Source: Eledone cirrhosa (lineage: Eukaryota). From it: 64,000 nucleotides of DNA. A model generated the notes under the pieces. It ran no database searches, was not told the origin of the DNA, and saw nothing but the letters and a program-made list of their open reading frames with translations. Below are positions 1 through 64,000 of this stretch, one piece after another (position 1 is the stretch's first letter; each line of letters opens with the position of its first letter). The position numbers and the translations under genes were made by a program. The stretch is taken from positions 42,408,001 through 42,472,000 of the forward strand of contig OZ024746.1 in the NCBI GenBank assembly GCA_964016885.1. The letters are read 5' to 3'.

Positions 1-529
1 ATAACATTGAATTCACAATGTAAATATTATTGAATTTAAGATAATCTTTAAGGGGTTTTGTTGGGTTCAAAGAAATATTTGTTAGTCATTTGTCTTTTTT
101 GTCTTTTTCTTTGGTTTTAATTAAAATAAACGAAGTTTTATTGACCAAAAGCTAGATTCTTTTATTTAGACATCTGATAGGGTTTTTTTCTTCTTTTTGA
201 AAATATAGAAATAATGTATGCATTCCAAAAATCAATTAATAAATAAAATAACTAGCAGAATTTTAAAATTGTGGTGAGATAATATATTATAAAGTAAAAA
301 ATTAAGACAAAACCTTGCAAAATTTGTTCATTTTATGTAATGATGAGGATGAAGATAATGATTATATTTCTAGCATTAGGAATCCTAGTTTGGTTTAAGT
401 ATATCAGTTAAGTAGTATATAACCAAGTTTATTTATAAGAAGACACTGTCTGAATATTGACCAAATACAGGAGCAAACTCTTTTTTATCACTTATAAATA
501 ACATCTAATTCACCCCCCAAAATAGTCAG

Positions 530-1110
530 GCTATGTCCAGAAATACTGTACCAGCATTATTGTATCAGCACCTGCAATTCTTACACTTAATTTAGCCTTC
601 TGCCTTCTATCACTCACAAACATGGCCTCGAGATACTTGAACTTCTCCACCTGCTTCAGTGGAACTCCATTCACATGTAGCGTGACTGTGCAGGATTCCT
701 TGAAAGGATGAGTGCCTCAGTTTTGGCAGCAGTGATTTTCATTTCAGCCATGCAGAACTTGGCATCAAACCTATCATGTGCAAGTTTATAATCATCTTCT
801 GTCGAATTAAGTAACACCATGTTGTCTGAAGATTCCAGCTGACTGACTTTACACCTGCCAGCCGTGATACCACTTGCAACCTGGCTGTGCATGTCAATCC
901 TCTTCATGAAACTAATGAACAGGAGAGACGACAGTATGCACCATTGGAAGAGTCTGACTCCCACATTGAATAGTTTCGATTTAGCACCATTTATCTGAAC
1001 ACAAATACTCAGGCATACATATAGAGACATCAGGGCAATAAGAAACTGACCATCGATCCCATACTTCTGCAGAACCTTCCACAGCATGTCTCGAGAATGC
1101 AGCCATATGC
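530..1110 (-). mobile_element. Degenerate RTE-clade non-LTR retrotransposon fragment (reverse transcriptase)
   Basis: ORF 671-1087 resembles an RT core: LWKVLQKYGIDG, GVR..CILSSLLF, a decayed (F/Y)ADD region, KTEALILSR. The downstream frame gives QVEKFKYL. The catalytic motif is decayed. Confidence 0.8.
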
Positions 1111-1546
1111 CTTTTCTTGTTTCTTGTTATTATAATGTTTAAATTCATAAATTGATATAGTGATTCTTGAAAAAGGAGTAGCAATGTAATAGTCTATGTT
1201 TTAGATATTTCATTTTCATTCCGAAATTAGTTTATTTTGAATAAAGCAGAAATAAATTGGGGGAGTTACAATTATTGAAATCTACTGTGTGACATAATGG
1301 TTTGTAATTTGCAATAGACATTAAAAAACTAAACTCTAATCTAACATTAAAATATATGATCCCATTTCTATGATACTTTAACCTAAAAGATAATAAATCA
1401 CCTTAACAATTTTGTTATATTGGACAATGCTTAGAACAAGAAACTACTAGAATATCAAGATAAATGGATATAATGTCACTGAAATTATACATCTATTTCA
1501 GTTTTAAAGCACTAAAAATGAAAACGAAAAGCAGAAGATTACTTAC

Positions 1547-1733
1547 TGGAATTTCTGCAGCCTCGTTGAATGCAGGAGAGGCAACTCTTTGTGAAATTTT
1601 CACATTCTCTTGATCGGAACATCAATTCAGTAACATTCGCTGTCTTCATTCCAAATACAGCTGTTAAAAGTGGGGATTCATCTAAGCAAACAATGCTATT
1701 GGCTGCTGGGGAGAGTTTCTGCAAACGTTTACC
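1547..1733 (-). CDS. Coding exon of the host minus-strand gene (last exon identified in the window)
   Basis: ttcttAG acceptor and GTAAGT donor. 187 nt, phase 0 to 1. Translates GKRLQKLSPAANSIVCLDESPLLTAVFGMKTANVTELMFRSRECENFTKSCLSCIQRGCRNS. Confidence 0.8.
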
Positions 1734-2235
1734 CTAAGAAAATAACAATATATTAAAGTAATGCAGTAAGGGAAAATTGATTCAGTAAAAGTATTTGAAA
1801 AGTTTCTATAATAAATGCTCTAGAATAGCCAGTATTTAGGAACCACTTGTAGAGAATAAAGTCAGCAGTAGAGATCAATTTATCAAAATATCATTAAGAA
1901 TGAAATCTTGGATCATAAAATTATGTAGGAAGTCTTTATGCAATGAAAGTATACAACTGAAAAGAAGTCTGTCTCAATTTCAAGGAGATCATCTTAAGCC
2001 TATGAGATATTTATTGATGTGATGCTTCCCTCTTATGATATAGCAACATTCTATTACCAATGAAATCACATCTGTGCCTGGGGAAATCTGACAAACATGT
2101 ATGCTAATTAGAAGAAATATAAATTTGCCCTGCAATTGCTAATGGTATAGAAATCCTCTCTTTCTACACATATATTGAAAGGCTAAGTTGCTAAATAATT
2201 ATACTCATGGAATGGTCATATGATGAAGTAATCAC

Positions 2236-2291
2236 CTTGTTGTCAGATAATAGTTGTGATATCCTATTAATGCAAGGGTTACAATGTTTGT
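2236..2291 (-). CDS. Probable coding exon of host gene
   Basis: catAG acceptor and AAG/GTGATT donor. 56 nt, phase 1 to 0, xKHCNPCINRISQLLSDNK. The phase matches the 1733 exon. Confidence 0.6.
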
Positions 2292-3079
2292 CTATGTATG
2301 ATTTGGTTATCATTTTTATATTCATTGTATTGTTTACAATTACAATGATCACACACATACATGCATACACATACACACACAATGTAACCTGCAAATGAAA
2401 GGAAATACAATTCGAAAAAGCAACACTAGACCTTTCCTAGCAATGATATCTGATAGTTGTTTATGAGGATGACACTGATGATAGCGGTAATAATATAAAA
2501 AATGATGATAAATCTTTTTGGAGAATTTTCAGTTTTATCTATGCTTTTATAACTTAAAACCGTATTACATTTAATATATCAAATTAATGTGTTGAAAACA
2601 GAATGACTGTAACATGATTTACGGTTGTAACACTGAACAGTTAAACCAACACTGATAATTATTGATTTTTCCCCATAACACACTTTTCACTTTAATGTAA
2701 GACAGTATATGAAAGAATAAATTCAATCGAACACACTTAGTCCAAAGAAAACAGACTCAGACATTATATTGACTTCTTAGACTGCAAACATTATACTACT
2801 TGATTGAGAATTTAAATGACTAAATCATTGTGCCAGACTACATGACCAAAGTGATTATTTGAAAGATTCGCACTGTGGGCTAAGATTTAAGGATATTACT
2901 GAACATCATACGTCAGTCTAATGGCCAACAAAAGCCTTTTAGTCAGAGTAGTTGAGATAAAAGTGTAAAATTATTCCACAGATTTAAATTACTTTTTGAA
3001 CCACATACTGGTATTATGCATTTGAAAACACATTCAATGAATTGATATGACACTAATGATGTGTGTATGTGTCAGTTAC

Positions 3080-3122
3080 TTAGAGCTGAGTAGAAAGAGG
3101 GGGCTAAAACGTCAACAATGTA
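3080..3122 (-). CDS. Possible small coding exon of host gene
   Basis: ttttgtttcAG acceptor and GTAACT donor. 43 nt, open only as phase 0 to 1 (YIVDVLAPSFYSAL). It fits the 2291 exon, but I found no upstream phase-0 donor. Confidence 0.4.
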
Positions 3123-3212
3123 CTGAAACAAAATTCCATATAAATGAAATTACTGAGAAACAGAACAGAGTTGTGAGCCAAGAACCAACAATTTATAGCA
3201 TTAAAATCTTGA

Positions 3213-3660
3213 ATCATCATCATCACCGTTTTACGTCTGTTCTTCCATGCTAGCATGGGTTAGACAGGGTGTCCTGTTGTGGGCAGTGTCCGGTTGGCTG
3301 ACCTTGTCTTGCTCATACGTGAACTGATTGGCTTGATTTCTACAGCTGGATGCCCTTCCTAACACCAACCTCATTTACAGTGAGTGCTGGGTCCTTGTTT
3401 TTTTTTTCCATGGCACCTACACGTTCATTTTACAGTGTGTACTGGGTGCTTTTTTTGCCGTGGCACCTCCACGACCACTTTGCAGTGGAATGATAGGGAC
3501 TGCAGTCCTATCATCTCATTTCTACAGCTGAGTCAACTGGAGCAATGTGAAATAAAGTGTCTTCCTCAAGGAAACAACACATCACCCGGTCTGAGAATTG
3601 AAATCACAACCTTTTGATTGCAAGCCTAATGCTCTAACCACTAAGCCATGCACCTTCACC
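3213..3660 (-). mobile_element. SINE sequence: tRNA-like head (about 3500-3660) plus a SINE body ending in an RTE-type (GAT)n tail (about 3213-3480)
   Basis: The reverse complement starts GGTGCATGGCTTAGTGGTTAG (A-box-like), followed by a decayed B-box. The tail AACCCATGCTAGCATGGAAGAACAGACGTAAAACGGTGATGATG matches the 3' ends at 7245-7290 and 18376-18430. Confidence 0.75.
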
Positions 3661-4037
3661 AATAAATCCATATATTCTCAAAATATATTAAAATAGATAA
3701 CCATATTTTAACATATATTGCAACAATATATTCAATTTATAACAGAAAAATACAAATGAAAAATTACCATCACAAGTCATTCAGTACAGATACAATTTTT
3801 GAATGCTATGATTTGAGAGAATAAGTAAAATTGTGAATCATAATAATAAGCTGTCTGTCTGCTGAGTTACTAGTTGAAATCTGTCAGATTCAATGGAAAT
3901 GTATCTTAAGATTTAAAGCTTACATTATTGTCAGTTTGTTAATGAAATCCCAAATATAGTTACTGAAGAACGTGGAGGGAAGAGATTTTGGGAAGATAAA
4001 CAATGTAGTTACAAAAAGAAAATTGAGCTTGGGTAAA

Positions 4038-4039
<2 letters not shown>

Positions 4040-4095
<56 letters not shown>

Positions 4096-4814
4096 CATAT
4101 GTAAGTATCTATAATATATACATATATATATATATATAATATATACATATATAAATATCTATAAAATATATATATATATATAATATATATAAAAAAATGC
4201 AGGGCAATAAAGATAGACGGTAGCCACGGAGTAGGCAGACCAAGAAAAACCTGGGACGACATGATAAATTCCGACCTCACACACTTACACCTCTCCAAGA
4301 GAATGTCACTGGACCGAGATCTTTGGCGGTACTCAGTAATAGAGAAGACCCGCCTTACCTAAATACAAAGTAAAACCTACTACAGTCAGTAGGCATCTCT
4401 AACAAAATACACCCCATCCCACCACCCCCACAAACCATCCACACTGCCCCTTTCAATCTAAAGTTATGTTGGTGCCACAACATCCAAGCCAAAACAAATT
4501 AGATCGTGTAGGTGTCACGACAAAAAAACACACAGTCTACGCTGTAATGTGGCCGTGTAGGCAACACGGTAAAAACCTCCCAGTCCCACACTGTAAATGT
4601 GGTTGGTGTTAGGAAGGGCATCCAGCTGTAGAAAACCCGCCAGATAGTCCTATGCGAGCAAGACAACCACTCTTGCCTCAAGTGGGAAAACTCCCGTCCA
4701 AACCCATGCAAGCGTGGAACATGGACGTTAAACGATGATGATGATAATGATGATGAATATATACATATATAAATATCTATAATATATATATATATAATAT
4801 ACATATATAAATAG

Positions 4815-4883
<69 letters not shown>

Positions 4884-5081
4884 CATATATAAATAGCTAT
4901 AATATATATATATATATAATATAAATATATATAATATATACATATATAAATACCTATAGTATATACATATATAAATACCTATAATATATACATACATATA
5001 TATATATATATAATATATACTTATATATATACATGTGTATATAAATACATATGTATATTATATATACATATATATATATAT

Positions 5082-5139
<58 letters not shown>

Positions 5140-5318
5140 TATATAATATATACATATATAAGTATCTATAATATATATATAATATATACATATAAATAAT
5201 ATATACATATATAAGTATCTATAATAAATATATATAATATATACATATATCAGTATCTATAATATATATATATAATATATACATATATAAATATCTATAA
5301 TATATATATATATTATAG
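4040..5318. repeat. (TA)n-derived complex minisatellite interrupted by an RTE 3' fragment (about 4195-4360) and an RTE-tail SINE (about 4500-4755)
   Basis: Repeated unit similar to ATATCTATAATATATATATATAATATATACATATATAA. The insert translates GSHGVGRPRKTWDDMINSDL, typical of an RTE C-terminus. Confidence 0.8.
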
Positions 5319-7287
5319 AGGCCAACCTGGAGAAGAAAGATCTGGAAGCTGAAAGACCCCTCAACCAGTAACAGATTTAAAGATATTTTACTCAACGCCT
5401 ATGACAGTAAAGAAGAACAGATATAGACATTCAATGTAGAAGAGAACTGGGAGTTCCTAAAAAATAATTTACTAGAGGCGACGGATGAGGTCTGTGGCTG
5501 GAGTAAGACCTCAAGCAGGAGGAGAGTGACTTGGTGGTGGAACAATAAGGTAGATGAGGCAGTTAAGGCCAAGAGACAGGCATGGAAAGAATGGAAGAAC
5601 GGGGGGAGCAGGGTACATTACATAGAGACCAAGAGGGAAGCTAGGCGACAAGTATACTTAGCTAGGAGGGAAGCAGAGGATAGAAAATTCAAGCATGTTT
5701 TGCAACGTGAGGACCAGAAACAGGTGTTCAAGATTGCGAGGCAGTGTGTCAGAGACAGTTTTGATGTCATTGGAGAGAAGTGTATCCGGAATGATAAAGG
5801 TGAGCTTGCCCTCACAAGTGCTGAGAAGAAAGATGCATGGAAGAGTCATTATGATAGATTACTAAATGAGGAGAATGCATGGGAAGAAGAGACCCTATCC
5901 CAAGTAGACCCTATAGAGGAGCCAGCAGTACAAGTCAGCAGCAACGTAGTAAGTAAGGCAATCAAAGATATGAAGATGGGGAAGGCAACCGGTCCATCAA
6001 GTATAGCTGCCGAGATGCTGAAGACATCTGGGTCTGTAGGTCACACTATAACCACACGTATTATTAACCAGGTAATACTAGAAGGTGTCATACCAAAAGA
6101 TTGGTGCAGTAGCATCATTGTCAACTGCTACAAAAGTAAAGGTGATGCACTAGATAGAGGAAACTATAGAGGTATAAAGCTGATGGATCAGGTCATGAAA
6201 GTAACAGAAAGAGTTATAGCACAGTTGATTAGGGACAGGGTGAAACTAGACGAGATGCAATTTGGGTTTGTACCAGGAAGAGGCACCACTGATGCCCTCT
6301 TCCTTGTGAGGCAGTTACAGGAAAAGTACCTAGCCAAAAGTAAGCCACTCTACCTGGCATTTGTCGACCTTGAGAAAGCCTTTGACAGAGTTCCACGTGC
6401 TGTAATCTGGTGGGCTCTTAGAAAACTAGGAGTAGATGAATGGCTTGTGAAAGCGGTACAAGCCATGTATAGGGGAGCAGTCAGCAAAGTTAGGATTAGC
6501 AATGAGTATAGCGAGGAATTTAGCGTACAGGTTGGGGTCCACCAGGGCTCTGTTCTTAGCCCCTCCTGTTCATCATAGTCCTGCAGGCAATAACGGAGGA
6601 GTTTAAGACCGGATGCCCATGGGAACTCCTGTATGCTGATGACCTCGCACTGATAGCTGAATCTATGGTAGAACTAGAGAATAAATTCCAAACTTGGAAG
6701 CAGGGACTAGAAACAAAGGGTCTCAAAGTCAACATGACAAAGACTAAGGTCCTTGTAAGTAGACGAGAAAACAGAACCCAGATCCCCTCAGGGAAATGGC
6801 CTTGCTCAGTATGGAGGAAAGGTGTAGGTAGGAACTCCATTCTCTGCCCCAAATGCAAACAATGGGTACACAAGAGATGTAGCGGGATCTCAGGAAGCTT
6901 AATTAAGAATGTAGGCTTCACATGCAGCAGCTGTGCTGGGACAGCAAGCAGCAAACAGCCACAGGAAACAAGTACCACCAATCTCTGGGAGGGCTCTGTA
7001 GAAATAGTAGACAGCTTCTGCTACCTAGGTGACTGAATTAGCAGCGGAGGTGGGTGTTCAGAAAGTACAATAACTAGGGTAAGAACGGGATGGAAGAAGT
7101 TTAGGGAACTACAACCACTGCTAGCTGCAAAAGGCTTCTCCCTCAGAATGAAATCAAGCTGTAGAAATCAAGCCAAATCAGTTCCTGTATGAGCAAGGCA
7201 TGGTCAGCCGACCAGACACTGCCCACAACATGACAACCCATCTAACCCATGCTAGCGTGGAAGAACGGACGTAAAACGGTGATGATG

Positions 7288-7290
<3 letters not shown>
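5319..7290 (+). mobile_element. 5'-truncated RTE-clade LINE (RT plus internal Cys-rich PHD-like finger), frameshifted
   Basis: ORF 5526-6578 has KGDALDRGNYRGIKL, QFGFVPGRGTTDA, AFVDLEKAFDRVPR and GVHQGSVLSP. The next frame has ELLYADDL, then WPCSV..NSILCPKCKQWVHKRCSG. It ends in a (GAT)n tail and sits inside (TA)n. Confidence 0.95.
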
Positions 7291-7322
<32 letters not shown>

Positions 7323-7391
7323 ATATATATATACTTATATATATACATGTGTATATAAATACATATGTATATTATATATACATATATATAT

Positions 7392-7490
<99 letters not shown>

Positions 7491-7794
7491 TGAATGCAAA
7501 GACCATAGGAGATTAAAAGTATAAAAGTAAAGAAGGAAGTATAATATATGTTTGAATTCTGAATAGTTGATTAAAATAACATCTTTTAATATGATAATCA
7601 TATATTTCATCTCTAGTACAGAGCAATCTATTTACATTGCACAGAATAGTTATTATATTAGTATGAGCAATGTATATTTTACATCAGATAATATTACTCT
7701 TTACAACCAATTTTGGGGCAGGTAGTAACAGTACATGATAGCTTCCTCATGTAATATCTTGCTTTTCTGATTTGAAAATATTGATTTGTCTTAC

Positions 7795-7895
7795 ATAGGC
7801 AGCTTGTCTCTTTCAGAAGTATTTCTAAATCAAAATCAGTCTGCCTATTTGGAGACCTGTCTCTTTGTTTAAACTGTAATCCTTTATTCATGGTT
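7795..7895 (-). CDS. Coding exon of host gene (acceptor secure, donor ambiguous; may extend to about 7698)
   Basis: cattgtAG acceptor with phase 2 start matching the 8671 exon. Translates TMNKGLQFKQRDRSPNRQTDFDLEILLKETSCL. A GTAAGA donor lies at 7794 (phase 1), but the frame stays open (CKTNQYFQIRKARYYMRKLSCTVTTCPKIGCKE) to a GTAATA donor at 7697 (phase 2). Confidence 0.65.
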
Positions 7896-8670
7896 CTACA
7901 ATGATTAGTCAACTTTATGATGATCATAATTCTGAACAGACAACATACCCAAGCAATGTTATAAAAATAAAACAATAATGAATCTCTAGAAATAGATTAA
8001 TTCAGTGCTATGGTTCTAGAGCCAGTGCAAACATAGTTGGTATTTGTTAGCAGAAGCAGAAACACTTCTGTCTACATTTATGACAAAAGGATTCTCTATT
8101 AAAATGCAGGTTGTAATAATACCTTTGAAAGGTGTGGTGTAGAACGTACACTTTGGAATCATCAATGAATAAAAGACTTTTGGCAATATCCCTTATTCTG
8201 TGGTATGGTAAATGATGAGGAAACAACAGACATGTTCAGTATGGAAATATATCAATACTGGGTAATCATTGGAATCAATAGGTTTTCAAAATGTGTAGCA
8301 AAACCTAAGACAGTTTAAAAAGGAACAGACACTATTTGTGCACCAGAATCATTGGTGCAACTAAAAATAAAGAATGTATATCATAGATTGCTTAAATGGT
8401 TTGTTGAGATAACACCTAAGCTGTATTATTTCTTTTAGAATAATCTAAATAGTTTGGTTATCATAATTAACGATAGTGGTAATAAAACAATATTATAGTT
8501 TTTTTGTTTTTTTTTAATGTAAATTATTTGGAATAATTTCAACAAAAGTTAAAAAGCAAAATTTAATTTTTCAGAAACATTATATAAATAAGAATAAATT
8601 TATATATTAAAATATTGTTTAATTTTGTCTTAACTAACAAATTACTGGTGGCATGAGTCATACATCTCAC

Positions 8671-8792
8671 TTGGAGGAAATGAGAGATGACAACGATGAT
8701 ACCCAGGTTAGCAGCTCATCAGAATGTGGCAGAGGAGGGACTCTAATGTGACCATGACAACCATCACCACCACTTGGGAAAGATGTGCCCTC
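8671..8792 (-). CDS. Coding exon of host gene
   Basis: tctttcAG acceptor and GTGAGA donor. 122 nt, phase 0 to 2, the only open frame: EGTSFPSGGDGCHGHIRVPPLPHSDELLTWVSSLSSLISS. Confidence 0.8.
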
Positions 8793-9136
8793 CTGAAAGA
8801 AGGGCAGGCTATTTGTGGGAAGGTTTGCTTGTTTATATCTAGATAGCAGATAAATAGCAAATACAGAATTAATTTTAGTATAAATAGTCAATATAAGATC
8901 CCACATTTGATCAGAGTTTTAGTTGTTTGTAAATACCAATAATGGAAAACAAATAATTAATATAGCAATTTTGAGTTAAGATATTCACCTGAAAATATTG
9001 GTGTCATCATTTCAAATATGCTGCTGATATAGTAAAGCTCATACATTCTTTTTATTTAGTAAATAGTTCTTTTCGGAAAGTTGTTAATAAATTTCTTTTA
9101 CCGTTATTGTAGGTAACAATTTCTTTAGCCATAGAT

Positions 9137-9390
9137 GGAGGTGCATGGCTTAGTTGTAAGGGTGTTGGACTTATGATCATAATATCGTGGGTTTGATTCC
9201 TGGATCAGACTGTATTTTGTGTTCTTGAGCAAAACACTTCATTTCACATTGCTCCAGTATATGCAGCTGAAAATGAATACCAGCAATAGCTGGGGGTTTA
9301 TCCCTGTGAAGGACTGGTGCCAACATAGAAACTGGGATAAGCTTCAGCCAGATGAGTGTCCGGACATAAGACATCCTTTAGATATAGGTC
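9137..9390 (+). mobile_element. tRNA-derived SINE (same head family as 3500-3660)
   Basis: GGTGCATGGCTTAGTTG A-box-like and GGTTTGATTCC B-box-like motifs, then GTGTTCTTGAGCAAAACACTTCATTTCACATTGCTCCAGT. A related minus-strand remnant lies at about 59520-59650. Confidence 0.7.
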
Positions 9391-9459
9391 AGCCTTGATT
9401 GAGCTATGATAAAATATGTTACAACCATTCCCACTTTTTGTATATCTATTATTATCATG

Positions 9460-9529
<70 letters not shown>

Positions 9530-9795
9530 GTTACATTGGTACCACAAAACATCCAGCCCACTCAGTAAAGAGGTCGTGTATGTATTGAAAGAAAGGCATT
9601 CTATGGTAAAAATTGCCCCAGCAACGATGGGTTGCTCTGCTAGTAAAATCTTTCAAATGTTCAAAGTATATGACTGTTGGTAACTATTTTAGATTTACTG
9701 TTGTAAACTAATCTAAATGTGCATTTTACAACAACCCATAAAACCACATTTGTTGCAATGAATGGCTCAAGGAATTTAGGGAAATAATTACAAAA

Positions 9796-9983
9796 TACGA
9801 TGGTTGGCTGAAAAGTTCATAGGCTGAGTATGAAGGATTGAAATCTTGCATGCATTAATTTCAACTTTTATTATTAATAACTGCATTGCTTCTTTCCTTG
9901 GACTACGTTGAAAAATATACCTCATTTGGTTATTCCATGAGAATATGCTGGTTAGGCTATGAACTTTTCAGGTGACCCTCATA
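9796..9983. mobile_element. Mariner-type MITE
   Basis: Imperfect TIRs TACGATGGTTGGCTGAAAAGTTCATAG and CTATGAACTTTTCAGGTGACCCTCATA, with TA at both ends. Confidence 0.7.
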
Positions 9984-10015
9984 TCAAAGATAAGCAATAA
10001 AAGAGACAGCCTTAC

Positions 10016-10193
10016 CTTTAATTTTGGACAAACATTATTTGTAGATCGTTTGATATATTTTTGACCATCACTATAAGACTCAGGACATTGTGGTACTGCA
10101 GGATTTTTGGAGTCACATATAACTACTGTAGCATTGGTACTTCGATTAGGATGAACTTCCAGAATCATATTGTAATAATCTGGCAGTGGATGC
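10016..10193 (-). CDS. Coding exon of host gene
   Basis: ttttctttctttaAG acceptor and GTAAGG donor. 178 nt, phase 2 to 0: HPLPDYYNMILEVHPNRSTNATVVICDSKNPAVPQCPESYSDGQKYIKRSTNNVCPKLK. Confidence 0.85.
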
Positions 10194-11478
10194 CTTAAAG
10201 AAAGAAAATCAATTGTGTTATAGGTGATAAAACCAAAATATAAGTACTTATCAGGTAACTAGGAAAAGAAAGATATTTTCAGATTAATCTTTTGGTTTTA
10301 TCATTAGAAATAATTTGTAATTTAACTATTTTAAGTCTAGTTAAATATTAAATAGAAAAATGGATATATTTTTATCATTTTTCAAATTAATAAGCTCATG
10401 TTTGGAATAATTTCAACAAAAGTCAATAAAGGAAGTATACTTTCCTAGAAGCATTTTATGAGTAAGTATAAATTTCTTTTTATTTAACTAACACTTCTTA
10501 ATATGACTGTGTGGTTCAGAAGTTGGCTTTGTAAACATATGTTTCAGGTTCAGTACATCTTTTTTTAAATCTTGTTATCTTCAAACCTTTAATGACCAAA
10601 TTTCTTATAAAATATGATTTTCTAATAATTTAGCAAATAATGAAGAACTTGGAGTGATTTACTAATAATATAAGTAACTCTCTTGTTATTAAACTATTGT
10701 CTGGAACATAACTTAACAAAGGATCTTACATAAAATTATGATGTAAGGTTTTTTAGATAAATATGAATATTTTAGAATGTTTTAGAATATAAATATTCTA
10801 AAACAAACAGCTTTGTATCATAGAACAAGGGAAAGTCTCAGGCAGTTTAGTATCAAAAGGATTAAACTAAAGGCAAAATGAGAAGTGTAACAGTTAAATG
10901 TTTTTCTTTTTATTATATCAACAAAACCATCTCTAAATGTAAATAATATAGATATAATTATAAGCCAAATAATCTGGCAAGAAAATAGAATATAAGAACT
11001 TAATTAATGGGAACATCATGAATATGAGGTTAAAAGTCTGCTTTAAGTAAAAGCGTTCTTTAAAATGAACACTTGCAGTTCAAATCTAAAACATCTTTGA
11101 AGTAACACTTCATGAGAACACAACAAAAGAATGGCTAAATATGAATTACAAACATATTTGACCTTTAGTCTATAAATGTATGCTCATGTCAGTATACAGT
11201 GATATTGCATTTCTTGTTTCTTAATATACAAAGCTAGCATTGTTTTATTTTCAATAATATTACACATTCTTTTTTTTAAATATAGAGAGATGAGTAAGAG
11301 TTGGTTTCTGTAATAGAACAAAAATATTAAATTGCTTCACTTACACTTGCTGTAGAAATGTGTATAGTTGAAAATTCCCCCCACTCTCTCTCTCTATATA
11401 TATGTTAGGTAATTCCGAAGGAAAAAAGTTCTATGTATAGAACAGAACTATTTAATTAGAAAGTGAACAACACAAAAT

Positions 11479-11560
11479 ATAACTACTCCATTACCAAAGG
11501 TTTCTGGATCCCAGACAATATTGATAAACATCTGGATCAGTCATCAGACAGAGATGTTAT
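11479..11560 (-). ncRNA. Type I hammerhead ribozyme (left palindrome arm)
   Basis: Reverse complement: AUAAC AU CUCUGU-CUGAUGA-C-UGAUCCAGAU..GUCUGGGAUCCA-GAAA-CC UUU GG-UA-AUGGAG UA GUUAU. It has the conserved core and three stems. Confidence 0.75.
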
Positions 11561-12151
11561 GGATCAAAAATATGAAATGAGATTTAAAATCTGTTAAAAG
11601 TTGGAAGTGAGGCTGGAAAATAACGGGAAATATACATAAGAAAAAATATATAAAAGAAGGGTAAGAAAAATAATATATAAAAATATATAGCAATATATAA
11701 AAAGACATATATACATATACAGACATAAATATATATACAGACATATACTTACACACACATATATTATGTATATATACACATACATGTATATATATATATA
11801 TATATCCTAAGGCTGCAAGCTCATAAGTAAAAAAATAGTATAACAAATACACATGCAAATACATATATATATACACATGGCATAGATAAAAAGTGTATAA
11901 ACACACTAGTCTGCAAACATAGACATATGCAAATACACACATATATATATACATGCAAACATATACATGCATATACACACATACAGAGATATACATACAC
12001 ACACACAAATTTGTGTGTGTGTATGTATATGTGTGTATATGTTCATGTGTATATATATATATATATATATGCGTAGATATATATATATGTGTGTGTATTT
12101 GCGTATGTATATGTTTGCAGACTAGTGTGTTTATATGCTTTTGTGTATGCC

Positions 12152-12193
<42 letters not shown>

Positions 12194-12567
12194 TTGCATG
12201 TGTATTTATTATACTATTTTTTTACTTATGAGCTCACAGCCTTAGCGTATATATACATGTATATATAATATGTGTGTGTATATGTATATGTGTGTGTGTG
12301 TATGTATATGCCTGTATATGTATTTATGTGGTTGTGTGTGTGTGTGTGTGTATGTGTATGTCCGTGTACATGTATGTTTGTGTATATATATATTTTACTT
12401 ATGTCTGTATATGTATATATGTCTTTTTATATATTGCTATATATTTTTATCTATTATTTTTCATACCCTTCTTTTATATATTTTTTCTTATGTATATTTC
12501 CTGTTATTTTTCCAGCCTCACTTCCAATTTTTAACAGATTTTAAATCTCATTTCATATTTTTTATCC

Positions 12568-12649
12568 ATAACATCTCTGTCTGATGACTGATCCAGACGT
12601 TTATCAATATTGTCTGGGATCCAGAAACCTTTGGTAATGGAGTAGTTAT
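12568..12649 (+). ncRNA. Type I hammerhead ribozyme (right palindrome arm)
   Basis: CTGATGA at 12581-12587, GAAA at 12624-12627 and GTA cleavage triplet at 12634-12636. Stem I is CUCUGU/AUGGAG plus AUAAC/GUUAU. Stem II is CCAGAC/GUCUGG with flanking pairs. Stem III is ACC-UUU-GGU. Confidence 0.75.
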
Positions 12650-12694
12650 ATTTTGTGTTGTTCACTTTCTAATTAAATATATATATATATATAT

Positions 12695-13100
12695 ATAAAT
12701 TAATAAAGTAATGAATAAACAAAGAAACAGTTCCTTATATTAAAAAAATTCTTCATTTTACGATCGTTTCTAGGATATATATGTGTTAGTGTTGGTATGC
12801 ATATTCTATAGATCTATGTAAAATATTTATACAAACTATCAGAGGGAATATACATACCTACACATATATATGCTGTCTTCAGAAATAATGATATTTGTTT
12901 ATTGAAAAAAACAAAGATTTAATACAATAGGTCTGTTTGGGAACAGGTTTTGAATTGACCAATAGAAAGATAGTGAAGGTCAAGATAGTAATCTAGTAGT
13001 AAAAGAACCTTAATATATATCCTAGAAACGATCGTAAAATGATGAATTTTTTTAATATAAGGAACTGTTTCTTTGTTTATTCATTACTTTATTAATTTAT
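12695..13100. repeat. Inverted repeat with arms of about 87 bp (12695-12781 and 13014-13100), carrying a hammerhead 3' half GAAACGATCGTA
   Basis: The arms are reverse complements with about one mismatch. The element is bounded by (TA)n at about 12680 and 13240. Confidence 0.8.
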
Positions 13101-13315
13101 CTTGACTCTGTTTTCCGTTAATTTTCACCGAAAATAGTTTTTGAATGCATCTCCTCTTTTCATGATATCCCGATTACATTCAGTTCTTCATACGGATTGG
13201 ACACTACCGTAAATTTTTGGTAGATTTATCTACATACTATATATATATATATATATATATAATCTTCATCATCATTTTACATCTGCTTTTCCCTGCTTGC
13301 ATTATATATATATAT

Positions 13316-13500
13316 AATTGTTTCTACTTTAGGCACAAGGCCAGCAATTACCCAGTGCATTACTGGTACTTTATTTTATCGACCCCGTAAGGATGAAAGG
13401 CAAAGTCAACCTCGGCGGGATTTGAACTCAGATCATAAAGGGACGTAACTATGCTGGAAAGCATGGCGTCCGACCCTCTACTGATACTGCCAATCCACCG
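13316..13500 (-). mobile_element. SINE family A (about 185 bp, tRNA-related head)
   Basis: Reverse complement of the family consensus GGATTGGCAGTATCGGTAGAGGGTCGGACGCC...GAGTTCAAATCC...GCCTTTCATCCTTACGGGGTCGATAAAATAAAGTACCAG...GTAGAAACAATT. Confidence 0.9.
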
Positions 13501-15349
13501 TCCATTATATATATATAATGATAATCAATGTTGGTTAATCCAAGCAATCAACCAATAATGGTGTGATCAGGTAGAAACACTCAACGTCATGGAAGCCATA
13601 AGTTATTATGTATATGGTATCAGACGGAATATCAATATTAAAAAAAGGAAGAGAGATGGAATAACATATTCAACATCAGCTTATTTCATTAAACACACAC
13701 ATACACACACACACACACAGTATCTGTATTAATGGAATCCCCCCCCCCCCCCCCCCCCCCCACACACATTAACTTCATAAGCTACCTGTTGTGTTGAATG
13801 AAGAACTGGAACAAGAGCATAGCAGAAACACTGAGGTATGTGAAAGCTATATCAAATAATATATAATGAGCAACATTAAATTTTAATTGTGGTGCTAATG
13901 GTTTCATCTAGAAGAATGTTTTGCTAAAGCATATTTCTTGGAAAGAGAAAGGCTAAGTGAAACCTAGGAAGAAATGATCTAGGCAAGACATGAATAATTC
14001 TTTTGGTTTTTGAATCTTTAAATGTTATACTAGAAATTCACTTGAAAATATATTGCAAGACTTTACTAATAATGTTTATGTAAGTTATATGAAGGTTACA
14101 ATCAGATATTGATTGCTATTGGAAATAGATAGTTGAGGGGCTAACATCAGCTGAAGTGATTAGATAGCTAGTTTGATTTTTAAATGGTCATTAGAGTAGG
14201 AGAACATTAGTGTGGGGGTTGGGGAGGACTTCACTTAAATATCTTCTGTATCGGTTAAGATGCTTATCATATGATGAAGTTAAAGTATATGCTATAGGCT
14301 GAAAGTTTAGCTAGTATATTTTCATGTCAGACAAACTGAATATTTTGCTACTGTCAGATTGATAATTCTATTTTGGATAAAAAAAATTTCAGATCAAGCA
14401 GCGTGCAAAATGTATAGAATAGAAGAATAGGATCAGAAAATAGAGGAGCGAAAATGTTAAGGAAATGTTAAATTCTTAGGGGGTCTAGCATATCTTTACA
14501 GATCTGAGGTAACGTTTTTAGGGAAAGAAAGATTATATAATCTGATAGAGATAAAAGCAAAAAATGCAGTATATCACTTCAGAATGTTGGTTTGAATGCC
14601 AAGGGAACCAATAGTGCAGAAACCAGTAGCACAGAAGCATACAATTATAATTGATTTCTCAAAATGATATATGTATTAAATAATCTAAGAAGCAGTTATT
14701 TTTTCATATCTGAAAAAATATTCTTTTATAGTTAAATAGATTTGCTTTCCTTCAAGGCTTTTACTTTTCATGCTAGAGCTAACAAATTTGGAAAAACAAT
14801 TAAGTAGTTTTACATTTTTTTTAGATTGAATGAAAACAAAAAAATATGAATGATAACTTTAGTAATTAAGAAGTTTTAAACCCTTTTAACACCAATATTT
14901 TGATTACATATTAGAGGTATAAGTTTTGTAACGTCTCTATTAAGTTCAAAAGCAGTCTTTAAATAAAGCAAATACAAAATATGTAAGTTATTTATACTGA
15001 GAAATATTATTAGTGTTAAGAGTTGTTGTTTTTAACTTCATGAAAATTATTGAGAAAACTCTACAGCCGGTTAAATACAATGCAACTTATTTAATCAAAA
15101 TTAAACATAAGTAGTTAAAAAGGAAAAGGGTAAGGGAAGGTAGTAATAACACCTCACTAATTTTTGACTCAATTTCAATATGAGAGAAAAGATCGGATTA
15201 TTGGACTGTAAAAGTCAACAGATGTTTGAATTAATCATGTTATAGTTTCCTAGAGACCACCAGAGAGTAGTGATTTATACAATGTTAACCATAGACAAAT
15301 AATCTCACAAAAACAACTGCGTAAACAGCAATAACACTAACCATGTTAA

Positions 15350-18300
15350 GGCTGTGCATGGTAGTGGGGTGGCTAGTGTGGCCATGTGTGAGAACCCCTT
15401 GACCGTTATCAAGCAACCGCACAACAGGAAAAAGAACGGGATGTCGCATCTCAGAGTTCCCACACTTAATGTTGGCGCTCTAAAAGGTAGATCTGGTGAG
15501 ATTGCAGAGATGCTGGAGAGAAAGCATGTAGATGTGTGCTGTGTGCAAGAGGTGCGATGGAGAGGTGCCTCTGAAAGACTAATCGCAGCCAAAAATCATA
15601 GTTATAAGCTTTTCTGGGTGGGTAATGATGATGAGTTAGGTGGGGTGGGCATATTACTGGCTGAGAGATGGATCAATAAGACGATAGAGGTAGTTAGAGT
15701 TAGTGATAGAATAATTAAGCTTAGGTGAGTTGTAGGCAAGAGACTACTGACAATCATCTCTGCCTATGCTCCTCAGGCAAGTAAAGAAGACAAAGACGGC
15801 TTTTATGAGCAACTTTTACAGACAGCCTCAATGACAGAGGACAGAGACATCGTTATGCTAGCAGGGGACTTCAATGGACATGTTGGACAGCTCGAGGATG
15901 GATACACTGGGGTACATGGTCGGCACATTACGGCTCAAGAAATGAAGAAGGAGTGAGGCTTCTTGAATTTTGTGATGCAAATGCACTAACCATTTGCAAC
16001 ACTAACTTCCAGAAGCCTACCAGCCACTTAATAACCTACAAATCAGGCGAGCACATAAGCCAGATTGACTTCCTGGTAGTTAGACAGCGAGACAGACGGA
16101 TGGTGTCAAATACTAAGGCTTACCCTGGGGAAGAATGTTCCCCACACATAGGTTAGTCGTTAGTGACATCTCAGTAAGCAAGAGAAAGCATACAGGAAAG
16201 TGTGGAAAAGAAAGGTCTGGAACCTAAAAGACCTTTCATTAAAATATAAATTTAGCAAAGCCCTTCAAGATGCGTACAACGATTAAGACGATTTAGAGTT
16301 ATATGACATAGATGATAACTGGAATTTCTTGCGTGACAACTTACTGCAGGCTACTGAAGAACCTTGTGGTTGGGACAGAGCTTCCACCAGACAGAGAGTG
16401 ACCTGGTGGTGGAACAGCACAGTAGATAGGGCCATTAGAGACAAAAGACTGGCATGGAAAGCTAGGAAAAATGGTGGGAGTAGCGACGGATACACAGCCG
16501 CTAAGAGAGAAGCTAGACGTCAGGTGTACTTAGCACGCAGAGAGGCTGAGAGTAGGAGGTTTGCCAATGTTCTGCGACGGGAAGATCAGAGACGCGCGGT
16601 GCCCCGCATTGCAAGGCAGTGTGTCAGTGCAAATCAGGATGTTGTTGGAGATAAGTGTGTCCTGAATGATGCCGGTGTACATAGTGTCACGAATGATCAA
16701 AAGAAGGAGGCCTGGAAATGTCATTATGAGAGACTGATGAATGTAGAGAACGAATGGGACAGAGAGGAATTTCCTCAGTAGACCTGACAGAGGGACCAGC
16801 TATTAAGATTGACGAATATAGGGTACAAGAGGCAATTAAGGAAATGAAGAATGGTAAGGCTGCTGGACCATCGGGGATAGTTGCTGAGATGCTGAAGGCT
16901 TCAGGAGAAGTAGACACTAAACTAGTTGCACGCATCATTAATCAAGCTATATATGGTGGTGTCATACCCAAAGACTGGTGCAGCAGTATTCTCATAAATT
17001 GTTACAAAGGTAAAGGGGATGCTCTGGAGAGGAGCAATTATAGGGGCATAAAGCTGATGGATCAGGTTATGAAAGTGGCAGAGAGAATATTAGAGCAACT
17101 GATTAGAGAAAGGGTCAAACTAGATGAGATGCAGTTTGGTTTTGTACCTCGGAAAAGTACAACAGATGCCCTCTTCATAGTGAGGTAACTACAAGAGAGG
17201 TTCTTAGAGAAGAATAGCTACTATATTTAGCTTTTGTTGACCTAGAGAAGACTTTTGATAGGGTATCTCGATCTGTCATCTGGTGGTCCCTAAGGAAACT
17301 AGGGGTAGAGGTATGGCTTATGAGGACAGTTCAAGCTATGTAGGGTGCTGTCAGCAAAGTGAGAATAGGAATGAAGTTTAGTGAGGAATTCCAGATACAA
17401 GTAGGTGTACATCAAGGTTCTGTCCTCAGCCCACTCTTGTTCAGTATAGTCATCCAAGCCAGAACAGAGGAGTTTAAGACTGGCTGCCCATGGGAACTTC
17501 TTTATGCTGATGATCTGGTTCTTATAGCAGAATCAGTAAAAGAGCTAGAGAATAAATTCTGGCTATGGAAACAGCAGTTGGAATCAAGAGGCCTGAGAGT
17601 GAACATAGCTAAAACAAAGGCGTTGATAAGTAGAAGAGAGGAAAATACTCTGATTCCATAAAATGTACACAATGCAGATCTTGGCTACACAAAAGGTGTA
17701 GTGGGAGGGTAGGCAAACTAACAGGTAGGGAAAACTATGTATGCAGTAGATGTACAGGGAAAGTTGGCATTTTTCCAATGCAGGTGGGTTCTATAGAAGT
17801 GGTTGATAGCTTTCGGTACCTAGGTGATCAGATTAGCATGGGAGGGGGTGTTCCAAGGCCATAGTATCTAGAATAAGGATGGGTTGGAAGAAGTTTAGGG
17901 AGCTGCTCCCTCTGTTGACAAAGTAGGGTTTCTCCCTGCGTACGAAAGGATGGTTATATGATGCCTGTGTAAGATGCACGATGCTGCATGGTAGTGAGAT
18001 ATGCGCGATGCTGCATGGCAGAAGATATGCGACTGCTGGAGAGAAATGAAGCTTGTATGCTCCGTTGGATGTGCAATGTCAATGTGCATGAACAACCAAG
18101 CATAGATGAGTTGAGAAAGAAACTGGGTATAAGAGGGATAAGTTGTGGTGTGCAGGAGAGAAGGCTGAGATGGTATGGACATGTGATGCGCATGGAGGAC
18201 GACCAATGGGTGAAGAAGTGCCAGGAAGTCCCAGTGGAGAGAAGATGCAGTAGAGGTAGATCACGAAAAACATGGGTGGAGGTGGTGAGAGCAGACCTCA

Positions 18301-18431
18301 GATCGCTGAAACTCACGGAGGAGATGACGAAGGACCGTGATGGGTGGAGAGATGCCATGCTGAATAGGACCCGTCCAACCCTTGCAAGCAAGGAAAAACG
18401 GACGTAAAATAATGATGATGATGATGATGAT
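15350..18431 (+). mobile_element. Near full-length RTE-clade LINE pseudogene (APE endonuclease plus RT) with stops and frameshifts
   Basis: APE motifs: TLNVG..CCVQEVRWRG, SAYAPQ, AGDFNGHVG, SQIDF. RT motifs: NYRGIKLMD, QFGFVP, GVHQGSVLSP, LLYADDL. C-terminus RLRWYGHVMR..RGRSRKTW, then a (GAT)n tail. Confidence 0.95.
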
Positions 18432-19331
18432 AGGGTGCCAAGTTACAGATAAAGTTCCCCCACATGGAAAGTTGAACTTTAAATTGCAAAGTTTATGTTT
18501 TGACCAATTATCAAATGTTATAACAACTAAAACATTTTAATGAATCGATTTTGAAATGTTGTTAATAATATGAAAAGTAATTGTAAGAAAACTAACAGCA
18601 TTATCATCATCTTGCAGCCTCTGCTAAAATAGTTCTCCATGTAGGGCTGTCATTCATTGCATTGCCTAGGTCCTACACATCAATACCAGTGCCTGTGGCT
18701 CTGACATCTGGATAGAAGAGTGGGACTACTGTGGTTTATGACAGTTGTTGATTTCCAAGGAACTAAAGTAGACACAGCTTCATTTTTGGTGTGATTTGGT
18801 ACCTGAAATCTCACCATCGTCTTTCACACAATATCAGAAATACAGCTGCTCTTGTTGGACTCCATCTCAATAAAAGCAAGAAGTAGTACATGTCAGATTC
18901 ATCTGCTCGATTCACCCTCAAAGCACAAGATGGAAGTGAAATTTAAAGATCTAACTATTTTAAGTACCTTAGTTCTTGACTCAAGGACCCTGGAAAGGAT
19001 TTCAACACCAAAAATGTCCAGGCATAGTCAGCATGGAATAAGCTTGACAGCATCTGGAACGCCAATCATCCAAATTCATCTAAAGTTACAATACAACCAA
19101 TTTACTTTAGGGTAGTGAAACCTGGACACTTAATATCAAACAACAAAAGTGCCTTAATTGAGCATATACATCCTTGCTTTATCAAACTCAAAGCATAAGA
19201 TAGAGGCAACATAATAGACTTAGAGGAATATACAATGGTCTCTCTAGTATTTCTGATATCATAATAATCTAAATTTACATTACCTCTTTCAGGAATCTGG
19301 AAAAAAAGATGAGAAAGGAAAAATAACCTAC

Positions 19332-19620
19332 CTACAGTAACTCTTTAAGATATTCTGAAATGTTTGTTTCACTTCACTGTGTATATAAGAACTCCGCAAA
19401 AAATATTGATTGTCATCAGGATGGTCAATATCTACATATTCTGGGACCAAGAACACATCAGTAATACTAGCTTTCACTTGAAGCCCCGATTCCCTTTTCC
19501 AAATGAAATCCATGGCTTGCTGATTATTAGTCACATACATTGTGGTCTCAAGTTCCTTGATACTATTTAAACGCTCCACAAATACATTTCCTGATGGCAT
19601 CAGCTGTAAGCTGTTATTAT
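19332..19620 (-). CDS. Coding exon of host gene
   Basis: ttcctctttccAG acceptor and AG/GTAGGT donor. 289 nt, phase 1 to 2: DNNSLQLMPSGNVFVERLNSIKELETTMYV...QTFQNILKSYCR. Confidence 0.88.
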
Positions 19621-20925
19621 CTGGAAAGAGGAAATTGGATGAAAATTTGTTATAAAAGAATCTTAATTCTAAAAATAGCAAACTTTAGTGCAAGACCAAC
19701 AATTTGGAAAGTGAGGGGAGTTGATTATAACATCTCCAATACTTTACTAATACAGTATTTTTTGGATCCTGAAAGGATGAAAGGCAAAGTTGATCTCAGC
19801 AGGATTTGAATCCAAACTGTAAAGAGCTGGAGCAACTACTGCAAAGCATTTGTCTGGTGTTCTAATGATTCTGCCAATCTACCAGAGAATATTAATGCTT
19901 TATAAAATATATGGTTTGAAATATTTTATTAATCTGTTTTTGTGTTTCTTTTTGTATTTTGTTGGTTAGAAACTAAGCTTTAAATACTTCTAAAGCACTA
20001 GGAAAAAGACAAGCAAAGAAAATGGGCTTAAATTTTGAGGGTTCATGTAAATCGAAATCCATTCTATGTAAACATTAAATGAACAAAGTTTAATTTCAGT
20101 AGATTTCTGTTCAGTTCTGCACCAGCAGACTAATAGCAGACAGGTAATCAGACCAACATTTAAAATTTATCAACATATCCCATATAAATATTCAGTTTTC
20201 TCTATGATTGCAATGTACACTCAAGTGTTGAGAAGGTGCAGTGCAATCATTATAGTTTGTAACCCCCTCCCACCCCCACCCTCACCCCTATATATATATA
20301 TAGTTTGTGATAGTAATTTCAATAGAGTAATTATATAGTTGTTGGGGAATTAATTCTTCTGAAAGGTGAAATAAACTTTGTATGTTGTAGTTAATTTGGG
20401 GATATGAGCTGTATTTGTCTGGGCATTGTTGTGGCATATTGTGGATAGATATTCTGTCTAGATATTTAGATATTTGCAGGAGGTAGAAGTAGCAGAAGTG
20501 GCTATGTTAAATCTTTATCATATTGGCTGTTTAGGGCTTGTGATATTTAGATACTTTAGTTTAGGAGAGTAGATAATTTGGAAATGATATGGTAGACATG
20601 ACAGCAAATAGTTTCTTGCCATGTAGCTTCAATTAGCATTGATCTTCTAGTCAAAGCAGACCTAGTCATTCAAATGATAGATTTGATTCATAAATCCAAT
20701 ACTCCACACATAACATGTCTCTGTTTACCTTAAGGACTATGTTGTACACTATGACATGCATTGGTTTATTTCATAGAGTGCAATGTATCAATATAGACAT
20801 ATTGCCTTATCTCTATTGTCCAATCTATTCCTGTATACCTGCAGGTGATAATAATAGTCATAGTAGAGTAGGAAGGGAACTTGGAGAGAATATTACATCT
20901 GCTATTCTTCAGCATTAATCTATAG

Positions 20926-21112
20926 TGGGTGGATTGACAGTATCAGTAGAGGGTCGGACACCATGCTTTGCAGCAAAGAGTTACGGCCCTTTATGGTCTG
21001 AGTTCAAATCCCGCCGAGGTTAACTTTGCCTTTCATCCTTACGGGGTCGATAAAATAAAGTACCAGTAATACCTGGGATAATTGCTGGCCTTGTGCCCAA
21101 AGTAGAAACAAT
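20926..21112 (+). mobile_element. SINE family A
   Basis: Full-length match to the family consensus, flanked by a direct repeat ATTAATCTATAGTGGG (target-site duplication). Confidence 0.9.
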
Positions 21113-22038
21113 TAATCTATAGTGGGATTTAGTGGCTATTGAAGCTATTGTAGTTTATTTTTGTAGTGACAAACATATTTGGACCCAAAACAAAACTATT
21201 GCCATTCATAATATATAAATGAATGACACTTTTTCCTCGCTTCAAAATAAAGGATATACCAATGAGTACATAGAGGTATTTAATTGTATGTTTGCTTTGG
21301 CTAACTGAATGTTGTGTCAATGATATTGAGAAACTATAGGTTACCTATAATTTTAATTATTTAAGTAATTGTTTATTGACATTAATGAGCAAATGTTTCT
21401 GAATAGTGCATTAATGGATTTGTGGGATGCATCTTTGTCTATTCTTATGTAACTGTATGAATGACTTTGCCTTGTTGTGGAAAGAAATAGTAGTTGAAAT
21501 ATCTGCAGTATAATGTGTGGAAGTGTCAGTATGTTATTCATTATACAGAGGTTGATGAAAGTAGGCAATAAAACAGGATTTTAATTATTTTTTTAATAAA
21601 TCCCAATTTGTAAAAGTTATTACATATCATATATGAGTAGTGGACTTATTGAGGACTTATGAAATAGTAATATATCTTTATTTTCTGAAGTCAGTTGTTG
21701 TCATATAACACTCTAGCATAGCTTTCCAATTAAAAAATATAGATAAATTGACCTAATATATGTCCTTCAATCTTAACGTTCATTGACTTTCTTTTGTACA
21801 TTTGTTATATGAGAATGAATTTTATTGAGGTGTGGTTCACAAATGTTGCTATTGTGTTTACTTGACTATGTGATGCATTTATTCCTTTACAGTGGGTTGC
21901 TTTGTAATCATTAGGGTCCAGGTTTAATCTCACTGTGTGGCATCTTCTGCAAGTATCATTTACCATAACTTTGATTTAAGTAATATTGAAATGTTGTAAA
22001 ATTAATACAAATCATATTAAGAATGACATAAAACATAC

Positions 22039-22098
22039 CTGCAACTTTTGAACAGGTTTTACCATCATACCTAATTTGATGAGTAGGAAAGGTAACAT
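22039..22098 (-). CDS. Coding exon of host gene (symmetric, 60 nt)
   Basis: ttcttttgttattacAG acceptor and G/GTATGT donor. Phase 1 to 1: DVTFPTHQIRYDGKTCSKVA. Confidence 0.8.
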
Positions 22099-22407
22099 CT
22101 GTAATAACAAAAGAAAATAATTGTATATTCGAATTTAAGAAAAGAAAAGGAATATTTAAAAAAAATATTATTAGATATTTAAAGACAAATATTAAAAAGA
22201 TAAGTAACAGTCTTGTTTCTATACATTTTCCAAGTTTCCATATCAAATATTACTTTAAACATAGTTTAAGCTGGGAATAGTTTAAGTCAGAAATAAATTC
22301 AAAGCCTTCATTTTCAATCCATGCCTAGATGGGCTTAATTGTGCATCACTCACAAATTTAAACACCAAGTAGAATGAAATTTCAAACTGGGAAAAGAAGG
22401 ATAAAAT

Positions 22408-22565
22408 AATTGTTTCTACTTTTGGCACAAGGCCAGCAATTATCCAGTACATTACTGGTACTTTATTTTATCGACCCCGTAAGGATTTGAACTCAGATCG
22501 TAAAGGGATGTAACTATGCTGGAAAGCATGTCCGACCCTCTACCGATACTGCCAATCCACCACCT
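22408..22565 (-). mobile_element. SINE family A, internally deleted
   Basis: Reverse complement of the consensus lacking about 25-30 nt between CCCCGTAAGGAT and TTGAACTCAG. Confidence 0.85.
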
Positions 22566-23148
22566 AAAGAAGGATTAAATAATGTATTGCAAAGTACAAG
22601 TGCAAAACAAGCTATATTTTGAATGTTCATTTATGGATTGTATAAATAAACTAATTGACTTCTTTTTCTTTCTTATTATTGTTGTCACTGATATATGACA
22701 AGAAAAAGGGCTTAGTAAACTACCAGTAGATATACAACACATCAATCATCAACCATAATAAGACACCATGAGTGTTTGTACACTTTGAGGAAACATAGGA
22801 TCAAAGGCTTTTCAGCTGTCAGCACTTCATCTTGTTTTCCAGAATAGTGTATCTAACACTACATTATACTATGCATCTATTCCTTTTTTTCAGAAGGTAA
22901 GGTGAAATTTAAAGGAAATTTATTCCTATTTCTAACAGGGCAAGCAACGACATAAAGGCTTCCTTATTTTAAGTTGTTGAAGCAGTCAGCCATTTATACA
23001 TTGAATTGAATTATATAGTTAATAAATCAAAAGAATAAATTTGAAAAATAATGACCAATTATCATTAATATTAAGGAAAAAATTCCAAATGTTTCCAAAT
23101 AGATATATTTAGTTAAATTTATGAAAGAAAAAAGGTAAATCAACTTAC

Positions 23149-23220
23149 CAATACATTTTCTGTTTTGGGCAGCTCGACAAGGCGTAATTTCATATTCTGT
23201 CCCCTTACATACATCACAAG
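23149..23220 (-). CDS. Coding exon: TNFR-like cysteine-rich module 2
   Basis: tgtttttgtttttatccAG-type acceptor and G/GTAAGT donor. 72 nt, phase 1 to 1: ACDVCKGTEYEITPCRAAQNRKCI. Confidence 0.88.
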
Positions 23221-23854
23221 CTGGATAAAAACAAAAACATAACAATCAAATAGTAAATTATCATCATTAGTATCATGTTAAATGAGCATATAGAGCATTT
23301 ACATAAGCTAGATCTTAGCAAATAAATATAATATTCAGATTTATTTAATGTTAGTGAGTCTTATTACAATACAGTTTTGTCTGTTTATCACAGATTGTTG
23401 ACTGATGACCATGTGATAAACCGGTGAAACTCCAGAGTAACAAGATTCACTCTTTAGCCTTAATAAAATGAATATTGAAACTCTACTTTGGTACTGAGTA
23501 CTGTTTTCTCTCAGCTATCAACTACATACGGATATATATATATATATATGTGTATGTATGTATGTATATATATATATGTATATATATATATCCTCACCAT
23601 CATCCTCATCATTATCGTTTAACTTCTATTTTCCCACACTTGCATGGGATAGACAAGTCAGGTCAGGTGACCACATCTTGCTTATGCAGATCTGTATTCT
23701 GACTTTGTTTCTATGACTGGATGCCTTTCCTAACATCTATCACATTACAGTCCACACTGTAATGTGGTTTGTGTTAAGAATTTTATATATATAGTGAATT
23801 AGTAGATATTTTTGCTAAATAAAATAAATCCACTGAATGGAAAAAGATGGACAC

Positions 23855-23926
23855 CAGTGCACATGAGGGTCGAACCCACACCTCTTGTTTGCTAGACAAG
23901 TGCACAGACTTTTACACCAATATGCC
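23855..23926 (-). pseudogene. tRNA-Ala(AGC)-like pseudogene or SINE head
   Basis: The reverse complement has an anticodon arm CTTGT-CTAGCAA-ACAAG and a T-arm TGGGTTCGACCC. The acceptor stem and D-arm are decayed. Confidence 0.55.
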
Positions 23927-24154
23927 AAATGATTATTCATCAATTGGCTTGTGAGTGTTAACTTTACATTCCATACTATAATTAAAGTATATTTGTAATT
24001 GTAGGAAACATACTTAGTTTTATGATGGTAATGTAAGAAATATATATTGTCATAACTCTTCTAGTGAAGAATCATTAATAGCTGTGTCATAGCTTATATT
24101 GATTTTATTGATGAATTAGTGAAACTAAAGACAATTTATTCACTGCTACCTTAC

Positions 24155-24229
24155 CTTTACATACAACATCTTTTTTAGTCGTACAAGGTTTAACCATATA
24201 GTATCCACGTGGACAAGATGTTCGACAAA
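24155..24229 (-). CDS. Coding exon: TNFR-like cysteine-rich module 1
   Basis: tttactttcAG acceptor and G/GTAAGG donor. 75 nt, phase 1 to 1: VCRTSCPRGYYMVKPCTTKKDVVCK. It is absent from the ORF track. Confidence 0.88.
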
Positions 24230-26129
24230 CTGAAAGTAAAAATTTATATTTACAAGTGTTAAGCATATTTCAGTATACTATTTCCAATGCATTTTTTGTT
24301 AATATGATCTTTATTGCTTTTGTTTATATATATATTCTTTTTCAAATGCAAAGAAGATTTGTTTTTTAAATCAGTCATTCAGATGTGCAAATAGTTAAAA
24401 ATAGAGCAAAGAAAAATTATCAACATATTGATCATTAAGTAAAAGCAAAAACAAAAAAAGAAAGAAAAAAGAAAAACGAAAAATTTTTTGCTTATAATTT
24501 GATATTGCAGTAAAAGTTAGATGGAAGTTTTCATAATAAAAATATTCCTGTTTTGTTTTTTAGTGCAAATTTTAAATGTGAGATAATTTTATTCAAGAAC
24601 TTTCTTTTCTATGACATTCAAAATGACTTGCAATCAATAATCAATCAATATTATTTTTGATGTTCTGCAGCATACTTAAATGATATAGGACCAAACTACT
24701 AGTAACATACAAAGTAAAAATATCTGTCAGTTTAATTAAAACCCTTGAACCCCATATTATAAATGATTGTGAAAACTACATTTCTCCACTAAGTTATTGA
24801 TGAAGCAAAAGTCTGTACTATGCTGTTAGTAACAAAAGTCTATACAATTTCATTTAAGGAAACCTGGGAACTAAAAAGCAAAAACAAATTAGTCAAGGAA
24901 TACTGCGTGAGCACTAAAAGGCAAAATTAAAAATAAAAGGAAAACAGATGATTACAGTATCAATATTATTGAAGTGTTGGGGGAGTTTATATCCTTCAGC
25001 AAAGAAGAGATTGCAAATGTAATTCTCAGTAGTGGTTAACATTTCATACAATGCAAAGTCTCCAATTGTTTGCTTGGGATTGTCTGTACACAACAAGCAG
25101 GATGGATTTGTTTTGTATTGAAAAGAAAGATCAACATTGATTCTAGATAAGGATAAGGCTTTAAAAGGAGGAAATAATACAATAATAGTAAGTTTCCGAA
25201 TGAAATCCAGGAAAAAGTGAGATGGAAAATGCCTAGCTTATACATGGAGAAGTTAATATTTGAAATCATGTTAAGTGTGTTTAGAATTGAGCAAAACGTT
25301 AACAGCAGAGTAAATAAAGAAGTGAAAGCAGGAAGCAGAAAAATTGACAAGAATGGGCAAAGAAAGTAAATGAAACAAAGAATGCAAAAGAAGGTTTAAG
25401 TAGTAGAGATTATAATTCTCATCCTCTAACAATAGCACAATGATCACTTGTCTCTTAACAAGTAGTTAGACAGAGGATTACAGCTAATATTTATTTGCTT
25501 TACCTCAAAATAATCTAGTGAACTATAAGAGAACATTCACTCAAAGAGATAAGGATTTATAACAAAGAATCTACTGCCAATATAACAATATCTAAAGGTA
25601 ATATTATATCTGATAAAAACTAAATGGTGGTAAATTATATTTTGTGAATGGAGCTTACAAGTGGAAGATTTGGGTAAATTATTGAAATAGAATTAGTGTT
25701 GAATTGAAGTTTTGTTTTGTTTTCTCTTGCTTTGATTATATATTTTTGTGTATTAAATTTATAGGGTTCCTGGCAATAATTAATTGATTACATGTATGTA
25801 CTTCTATATGATTTTATATATTTGTTATATAAAAAATTTCCAAATTTAGCATGGTATAGTAGAAGGCTGTTTCCTTAAAATGATTGCAGATTCTATTTTT
25901 ATGAATATAAACAAAAGAAGTGAAGTAATAACTCAGAAATAACTATAAATATTTCTAATGAAGTTAGCAGCAACAAAGGAAATAGTAAGATTAGATATAT
26001 TCAACTGTATAAATGAAAATATAATGAAAATTAACCCTTTAGATACCAAAATGCCTGATAATATCCTTGGTTCTATTATACAAATTGTTCATTTTTCAAT
26101 GTTTATATCTAAAAGAACCTTCCATCATA

Positions 26130-26334
26130 GAAATTATAACATGGAAGAGTAATTTTAGTCATTCAGGAGTAGACTTTACTTTGCATTTATCATTTATTTC
26201 TTAGTGTCAAAATTGTCTTTACATAATCAGTACAATGATCATTTTGACACCAAGAAATAAATCATAAATGTAATGTGAAGTTAACAGTCTTTTGGTGATT
26301 TTCGATGGCTAAAAGTACTTTCATGATGTAATTG
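26130..26334. mobile_element. Fold-back MITE nested in an older TTAA-type MITE that starts at about 26031
   Basis: Imperfect inverted arms (e.g. ATTTATTTCTTAGTGTCAAAAT / ATTTTGACACCAAGAAATAAAT). Flanking direct repeat CCTTCCATCATA at 26118-26129 and 26335-26346. Confidence 0.65.
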
Positions 26335-28458
26335 CCTTCCATCATAATTTTATGTAAAAAAAACCTTGTTCAGCTTTACACCAAACACCAGCTTATTAAT
26401 AACAAAAGTTTGTTAAATCCCTCAAAATTCTTGAATATTTTCAAAATTATTTAAAAATCAAAGGCAATATATTTCATAATATATAAGCATTTGTTAAATG
26501 CCCATTATATAGATGGTAATGTGTACTTGATTTCTACCTGTCTCATTATATAGAATTTGTTTTTTATATCTGTGCATTGCAAGCATTCTTAATTGATGCC
26601 TACGTATTTTGGAAAACAATCACATATAGCCAAGTTGAGAGACAAATATATTGATAGTATACATTGTTTCATTAAATTTTAGAGCTGATCACAAATAGAT
26701 TCATAGCCATAAGATGGAGATGGATGAGCTTTGAAACACTGACCTGAATATATTACATAAGAGTTTAAGTATATGTGTCTATAATTCCCTTCAAATGTAT
26801 CACTAGACACAAATATCATAAAATCATTTCAAATCAATGATTGTTCACATCTAAAAAACCCCCCATAAAACTGGCTTCTTTCTATATTTATGACTCTGTC
26901 ATTATTCAAACTATATCATAAAATTTCATCAGTTTTTCTAAAAGCAGAAACTATTTTGAATTCAAAGTTAAATAATTATATCTGAGACAATGTCCTGCTG
27001 AAGTGTGGAAATGATAAAAGATATAATTTTTCGATTTTGATATAGTTATTGGTAAATATTCATTATTTAGCTTCTCTAATTCTTTTTCTCTTCCCTTCTC
27101 TCTGGGTTTGTAAGTAGCATTCCAATATATAAAACTTGTATTGATTATTTTATTTTAAATTGCAACAATATATTTCCATTATGCAAGTAGTTTTAACAAA
27201 CACTAATGACAGTCTCGACTGCAGATTAATTTTTTTACAGAATTTTGTTTCATCTCAAGTATATAACTGTGTATAAATGGAGTAATTAGCAGATACAAAA
27301 TTTGATTTAAAATTTTTTTTTTTTGTAAAATGGTAAATATATTGTAATGCAAAGTCTTTGAATCTAGTTCCTTTTAGTTAATTCTTTTATCATAATTTTA
27401 GACATTCAGATTGAATCTGTCAGATTAAAGAATCTAAGTGAACAGTGTATGGTGATATTTGAAATTGTTACTGTAGTACAGATTTAAATAAGAGGTATAT
27501 TTCATACATGTTGTTGTTGTTAGGGAAAATTGTTTAGCTCTTGTCAAGCTACAGATGAAATATAGAATGGAATTTTTCTATCATTCAGTCAAAAGGAAAG
27601 GGGGTACCAACGAAAATTTTTGAGATTCTATGACTGGTGGGAGAGAGGGAAATATCCTTGAGAATTTTAGGGCCAATATATTAAGTCAAGCCTAGAAGAA
27701 ATAGAAGACAGAATTTGCAGCTTTTGCAAGCTATTCAGTTAAGCCAACTTGATATGATATTGCTTAAATGATGAAAAATAAAGAGCATTTAATTTTAATA
27801 TTTTTATATTGAGTTTGAGTTAGCTTGGAATCTTTAGAATAAAATTAGATTATAAAAACATAGAATAACTAAAATAGTCATATTATTAGTGAATACTGAT
27901 TAAAAGAATTGAGGAACTAAATAATAAGAAGGGAAAAGCTGTCACAAGTATAGTGATTTAATTGACTTTGACAAAAAGGACAATAATCAACAATGGCCTA
28001 AACATTATTTACCACAGGTGCTACTCAACTGACAGAACCATTTAAGTGAAAAGAACATCAAAAGTTAAATAAGCAAACTGTTACTATAGAACATACTGAC
28101 TAAAAATTGCGATTTTTACAATAATTTAATGGTTTATTGCTCAGTAGTTAACAACAAAAAAGTGGTCTGTTACTCTAGAGGTTCAAGGGAAATCGTACTA
28201 TCTTTAGGGCTTCACCTGTCATAATGAATATTCCATTCTTTGGTGTGATTCAAGTTTCCTTTCTAAAGACCATTTGATTATACAATTGACTTCCTTGCAT
28301 TGTTTCTGATAACCAACAAGATGCAATATTTATGTATGGAGTCCTGTTTTAAGAAACATTTTCTATGGGAATTTACTTACTGAGTGAAAGAATAAAATAG
28401 CAAATCAAATAAAAGCTAATCTATTAAGGGCAAGTTTGATAATTGTAATCAGAATATT

Positions 28459-29621
28459 TTAACCCTTTAGTGTTCAAACCGCCCGAAATTATTTCCCTGG
28501 ATTTGCAGTATTGGTAGAGGGTCGGACACCATGCTTTGTAGCATAGAGTTACCTCCCTTTATGATCTGAGTTCAAATCCCGCTGAGGTTAACTTTACCTT
28601 TCATCCTTACGGGGTCGATAAAATAAAGTACCAGTAATGCACTGGGTAATTTATGGCCTTGTGCCAAAAGTAGAAACAATTATTTCCCCTTCATTTGTTC
28701 AAACCGCCCAATATGGCCCGGAAACACCCACACTAAAAAATCGTTCTAAAAATAAACAAACCATCATCAAAATCTCGACAAATTCGAGACTGCTGCAAGA
28801 TTAGGCCCTTACCGCAAAAATTAACACTTAATATAGTGGAACAACTTAAAACAAGAAGTGTTTTTTTAACTTTGAAGGTTTGACACACGACGACATTCAG
28901 AATAAACAAGAAACAAACAATAATATTTGAAGATTTATCTTCAAACGAATCTGATGTTTATATTTTTGAAATTTCGTTCGACGATGATTGTTGTTTTGAA
29001 AGTGAAAACGGATGTCTCCAGGGCGCCATTGAAAATATTACAGCAACGTAGTTGAAAAATACCACACTAATATATGTTCCCAATTTTATTCAAAATACTG
29101 GTCCACAACACACATTAGCTCCCGATGTTAAAGTACTGGATTATTTCTTTTTGTTTTTACCACAAACTTTCTTCGAAGTTGTGGCAGAAGAGATTAATCG
29201 ATATGCTCAACAACAGATTTCAAATCAAGGAAAATCCGATCACAATTTCCAAAACTGTGGAATTACTGGAACACTGTTTAGTGATCCTTATATATCAAGT
29301 ATTATGCCGATTAAAATTAAACCAGTATTTGCACCTGGTTGATACTTCAAATGCCCCTATTAATTAATTTCACCTGCCCATAAAAGTCAAATTTGACAAA
29401 ATAAATCAGGTAAAATTATATAATTGTAAATTATTGATATTTAAACTTCTACTGACAAAATTTCAAGCCTGCACATAGAAAATTAAGAAAATTACAAATA
29501 AATAAAATTGAGTATGATTAACTGAAAATAAGTGTTTCTACTTTTGGCACAAGGCCAGCAATTACCCATGCGAACAGATAAGCATGACGTTTGAAAATTA
29601 ATGCGAATGCTAAAGGGTTAA
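28459..29621 (+). mobile_element. Non-autonomous piggyBac-like DNA transposon with an N-terminal transposase remnant
   Basis: TTAA-CCCTTTAG ... CTAAAGGG-TTAA ends. The internal frame VLDYFFLFLPQTFFEVVAEEINRYAQQQI resembles the piggyBac/PGBD F.LF...iv.eTN.YA motif, and an acidic segment precedes it. Confidence 0.8.
28498..28682 (+). mobile_element. SINE family A inserted in the piggyBac-like element
   Basis: Consensus match with TSD AATTATTTCCC at 28487-28497 and 28678-28688. Confidence 0.9.
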
Positions 29622-30314
29622 AGATAGATAAGTGAATAATTACATAGAGGTATTTAACATCAGCCAGTAGAGTTATGAGAAATACCACATTATAGTTATC
29701 TTTATACATTCTCGCTTTAAACAAATCCAGTAATTATTTTCTGTCATATGTTTTCTATATGCCAGTTGGCTCACAATCCCTGAAACTTTCTCAGATCAGA
29801 ATATCCACACTTGACATCAGTAAACCCTAGCATAATCAGTTAAAATTCAAAGGCATTTTTTCATACGCTTTCCTTTTGCAATGTAGCTGATAACACTTTA
29901 ACAACAATTATGAACACTAAAACCATAATCACCAATACCATTATTCATTTAAAACATACTTTAAACTAAAGACACCGATTTCTATATTGATAACACAATT
30001 TAAAGGAATCTCTATATGCTTCCCATTTGATTTTTTTAAAAGTATTTAAAATACATCTTACTGATGCACTTTTAGAAACTTGAAAAAAAGATTAACTGTT
30101 AATATTAAGCCACCAAATTGAATTTTGATCTCATAAACTTACAAAGAACTTGTAAGTTAATATGTAATTAATATAATGTATAAATCTAGATTCTATAATA
30201 TTTTATTCACATCTATTTGTCAAACTATATGTATTTTATTCACATCTATATGTTAGAAACTTCTGCAGAATTGCACAACTGTTTAAAGTAGGTGACAGTT
30301 AAAATTGACCAAGA

Positions 30315-30540
30315 TACATAATAATGGGTGAAGAAGTGCCAGGAAATCCCAGTGGAAAGAAGCCACAGTAGAGGTAGACCAAGAAAGACCTGGACAGCAG
30401 TGGGAAGAGCACTGAAGTCAAGTCACTGTGACTCACAGAGGAGATGACATATAAATGTGGTTAGTGGAGAGATAATATGCTGAGAAGAACCTGCCCAACC
30501 CATGCAAGCCTGCAAAAACGGACATAAAAACGATGATGAC
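30315..30540 (+). mobile_element. RTE LINE 3'-end fragment
   Basis: WVKKCQEIPVERSHSRGRPRKTW matches the C-terminus of the LINE at 18200-18400 and carries the same tail. Confidence 0.85.
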
Positions 30541-30919
30541 AGAAGTGTGTTACAAAGATGCTGACAAAGCAGAAATTCATGAACCTTGACTGAATATCTG
30601 ATATGATTACCTCCTAGGCTCTCATTACTTCTGAAAAAAAGAAAATACATTCTATTTTCTCTTAATGTAGAATGATCACTAATTGGAAATCCTTATCAAA
30701 AGAAGTTGTTAATTGTTTTTTTAATTTGCAAGTCGTTGATTTGTTAATAATTTCATAAATGCATCTGGAAACAGCATGGGGGAATGTTGTTTTGATGAAT
30801 CGTTGTTTTGATGTTGAAATTAAATTCAAAGGTTATGCATTAGTGGCAAACCTTACTCTTACTATATCACTTACTAGAAATTATATTTTGAAATATGAAA
30901 ACATAAGTTGATATATTAC

Positions 30920-31042
30920 CTTGACACTTCTGTCCATCCAAATAGTAACCCCTCTGACACCTGCATGTCATTTCTCCTTGTTGGTTGTCACAAACAGCAT
31001 AGGTAGTACATTTTGAAGGATCAGACTCACAGTCAGTAGAAT
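30920..31042 (-). CDS. Coding exon: EGF-like domain
   Basis: ttttcttacacAG acceptor and G/GTAATA donor. 123 nt, phase 1 to 1: DSTDCESDPSKCTTYAVCDNQQGEMTCRCQRGYYLDGQKCQ, spacing C-x6-C-x5-C-x8-C-x-C-x10-C. Confidence 0.92.
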
Positions 31043-32229
31043 CTGTGTAAGAAAAATATAATGAAGGTATTTGAAATATAAATAAAACTACATAAAATAA
31101 TTGATTTAAAAAAAAAGGGTATTTTACGTCTATTTTCCATGCTTGCATGGGTTAGAGAATTTAGATGATTGTATTTCACTTTCATATTCCATTCTGGCAT
31201 AGCTTTTACAGCTGGATGTTCATCTTATTACCAACCACTCCATGGCATGTACCAGTTTCATTTTTTTTCATGGTAGCACCACTACCACCTGACAGAGTGC
31301 ACAGCGTAACATTTCTGATGTACCCACACTATTCTTTAGAATAATTTAAATTCCTCTTAACAAGCCATCCATTCACTTTGAAAGTATATGATAGAGACAA
31401 AATCTAATTTGAGAATTTAGTCCAATACATTTGTTATTTTATAAAATGTAATAGCTATTTTATTCTAACATGAATGAATAGTCTGTTTTTCAAGTCATTA
31501 AATATAAAATTATAAAACAACAACATGATATTAAAGGAATTTAAAGTTGCTCAGTTTTTAAAAAGATATTCGCTATGTAAATTTTACTGATAATAGTAAA
31601 CATTGCAGCACACTGCTTACGTGACTTTCCAGATTATGTCCTGCTAGTTGGTTGGCATTGTGTTTTTATATTGCTATTCAGGCTTTTGTTTAAAATTAAG
31701 ACTGAGGAATATTGATTATATATTACACTCAAAACATAACTAACAGTAATGAAATACATACCTAGCTATCTAGATAAGATATAAACATTACATTTTAAAG
31801 ACACTTTGAAAGCAAATATAAAGTCACAATTTTTTTCTTGAATCTACTATTTAAATGTAATCTGTTATTTACATGTAGTCCATTACATACACACAAACTG
31901 TTTACACTCGAATGTTAAAATCCACATATATTCTCACAAATGTATTTAAGTTCTAAGAGACTGTGATGAGAAGATTACTTGAGTGGTAGGGTTTGACAGA
32001 AGCTGTAATGCCAGGCAAATTTATACTCTCATATAAGATAAAAGCATAGAATATCAAATGTAATGCACATATTTATGAGTATGAGTTTAAATTTCAATTT
32101 GCATCTTGCAAACTGCAAAAAAATAATAAAAACAATAATAATAATAATGATAATAATAATAATAATAATAACAACAACAACAATAAAATTTTCTCATGCC
32201 AGCAGTGGCAGAAAATGCTACAAAAATAA

Positions 32230-32810
32230 AAGCAAAGGAAGCAACCCTTGAGCAGATGAAAATAAAATGGCAAAATAAACTTCTGCATGGCAAGTGTTTG
32301 ACTCAAATCATGCAAGCTGATGTAAACAAGACCCAGATCCATCAGTATGCATTTCATGACTGAAAGTCAGAACAGAAAGTTTTATCCTGGCTGAACAAGA
32401 CCAATGCCTTGACATAAAAAATTATCAGGTAAAAGTATTGTGAAAAAATAATGAGACAAAATGTGTGTTCTGCAATAGAAATACTGAAACAATAGATCAC
32501 CTAATATCTGCCTGCACCACCTTAGCACTGTCTGAATACAAAAATAGACATGACAAAGTGGGGCAGTACATCCAGTGAAAAATATGGAAATTTTATGGAA
32601 ATGAAGAAATGAAAAACTAGTATCAACACCATCCAGGTCTCGTAACTGATATTGGTAACGTTAAAATACTGTGGAGTGTTTCAACACACACTGACAGGAC
32701 AATCAAAGCTTAGAATAGACATCATAATCAAAGAAAAAAAACAACAAAATGTGCTTCATGAAATATCTGGCAGTACCTGCTGATGGCCATGTGCCTTTTA
32801 AGATATTTGA
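32230..32810 (+). mobile_element. Degenerate R4/Dong-like non-LTR retrotransposon C-terminal fragment (restriction-like endonuclease clade)
   Basis: Mixed-frame translation: WQNKLLHGK, ESFILAEQDQCL, KCVFCNRNTETIDHLISAC (CCHC), EYKNRHDKVGQYI, KILW, TDRTIKA..DIII. Confidence 0.75.
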
Positions 32811-34120
32811 TTAGCCTCATTTGCATATGAAGCTGTATAAGCTGGCTCAACCTAAAAGTAGAACTATATATTTTCACGTGTCTCAAATTTCAGCAGTAAA
32901 GCAAGGAGAAGCATTGTCCTCATGAGAACCATTAAGTTCGAAATGCGTAGACAATTTTCCTCCGTGTTTTCAAAATGTTTATTTATTAAACATACCAAAC
33001 ATCTTTAGATATATGAAATTCACATACATGTATGTTGACACTAAATTCTAAATCATGACAGATAAGTTTTTTTTTTAAAGAAAGCGATAAACTCCTTTCT
33101 AAACTATTGATAGCACATGGTCCGCACATAGTAAAAAAAACTATCAACACAGTACAGGCCACTGCCTACATTAAGGAATTCATCTTTGATGGAAAAGAGT
33201 AAAAATAGACCAATAAGTTCTCTGACCTCTGCCGAATCGTTAGCACACATGCTCACATCAAAGGGGTTACTATTTGATTTATTATTATTATTAATTTTAC
33301 CATTATTAAACCTTTATTTTTTTTGTTTAATCATGTCACTTTTATTAATATAATTTTCTATACATGATAGCTAGAAATCATTCGGCTATTCTAAAAAGAA
33401 TATGAGTCTCCTGATTTTTTCATAGCAAGAAATTGTTCTTCTTGCTCCACATAATGATGTAATTATCCTTGCATATATTTCGCCCATCGCAAAAGAATGT
33501 CTTCACATACTGCCATTATGTCTTCCTGTTTTCTTTTGGTCATAACCGTTTTTGAAATATTTACTTCTGCATCTATAAATTTATTTTTTCTCAGAAGAAC
33601 CCATATGAGGTGAATGCAGAAAATTCTTTGCTTAAACTTTAATCTGTACTAATAATATCTATATATCTAGAGAGAGAGAGAGAGGGAGGGAGGGAGAGAG
33701 AGAGAGAGGGAGAGATAGAGAAGTGTGACTGACAGACAGAGTAGGATGGGTGGCATATTTAATTGTTTAAAAATTCTATAATATTGAACAAACTGCCAAT
33801 TATTTACAAAAAATACTTATTAATTAATAAAGCAGCTATTAAAGCTAGTTACAAACTATGTAAGAATCCTATGGTTGCCCTTTATTATTAGAAACATACT
33901 ATGAATAAGGGAGTCGTGGTAGGTGCATTTTACTAGGCAGAGGCTATGTAATAACTATAATAGCTACCTTGTATTACTATGTACAGACAATGCAAGAAGG
34001 CCATGGTAGCCCCCATATATATATGTACACACACACACACAAACACATATATTGTGTGTGTGTATCTGTGCACTTATGTGTGTGTGTACATGTAGATGTA
34101 TATATAGATATATATATGTG

Positions 34121-34174
<54 letters not shown>

Positions 34175-35274
34175 CATAGATACATATAATGTGTGCATAT
34201 ATATATATAGATATATATATGTGTGTGTGCATATAGACATATATATACATATATGTGTGTGTGTGTGCGCATATATACATATATATATATATATACATAT
34301 ATATGTGTGTGTGTGTGTGCATATATATATATATATTCTCCAGCAATTTCAACATAAATTTGATACTTCTCAGTTGCCAACTGGCACATCTTCAGAGTAC
34401 TATTGATTGAAAATACAAAATTAAAATAGTAAGATAAGAAGAAAAGGATATTTCTTTTTTTCTTTTTTTTTTTTAGTGTACAACAATTACACAGTTAATA
34501 GCAGCATAATGTATGCAGACATTGAGTCTATAGCTTTCTTAATCAATATATCTCTAATGTTATGTATATAATAACACTTATCAGCTTTCGGGGAGAAGGC
34601 TAATAGAAATTATTTGTTGGTATTGGTACAAGCCAACCATGTGTTGTTTTTCTTTCAGTTTAATAAGGATTGAGAATCGATCACTAGTTCCAAAATCATA
34701 ATAATAATATTGATTTATTTTCATTGGACAGACATTAGATCAGATTTTTGTTTGTTTTATCGTTTATATGTAGAGTTATAGTCAGCTGCGTTACTGGTAC
34801 AGATTATATAGAATCCTCCGAGTTGATAAAAATGATTATCAAATTTGTATTAAAAAAAAAGTCTAAGGTAATAAACGAAATACCATTAAGCATATAATAT
34901 TACTTCTGTGTCACAGAAAAGGATTAGGAAATATAATTTGGAAGTATTTCCTTAATCACTGAAGACATAAAAAATAAAAAGATTAAAATAAAATAAAAGG
35001 ATTTTGAAAGAAGCTGAAGTATCCTAACTTTGTTGCTTTTTATAAATAAGATGACACAAATAGACAGATAATTTTTTTATTTTTTTGAGTAGGTAGGACA
35101 ATTGTTGTTGGGGTAGGGCAAATCAATTGATGATACAACAGTATGTCCTAAAGTAAATGATCATAATATTAGTCGATCACTATAAATAATAATTGAGAAA
35201 AATTAGATAAAATATCCCTCAAGACAGAAAATAGTGGACAGAGATCTGCACTATTATTTATAGTGATCTTCTTT

Positions 35275-35480
35275 GCTCACATATTCCAGGGAGGATCATG
35301 GGGCCAGAGTCCTGAAACGTGCATTCCAGTGGGTCCTCTCTAAAGCAATTGCTTCCAATTGATCTGGCTGGATCCCCAATTGAGACTAGCCGATATCATA
35401 GATGTTATCCAACCATCTTTCTCGGGGGCTCCCTCTGGGTCTTCTGTCAGTTAGCTTTGCTCAGCAGGTTAATTTTTCTA
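35275..35480 (-). mobile_element. Small RTE 3'-end remnant
   Basis: The minus strand translates RRPRGSPRERWLDNIYDIG*SQLGIQPDQLEAIALERTHW, typical of RTE C-termini. Confidence 0.6.
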
Positions 35481-38400
35481 GTGATTGGTTATTATAATGG
35501 TAATTTGGTTTGGGTCGTACACATTTCAAAATTAAGATTTTCCCAATCCTTCTTAAGTCAGTCAAATGATTATACAGCAATATATTATTAGTAAGTTTGT
35601 TATTGCTGATCCTTAAGGAATGAAAAGCTAATTCAACTCTAATAGATTTTGAACTTGATATGCCAAAAAATATGAAACATGAAGTCTAATACCCAACCAT
35701 TTCTTTTAATTTCTCCATACTAACTTATCAGTTAATATTAAGAAAGAATTCCTATGTAGACAAAGTAGATGATATATAGAAGAAAATTATATAATTTAAA
35801 TGGTTAAATTAACAATGTGCCATAAAACTAGAACACTTGATTCCAGAATGAATAATAAAAAAAAAATAAACTAGTGAAAATTAAATTTCAATGAAGAGAC
35901 AGAATGTAAAACATTCTGAAAATGTGTCATTAAATATTGTGTCACTTTAGCTGTACATTTGGTTGAATTTGATTGAAATGTTTTTCTACCCTATATATTG
36001 AAAACCTAAATATAAGAAATCTTTCCTCAAGATTAACAAATACATTATTTTAGAATAGTTCTGAAGATAAGTAAATCAAAGAATTGTTATCATAGAAACA
36101 TGTGGCATTTATTTCAGGAGTAGTAATGTTGAGAATGTGAACAGATATCAATACATGAACGAGAAGTATAGTTTTCTGAATAAAAATTTTCACATAGTCT
36201 TGTAGATTAGACATCCTACCACCATCAATGTTTGATATAATGAAAGCAGACTTTTAGCTAGACTGGCTAAAGTCCAAACTATAGAGAAATATATGAGAAC
36301 ACTTCCATTACTTTTATCCTTCAATGTAAAAAGTAAAAGAAAATATTTCTAAAATTAGAAAAGAAAAGTAGATTTCATAGTACAGCTTCCAGATGACAAA
36401 ATAAAAGATTATTGGATAATTTCAAAATAAAAATGATAGTACAAAACGATTTTCTCAACAATGATCAAGTAAATTCCTTTCTAAAAGAAATCATCCTCAG
36501 GTTTTTTCAACATGTCTAAAAATTGAGTACAAATCTGAAGCAAAAGTTGTGTAGTTAATAACAAATACAACTCCTAGCAGTCAACATTTTGTTCTAATGA
36601 GACGAATAGAATTTTTATATTTGTTTTCTATAAAACTGGTATAATGATTTCTAATAAGGACATAAAGTCTAAAATTTTGTGGCAGGTAACAAGTTGATTA
36701 TATCGACCCTGTTCTTGACTGATAGATATTTTATTGATCATCGAAGAATATAATTTTAAACCAACCCTGGCGGCTTTTGAATTTGGAATATACAGAGATG
36801 TAACTCAATACTGCAAAACATTTTGTCCATCGTTTTAGTGATTGTCATCCAACATACTGGCTTCTATGTAGAATAAAAAGTTATCTTCTAAGTTCTAATT
36901 GACATCCATCTTTCAGATGAATCTCTATATAAAATTAGTCTGTTTTATTAATTTTCTTTGGATAGTTAGCTACTTAAAGGTGGTTTTGCAATAAGAGGGT
37001 GTTACTGCTTGCTTGAAGTGTTGTGTAAAATGCAGAAAATAGTGTTTTGTTTGAAAGCTACCACAATGTAAATTGAATGGTAAATGTTAAAAGTAAGATA
37101 AAAATGATGTTGGAGTGTTACATTGCAATTATCTTTAGGTCCTTATATTTTGGAGTAAAATTCCTTCTTCAAAGGCTTAATAAATGAAACTAGTTTAGAG
37201 CTGAATTTTGTTGTTATTGCTCTTAAGCTGTCATTTCTTTAAAAATAAAGACCTATAAAGAACTGCAAGGTAGCATCCCAACATTCCTGTTTTCATATTT
37301 TTAACACTCACCATGTTTTACAATATTATTTCATTAGATTGTTAGACCTCTCAACCAAGATACAGTTCTCTTCTATCAGCTGGTTGTAAGATACTGATTA
37401 TATTGTAAGTTAATCCGTAGTGGTGATTGTGAAATACTATTTGGTTTGTTTGTTTTGGTCATAGATCAATATACTTCTATGATGTCTATAGTTCTGAAAC
37501 TTTGCTACACAATATTGGCAATAATTAAGATTATTTCTGTTAAATATGTTTATTATTTAAACACAAGCAAAGCTGCAAACAGTATTTTTGAACAGTAATA
37601 GGTAACTTAAATACAGGTAAAAGACTGAAGCCAAAATATTATAAACCCATAGGAGTTACAAATTATCTGCTAATATACAAGTTTATTAACTATTCATTAT
37701 ATTTCATATACTTACATCGGAGACTGAATCAATCAATGCCTGACTAAATACAGCAACATTTTGCTCATAATTGCTGATAAGAAATACACAGAAAATAAAA
37801 TATGAATGAAACCCAGTGTTTTATTTTTATCTAGACAGAAATTCATAAATAGATACTATCTATGGGCAGTGTCAACAGAAGTCAATGCCCCATGAAATGA
37901 CATACAAAACACTGACACTTTAAAATACTTTACTTCAATTTATTAAAATTATACTTGATGTTTTTTTTTATGTTTGCTAAATCCTGAAGTTTTAATGATC
38001 AAAACAAAAATTCAAAGACCATTAAAAAAATTTATGATAAATTATTAGAAGGGTTTTTAAAAAATCCTTGCTTAAATGATAAATACTTTGTTCTTTTACA
38101 ATATGACTATGTGTGCCTCACTGTACAAACTGAATAATACGATTGTATACAAACTGATTGAAATTCATTTAACAAAATAAACATAACTGTTGACTTCCAA
38201 AACACTAACTTTATAGACTACATGGATGAAGTTCAGGGGTCATTTTCAGATTTGCTTTTTATTTTCTTTAGGATTAGAGAACATTTTTATCGTGCAGCAA
38301 TTACAATAAATCTGAGTAAACTGTTTTTCTATAGATCAAAATACTAAAGAAAGGTCATTATGTATAAAAAACTAGAGTTATTTTTTTCCTGAGTTTCCAT

Positions 38401-38614
38401 TACTTATACTTAAGGCTGTATGTTATACACAAATAAATATTATACATGAATAAATATGATAATTAAATTTACTTCCATTGTTTTTTCTTTAAAAAATTGA
38501 CCAAAAATATAGAATACTTATTTGTGTTGTAGGTGACACCTATCCAATAATAACTTCTCTCTCTCTCTTTATATATATATATGTATGTATGTGTGTGTAT
38601 ATATATATATATAT

Positions 38615-39132
38615 ATGTAGGTGTCATGACAAAAAGCACCGAGCCCACACTGTAAAGTGGTCGTGTAGGCTTTAGGAAGGGCATCCGGCTGTAGAAACCA
38701 AGCCAGAATCAGTCCTATATGAGCAAGACATGGTCACCTATCCTAGCACTGACTACAACAGGACAAACTTTCTAATCCATGTTAGCGTAGAAAATGGATA
38801 TAAGACAGAAGTGATGATGATATATGTATATACACACACATATACATATATCATTATCATGATATATGTGTTTGTATGTTGCTACCACAAAACATCCAGC
38901 ATTTCTGTAAAGTGGTCGTGTAGGTGTCATGACAAAAAGCACCCACCACACACTGTAAATATGGTTGGCGCTAGGAAGGGCATCCAGCTGTAGAAAATCA
39001 GCCAGGAACAGTCCTATATGAGCAAGACACAGTCACTTGACCCAACTTGCCTCTAAATGGGACAAACCTGTCTAACTCATGCTAGCATAGAGGATAGACA
39101 TTAAACAATGATGATGATGATGATGATGATGA
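38615..39132 (+). mobile_element. Two tandem RTE-tail SINE copies (family B)
   Basis: Repeated GTAGGTGTCATGACAAAAAGCACC...CACACTGTAAA...AGGAAGGGCATCCAGCTGTAGAAA...CATGCTAGC...(GAT)n, as at 4500-4755. Confidence 0.8.
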
Positions 39133-42070
39133 TATATGTAATATCCACCTTCAATTTTTAGTCTTCTCAGTTACTGAAAATATGACTTTGGAGACTGCTG
39201 ATTAACAGGTTACTAACATTCTTATGTTACACATCAATCCTTTCAATGAATTTCACTGCAGTCTTCTGCAGTAAAGTCATTGTTGTAGCAATTAACAAAG
39301 ATTTTCAAAGGGCTTAACAGAAAAATATTTTCGTGAAATTCTATGCTTTATGAATTACATTTATATAATCATTTGCACCAGAAGGTTTCTAACTGCTTGC
39401 TCCACTGCAGAATATATACAGAAGATAAACTCAATCACCTCATCATTACTATATGTCCATAATTCTCCTTCTCCTCTATGTCAGTGACCTTAATATTATT
39501 TCTAACTAAACACACATATGTGCTGATGGAAACTACTTTTATTCTATACAAATGTCTTTACAACCACAGAGAAGATTCTCTTTTAACTGGCTATGGTAAT
39601 TATCTGTTTATAAGACCAAATCTAAAACACTAATCACCAATTACTCATATCTACATAGAAGAAACTCACAATGAATCCTTATAATTCCTATACATATTAT
39701 GTGTAAGTTTATTAACCAATACTGGGAAACCAATAAATGCAATAAAGCAAAACCTATATTAAGGAGAATGGACACACTTAAGAGCTAAAGTTACTTTCTT
39801 CCTGAAAAGACACTGACCTTTTAAAAAGACTGACTAGAATACGGCACCAAATTTGTCCCTCATGCCAACTAGTGCATCAGTCTAATTCAGAAATTATAGA
39901 TATAAACTACCTGTATGATAGGTTATCCTGAAATGCCTCTTAGTACCAATTCACTTGGTTTAATCTATGCTGAGACTCATGTAGCTCTACCTTTGTTATC
40001 TATAGTAAATATGAAAAGCAAGGTTTATCTATGCAGGAACTGTGATTTCAAAGTTGCAAATAGATGTTGTGGTGACTTGTAGCAAATAGTTTACATGCAC
40101 TGTATCTAAAATAAAGAGGTAAGTGACTTTATATAATCTGATACCTTCAGATTTATAATAGATAAATAGTTCCATTATATTAAATAGTTAATGCAATTTG
40201 TACAGTTACAGCTAAAGTGTTTGGAAAGAAATCATAAAAGCTGTAAGTGGAGATAGAAAATTGGTGTTTAGTATAGTGCAGCAGATGATATTACAACGCT
40301 TGGAAAATCTTCACAATTTACTTTAAATGTGTGAAACATTGAAAGAAACAAAGTTTTGTTGGATGAAAATCAAAAAAGCTTCCTGTGCTTTCCTTAATAA
40401 GAGGAATAAATAAAACATACTTAACACATGGTATGAGTCTTTTTTTAAAATTCTCATTTCTAATTAATATTAAATATATTCTGTAACTGACCAATTCAGT
40501 TGATAAGATGTTCAATTTTTGATGATGTCTTCAGATAAAATATTGGCATCAAAATATCATGTTTGGCACCAACTTGTCTGTGTTTAATATTTTGATGTGA
40601 AAGTGTTCATCTGCTTTAGTTGGCTGAAGTGTTAGGATGATTTTAGCATTAACTAGATAGAGAACTTTTCTCATCAGTTTTTCAAAATAGTGTTAATGCA
40701 TAAATTTCAACTTTCACGTATTGAGTGTTGATATTGTCAGCATTCTGGTCATCACTTTACATTAGATTTCTAAGAAATTGATGAAATATGATCACAATGA
40801 TGTCTCACTTGGTGTTTACACATTTTGTTATTATGCCACATTAACCATTATGGATTACACCTTCCTCCAGTTTGCTTGCAGTAATCAACCAGAAATATTT
40901 ATCAGTTCTGCACCAATATTAGAAGGTAAGGTGATCTCTTATTATATTGATTAACTCACCTACCTATATTGATTGCATTCTACGATTTTAAATGAGAGGA
41001 GTTCAAATTGCATTATATGACATGCCACTGTGAAGCAATAAAAGCTGTTTGAAATCTGTATGAGTAAAATTTTCTATGCCATAAAAGTTAGATATAATTT
41101 GCTTACATTACACACATTAATAGAAACATCCATTATATATTATTTAATCTTTGTTTCATTACAGAACTAACAAACACATGTCTCATTTCTGCTGTAACAT
41201 GAAATAATAAATTTCTCTTACATTAGTCAAGGTTACAATGGTGGTGGATAGGCAGAGTAGTTACAGTGTTAGACAAATGTTTAATAGTTTTTGATTTGGC
41301 TCATTACTTTCTGAGTTCATATTCCACCAGAATCAAATTTATCTTTCGTCCTTTCGGGGTTGATAAAACAAAATGCCAGTCAAGTACTAGGGTTATTATA
41401 ATTAACTTTCCTTTCCTGCCAAAATTGCTGGCCTTGCGCCAAAATTAGAAATCATTATTCAAGAATCATAAATGAATCAGATTCTTAAATGATTTCAATT
41501 AGAAGATTCAGCAAAAATACCACTATAAATTTCAGTTGATACCTTCATTTCCAGTTAAATGATATTTGTCACCTTTTTGCATGTTTGTAATAATACAAGG
41601 TTTGGTCTTCCCTGTTTTTCTACTAGATTTATGTTCTAGTTTTGTTATATTTTCAGGCAACATTCAATACACCCATCTTTCTATTTTAGATTGAGAAGAT
41701 TTTTTTTTGCCTAATTTTGCATTTCAGAAATTATTTCACATCCAATCAAATTCAGGGACTTCTCACTCTTGTTGGAATAACCCCTCCCTGGTTGATCTCC
41801 ACCACTTTCTGTTTGATCTTGGTCATATCAGGGGTGTAATCGTACTCACCATGCTTGGCCAATTGCAGGTTGGTGAGGCTATGTAACCTATAGTTGGGGT
41901 GGATGGCTATTGATTCTAAGGAATGCATCCTCCCTTTTTCACATCATAATTAGTAAACATCCTGAAATTCATATCTTTCATTTCAATTCCATATCTCTCA
42001 AATGCCTCATGTTTAGCAATGGACTGTATTTCTTAAATATAAAAATCAATGTCAGTGTGAATTTACTTAC

Positions 42071-42157
42071 CAACAATTCTGAAATTTGCATGCAGCGTAC
42101 TGATATTCAGAGTTAACTCAGACAGGTTCGGATGTTCGGTAAAACTTCGCACTCGAC
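42071..42157 (-). CDS. Coding exon: stalk with furin-like RRVR/S site
   Basis: tgttgtcttttAG acceptor and G/GTAAGT donor. 87 nt, open only as phase 1 to 1: (R)RVRSFTEHPNLSELTLNISTLHANFRIV. It is absent from the ORF track. Confidence 0.85.
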
Positions 42158-42851
42158 CTAAAAGACAACATATATTCATATATGAACATGCTGATATAAA
42201 CAATAGGAAAGAAACTGGTATATTTAGAAACATATTTTGAAAATAGAAAATACTTCCATTTTAAAAAGAGAAATTAATTTTATTTTGCCTTATTTCTTAA
42301 TCATCATTATCTTCATTTAATGCCAACACTACCTGTGAATAAGAGTTGTACAGGTTGTTTTAGACCATCAGAACTCAGGCAGAGCTACTGCCAACTCAGG
42401 CAGACTGTGGGGCCCATATCTTTGTTTATATACTTTCCCACACTCAACTGAGTAGTCAGAAGGGTCAGGAGCCTGCCTCCTACTTATGTATATACGTTAC
42501 TCTAGTGAGTACATTTTATCATGGAACCAGCTCTAAAGAGGTGTTCATTTCTTTGACATAGCTGAAGAGTCCATCCAACTCTTTGTTTGGTAGGTTTTCT
42601 ACAGATTTGGATGTTTTTCTTATCACCAACCCCTTTACAGAAGAGGTTACTTGGTGTGCTTATCACTAGGAGAAATGTACTGATTTGCAAATTATAAAGT
42701 TCAGACAACAGTAATAGATATATAGGTTAACACTAACAAATACCATTTAGTGGTTGCAAAATACATTATAAACCAAGATAGAGTGAAACAAAAAGAGTAA
42801 TTACGTCTTAAAGAACAAAATACAATGGCAATAGTGCAATGGGAAAACATT

Positions 42852-43051
42852 TACCAAATACATACTCGAATATAAGCCGAGGAATATGTGACCCCCCCCC
42901 CCCCCCCCAAAAAAAAAACATGGTAGAAGAGGGTCAATATTTTGATGATTTTCACCAACTTCAAATTCTATGTAAATAAGTTTCTTTTTATTTTTGCCCA
43001 TTTCTCAAATATAAAATAGTAGGATCAACTTATATTCGAGTACATATGGTA
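42852..43051. mobile_element. Tc1/mariner-superfamily (Tc2/pogo-like) MITE
   Basis: TIRs TACCAAATACATACTCGAATATAAG and CTTATATTCGAGTACATATGGTA, with TA ends. Confidence 0.7.
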
Positions 43052-43439
43052 TATTATTTTCACAATGGTATCCTTAAAAATGGAAGGATTATTTATTCAA
43101 TTGAAACAATGACATGGTATGTTAAAAAATATGAAATGTTTGACTGATTTTAGTGTCCAAATGAACAGCAGCAATAATTATGTTACTTAATAAGTGAGTA
43201 TTTACAGAAGAAAATATGAACTGAGGTTAAATGCAATAAAATTAATACAGCTTTTTATTTAATATTACCAGGAATGTGAAAAATAAAATGATTGGTTTTG
43301 AGCTAAGAATACCTCAGGTATTTGAACTCTTGATACAAAACCGTTTTGGGTTCAATTATACACAGTTGATTATTTTAAAGTGTTTATATTTATCTACAAA
43401 CCTTCAATTATAATGTTATGTAAGAACATTCGTTAAATA

Positions 43440-44840
43440 ATATTCTAAACACCATTTTAATAATGAGAAATTTAGATATGGTACTGAATCGCTTTACATT
43501 CGTGATTATTTTCAAAATTATTTGAATATACAGACAATCCTTTAGTAAACATATGGTAAAGAAAGGGTTAAGTAGTGCTCCAATTAGTAGGAAATCTATT
43601 CAAGAGTAATTTAATATTGATTATTAATTAGTTGGAGGATGTGTCTCATTAGGATATTACAAAAAGAATGAATGATCAAACTATTGAAACTATCTGCAAG
43701 ATAATCTCAATCCTATGATGATAGAAGATTAAGAAGAAAGAATAGCTAAACAGAAATCAACATATACTTGTTGAAATTTTATTTCTACTTCTATTTAGAT
43801 GTCTGTTTAAGTTGAAACAACTGACATGCATTAAATAACAGACATTCAATAGAACATTTTAGTTATGCTTGTATTGTAAAAGGATAAGATTATATTCACT
43901 ATGATTTGGAATAGACATAGGAACAATAAGACAATGATAAAACCTTAACATTTGCTATATTGACATTTAGGATGCTTAGAAGAGAGCATAGGATGATAAC
44001 TAAACTGATTGTTTTCAGTGCAACTTCAGTTTCAGTATACAGTGAAATATCATCCAGAAGTTGTTTTGTTATAGAAAGATTATGTAAAGTGAGTATATGA
44101 AATGAATTATTTTGGTATGCTGTAAAGATAGATTTTTTTCTGAATGATAAAGACCATCACTAGTTGTCTTGGTTCAATGATTATCTCAGATTTTAAGACA
44201 CAGAATTTCTTCTAGAAAGATAATAGATTTTTTAATCCTTTTGGTACCAAACCCCTTGAAAACAATCCAATTTCTATGATACAGAGCTGAGTGTTTTAAA
44301 GTGTTTATATTTATTTAAAACCCTTCCATTGTTAAGTGGTGTGCCAAACTCCATCTTAATGAGAAAGTTAGTTATATTGCTGGCTCTCTTTAAATCCTTG
44401 ATTATTTTCAAAATTATTTGAAAATTACAGAAAGTCTTTCATTAAAATATGGTAATGAAAGGGTTAAGTAGTGCGCCAATTAATAGGAAATTTATTCAAG
44501 AGTAATTTAATATTGATTACTAATTAGCTGGATGATGTGTCTCCTTCGGATATTACAAAAGGAATGAATGATCAAACTATTGAAAGTATCTGTAAAAGAA
44601 TTCCAATCCTATGATGATATAAAATTAAGAAGAAAGAAAAGCTTAAGAAAAATAAACGTATATTTGCTGAAATTTTATTCCTAATTTTATTTAGATTTGT
44701 TAAATCGTGTTCCAAACACCAGCTTAATAATGAGAAAATTAGTTAAATTATTATATTCTTTCAAATTCTTGATTATTTTGAAAATGGTTTGGAAATTATA
44801 GACAAAGTCCTTCATTAGATATATGATAATGAGAGGATTA
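43440..44840. repeat. Old local direct duplication (about 43440-43800 vs 44340-44700, with a partial third copy to 44840)
   Basis: AAGGGTTAAGTAGTGC.CCAATTA.TAGGAAAT.TATTCAAGAGTAATTTAATATTGATTA and about 200 further bp occur twice, roughly 900 bp apart, with many substitutions. Confidence 0.8.
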
Positions 44841-46281
44841 AATCTTGTTAAATACTAAATAAAATATGCAATTATGAGTTATTGACTGGTGCTCACTTGC
44901 TACTTATTTTGTTGCTTGCAGTCTCTAGAAAGTTTCTTGAATAACTTTCAAATGCATATTTCTAATTTCTGTGAAACTGCCAACTTTATAAGCTGTTGGA
45001 GACTTATTTCTTTGTGTTTGCTAGTAGCCTTTTAAGCAGTTCAATTGGTATTTGATAAATGAAAATGTAAAAGAACTGACTTTTAAAATATATCCTGTTA
45101 TATTTCTATCATAATTTACAGATATAAAACAAAAATAAATGAAAGCCAATATGTATTAATTTAGGTATTTGGAGGATTTAAATTTTTTTAAAGTTAATGA
45201 TTAAAGCCAATTTTTATATGATGTTTCCAAACTAAAAGGAAAAAATATATATATAATTAGTTCTTATATATTTATGTAATATTTCATTTGCAGATTTAAT
45301 ATTCATTTTTTAGAAACTTAAATATTATAGTTTCATTCTTTTTCTGCATGTACTCACTGAAATGAAACCAGTTCAATAACCTAACTATAAAAAAAGATTT
45401 CCAGCTATTAAAACTTTTATCCAATAATTAATGGTAATGTCTGTCTAGGTTTGGAAAACCACCAAACTCATACCAGCATATGAAATTGTAAAACAAAAAG
45501 AAAAAACAAAAACAAACGAAAACTGCACAGTGTTCATTGCACAATTTTTTTTATCTGAACAGCTAAGGTATAATGGCTTTTATGGTATGCATACAAGCAA
45601 ATGAAAGCCAGTCTTGAAAGTAACAAGATATTGAAATAATTTGATAAAGACTTTGGAATGATTAAACAAATTTCTTGTTACAAAAAAAAAAAAAAAACTT
45701 AATATAACAGTTATGTTTGCTACTTAATAAGAATTTCTTTTGACTAGGAATAATCCTAACTTTGAAGGGTTAAGGGCCGCAACTAATAATAAACCAATAA
45801 CTGTGTTATATATAAACTAAATCTAAGATCAATGAAGTAATGGAAATATTAAAAAATAAAATTCAATTTCATCAAATGCACAACTGCCTATGAAACTGTT
45901 TGAAAAGCAACATGGGGTTCTGAAATAAAACTATGTCCAAGTTAACCATAAAAAGAAATATTTTGTAAAAATAATTTTTAAGCCATATCTTACTACTATG
46001 CTTTTGGCAGAATATTGTTGAAGGAACATTATTTATTGCAATACCTCTGACAACAAATTCTCATAAAAGATTTGCTAAATTTAAATACATATTTTTATTG
46101 TTTCAAAATCTGCTCTAGGATTATGAAATAATATCCTGATAATTTGTCTTATTTATGAAAACAGAGATAAAATAACAGTTTCCATTTAAGTTTCACTTAA
46201 GTTAGTAATGTGAGTGATATGTTAAACATTGCTATAAAATGGATATAGAAATTCAATTTAAAATGTAATGTTGAATACTAT

Positions 46282-46460
46282 AGGCAGTATCGGTAGAGAG
46301 TCGGACGCCATGCTTTCCAGCATAGTTACGTCCCTTTGCGGTCTGAGTTCAAATCCTGCCGAGGTTAACTTTGCCTTTCATCCTTACGGGGTCGATAAAA
46401 TAAAGTACCAGTAATGTAGTGGGTAATTGCTGGCCTTGTGCCAAAAGTAGAAACAATTAT
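46282..46460 (+). mobile_element. SINE family A
   Basis: Consensus match. Confidence 0.9.
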
Positions 46461-47214
46461 TACCTCCACATGCTTCATGAAACAAAGCATAAATAGTGTT
46501 ACATTTAGTCAAAAGAAGGTACTGGATTTGAGCTGCTAACTAGCATGTTATTGAGATGTTCAAAATATAAAAAACAAAACCCCCAAGAACTAATCATTTA
46601 TTAAATATATTTTGATTCAAATGCCATGTACAAATAACTTTTTTCTCTTAGCTTTTTATAGAATATCAGCCATATACTTTATATATTAATATAAAGTTCT
46701 TTGATCAATGGAATGGCTTTCTTTTTAAGTCAACATGTAAATGGCTGAGTATTCCACAGACATATTGCACCCTTTAATATAATTGACAGAGAGATTCAGC
46801 ATTACACAGAGTGTGACAAGGCTGACATTGAATTAATTACAGGTATAGTTCATCTGATGGGTTTCCAAATAGTTTCTCTTTACCCAATTTTCCCCAAACA
46901 AATCTTTGGTTGACCCACAGCTGAGGAAAAAGAGACTAACAAAAGATCTCATGATGTGGAATTAAACTGGGAATTTCACAATTGTAAAACACACTTCTGG
47001 TAATTAATCACGAAAGATATAAAACCAAGGCAGAATTTGGACTATAGGCTCTTTGGATTTGAATCCATTACTGGTTAGAATCAACTCTCACAGTAGTTAT
47101 TGTATATTAATACCCTCCACTGATAGTCTGCATCAATTCAGCTGCCACTATAAATATACATTATGGTTCAAATGAAAGGAAAATTAAATTTAAAATTAAA
47201 ATCATAATACTTAC

Positions 47215-47560
47215 GTAAGAGGGCACTTGAAGGAATGCTGACAGTGAGAACATTTGATCCACTCATTGAACAATACGCACACAAAGCTGCTGTTGCCATT
47301 GCCACAATGGACAGTGCTACCATCACAGAAGTAGGCGGAAGTAGTCTTCCAGGTCTTCGATTGCCACCACTGCGACGTTCTGCAGACCCAGAATCACACC
47401 CCGTCTCACCCCTGCTTTCTGATGTCATGGTTACGACATTCTGTCTACTCCATGATGGGTCCCTTCTATCCAAGCTCTTCCCGATACGTAGTGTCTCCTT
47501 ACCAATCTGAGTTGGAATTACATAGGGACCGTCTACTGGACCCTCATCATTATCTTCATC
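47215..47560 (-). CDS. Coding exon: N-terminal acidic/polar region plus a single hydrophobic (transmembrane or signal-anchor) segment
   Basis: tcttttctttcatAG-type acceptor and GTAAGT donor. 346 nt, phase 0 to 1, locally GC-rich: DEDNDEGPVDGPYVIPTQIGKETLRIGKSLDRRDPSW...RRPGRLLPPTSVMVALSIVAMATAALCAYCSMSGSNVLTVSIPSSALL. Confidence 0.88.
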
Positions 47561-47768
47561 CTATGAAAGAAAAAGAAAATAAATGTAATTATTTAATTTG
47601 ATATATTTTTCAAAAACAACAGTATAAATTAAAAAGAAATTATTCTACATGGTAATAATATAATGAAAAACAATTGAGAAAACAATACATTTGTCAAAGA
47701 CCAGTAAAGGTATGAGAAAAGCTGTAAGAAAATTATATCACTAATGTTAATATAAAGAGAGCTATGAC

Positions 47769-47995
47769 TATGCATGGAGATGCTATAAAATAGCTTATAA
47801 AATAGGGTGCAGATCCTTTAACATGGAAAAAGAAGTTCCCATTACCCTTTATGTCGAATCAAACCCCATATTTCCCAGGCGGTATCTGGGAGACACAAGG
47901 TTTGATTCCAGATAGCGGCTGATGGCAACTTCTTTGTCCATTTTAAAGTATTTTTGCCCCATTTAATTGACTATTTTATAGCATCTCCACATATA
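47769..47995. mobile_element. Fold-back MITE (near-complete hairpin)
   Basis: TGGAGATGCTATAAAATAG / CTATTTTATAGCATCTCCA termini and inner arms GAATCAAACC / GGTTTGATTC. Confidence 0.75.
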
Positions 47996-48097
47996 AGCAC
48001 ACCATGCTTTATATTAATTTTATACCCTCAGCTCTGCGTAAAAGTCCGAGATCTCGGCTATGTATATAGACTTAATATTATTATGATATATATCATT

Positions 48098-48282
48098 AGG
48101 GTGCTGGATTGGCAGTATCGGTAGAGGGTTGGACGCCATGCATATAGTTATGGCCTTTTACGGTCTAAGTTCAAATCCCACCAGGGTTAACTTTGCCTTT
48201 CATCCTTACAGGGTCAATAAAATAAAGCACCAGTAATGCACTGGGATAATAGCTAGCCTTGTGCCAAAAGTAGAAACAATTA
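48098..48282 (+). mobile_element. SINE family A
   Basis: Consensus match. Confidence 0.88.
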
Positions 48283-48619
48283 TGTTGTATATCATCATAT
48301 AAGAATTCAGAAATTAGGCATTGGAATTGTATCTAATGTTCATAATCTAGAATCTATTTGGTTTAATATTACTGTAGTGACAGAACACTATCAGACTGAA
48401 TTCCTGACAACCATATGCTTTGATTCTCTACATCCTGAGTTCAAATCTTATCAAGGTTGACTTTTCCTATCATTAGTCAAGAGTTGATAAAATAAGTACC
48501 AGGTATGGACTAATGTTGAGTCAGCCAACTATACTCATCACACAAAAACTAAATATTTATAGAAGCAATGTCTATTATTTATACACTAACAAATATTCTG
48601 CTTCAAAAATAACATTTGG

Positions 48620-49270
48620 AAAACCGATCATGATTGATGTGAAAGGGCATAACCTGAGCCTATCATCGTGAGTGGGGAAGAATTGGAAGAGGCAAGCCAT
48701 TTTATCTATTTGATATGTTCAATATGATCAGTAATGATGTTTGACACAGGGATGAGCTATATTATAGGATGAGCAACACCCGCTAAAGATTCAAAATGAT
48801 GAGAGTGATATTCTGTAGAAAATCAAACCCATATCAGCCTAACTGATGTACAAATTATATCAAGCAATAGTGTTATCCATTTTATGGATCAGAAGCATGT
48901 ACTGTAAACCCCAAAGAAGTTAAAAATATGACTGTATATTTGCAGAATGAGACACCTGTAAATGATTGTGAACAACACATGTGAAAACAAAGTCTGGAAC
49001 CGCCTCATGCTAGAGAAGGCCAACCTCTTTAGCATTGAAGAAATATCGGTGCAATGCAACTTCTGCTATCTTAGGTATATTCAAAGAATGGAGGAAACTT
49101 AGTTGCCAAGAAAAATACTCTACTCGCATTTGTTTAATGATCAAGAATCAAGGTAGACCACGGACACAAGGATGTGGTTAAATATAACATTAATAGATTG
49201 GGTATTAATTAATGTCCATAGCAGAGAAGACATATTGTCAGTCATTGTTAACAATTGAAGGGCTACATAT
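48620..49270 (+). mobile_element. Highly decayed RTE LINE fragment
   Basis: Residual IIVSGEELEEASHFIYL, YGSEACT and LRYLRYIQRMEET*LPRKILYSHL motifs. Confidence 0.6.
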
Positions 49271-49487
49271 GAAAGCTGTTTCTGGCACTCCCCTTTTAAA
49301 GTGGACATGTGATATTCATAGCATGAATCTGTGGTGTTCATAGTCAGAACATATAGAGTTCATAGCATTGCAATAAACATTAGCAGTGTAAATATAGGGA
49401 AATGATTTCAACAAGAAATAAAACCATATCTCTATCTGCATGGAAGGTAAATCTATATCTACAGCAGTGCTCCACGAAATCATATAA

Positions 49488-49676
49488 TAATTGTTTCTAC
49501 TTTTGGCACAAGGGCAGCTATTACCCAGTACATTACTGGTACTTTAGTTTATCGACCCGGTAAGGATGAAAAGCAAAGTTAACCTCAACGGGATTTGAAC
49601 TCAGACCGTACAGGGACGTAACTATGCTGGAAAGCATGGCGTCCGACCCTCTACTGATACTGCCAATTCATCGCCC
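49488..49676 (-). mobile_element. SINE family A
   Basis: Reverse-complement consensus match, flanked by a direct repeat ACGAAATCATATAATAAT. Confidence 0.9.
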
Positions 49677-50446
49677 TATACGAAATCATATAATAATGGT
49701 TTTGATTTAGGTACAAGGCCAACAAGATAGTCTGATACTAATTCAATTTTCATACTGAAATAGGTCTTCCTCATTATTTGATTAACAAATGATTCCATTA
49801 GCAGTCCTTGAAATCAGGTAGTTTTTGTAAAGGTTCTTTAATATAATTTAAATTTAATATGGATAGTAGTCATGCAATTTTCTGTAAATATAACAACATA
49901 AAATCTCTTTCTAAGCTTTACAAAATACAACTTTCCTCATCACAATTTATTATGGATTCTATATGTAGAAATATCATCATGTGCCATACCACATGATATA
50001 GCAAACTATGCTTTTTCATGCCACTTGTCATTTTGCAGCTCTTACGAGTCTGTCTACTGTGTTAGGCTGTCCATCTATTATCGTCTCTATCTTTTAAATT
50101 TCTCTAGAGTGATGATGAGTTGGCCATATTAACATGTGAATGCTACCTATTATTTTCTACATTTGATATAATATTTTTAATTGAGTTTTTTGTGATGTCT
50201 TTCTTCAACCTCTTTGCTATCTAATGGATTTTTAATATTCTGCACAGACACAAATGTTGCTGTTGCCAGCAGGGATTTTTGCAAACATCCATTTAGCATG
50301 CTTACTTTTGCAACCTTTCATAAAAACAAGTTTTAAGTTTGGAGAACTTTTATCCCTACTTGAAGTAATATAATTCAATTTATAGTTAATTTTCTGTCTA
50401 AGATTCTGTTTTTGATATCTTCAATCTAATGGAATGACATTATTAT

Positions 50447-50875
50447 GGAGGATTGGCAGTATTGGTAGAGGGTTGGGCGCCATGCTTTGAAGCATAGAGT
50501 TACCTCCCTTTATGATCTGAGTTCAAATCCCGCCGAGGTTAACTTTGCCTTTCATCCTTACGGGGTCGATAAAATAAAGTACCAGTAATGCACTGGGATA
50601 ATTGCTGGCCTGGTGCCAAAAGTAGAAACAATTATTATGGAACTTGAGGGTGGTGGATTGGCAGTATTGGTAGAGAGTCGGACAGGTGGGTTGGCAGTAT
50701 TGGTAGAGGGTTGGGCGCCATGCTTTGAAGCATAGAGTTACCTCCCTTTATGATCTGAGTTCAAATCCCGCCGAGGTTAACTTTGCCTTTCAATCCTTAC
50801 GGGGTCGATAAAATAAAGTACCAGTAATGCACTGGGATAATTGCTGGCCTGGTGCCAAAAGTAGAAACAATTATT
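50447..50875 (+). mobile_element. Tandem SINE family A array (full copy, partial head, full copy)
   Basis: Two almost identical copies. ATTATTATGGA occurs before, between and after them. Confidence 0.9.
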
Positions 50876-50884
50876 ATGGAATTT

Positions 50885-51930
50885 AAGTATGAAAATTCGA
50901 TATCAACATGCAGGTCTCCATTCTCAGCTCTCTCTTATATATTGTAATTCATCAAGTTATAACTGAACAGTTTAAGACCAGTCAGCTGCTGGAAATCTTT
51001 ATTGCCCATGACCTAGTTCTCAAATCTGAATCTACAGAAGATTTACAGAAGAAATATAGAAATGGAGACAAAGTCTGGAATCAAGAAGCATCAATTAAAC
51101 TTAGCAAGGATAAAGGTTTTAGTTAGCAGGAACTGACTATGCATGATATATAGAAAAGTCATAGGTAGGAATTACATACAGTATACACAATGTAAACTGT
51201 GGTTGCAAATGAGGTGTAGTGGGATCACAGGCAGGATGGCAGAGAAGGAAGGCTTTGTTTGTGGCATATACACTGCAGCTTTAGGAATAACAGGACCCAT
51301 AAAATAAATGCTTAGAAGGCTTAATAAAATTAGTTGATAACTTTATGTAGAGATTTAATTAGCAGTGGAGGTGGGTGTCTCAAAACATAGAATCTAGAAT
51401 GAGAACAGAGTATAAACATTTTAAGAAAATATTGTCCACAAAGGGATTATTTTTGTTAATTGAATGGTAGACTGTATGGTGTTTGAGTACAAAATATAAT
51501 GCTGCATGGTAACAAAACATGGCCATTGAATACAGAAGATGTGCAAAGGCTGGAAACAAATGAGGTATGCATCTTCTGCTGGCTGTGTAATGTTAATGAG
51601 AATGAATAACAGAGCACAAATGAACTGAGGGAAAAATAGATACAAGAACAATCAAATTTTGTGTACAAAAGCGGAAGCTGTGCTGTTAAGAACATAAGTT
51701 GTCTATGAAGGATAACAGTTTAGTAAAGAACTGTAAGTGATCCAAGCAAAAGGAAATTACAGAACAGAAAGACTAAGTAAGACATAGGAAGAAATGGTGA
51801 AAACTGATCTCAGGATGCTTAACATCACAAATGAAATGACAAGTCACTGTGGCAATTGGGGATACACTATGCTGGCGAAGACTCATTTAACTCATGCATG
51901 CATGGAAAAAGGATGTATGATGATGATGTG
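50885..51930 (+). mobile_element. Decayed RTE LINE (same family as 5319 and 15350)
   Basis: SILSSLLYIVIHQVITEQFKTSQLLEIFIAHDLVL is a decayed GSVLSP...LLYADDL region. The fragment ends with the shared tail and (GAT)n. Confidence 0.75.
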
Positions 51931-51959
51931 TGCTTATTAAATATAAATTTCCTAGCTGT

Positions 51960-53270
51960 ACACCAGCAATAAGGAACCATGCAAATTTTGCAGATATGAC
52001 TGGTCTTCAGCTATTCTTCTCCTCATCCCATCCTCATATCTCTGCATCTTGGACTTATGGACCAGCAATATCTATCTTTTCCTGTCTCTTGCCATTGCTG
52101 TATATTCTGCCAAACTCCTTCCTGTCCATTCCTTAATATCATCTAACCATCTCCTTTTCTCCCAACCCCTGGCCCTTGTTTTCCCTGTATTGGTCCCTCA
52201 GGGATGTGGGTAGTCAAATTTTGAGCCCTGATGACATGACCAAAATACTGAAGTTTCCTTTTCCTTACTGTTTCAACCAACTGTCGATTGACCCCTATCT
52301 CTTCCAAGACAGATTCATTTGTTCTGTGAGCTCTCCTGCTAATTCTAAGTGCATGCCTATAGCATGACATTTCAAATGCATTTAGTTGTTTCAAGTCAGA
52401 TGCTTTTAAAGTCCATATCTCACAACCATATACAGCTACTGGCCACACTATTGTTTTGATTACTTTCTTTTTGGTGGACTTTGTAAGAGCTCTATCCTTC
52501 CAAAGGATGCTGAGTGTGCTCAAGACTGTTCTTGCAGTTGCTAGTCTTGCCATTATTTCTCAACTTCCCCCTATCACCGTGTGTCATTTCTTCCTTCTGT
52601 CTAGTTGCTGCCATTACTTTTGTCTTTTTGATGTTGACCTGACTATATTCCCTTGAAATTCTCTAAACTTTATCCAGTAGTGTTTGTAGATTTGCTGGTG
52701 AGTTTGCTATGAGTAAACTATGTCGTCAGCATACCGCAGGTTGTTGATCTCTTTCCCACCAACAGTAACCCCGATCCAGGAGAGCATATCTGCTGACTTT
52801 CCCATCACCTCCTCAGAGTAAAGATTGAATGCCAAAGGTGACACCAGGCATACCTGTTGAACTCCTCTGTTTAGACTGAAGCATTCTGTGAACTCTTTTT
52901 CCATGCTCACTGCAGCTAATTGCTCATCATACAGAAGCTTTAATAATTTCACCATTGTGCCATTCACTCCCTTCCTCTTCAATACGTTCCAAAGCATTGA
53001 ATGTAATACAGAGTCAAATGCCTTTTTATAACCTACAAATGCTAAATAAAAAGGCACATTAAACTCCCTTGCTTTTTCCATGATAATTCTGATATTGAAA
53101 ATCTGATCCCTGGTCCTCACCTTCCTTTCTGAAACCCATTTGTTTGTCTGCACACTGTTCTTCTACCATTCTCTGCATTCTCTCTAAGAGAATCTGCAGG
53201 AGGATAATGAAAGCGATTGTATGGTGTTCTGTACATTTTGTTGTTCCAGTGATCTTTGGTATGGGAATAA
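51960..53270 (-). mobile_element. RTE LINE fragment of a second family (RT and C-terminus)
   Basis: TRDQIFNIRIIMEKAREFN, AFVGYKKAFDSV, GVQQVCLVSP, INNLRYADDI, VAVYGCEIWTL, RKLQYFGHVIR. Confidence 0.9.
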
Positions 53271-54290
53271 AAACTACTATAGTAACATTTTCTATACATC
53301 AGATATAATTGAGAATATGTCTTTTAGTTTTCATACAATATACATCCATCTATAATGTAAAATGTATTTTGAAATAATATTTAAACAAAATAGCTAATTG
53401 GTTTAAGGTTTTAAATTCATTCAATTATGAAAACTAAACTACTTGAATATAGTGTGTGTTAAATCTTCATTTACATTTAAAATTTACCTATATGCATATT
53501 TTACATTTTTTTACATTTTTATCCATATTGAAAAACATACACAACCAGCGTATTTATATATTATATGATTTAAAAAGTAATAAGACTGAATAATATACAT
53601 TATATTGTTGTAAAGGCTTTTGTTAGGACAAACATATTCTAATCATTATATACAGAGCTATATTAATCATTAAAAATTAAATTTATTCCTTACACAAACT
53701 TATATACATTTTCATACACACAAATATATGGTATGAGTTGTTATACAATGAAGAAACGAATAATGTGAATTCGAGTATTTGTTGTGACTAGTGCTGATAA
53801 TAAAATATTAACATGAATAAATTATTATAATAGAATATGAAGCATATTAACACAAAACTAATTATACATATAAAGTATAACTAAAAATATATTTCTAAAA
53901 ATGTTTTGAAAAATAATAATAAGAAAAATATCTAATGGAAAAAATACGTAAGTAGTAGCAGTATTATTGTCTTATGAAAATAGTAGTTGCAATATAAAAG
54001 ATAAATCATAACATTTTAACTGTTAAAATATATTTGATGATTCTCTCTATATCTCTGGAAATAATTATATATACTCATTGTACAAGGAAAATTTTGTCTG
54101 AAATTTATAATTATGGATATATTAACGATCATACAAGATCCATTTGATAAACTCTAAAATTATCTTTTGAATTTCAAAATTTGAAATGCAATTAGCTTCC
54201 TTAATTATGCAAGATATTTGTGGGTTTAAAATTGTATTCATATACATGTTTTATTCTTACTATTTCTATAATAAGCATAAGGTGTAAACC

Positions 54291-54344
<54 letters not shown>

Positions 54345-54485
54345 CATATATATATAACTGAGTATTTGTAAATGACAGAAACTGCATGTGTGTGTGTGTG
54401 TGAAAGAAAGAGAGAAAAAGAGTTGAGAGTGAAAGCGAAAGTATGAGAATGAGTGAAAGAATGAGAGAACAAACAAGCAGATTCT

Positions 54486-54540
54486 GTCGCGTGCTGGTAG
54501 TTTGGAAAATAAGGGGTACCAATGACTGACGTCATCAATC
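54486..54540. promoter_or_regulatory. Candidate cis-regulatory cluster (CRE, CCAAT, NFAT-like and CACGCG motifs)
   Basis: TGACGTCA at 54527-54534, CCAAT at 54519-54523, TGGAAA and CGCGTG within about 50 bp, in otherwise CpG-poor DNA. Motif match only. Confidence 0.3.
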
Positions 54541-56166
54541 AACTATAGCTTCTTGTATAGCTGCAACATTTTTCAGCTGTAACATCTAGTAGCATCAGAC
54601 ATTTGTTCAGCTTTTACGATCAATAAATTCACAATAATAATAATTTGACAAGTTTTTCAGATAGTTGGAAACTGACATAGCCAACTATACTTCTGAAACA
54701 GAAATCACTAGTATACTATATAAAATATAGTATTACTTTCACAAATTCAGTTTAACATCTATAGATATGTATTAAAGCCAGTTCTTGAATATTCAGAAGT
54801 AAAGCAATTTAAATCAGTTTTTCTTCGAGATAAGAATAAGGGAATGTAAAAAACATTAGATAGAATAAAATAACAGTAAATCAATAAAAGTAGCAAAGTG
54901 TTAATACTAAATTCATAAGGAATTTTAAGATAAACTTTAAGTTGTAGAGTTGATGAACTGCTTCAGTAAAACTAGGTTTGTATCAAATTGATTTATATTA
55001 AATTTTAGAGACATTTTCCCCCACCAAGTAATCTGGGCGAGGAAGTGTAAAGAAAAGGTTACAATGACATTAGCAAAAAGACAAGAAAAATTTATGATGA
55101 AATAGGAAATCAATTGAAATATGTATATCATAAAATCATCGATGAAAGAAATAACCAATATGGGTGTATTCTGAATTTTGAAATTTGAATACGTTTTTTA
55201 AATATTTTAAGTAATTTATAAAACACATTATTTGAAGGAATAATAAAGTGACATGTCTTCAAAAATATTATATTTTATAAACTTTAATGCAATTAGTGTG
55301 GTTTTCTATATACTTTATATTATTTTTAGGTTACTAAAACAAAACACTGCCGTTCCCTTACGCTATTAAAAACATTTTAATTTTTTATCTCAGCTAGCCT
55401 TTAAATAAATTTTATAAAAACATATTCTTGGCCATGCTGGAAATTATTAAAGCAAGGGCTATTTTAAACACTGTCAGAATGAAACTGGGGATTCTGGATG
55501 AAATTTTGGTTTTAGTTCAATTCTTAAATAGAAAGATCTATTTCATATGATTATTAATCTAAAGTATACTTTCAAAATTTCATCCACAAAAATTAAATTT
55601 TGCAATCATAGTAACAAGCTTAAATTTAATGTCTGAAGTATCATTGATCTATTTTGAACTAAATGATAATCAATAAAAGATAACTACAAACATTACAGAG
55701 AGAAAGGGAACATACTGAGCAATAAAATAAACAAAAATGTCATAAAGTCTGTTTAAGTTATTTTAGCATAGAAATAATGGCCAAAAATGGATTGTTTCTT
55801 TAATGACAGAGATTAGTGCTTGTTGAACCTCCAACATACAACATGCCTCATAGTTTAATACCCATGAAGTTCTTTTTTTTTTTACTTTGTACTGCAGTGG
55901 TAAAAGCTTGTACAATGAATTACTGAAAGCTAATACCACTTGACTATTAGTAATTCTAGTAGCTGTCATTGCAATGTTTAAGTTTGAATCTTATGTATTT
56001 AAGAAGGAAAACATTTGGGCTTATGATTGTTAAAAACTGGCTGTTTACTATTTTGAAAATAGAAGCAAAATAAGTGTTTGTTTCAGTAAACTAAACCAAG
56101 TAGATAACATGGATATCTCAGAAGAAAGGTAATAAACTACATACAGGAAATTTAGTTACTTTAAAT

Positions 56167-56327
56167 AATTGTTTCTACTTTTGGCACAAGGCCAGCAATT
56201 ATCCCAGTGTATTACTGGTACTTTATTTTATCGACCCCGCGGGATTTGAACTCAGACCATAAAGGGTCGTAACTCTTTGCTGCAAAGCATGGCGTCCGAC
56301 CCTCTACCGATACTGCCAATCTGCCCA
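56167..56327 (-). mobile_element. SINE family A, internally deleted
   Basis: Reverse-complement consensus match with a deletion between GACCCCG and CGGGATTTG. Confidence 0.85.
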
Positions 56328-58181
56328 CAGACATGCCCTCTCCTCTACACTCAACAAAATAAAATAAAAATGAGATTATAATCAAAGCATGTAGAACAAT
56401 CTTTTCAATAAAGAAAGATTTCAATATGTATTGAAATTCAATGCTGTGATTTCAAAAAAATATCAATTTGTGGAGAAAATGCCATTTAATACAACAAACA
56501 TATTACCTCTAGAATTATATACCTTAATCTAGATTAAACAAAGTGAGGCAGAAGTCCTCAAACTAAAATTCTTTCTAATTAAAACTAAAAGAGAGTATCA
56601 AGTTCAGAAACTGTGGAAAGTTTTCAAGAGGATGAACAAATTTAAGTGTAATATACGATATATATTGTTTCAGTTAAGTTGATATTGTAGTCAAAGTGTT
56701 AACTGTTGTATAATGAATATCTATGTACTCCATACTGTAAAGTGTTTGGTGATTGGAAGGGCATCTAGCCATAAAATACATGTAAAACAAACATAACATA
56801 CACAACAAGAAATACAATTTTTTTTTCTTGTTGTTATGAATGCCAGATAACGAAGGACCACATCAAGTAGTTAAATATTGTGAGATCTAACCAACACATG
56901 AAAACATGGACAAACTGACATGAAAATAATGGTTGTTGTTTTGATTTATTCAAGAATATTTATTTTAATGCACATGCACACAAACACACACATAAATAGA
57001 TAAAATTGCTATACATATATAAACATGTATGCATGTGTGTAAATATATAATCATTGCTGATGTCTTACTTGTGGAATATACATCACAGTTTCTACTCTTA
57101 CATACAAATATAAACAAAATGCATTGATGTAAACATAAATACATTTCCAAACAACCCATGCACATGACCCTGTTGACGTCAGACATTCATGGAGAGAGGA
57201 TTGCCAAGCATGATATGTTGAATATGTTCTTCTCTGTGCTTACTCTTCTTTTGTATTCTCTATCTTGTCTTTCTGTCAGAAGGACAATATGTTGAATAGT
57301 TTACCCTATAATTTTAGTGCCTATAACTAGACTGTTTCTGAAACTGGATATTTTCTTAGGTAGAAATAAAGTGAAATGCTTTTAACTTAACATCTTAACA
57401 TTAATAATTATGAAATTTTGAAACATTTCACAATCTATAAAGTGTGTTTAACATTACAATAAATGTGCTTGAATGCTAACAACAGCAAAAATATCTTGAA
57501 TGCTGAATAAAAGTAAAGTGTTACTCTGTTGCGACCAAAAATAGATGATTGTATTGTAAAGATATACAGAGATGAAATCTATAGAAACCTAAAGTGTTTC
57601 ACAATTAAATAATAGTCAAAATGTCCCTATCATTTGTGGATTAACAACTAAAATATTAATGTAAATTAATGTGAAGTAATGACAACATTTTAATGTAAAG
57701 AATATAAGACATCATAAGTACTTATTAGAGACAGAAATATGTAACAGGCTCAATGACAGAATTTGAACCTTTACCTAATTCCTGGTCATGACTACATTAC
57801 TGATTAAACTACATAGCACTTGTCACTCTATCCCTTCAGATTAGATATGTTGATAGCAGAAACAGAATATTTCATTGTTTGAGGTAGAGTGGTAGGTATT
57901 CTGTAGTGTAATTTATAGAGATAGAACCATTAGAGTTCCATCGTGTTATTTGTGTAGGTAAAATAGTAGGTATTTTGTGGATATAAAATAGAATATATTC
58001 TGTGGTGTAATTTGTAGTGATAGAATAGTACGTGATTTATAGTGTTATTAAATGGAAATAGATTTGTAGTGTAATTTGTAGAGATGGAACCATAGTAGTT
58101 CTGAAATGTAGAGATAGAATGGAAGGTGTTCCATAGCAGAATGTGTATATGTGGTCACCTGTCAAGTAATAGATACATAGT

Positions 58182-58378
58182 TTAACCCTTTAGCATTTAC
58201 ATTATATATACTATTATATTTTTATCTCACATAATATCGAATCTATGAGATTTTGATAGTATTTATTTTGAGAACAATATCTTAACATCAGTATGAACAG
58301 CCTATTACAGCTGGTTTGAACAGAAAGGGGTGAGACAATTCTGACCAGATATGGCTGGTTTAAATGCGAAAGGGTTAA
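58182..58378. mobile_element. TTAA-flanked (piggyBac-type) MITE, copy 1
   Basis: TTAA-CCCTTTAGCATTTA ... TAAATGCGAAAGGG-TTAA. Confidence 0.8.
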
Positions 58379-59035
58379 GCCTATTCAATGAGACTTTTAC
58401 TTTTTTCTTTCATCAACTGATACTTAAGATGTCTAATATCACATCTAAGTATAGAAAATGTGTTTTAGAAAACAGAATGCACTGTAGAAGTTAACTACTA
58501 AGCTGTTGTAACTACAATCTTTAGTCTAATTTATAAAAACCTTAAAGAATACCATATGAGAATATATATTTTCTCAGAAATATGTCAATAAGAGCTTCTG
58601 TATTGCTGTTCAAGCTTCTAGAATTAGTAGTTTAATCTCCAAATTGCATCCTACTATCTTAAAAGAGAAAACGACACACTGAATAATGTATTCCTTGGAA
58701 TACAATGTCTGAAATCAGATGGCCATAACCAGAATGCCTTTTCATCATGACTAACCAAACAGAGTTGACTGAGGGCTAAACATTTAATAATATCTGATCA
58801 AACAGTGCTGACCTATGGCTAAACCTTTGATCTTGTCTTATCAAGCAGAGTTGACCAAGAGCTAAATATTTGATCCTGTCTGATAAAGGTTAATCTAGGG
58901 CTAAATTAATTTTTTTTAACAGAAGTTGAAAAGAAAAAAAAGTGTAACTGTCTGGAGTAGGACTAACAATCAGTATAAGTAGATATCATATTGGTCTATT
59001 AACATTTATTTGTATTCATCAGTTGTTATTTTGAT

Positions 59036-59262
59036 TTAACCCTTTAGAATTTAAACCGGGCGTATCCGGCCAGAATTCTCTCACCTCTTTCTGTTTAAAC
59101 TGGCCATAACTGGCTGTTCATACTTGTTAAAGTATTGTTCTCAAAATAAATAATATCAAAATCTTGTAGACTAGATATTATGTGAGATAATTATGTGAAA
59201 TAAAGTGTTTACCATGAAAACACAGTAGTAAATATAGAGTAATGTAAATACTAAAGGGTTAA
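59036..59262. mobile_element. TTAA-flanked MITE, copy 2, inverted relative to copy 1
   Basis: TTAA-CCCTTTAGAATTTA ... TAAATACTAAAGGG-TTAA. The internal sequence is a diverged reverse complement of 58182-58378. Confidence 0.8.
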
Positions 59263-59770
59263 AAACAAATTTTATACTGTACTACTGAAAATGTCAATAC
59301 ATATTTTAGCTAACACCCTGTATACTGACTGGTGCTAAGAGCTCATCTGTATATTCAGTATGTTACTGGACATAAAAATGTATCATCCAGATGAGTTTCA
59401 ACTCACTACTCACTATGGAAATATTGTTTATAAACTTGTCCCAAGCCCAGAGGTGCATCAGGCTAACACTCATCCTGGTTTCATTGGCATTAAATGACCA
59501 AAAGTACAAAGCAGAACAGCATCCTACTGTAGGGTTAACCCCCAGATACTGCTAGTACTCTACTTTAGTTGAGTGGATTGGAGCAACATGAAATGAAGTG
59601 CTTTGCACAACATATTACCAAGCCAAAGAATCGAAACCTAAACAAGCCACACATTATGTTTAAGATTTACATAAATGTAATAGATCAATTTGCATATATA
59701 ACCTAGTTTTGGCTGTTAATATAGATACATTGAAATAAATTCATCTATATATATATATATACATAAATAA

Positions 59771-59814
<44 letters not shown>

Positions 59815-59818
<4 letters not shown>

Positions 59819-61167
59819 ATAATAATAAATTTGAAGACTAAAATCCAAAGAGGGCTCGATAAGAATAAATATATATCAAATATATAAGAACAGTAGAGCA
59901 AATATTTATTAAAATAACAGATTAAAGTTTAAGCTTTCACCCTTAACGGGATCTTCTGAAACTAACAAAGTCAATCTGTGAACGCAGAAGTGAATATTTA
60001 AAAAAACGTTGCAACCGGAGGAAGATAGGAAGACGATACTTTGGTTCATGGAAACGTTCCCTGGCAAAGAACGGGAAAAAATGAATATAATATGTCATTA
60101 TTTGGAGCAGTGAAAAACAATTACAAAACCATGTTTATGGTATAAAAGAAGTCGTAGACTAATATTCTCTTAGGTGGTTCATAGAGATGTTCTCTGGCAA
60201 TGAACGGAAAAAACGAAGATAATACGTCATATGTGGGGCGTGGAGAACAATTGCACGCAAAGACAAAACCACGTAAATGGTATAACTGAAGTCGTAGACT
60301 AAAATTCTAACTAGGAAACTGAATGATTCTCGGCTTCAGAGTTAAGAATAAAGTAAATAAAATACAGAGGTAATTGAAATTAAATAAATACATACACGCA
60401 CATACACAAGCATACGCGAAAACACTCGCCATAGGTATACAATTACACGCACGCATAAATATGTGTGTGTGTGCGTGTGCGTGTATACAAATAATTAAAT
60501 AAACGTATATAAATAAATACGTATATAACAAGCGCACACACATACCTACATGTAAATACACAAATGTTCGGAGACGTACGTCAACCAAAACACGAAGTAC
60601 ACATATACACACACCCTACATACGTACGAACCCGCATACTCACACAGACGCAAAACTCGTGTATACACATAACCAAAAGCATATGTACCAGAATATATAA
60701 AATATACGCCATAACATATACAATCAAATATACGTACGAGAAAGTATACGTACCTTCACAAAACATACAGGTAATATATACTTACCTATGCAAATAAGTA
60801 ATGGAATAAACATAACATATACTTAGCTACCACATCAAGACGTAAAATATCCGCGTATAGATCGTACTATCCGTTAGGGTATAATGTGGGGCTGTAATAC
60901 AGGAAAGTTTTGTGCAATTTATGTTTACAAGCCGAAATTGCCTCAGATTTTTTGTTTAAGATGTGGTCTGTGGCGTAGAGTATTTTCAGGGCCTCAGGGG
61001 CGCAGAGGTCACATGGTCTTTTATTTCCGTTATACGATCTAGCCCTAGCTAGGATCTCCCAGTGTAACTTATATTGGGTGTTGTTGTCTTTTAGACTTTG
61101 TTACTTTTAGAAGATCCCGTTAAGGGTGAAAGCAGCGATTCTTTGCTTAAACTTTAATGTTATTTTA

Positions 61168-61175
<8 letters not shown>
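59815..61175. mobile_element. (TA)n-embedded, CpG-rich element with sub-terminal inverted repeats of about 70 bp; possible Penelope-like remnant
   Basis: 59902-59972 is the reverse complement of 61094-61175. The element contains a ~130 bp duplication and a TACG/CA-rich tract. The IRs carry a hammerhead-like fold. Confidence 0.6.
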
Positions 61176-61249
<74 letters not shown>

Positions 61250-63492
61250 TCATATATACAAAAATGCATACATATTATATAACTGTATAACTGGAACAGA
61301 ACAGGTGACCAGTTTAAAACAAGATTTCAAGAGTGCATAGCTGAGCATGGTTCTCAAGATAAAAATCTAGTTTAGGACTGAGGCTAAATATTTTGAAATG
61401 ATTCTTCAAGTGACAACAGAGCAATAGTTAATGACAGCAAGTTAATTGGGACAAATCAGCTGTTATTGATTATTTACTCCACACTTCCTCCATGATCCAA
61501 AACAGTATAGAAGATCAAAAGGTGAACATATTATTGCACATGAAACTTTACACCTACTATTCTAATTCACTTCAATTTCTCTTATTAGATTTACTTCTTA
61601 GCCACTTTAGATTTTAACAAAGGTGACACTTATAATCAAGGAGTTCAACTAGGAGGTGTTACAAGCTTAATGAATGTCACACATTCATTAGTAAATTTAA
61701 ACAATTTTAGCAATTCTCAACTGACTAAGAATAAGTCTTGAAAAAAAAAGTGTTAAGAATTTCATAGATATATATCTTCATAAGCATCATCATCTGTTAA
61801 GTAACGATAACAGTTTAATGATATAATTTGGATCATTTCCCTAATTAAAATATTTTTAATTAATTATGAATATAAATTTAAAAAAATGAAGCAAATATCT
61901 GAAAAATACATAGTCAAATGATTAATAAGTTTGCTTTGAAGAAACCTGCAGCTGAGGTTTCAGATCCATTACATTGCTCTATCTGTTGTAGCCACAAATT
62001 GATCAAACAATGGTCAATTTTATAAGTGAAATTTCTAGACAGAAACTGTGCAGCAACTCATCACAAATATGCATGCACACATACACACACAACTTTTTAT
62101 GTCAAACTGGCTCTGCTGCTATGAAACAAAACCTCCCTATTTGAATTAAAATCTCATATAAAAATTTTTATTTAAGATCCTTGTTATGTTACTATCTCAG
62201 TATAATGAAATCAAGAACAATTTTAGATAATCCACCAAACATCTTCATCAATTCATTAAAATTGAGTGTATTTCATAAGAAATAGTCACAAAAGAGTTAA
62301 TACATTATGTTACAGGCCCTACAGTTCACAGATTACTTTCATCTCAGGATGAAGTAGATCAGTTATACATTAAAGGAGTTACAGTGAGGAAAGTAAAACT
62401 GTTAACTTTCTTTATTCTTAGGTGTTTTACAGAAGAATTTTTATTTTTGCTTTGAATATAAATTAACTAACATTCAAAACAAAATTACTTCTCTTAAAAA
62501 ACTAAAATGGGAAGTAAGTTATAGTAAGAAGCTATATGTTTGTATGTATGTGAATATATATACATGTATTACACACACACACATACGTGCATATATTTGT
62601 ATACATGTTTATCTGTCTTTGTTAGTGAAATTCTTCTGTAAAATGTTATCCCTTTATGTCATAGCATAACTTAGCCATTTGAGAAACGAAGGTGAATAAA
62701 ACAAGTACTGGGATCAATAAGTTTGACGAAAATACTTAAGGTTGTATTAAAGCATGGCTGAAATCTGAATGAGTGAAAAGAATTTAAAAAACCCATAAAA
62801 GATAGTAGATAAATATAAACTCTCTTGCTGTAGTATTTCACTGTAAAACTAGAAATATGGAATGTTAATGCTATTACTACTGTTGCTGCAGCTGTTCTTC
62901 TGTTCTGTTTCTATTTCTTTATATGTTGAAGTTGATGAAAGATTAAAATCTAAAAGTAAATAACAAAACTGATTTAGCAGTTTAGCTAAACTACAAATAT
63001 TTCTTTAAAAAGTGTATATTGCTTGTGTCACTGTATCTAGAATGCTAGCTACAATGTAAAACAGCAATGCCACTCTTGGGAAATTACAATGTATATACAA
63101 TACCTAATATAAAATAATGAGTTCCAACTATCTTTTTACAGAACAAAGAATGCAAGAATTTGGAAGATTAGTTAAGACATGAGATTAGATAAGATACTGT
63201 ATATACTTGAATATAAACTGATCTGAATATAAGTTAACCCATATTTTATGTCTGAGAAATGGGCAAAAATCCAACCCCATGTATAAGCTGAGGCAGCTAA
63301 TCGATATGTGTTTAGATAGTGTGATTTTGAAATCCTCTTGAGTGGATAATATATTTATGAGATTTTAATATTTTGATATTTAAAATGTTTTAAGTGTGGA
63401 TCACAATATGATTTTTGTTTCACAAGTCCATTACATAATGATTTTTTAACAATTTCCAACCATTTTGAAAGCCATATTCATTGAAAACAAAT

Positions 63493-63600
63493 TTCACCTC
63501 CAAAGTGAAACCACTGTAATATTCACTCCCAGAGTGAAACTGGTGTAATATTCACCTCCAAATAACACCACTGTAATAGTCACCTCCAAAGTGAAACTAT
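63493..63600. repeat. Minisatellite, ~29 bp unit, about four copies
   Basis: TTCACCTCCAAAGTGAAACCACTGTAATA-like units arranged head to tail. Confidence 0.7.
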
Positions 63601-64000
63601 TTTAACACTTCATCTACATAGAATTTAAAGTTGGTAAAAATTGGTGAAATATTGACTTCAAATATAAGTCAACCACCCGTTTTACCATTGATTTTTTTTG
63701 TCACATATTTCTCAGCTTATATATGAGTATATATGGTAAATCTGAGGTGTATTACTTCACAATGAAATGCTGTATCAGTTGACATCACAATGCTTAAATA
63801 TTTGTTAAAGTTGATCACTGAAGAAATTAGAATGTGAAGCTAAAGTTGCAGATCAATATTATGTTAAGTGGTAATTTGTGTTTGAAATTCAAAGTGAATG
63901 GTGAAATTGTTGGTCTTGGAAGTGGTAGTGATCAATGTTCTTTGGATTATGTATGAGGATAGAAAATATTTGGTTAAAGTTGGAAATGTGTTTAGTAAGG

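What the first reader, a model, noticed from the sequence alone, without database searches (positions are those of the whole stretch)
1547..47560. Unrecognised type II membrane protein: TM, furin-like site, EGF, two TNFR-like modules and an unknown Cys-containing ectodomain
Seen: exons 47560, 42157, 31042, 24229, 23220, 22098, 19620, 10193, 8792 and 7895 join with consistent phase and no stops (1352 nt through the 8671 exon). Basic residues (RRPGR) precede the only hydrophobic segment. N-glycosylation sequons (NLS, NIS, NNS, NRS, NAT, NVT, NFT) lie mostly C-terminal to it, which suggests N-in/C-out topology. Established: TNF receptors carry their Cys-rich domains N-terminal to the membrane anchor, whereas type II topology with a furin stalk is typical of TNF ligands such as EDA, APRIL and BAFF. 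Inference: this is a ligand-like chassis carrying receptor-like modules, possibly a shed signalling or decoy protein of an uncharacterised invertebrate family.
Basis: partly seen in the sequence, partly recalled or inferred. Interest (0 to 1): 0.75.

Follow-up and report, generated by a model that had tools for sequence, protein, structure and literature searches.

The report
Fusogen-fold multipass membrane protein family
This octopus gene encodes a large protein with six hydrophobic, predicted membrane-spanning segments, shared with sea anemones, worms and molluscs, whose outer part is predicted to resemble the membrane-fusion proteins of viruses and gametes, so it may be an unrecognised animal cell-fusion protein.

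Summary
Eight of the ten named exons plus exon 1733-1547 are right; exons 8792 and 7895 are not. Seven more exons lie beyond the window. The 16-exon model gives 1611 aa without stops, 97% identical to Octopus LOC115209230/LOC106874729. It has six hydrophobic segments, so it is not a single-pass type II or shed protein. The first segment ends in a conserved signal-peptidase-type motif (16 of 18 homologs); the furin site is weak and mollusc-only. Homologs, all unnamed, occur in Nematostella, nemerteans, annelids, brachiopods, flatworms and molluscs. An AlphaFold2 model of the unknown ectodomain (pLDDT 84-97 in its core) matches class II fusion proteins by Foldseek (39 of 44 PDB rows; E about 1e-3; viral library 7e-6) and EFF-1 over 258 residues (Z 9.5, rmsd 19.6). 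There is no sequence-level support, the model lacks the first 120 ectodomain residues, and trimers were not tested. Best reading: a fusexin-like ectodomain, capped by EGF/TNFR modules, on a five-helix membrane module with prominin-like topology. Fold about 70% likely, fusion activity about 40-45%.

The parts
47215..47560 (-). Exon: N-terminal region (predicted cytosolic) and hydrophobic segment TM1; model residues 1-115
   Evidence: AG/GT, 95% identical to P0001 22-142
47270..47326 (-). TM1, ending in a (-3,-1) signal-peptidase-type motif at about 47284-47276; likely a cleaved internal signal
   Evidence: hydropathy; motif 14-17 aa before a conserved Pro in 16 of 18 homologs; cleavage inferred
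42071..42157 (-). Exon: RRVR|S (minimal furin motif, spans the junction) and linker; residues 116-144
30920..31042 (-). Exon: EGF domain; residues 145-185
   Evidence: Pfam EGF_3 E 1.3e-6
24155..24229 (-). Exon: first four-Cys TNFR-type module; residues 186-210
   Evidence: Pfam TNFR_c6 E 1.4e-7, two stretches
23149..23220 (-). Exon: second four-Cys TNFR-type module; residues 211-234
22039..22098 (-). Exon: linker; residues 235-254
   Evidence: 100% identical to P0001 256-275
19332..19620 (-). Exon: start of the unknown ectodomain; inferred first domain-I strands of a fusexin-like fold; residues 255-350
   Evidence: conserved alternating hydrophobic pattern in 24 full-length rows; not inside the folded model, so the assignment is inferred from EFF-1 residue 138 aligning with P0001 418
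10016..10193 (-). Exon: ectodomain, Cys-containing strands; residues 351-410
   Evidence: covered by one 3.0-6.0 kb contig in each of 4 of 4 runs laid
1547..1733 (-). Exon: Cys-rich helical insertion with a conserved amphipathic helix (inferred domain-II tip); residues 411-472. The gene continues outside the window: seven exons in G000:C6:42403612-42385607 carrying the rest of the ectodomain, the Ig-like membrane-proximal domain and TM2-TM6

Best explanation
The gene encodes a six-segment membrane glycoprotein whose large ectodomain is predicted to have a class II fusion-protein (fusexin-like) fold, and it likely acts at cell surfaces to attach and merge membranes. Proposed working: TM1 inserts N-in and is likely cut by signal peptidase (inferred), giving a mature N-out chain: small beta linker, EGF, two TNFR-type modules, a roughly 570-residue fusexin-like rod (domains I/II and an Ig-like domain III at P0001 745-842), a flexible stem, then five membrane helices in a 2+2+1 pattern with two long extracellular helical loops. 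EGF/TNFR modules would supply recognition or hold the rod in a pre-fusion state; the five-helix module would anchor it and may shape the membrane. Shown: gene structure, conservation, hydrophobic segments, the alternating glycosylation/Cys pattern. Predicted: the fold (about 0.7). Inferred and untested: cleavage, trimer formation, fusion activity, tissue.
For: Gene: 16 exons, 1611 aa, no stops, 97% identity to Octopus models; exon-sized database fragments pile up at the same intron positions (of 120 fragments, 33 end at profile column 755, 26 at 1175-1180, 28 start at 555); contigs in 2 of 4 runs extend 4.1 and 4.6 kb on the 3' side of exon 10193, enough for the 3.6 kb of remaining coding sequence. 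Topology: in 10 aligned homologs invariant Cys lie only in loops 1, 3, 5 (29, 1, 3) and sequons are 7-15, 2-6, 0-2 there against 0-1 in loops 2, 4, 6. Signal-type TM1: motif in 16 of 18, best control windows 8 of 18 (TM3) and 10 of 17 (TM5); precedent in IGSF1 and astrotactins (PMC5841168 passages, 10.1101/493858 abstract). Fold: AF2 with 132 rows, pLDDT 84-97 for model 141-440; Foldseek PDB: 39 of 44 listed rows are flavivirus E, alphavirus, hanta/phlebovirus glycoproteins, EFF-1 or Fsx1, best E 6.7e-4, 280-430 columns; viral library: best E 7.2e-6, the top 8 rows are bunya-, flavi- and alphavirus glycoproteins; VIA against 48,161 chains: EFF-1 4ojc_A Z 9.5, 258 aligned, model 20-444 on chain 138-504, the only one of 50 rows spanning the ectodomain. 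Domain order (beta-rich rod, Ig-like domain, stem, TM) agrees with the fusexin definition (PMC8784728 passages); archaeal Fsx1 also has several C-terminal TMs (PMC9259645 passages).
Against: The EFF-1 superposition has rmsd 19.6 A and Foldseek rmsd is 16-38 A with E only near 1e-3; the tool warns Z 7-8 is typical background. The Ig-like domain alone matches Brr2 and glycosidase domains as well or better (Z 9.8-10.8) than EFF-1 domain III (Z 9.5, rmsd 2.5, 90 aligned). Multi-domain herpesvirus proteins reach E 4e-4 in the viral library and myomesin E 1.2e-3 in PDB, so tandem beta-sandwiches can score similarly. No sequence support: no fusexin family in Pfam scans (0 of 22 ectodomain fragments; 0 of 27), none among the 60 shown of 71 PDB profile hits, and the profile comparison with two HAP2-like ORFs was at background (probability 0.4%, reversed control 0.2%, TM control 0.5%). 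The model omits P0001 277-398, pTM is 0.41, and the first, shallow model gave no fusexin hit. A fold shows no function; no expression or functional data were found.
Confidence: 0.45

Rival explanations
1. The ectodomain has the fusexin-like fold but has lost or never had fusion activity; the protein is an adhesion molecule or receptor in which the rod presents the EGF/TNFR modules and the five-helix module signals or organises the membrane.
For: Same fold evidence; N-terminal EGF/TNFR modules and a large Cys-rich insertion are unlike known fusexins; molluscan tails carry a conserved Ser-rich ESG motif (12 of 24 rows by pattern); single conserved gene with conserved introns.
Against: A conserved amphipathic helix lies in the inferred tip region (position 458 aromatic in 24 of 24, 454 large hydrophobic in 22 of 24); it could equally be buried, which was not checked.
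Confidence: 0.27
2. The fusexin resemblance is a false match of beta-rich domains; the protein is a prominin/tweety-like five-helix membrane-shaping protein with an unrelated multi-domain ectodomain.
For: 2+2+1 pattern with long helical extracellular loops; ESM Atlas feature hits to clusters with Prominin (14% of members, 0.82) and Tweety (26%, 0.81), lead-level only; high rmsd of the fusexin matches.
Against: No Prominin, Tweety or DC_STAMP Pfam hit in 38 membrane-module fragments or 27 long homologs; loop sizes break the prominin definition; the genome has separate Prominin-matching loci on C12 and C2; two libraries independently rank class II proteins first.
Confidence: 0.22
3. One reading: single-pass type II, TNF-ligand-like protein shed by furin as a soluble signal or decoy.
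For: TM1 is N-in/C-out with RRVR|S downstream in molluscs; a short isoform ending at the in-frame stop of the 8792 segment cannot be excluded.
Against: Five more membrane segments; exons 8792/7895 absent from all homolog models; optimal furin motif 0 of 18; no TNF homology domain.
Confidence: 0.03

Closest known systems
Fusexins: C. elegans EFF-1 (PDB 4OJC), HAP2/GCS1, archaeal Fsx1, viral class II proteins (dengue E, alphavirus E1, bunyavirus Gc)
   Same: Predicted beta-rich ectodomain of similar size ending in an Ig-like domain, stem and membrane anchor; ranked first by Foldseek in two libraries and colinear with EFF-1 138-504.
   Different: No detectable sequence similarity; N-terminal EGF and TNFR-type modules; about 100-residue Cys-rich helical insertion; five-helix membrane module with about 270- and 145-residue extracellular loops instead of 1-3 TMs; trimer and fusion untested.
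Prominin and Tweety (TTYH) pentaspan proteins
   Same: Five segments in a 2+2+1 pattern, N-out/C-in, two helical extracellular loops (definitions from PMC11405016 and PMC8273234 passages).
   Different: Intracellular loops median 44 and 119 aa (prominin under 25), extracellular loops median 266 and 143 aa (prominin over 300); no Pfam match; 750-aa N-terminal ectodomain.
IGSF1 and astrotactins
   Same: Long bivalve, cnidarian, nemertean and brachiopod forms have signal peptide, small ectodomain, TM0, cytosolic loop and a second TM with a signal-peptidase-type end, the layout in which these proteins are cut by signal peptidase.
   Different: Only the maturation logic is shared; domains differ; octopod models lack the signal peptide and TM0 part.
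TNFRSF / TNFSF
   Same: Two TNFR-type Cys modules (Pfam TNFR_c6).
   Different: No TM within 80-120 aa C-terminal of the modules (next TM is about 620 aa away), no death domain, no TNF homology domain.

Membership tests
Fusexin superfamily | Three beta-rich domains: beta-barrel DI, elongated DII, Ig-like DIII | tested here: inconclusive
   Foldseek and VIA rank class II proteins first over the ectodomain, but rmsd is high, E is modest, and the model lacks residues 277-398. Strand order could not be inspected: coordinates are not returned.
Fusexin superfamily | Ig-like domain III followed by stem and C-terminal TM anchor | tested here: met
   Seven-strand sandwich at P0001 745-842, pLDDT 84-96, Z 9.5 / rmsd 2.5 / 90 aligned to EFF-1 406-504; low-confidence linker then TM2. 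Not specific on its own.
Fusexin superfamily | Post-fusion homotrimer | not tested
Fusexin superfamily | Membrane-fusion activity | not testable with these tools
   Needs cell or liposome assays.
HAP2/GCS1 (PF10699) | Profile match | tested here: not met
   Genome search hits two other loci, not this one; no Pfam hit in homologs; hhalign at background.
EFF/AFF (PF14884) | Profile match | tested here: not met
   No Pfam hit in 22 ectodomain fragments or 27 long homologs. The genome search rang nowhere, controls included, so it says nothing on absence.
Prominin | Five TMs in a 2+2+1 pattern | tested here: met
   TM2-TM6 by hydropathy and the AF2 model.
Prominin | Extracellular loops over 300 aa, intracellular loops under 25 aa, homology to prominins (PMC11405016) | tested here: not met
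   Medians 266/143 and 44/119 aa; PF05478 does not match this locus or 38 fragments.
Tweety / prominin fold | Structural superposition of the membrane module | tested here: inconclusive
   Not listed in the top rows, which other domains filled; the module was not folded alone.
TNFSF ligands | Single N-terminal TM and C-terminal TNF homology domain (10.1101/2024.07.27.603686 passages) | tested here: not met
   Six segments; no TNF Pfam or PDB sequence match.
TNFRSF receptors | Type I, TM within 80-120 aa of the cysteine-rich domains (same preprint) | tested here: not met
   Modules end at P0001 254, TM2 starts at 873.

The most novel reading that the evidence does not exclude
A third, ancient family of animal fusexins, distinct from HAP2 and EFF/AFF and kept from cnidarians to cephalopods, in which the fusogen is fused to its own recognition modules and to a prominin-like membrane-bending module; a candidate gamete or somatic cell fusogen for molluscs, annelids and brachiopods.
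Probability: 0.4. Interest if true: 0.93.

Novelty: new variant of a known kind. Interest (0 to 1): 0.8.

Why it matters
Known cellular fusexins are HAP2/GCS1, the FF family (EFF-1/AFF-1) and archaeal Fsx1 (PMC8784728 and PMC9259645 passages). A conserved, intron-rich animal gene family with this fold and a multipass anchor would be a new branch, and would give a concrete gene to test for cell or gamete fusion in molluscs and other spiralians, where to my recollection the fusogen is not known. Even without fusion activity it would be a large, ancient, wholly unannotated surface-protein family with an unusual internal-signal maturation.

Tried and rejected
Exons 8792 and 7895: rejected on frame and homology; in addition, contig depth over 7682-7963 was zero in 4 of 4 runs and over 8669-8809 zero in 3 of 4 (2.97 in the fourth), and no listed piece of the long contigs lies there, but the piece table was cut, run types are guesses and lack of cover is weak. 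Signal peptide/TM0 exons in the octopod: none found in 236 kb upstream with a 7-row bivalve profile (best E 0.16); not proof of loss. Second paralog: none in 314 kb around the gene; a genome search with the Lingula paralog gave only two EGF matches under a strict first look. First AF2 model (9 rows, pLDDT 47) gave only generic helical and Ig matches. ESM Atlas: no usable hit for residues 256-870. Profile comparison with HAP2-like ORFs: background. Trimer prediction: tool not available. The maximum-likelihood tree did not finish; the FastTree version has long branches meeting, so deep splits are not relied on. Literature: two accession searches found 0 papers; six term searches listed nothing describing this family, judged from listings only. 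The octopus optic-lobe marker 'tnfr' (10.1101/2022.06.11.495763 passages) could not be tied to this gene: the one held supplement of PMC9815951 had no match and the preprint's supplements were not seen. Three look-ups of earlier scan findings returned nothing.
Full report
Setting. The window is G000:C6:42408001-42472000 of a 3.0-Gb genome. Exon 19620 finds one database protein, Octopus sinensis LOC115209230 (P0001, 1639 aa, 93% identical), whose cluster holds O. bimaculoides, O. vulgaris and Argonauta models, all uncharacterised.

Observation. The gene runs on past the window: 16 exons from window 47560 to C6:42385607 give 1611 codons without a stop, 97% identical to the Octopus proteins, 95% to Argonauta and 29-32% to eight bivalve proteins. 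Small 5' exons lie 163 and about 187 kb upstream and encode no hydrophobic segment. One long contig in each of 4 of 4 runs covers exon 10193-10016 exactly and goes on for 1.5, 2.0, 4.1 and 4.6 kb on the 3' side (the runs' RNA status is a guess). Among 120 exon-sized database fragments, ends cluster at the profile columns of this gene's introns.

Topology. There are six hydrophobic segments (model residues 79, 845, 916, 1214, 1355, 1529). In 10 aligned proteins, invariant cysteines occur only in loops 1, 3 and 5, and sequons almost only there, which fixes an alternating N-in topology. The ectodomain is therefore tethered at its C-terminal end and cannot be shed by a cut near TM1. The optimal furin consensus occurs in 0 of 18 homologs with an intact TM1 region (6 of 24 rows were dropped because their 5' models lack TM1); the minimal RxxR occurs in 13 of 18, of which 12 are molluscs, and lies in a strand-like pattern that other phyla keep without arginines. 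TM1 instead ends in a small-x-small motif 14-17 residues before a conserved proline in 16 of 18, against at best 8 of 18 and 10 of 17 after the other two inward-out segments. The (-3,-1) rule is recalled knowledge and no SignalP run was possible, so cleavage is inferred. Long forms in oysters, mussels, scallop, Nematostella, Tubulanus and Lingula add a signal peptide, a domain of about 100-120 residues and one more TM before a cytosolic loop, the layout of IGSF1 and astrotactins, which signal peptidase cuts at the second TM (PMC5841168 passages; 10.1101/493858 abstract).

Family. A HMMER search with P0001 399-1591 found 196 representatives at E up to 0.001, of which 150 were listed. Of 10 distant ones looked up, 8 carry names: Nucella, Tubulanus (two), Owenia (two), Lingula, Nematostella and Paragonimus, all uncharacterised or hypothetical. 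The two Tubulanus and the two Owenia genes share a contig length and are probably neighbours. Pfam finds only EGF and TNFR_c6 families above cut-off. No vertebrate or ecdysozoan name appeared, but only 16 clusters outside octopods were looked up, so the range is not settled.

Fold. With 132 aligned rows AlphaFold2 gave mean pLDDT 74.8, 84-97 over model residues 141-440 (P0001 539-838), pTM 0.41. Foldseek on PDB returned 44 rows, 39 of them class II fusion proteins (dengue, Zika and yellow fever E, alphavirus glycoproteins, hanta/phlebovirus Gc, EFF-1, Fsx1), best E 6.7e-4; the other five were myomesin and glycosidases. The viral library gave 43 matches at E up to 0.001, led by bunya-, flavi- and alphavirus glycoproteins (best 7.2e-6), with multi-domain herpesvirus proteins from rank 20. 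VIA against 48,161 chains listed EFF-1 at Z 9.5 with 258 residues aligned, P0001 418-842 on EFF-1 138-504, rmsd 19.6; 47 of the other 49 rows matched only the Ig-like domain and two the helical part. The large rmsd may reflect domain III being folded back in the EFF-1 trimer and extended in the model, but I could not check this. Against: no sequence-level signal in Pfam, PDB or hhalign, the Ig-like match is generic, and no unrelated beta-rich protein was run as a control.

Membrane module. TM2-TM6 have the 2+2+1 pattern of prominin and Tweety and long helical extracellular loops, but the loop sizes fail the prominin definition (PMC11405016 passages), Pfam does not match, and the Atlas hits are leads only. 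It works like a pentaspan scaffold at most; membership is not shown.

Mechanism. Most likely the mature protein is an N-out surface protein with a fusexin-like rod that attaches to and merges membranes, with EGF/TNFR modules for recognition or restraint and the five-helix module as anchor and membrane organiser (0.45). A non-fusing adhesion or receptor role with the same fold is next (0.27), then a false fold match (0.22); the shed-ligand reading is nearly excluded (0.03).

Novelty. The records exist only as uncharacterised gene models; accession searches found no paper and six term searches listed none on this family (listings only). Papers used: passages of PMC6828804, PMC11405016, PMC8273234, PMC5841168, PMC8784728, PMC9259645, 10.1101/2024.07.27.603686 and 10.1101/2022.06.11.495763; abstract and outline of 10.1101/493858; one supplement search of PMC9815951. 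Verdict: new variant of a known kind, interest 0.8.

Noticed in passing
G000:C1061:17454-18803 (L026) and G000:C13:13990029-13991387 (L027): Two intronless HAP2-GCS1 (PF10699) matches, E 1e-24 and 1.8e-21, 62% identical to each other, inside open frames of 4179 and 869 aa; possibly envelope-like genes of a mobile or viral element rather than a spliced host HAP2. Context not examined.
   Followed up: partly
G000:C12:37.89-37.98 Mb and G000:C2:219.59-219.64 Mb: Two multi-exon Prominin (PF05478) loci, separate from this gene.
   Followed up: no
window 5427-7036 (+), 15303-18407 (+), 52143-53162 (-): Broken reverse-transcriptase ORFs of LINE-like retrotransposons in the introns, recognised by eye from the translations.
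   Followed up: no
window 47561 to G000:C6:42618215: The intron upstream of exon 47560 is about 163 kb; the gene spans at least 257 kb, with alternative first exons near C6:42642126-42642430 that are 89-96% identical to O. sinensis at protein level.
   Followed up: partly
window 41750-41935 (-): A GC-richer, coding-like stretch of about 60 codons just after exon 42157, with no match to the family; perhaps a retrocopy or transposon fragment.
   Followed up: no
P0064/P0163 (Tubulanus) and P0065/P0211 (Owenia): Two divergent paralogs of the family apparently on one contig in each species, suggesting an old linked pair that might act as a heteromer; no second copy was found near the octopod gene.
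   Followed up: partly
window 11473-11514 (+) and 12655-12614 (-): The same short sequence on opposite strands about 1.1 kb apart, i.e. an inverted duplication in the intron.
   Followed up: no

Follow-up and report, generated by a model that had tools for sequence, protein, structure and literature searches.

The palindrome at 11449-12679 of the window (the whole stretch of 64,000 nt analysed here, positions 42,408,001 to 42,472,000 of Eledone cirrhosa contig OZ024746.1) is a real feature, and the kind of element and the kind of insertion it represents are both known. It very probably consists of two head-to-head, 5'-truncated pLTRs of a Hydra-type Penelope-like retrotransposon, likely placed in a (TA)n tract by one insertion event, with the hammerheads carried along as passengers and, by prediction, blocked in the host pre-mRNA. 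It belongs to a known insertion type and is not a new RNA device, and the single locus, one among more than 1,500 copies, is ordinary. The features of the locus, with the means by which each was recognised, are the following (window coordinates).

10196..19330, minus strand: host intron, 9.1 kb, of an EGF/TNFR-Cys-domain gene (protein match, tblastn, GT/AG ends)
11395..11402: TA repeat at the left junction, target remnant (sequence)
11403..11448, minus strand: the pLTR's 3' tail, present on the left arm alone, 46 nt with an internal deletion, against about 62 nt in the family (match to L118, L121, L124)
11449..12009, minus strand: left arm, 5'-truncated pLTR, host-sense (inverted-repeat search, arm alignment)
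11479..11560, minus strand: type I hammerhead motif of the left arm, C3 at 11547, predicted cut between 11492 and 11491 (alignment, descriptor)
11613..11632, minus strand: polypyrimidine tract and CAG, acceptor-like, left copy, AG at 11614-11613 (motif common to two other families)
11989..12030: spacer-less head-to-head junction, a 21-bp perfect mirror around AAA and TTT at 12009/12010 (arm alignment)
12010..12679, plus strand: right arm, a tailless 5'-truncated pLTR lying antisense to the host gene (inverted-repeat search, arm alignment)
12010..12495, plus strand: microsatellite-rich pLTR body, TA/TG repeats and family-shared unique blocks, possibly a retained intron (family alignment)
12496..12515, plus strand: polypyrimidine tract and CAG, acceptor-like, right copy, AG at 12514-12515 (motif common to other families)
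12568..12649, plus strand: type I hammerhead motif of the right arm, C3 at 12581, predicted cut after 12636 (alignment, descriptor)
12680..12697: TA repeat at the right junction, target remnant (sequence)
12697..13236: another head-to-head insertion, distinct from the palindrome, by a second and younger Penelope-like family within the same TA tract (repeat and descriptor search)

The outer inverted arms (11449-11620 and 12508-12679) are 98% complementary and the next block (11617-11731 and 12396-12510) 97%, and the inner arm blocks match at 72-90% only. Global alignment of the arms placed the centre between AAA and TTT at 12009/12010, with 21 bases mirrored perfectly and the spacer absent. The arms are unequal in length, 561 nt on the left and 670 nt on the right, a difference of 109 nt that is due to microsatellite changes. 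The alignment bears out the spacer-less palindrome with a hammerhead in each arm that the initial annotation had placed at 11449-12680, but the element itself runs 46 nt beyond the left limit given there, through the tail at 11403-11448. No real ORF overlaps the palindrome, in agreement with the earlier statement that it holds no protein ORF. A TSD was sought at both junctions, and none was readable within the TA repeats.

Each arm contains the core CUGANGA, GAAA and NUH together with three helices, the features of a type I hammerhead. The two 82-nt copies with stems I, II and III, together with the extra C after A9 in both motifs, were found as first described, and the lone C/T difference between the copies gives a wobble that keeps the pairing. 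The initial annotation had proposed a descriptor search and an Rfam scan as checks, and they disagreed: the descriptor gave three matches in the window, where 100 doublet-block shuffles averaged 0.02, whereas Rfam returned no hammerhead match even at E<=10, only sub-threshold miRNA matches driven by the microsatellite. In 578,693 fetched bases, from loci preselected for such repeats, the descriptor found 110 matches against 0 in one shuffle. The hammerhead folds have energies of -16.2 and -13.7 kcal/mol and lie 3.8 and 5.9 above the MFE (-20.0 and -19.6), so energy alone lends no support; with z about -1 for the arm hammerheads, folding energy was dropped as ribozyme evidence.

The family alignment comprised 54 copies (13 of 67 were omitted as near-duplicate or truncated loci, and the window arms were entered by their window coordinates). 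The hammerhead core is nearly invariant among them, and 94.8% of stem cells pair. Variants shared by at least nine copies lie outside the stems or affect N7, the extra base after A9, the last helix II pair (GU/GC/AU), loop II and the bulge, a placement that would fit selection on master elements, though the copies were picked by similarity. Absence of stem covariation among copies had been named beforehand as evidence against the ribozymes, and it was found in part: there are no compensatory pair changes in 53 distinct copies of this family (hereafter the focal family), with a covariation score equal to that of shuffles, but the stems appear to covary between families. About 15 other hammerhead families keep pairing with different stem sequences, a count that is circular in that the descriptor itself demands pairing. 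Just upstream of helix I, TCCAT (12566-12570) could pair with ATGGA (12637-12641, past the cut) in a possible competing fold; TCTAT stands in its place in 21 of the 54 copies.

As described by Cervera and De la Pena (2014, PMC4209133), PLE minimal hammerheads combine low activity with a long helix II and an extra base after A9. The focal motif resembles these metazoan hammerheads in its type I topology, long helix II, extra base after A9 and small, near-palindromic helix III, but differs in its two bulges within helix II and in having no G10.1-C11.1 pair beside the core; the helix II base next to the core is non-canonical, U-A in the window copies and C.A in 44 of 54 family copies. In the anole Poseidon element PAc, the hammerhead is reported to cleave only with the protein and to be dispensable for insertion in vitro (Frangieh et al., 2024, PMC11167929). 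In an active element of the focal family, the hammerhead may act as a weak, dimer- or protein-assisted processor of tandem transcripts.

The position inside a host intron, already proposed in the initial annotation, is supported by the flanking exons at 19621-19331 and 10195-10016 on the minus strand, which code for successive stretches (residues 276-372 and 372-431) of an Octopus protein, and by the GT and AG that bound the intron around the palindrome. The ORF at 19331-19600 (minus strand) is 92% identical to an uncharacterised EGF/TNFR-Cys protein of Octopus sinensis, and tblastn recovered nine exons at 47560-1545 (minus strand), covering residues 22-494 of 1,639 of an uncharacterised mollusc EGF/TNFR-Cys protein. 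Host introns of the window also contain broken LINE-type RT/endonuclease ORFs at 5427-7036, 15303-18407 and 52143-53162, which we take to be RTE. The MFE structure of the host-sense sequence 11350-12730 has 530 long-range pairs and engages 82 of 82 bases of the left hammerhead. As the intron is transcribed, the antisense arm would come first, and a hairpin of about 530 bp is then predicted to zip up and leave the ribozyme unfolded. The arm hammerhead is likely shut off through pairing with the opposite arm, and with all of its bases tied up in the predicted structure, no cleavage of the host pre-mRNA would be expected.

The genome contains 1,543 exact matches to a 20-nt ribozyme core pattern (0 for the reversed control), and a DNA search gave 1,797 first-look candidates, of which the best of 40 scored 93-97%. 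The family unit runs from an ORF (RT, GIY-YIG) through a 3'UTR, a microsatellite-rich region, the hammerhead, a tail of about 62 nt and a leader to the next ORF; walking 5' through the microsatellite leads to the 3'UTR, then to the end of the GIY-YIG ORF, and then to the RT. Linkage was examined in ten 10-kb regions that had been selected by the length of their ORF matches. The pLTR, hammerhead and tail stand directly upstream of the leader and ORF start in three of them (L118, L121, L124), an ORF is followed by a same-strand hammerhead in four (L117, L119, L120, L125), and an inverted pLTR arrangement surrounds the ORF in L119 and L122. Within the family, pLTRs are found on both sides of the ORF, direct or inverted, as expected of Penelope-like EN+ elements. 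The window arms align to ORF-linked pLTRs over most of their length at 74-81%, microsatellite included. The RT and GIY-YIG ORF is continuous with the repeat in other family copies, and none is present at the window locus. The genome-wide search for copies and linked RT/GIY-YIG ORFs that had been suggested yielded both, in the 1,543 core matches and in ORF-adjoining pLTRs of the fetched regions. The Penelope-like, inverted-pLTR half of the original interpretation stands, since the arm sequence is the pLTR of an RT/GIY-YIG element; for the same reason its retrozyme or dedicated non-autonomous half falls, the locus being a truncated insertion.

All ORF copies of the focal family seen are broken. 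The motifs RWK, DKT, YRDD, CxCx5C, CxxC and CxH each occur in some of these broken copies, and all occur together in an intact 714-aa ORF of a sister family, whose EN lacks CCHH; the broken ORFs are mostly 55-76% identical to it (range 48-78%). They agree with how the Hydra clade is defined by Craig et al. (2021, PMC8557442, section 11), and the focal family has in common with that clade the C-terminal GIY-YIG, RWK, DKT, the CxCx5C linker, CxxC, CxH and the missing CCHH, besides a hammerhead and a (TA)n target. Motifs and by-eye comparison point to the Hydra clade, and an assignment to Neptune was dropped, since the linker is CxCx5C and the EN is without CCHH. The clade as described includes Hydra-1_Obim from Octopus bimaculoides, which appears related to the focal family but distinct from it, as protein and hammerhead stems differ by eye. 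Helix III is ACCA-A-TGGT in Hydra-1_Obim and ACC-TTT-GGT here; that element is listed at 2,507 bp with "no pLTR", whereas pLTRs are plainly present in the focal family, microsatellite-rich and at least about 1 kb long; and the focal tail of about 62 nt compares with a published 30-40 nt (PMC8557442). The focal family is probably an undescribed member of the Hydra clade, to judge from sequence comparison; no description of it, of a one-tail count or of a long-helix hammerhead was found in the papers that the literature searches brought up, and Repbase/Dfam or an O. vulgaris library may hold the family.

The search for an intact focal-family ORF gave none: the five closest of 150 scored matches (from 25,515 candidates) are open for only 144-304 aa, and the unscored candidates may still hide such a frame. 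Many intact 714-aa frames belong to the sister family, at 73-75% identity to the focal family, and the arrays at C1:52.9 Mb and C1:157.5 Mb contain no focal-family ORF. Among 8,000 scored database candidates, 1,521 relatives were found at E<=1e-50, almost all unnamed. Pfam named neither RT nor GIY-YIG in the intact 714-aa ORF and gave RVT_1 at no better than E=0.06, on an ORF fragment. Two near-full sister copies with an intact 714-aa ORF lie head-to-head at L147:2946-5087 (minus strand) and 6178-8109 (plus strand), and the sister 3' region there contains a pair of hammerhead-like motifs separated by about 1.5 kb, of which the first has a GUG triplet. A first look across the genome gave 10,596 GIY-YIG candidates and 25,515 for the focal RT fragment, which are not copy numbers; the genome carries a very large Penelope-like load. 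Three loci (L033, L034 and L036, C1:211-213 Mb) form a recent segmental duplication, 95-99% over 5-9 kb, so the family copies there are not independent insertions.

Copies of the family end at two sites, either directly after ...TAATTAAATA or about 62 nt further on, past the tail, and then pass into TA/AC repeats. The tail matches the sequence that follows the 5' pLTR and continues into the ORF leader in L118, L121 and L124. Among 64 copies with a readable end, 32 are tailed, 26 run into microsatellite and six into other sequence, a count that includes 10 loci preselected for the tail and one "other" end carrying a deleted tail. When the tail was extended by pattern, all of 10 copies ended in microsatellite. 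A (TA)n target is indicated by the TA at both window junctions and by the 26 of 32 untailed ends that pass straight into microsatellite, and contig loose ends in public sequencing runs coincide with both end sites (11449 and 11395). Exactly one tail is present in 14 of 15 distinct head-to-head pairs and two tails in the other (binomial p=0.0005); among pairs not selected for the tail the figure is 8 of 9 (p=0.02), and L003, L027 and L029, outside the 15-pair count, also show one tail each. A one-sided tail is a known Penelope signature. In L117, L118, L119, L125 and L067, one or two extra tail copies without a hammerhead follow right after the 3'UTR, about 1 kb or more upstream of the hammerhead-linked tail, and mark a possible second priming site.

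The largely microsatellite body described in the initial annotation was confirmed as TA/TG-rich, and it belongs to the family pLTR and is not a local accident. In the intact sister family, the microsatellite-rich pLTR likewise ends in a pyrimidine tract, CAG and CCTCACTT, soon before a different hammerhead, and a third family also has the pyrimidine tract, CAG and CCTCACTT motif. A body shared across families and ending at an acceptor-like motif suggests a retained intron, as in D. virilis Penelope, where an intron end near the ribozyme is described (PMC4209133). A conserved splice donor was sought in the microsatellite-rich pLTRs and none was identified.

The neighbouring insertion brings a third hammerhead motif to the window, at 12748-12892 on the minus strand, with C3 at 12882, a predicted cut after 12759 and 105 nt between the core halves, a distance at which common descriptors would miss it. 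Its long hairpin has z=-3.9, its helix III is perfectly palindromic, and 16 descriptor matches were found in the fetched loci. This second family has 1,618 first-look candidates, is 97-99% identical between copies, and in L130 continues into an ORF. Some 15 other hammerhead families occupy the same TA tracts, many in short palindromes (L008, L013, L021, L022, L024, L027, L030, L033, L070, L075, L081), and several of these families have 60-100 nt between core halves. To the right of both palindromes, 13320-13505 is a short repeat present in many loci, presumably an octopus SINE.

According to the published accounts, PLE insertions frequently include an inverted 5'-truncated copy, a one-sided tail and a preference for (TA)n (PMC8557442), and the anole PAc protein cuts and extends both strands, with reverse transcription starting at two sites that bound the tail (PMC11167929). 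The focal family resembles PAc in its two discrete 3' ends bounding the tail, AT-rich targets and a tail stem-loop, but PAc belongs to a different clade and its hammerhead overlaps the start codon, which in the focal family lies about 270 nt downstream (PMC11167929). Among the first 100 core matches listed, 11 minus-then-plus pairs within 230 nt and 0 plus-then-minus pairs were counted by eye. The core-to-core distance of the window pair, about 1.1 kb, is long for the family and compares with 100-700 bp for the opposite-strand hammerhead pairs of PMC4209133. Compared with 66 other copies, each window arm is closest to the other (1.9% versus a median of 6-8%). Arms are strictly mutual nearest in only 2 of the 11 pairs, with the partner nearest for at least one arm in 5, which makes "one template" a tendency. 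Another set of 15 pairs, overlapping in part with that of the tail count, has a longer untailed arm in six, a longer tailed arm in three, about four symmetric pairs and two unclear ones. Along the lines of the anole Penelope element in vitro, the element endonuclease would cut both strands of the TA tract, reverse transcription would start from each target strand, at two sites bounding the tail, and both cDNAs would stop in the self-complementary microsatellite and then join at AAATTT. Such double priming, with one cDNA per start site, would give outward-pointing arms, one tail and a greater length on either side.

It is also conceivable, though rather doubtful, that a cDNA begun at the tail end snaps back in the microsatellite and is copied, the copy being trimmed just before the tail. 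Self-priming has been proposed as the origin of Penelope palindromes (PMC3846280), and the spacer-less window junction, the near symmetry of about 4 of 15 other pairs and the private variants that paired arms have in common would suit it; however, in 6 of 15 pairs the 5' reach of the untailed arm exceeds that of its tailed partner by 15-260 nt, an outcome that simple fold-back of a tailed first strand cannot yield and that would take one more deletion in every such case. A dedicated non-autonomous retrozyme or mini-PLE moving as a palindromic unit is largely refuted and very improbable. The locus has no ORF, most copies are short, and the focal tail is 82% like that of the intact sister family, so mobilisation in trans is conceivable; yet the 5' ends are scattered over reference positions 238-954, pair spans range from 83 to 2,217 nt, and no second copy of the window palindrome was seen. 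The focal family is similar to non-LTR retrozymes in its non-coding stretch and its type I hammerheads, and these are related to pLTRs, but retrozymes are described as head-to-tail tandem units with one-strand ribozymes (bioRxiv 10.64898/2026.07.22.740005) and the window holds an inverted pair. Neither head-to-tail arrays (one short same-strand core pair, within 100 nt, among the first 100 matches listed) nor a family without coding capacity was found, the pLTR being continuous with the ORF in other copies. A MITE or foldback DNA transposon was rejected, as arm lengths are not fixed and the arms are pLTRs.

Palindromes within microsatellite are hard to assemble, but the palindrome is almost certainly not a fold-back assembly artefact. 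The arm differences, cited in the initial annotation against an artefact, proved a sound argument, with substitutions showing opposite CpG decay, the 109-nt length gap and the tail on one side only; the palindromic structure also recurs genome-wide, and the contigs of one public sample, possibly the assembled one, cross without change from the unique flank into the tail by 22 bases, which is below the 31-base bridging rule. Co-option by the host, with the hairpin or ribozyme as an intronic switch regulating the gene, appears most unlikely. The left hammerhead and the acceptor-like AG do stand host-sense within the intron, and the long hairpin would suit ADAR, of which long hairpin RNA is a substrate, but the window copy is indistinguishable from about 1,500 others and the arm divergence looks neutral.

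The arms differ at 7 of 283 positions in the outer part (two CpG-type), 9 of 92 in the middle and 7 of 69 in the inner part. The outer arms are 2.5% apart and the inner ones about 10%, roughly fourfold more, for which there is no explanation beyond microsatellite turnover; CpG decay is independent in each arm. The earlier description of the element as young holds loosely for the outer arms (7 of 283) but not for the inner blocks (about 10%) or the broken ORFs of the family. With 1.25% per arm and a rate borrowed from the calibration given for O. vulgaris, where a JC distance of 0.065 corresponds to 18 My (PMC13282606), the insertion would be very roughly 3-4 My old.

The family as a whole offers a large natural data set on the origin of Penelope inverted repeats and one-sided tails, in which counts of the one-tail rule and of arm lengths across the genome can distinguish double priming from fold-back. 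A wider scenario is put forward tentatively: octopus Hydra-type Penelope elements may carry a TA/TG-microsatellite retained intron in their terminal repeat, so that microsatellite would be both their target and something they spread; their one-tailed head-to-head insertions, in the thousands, may record priming of reverse transcription on both strands of the target, from two start sites, and would seed long hairpins in host introns. Should the microsatellite body be a retained intron, the elements would help to account for how much microsatellite octopus genomes carry. Octopuses are known for heavy RNA editing, and such palindromes would be a large source of intronic double-stranded RNA in these animals.
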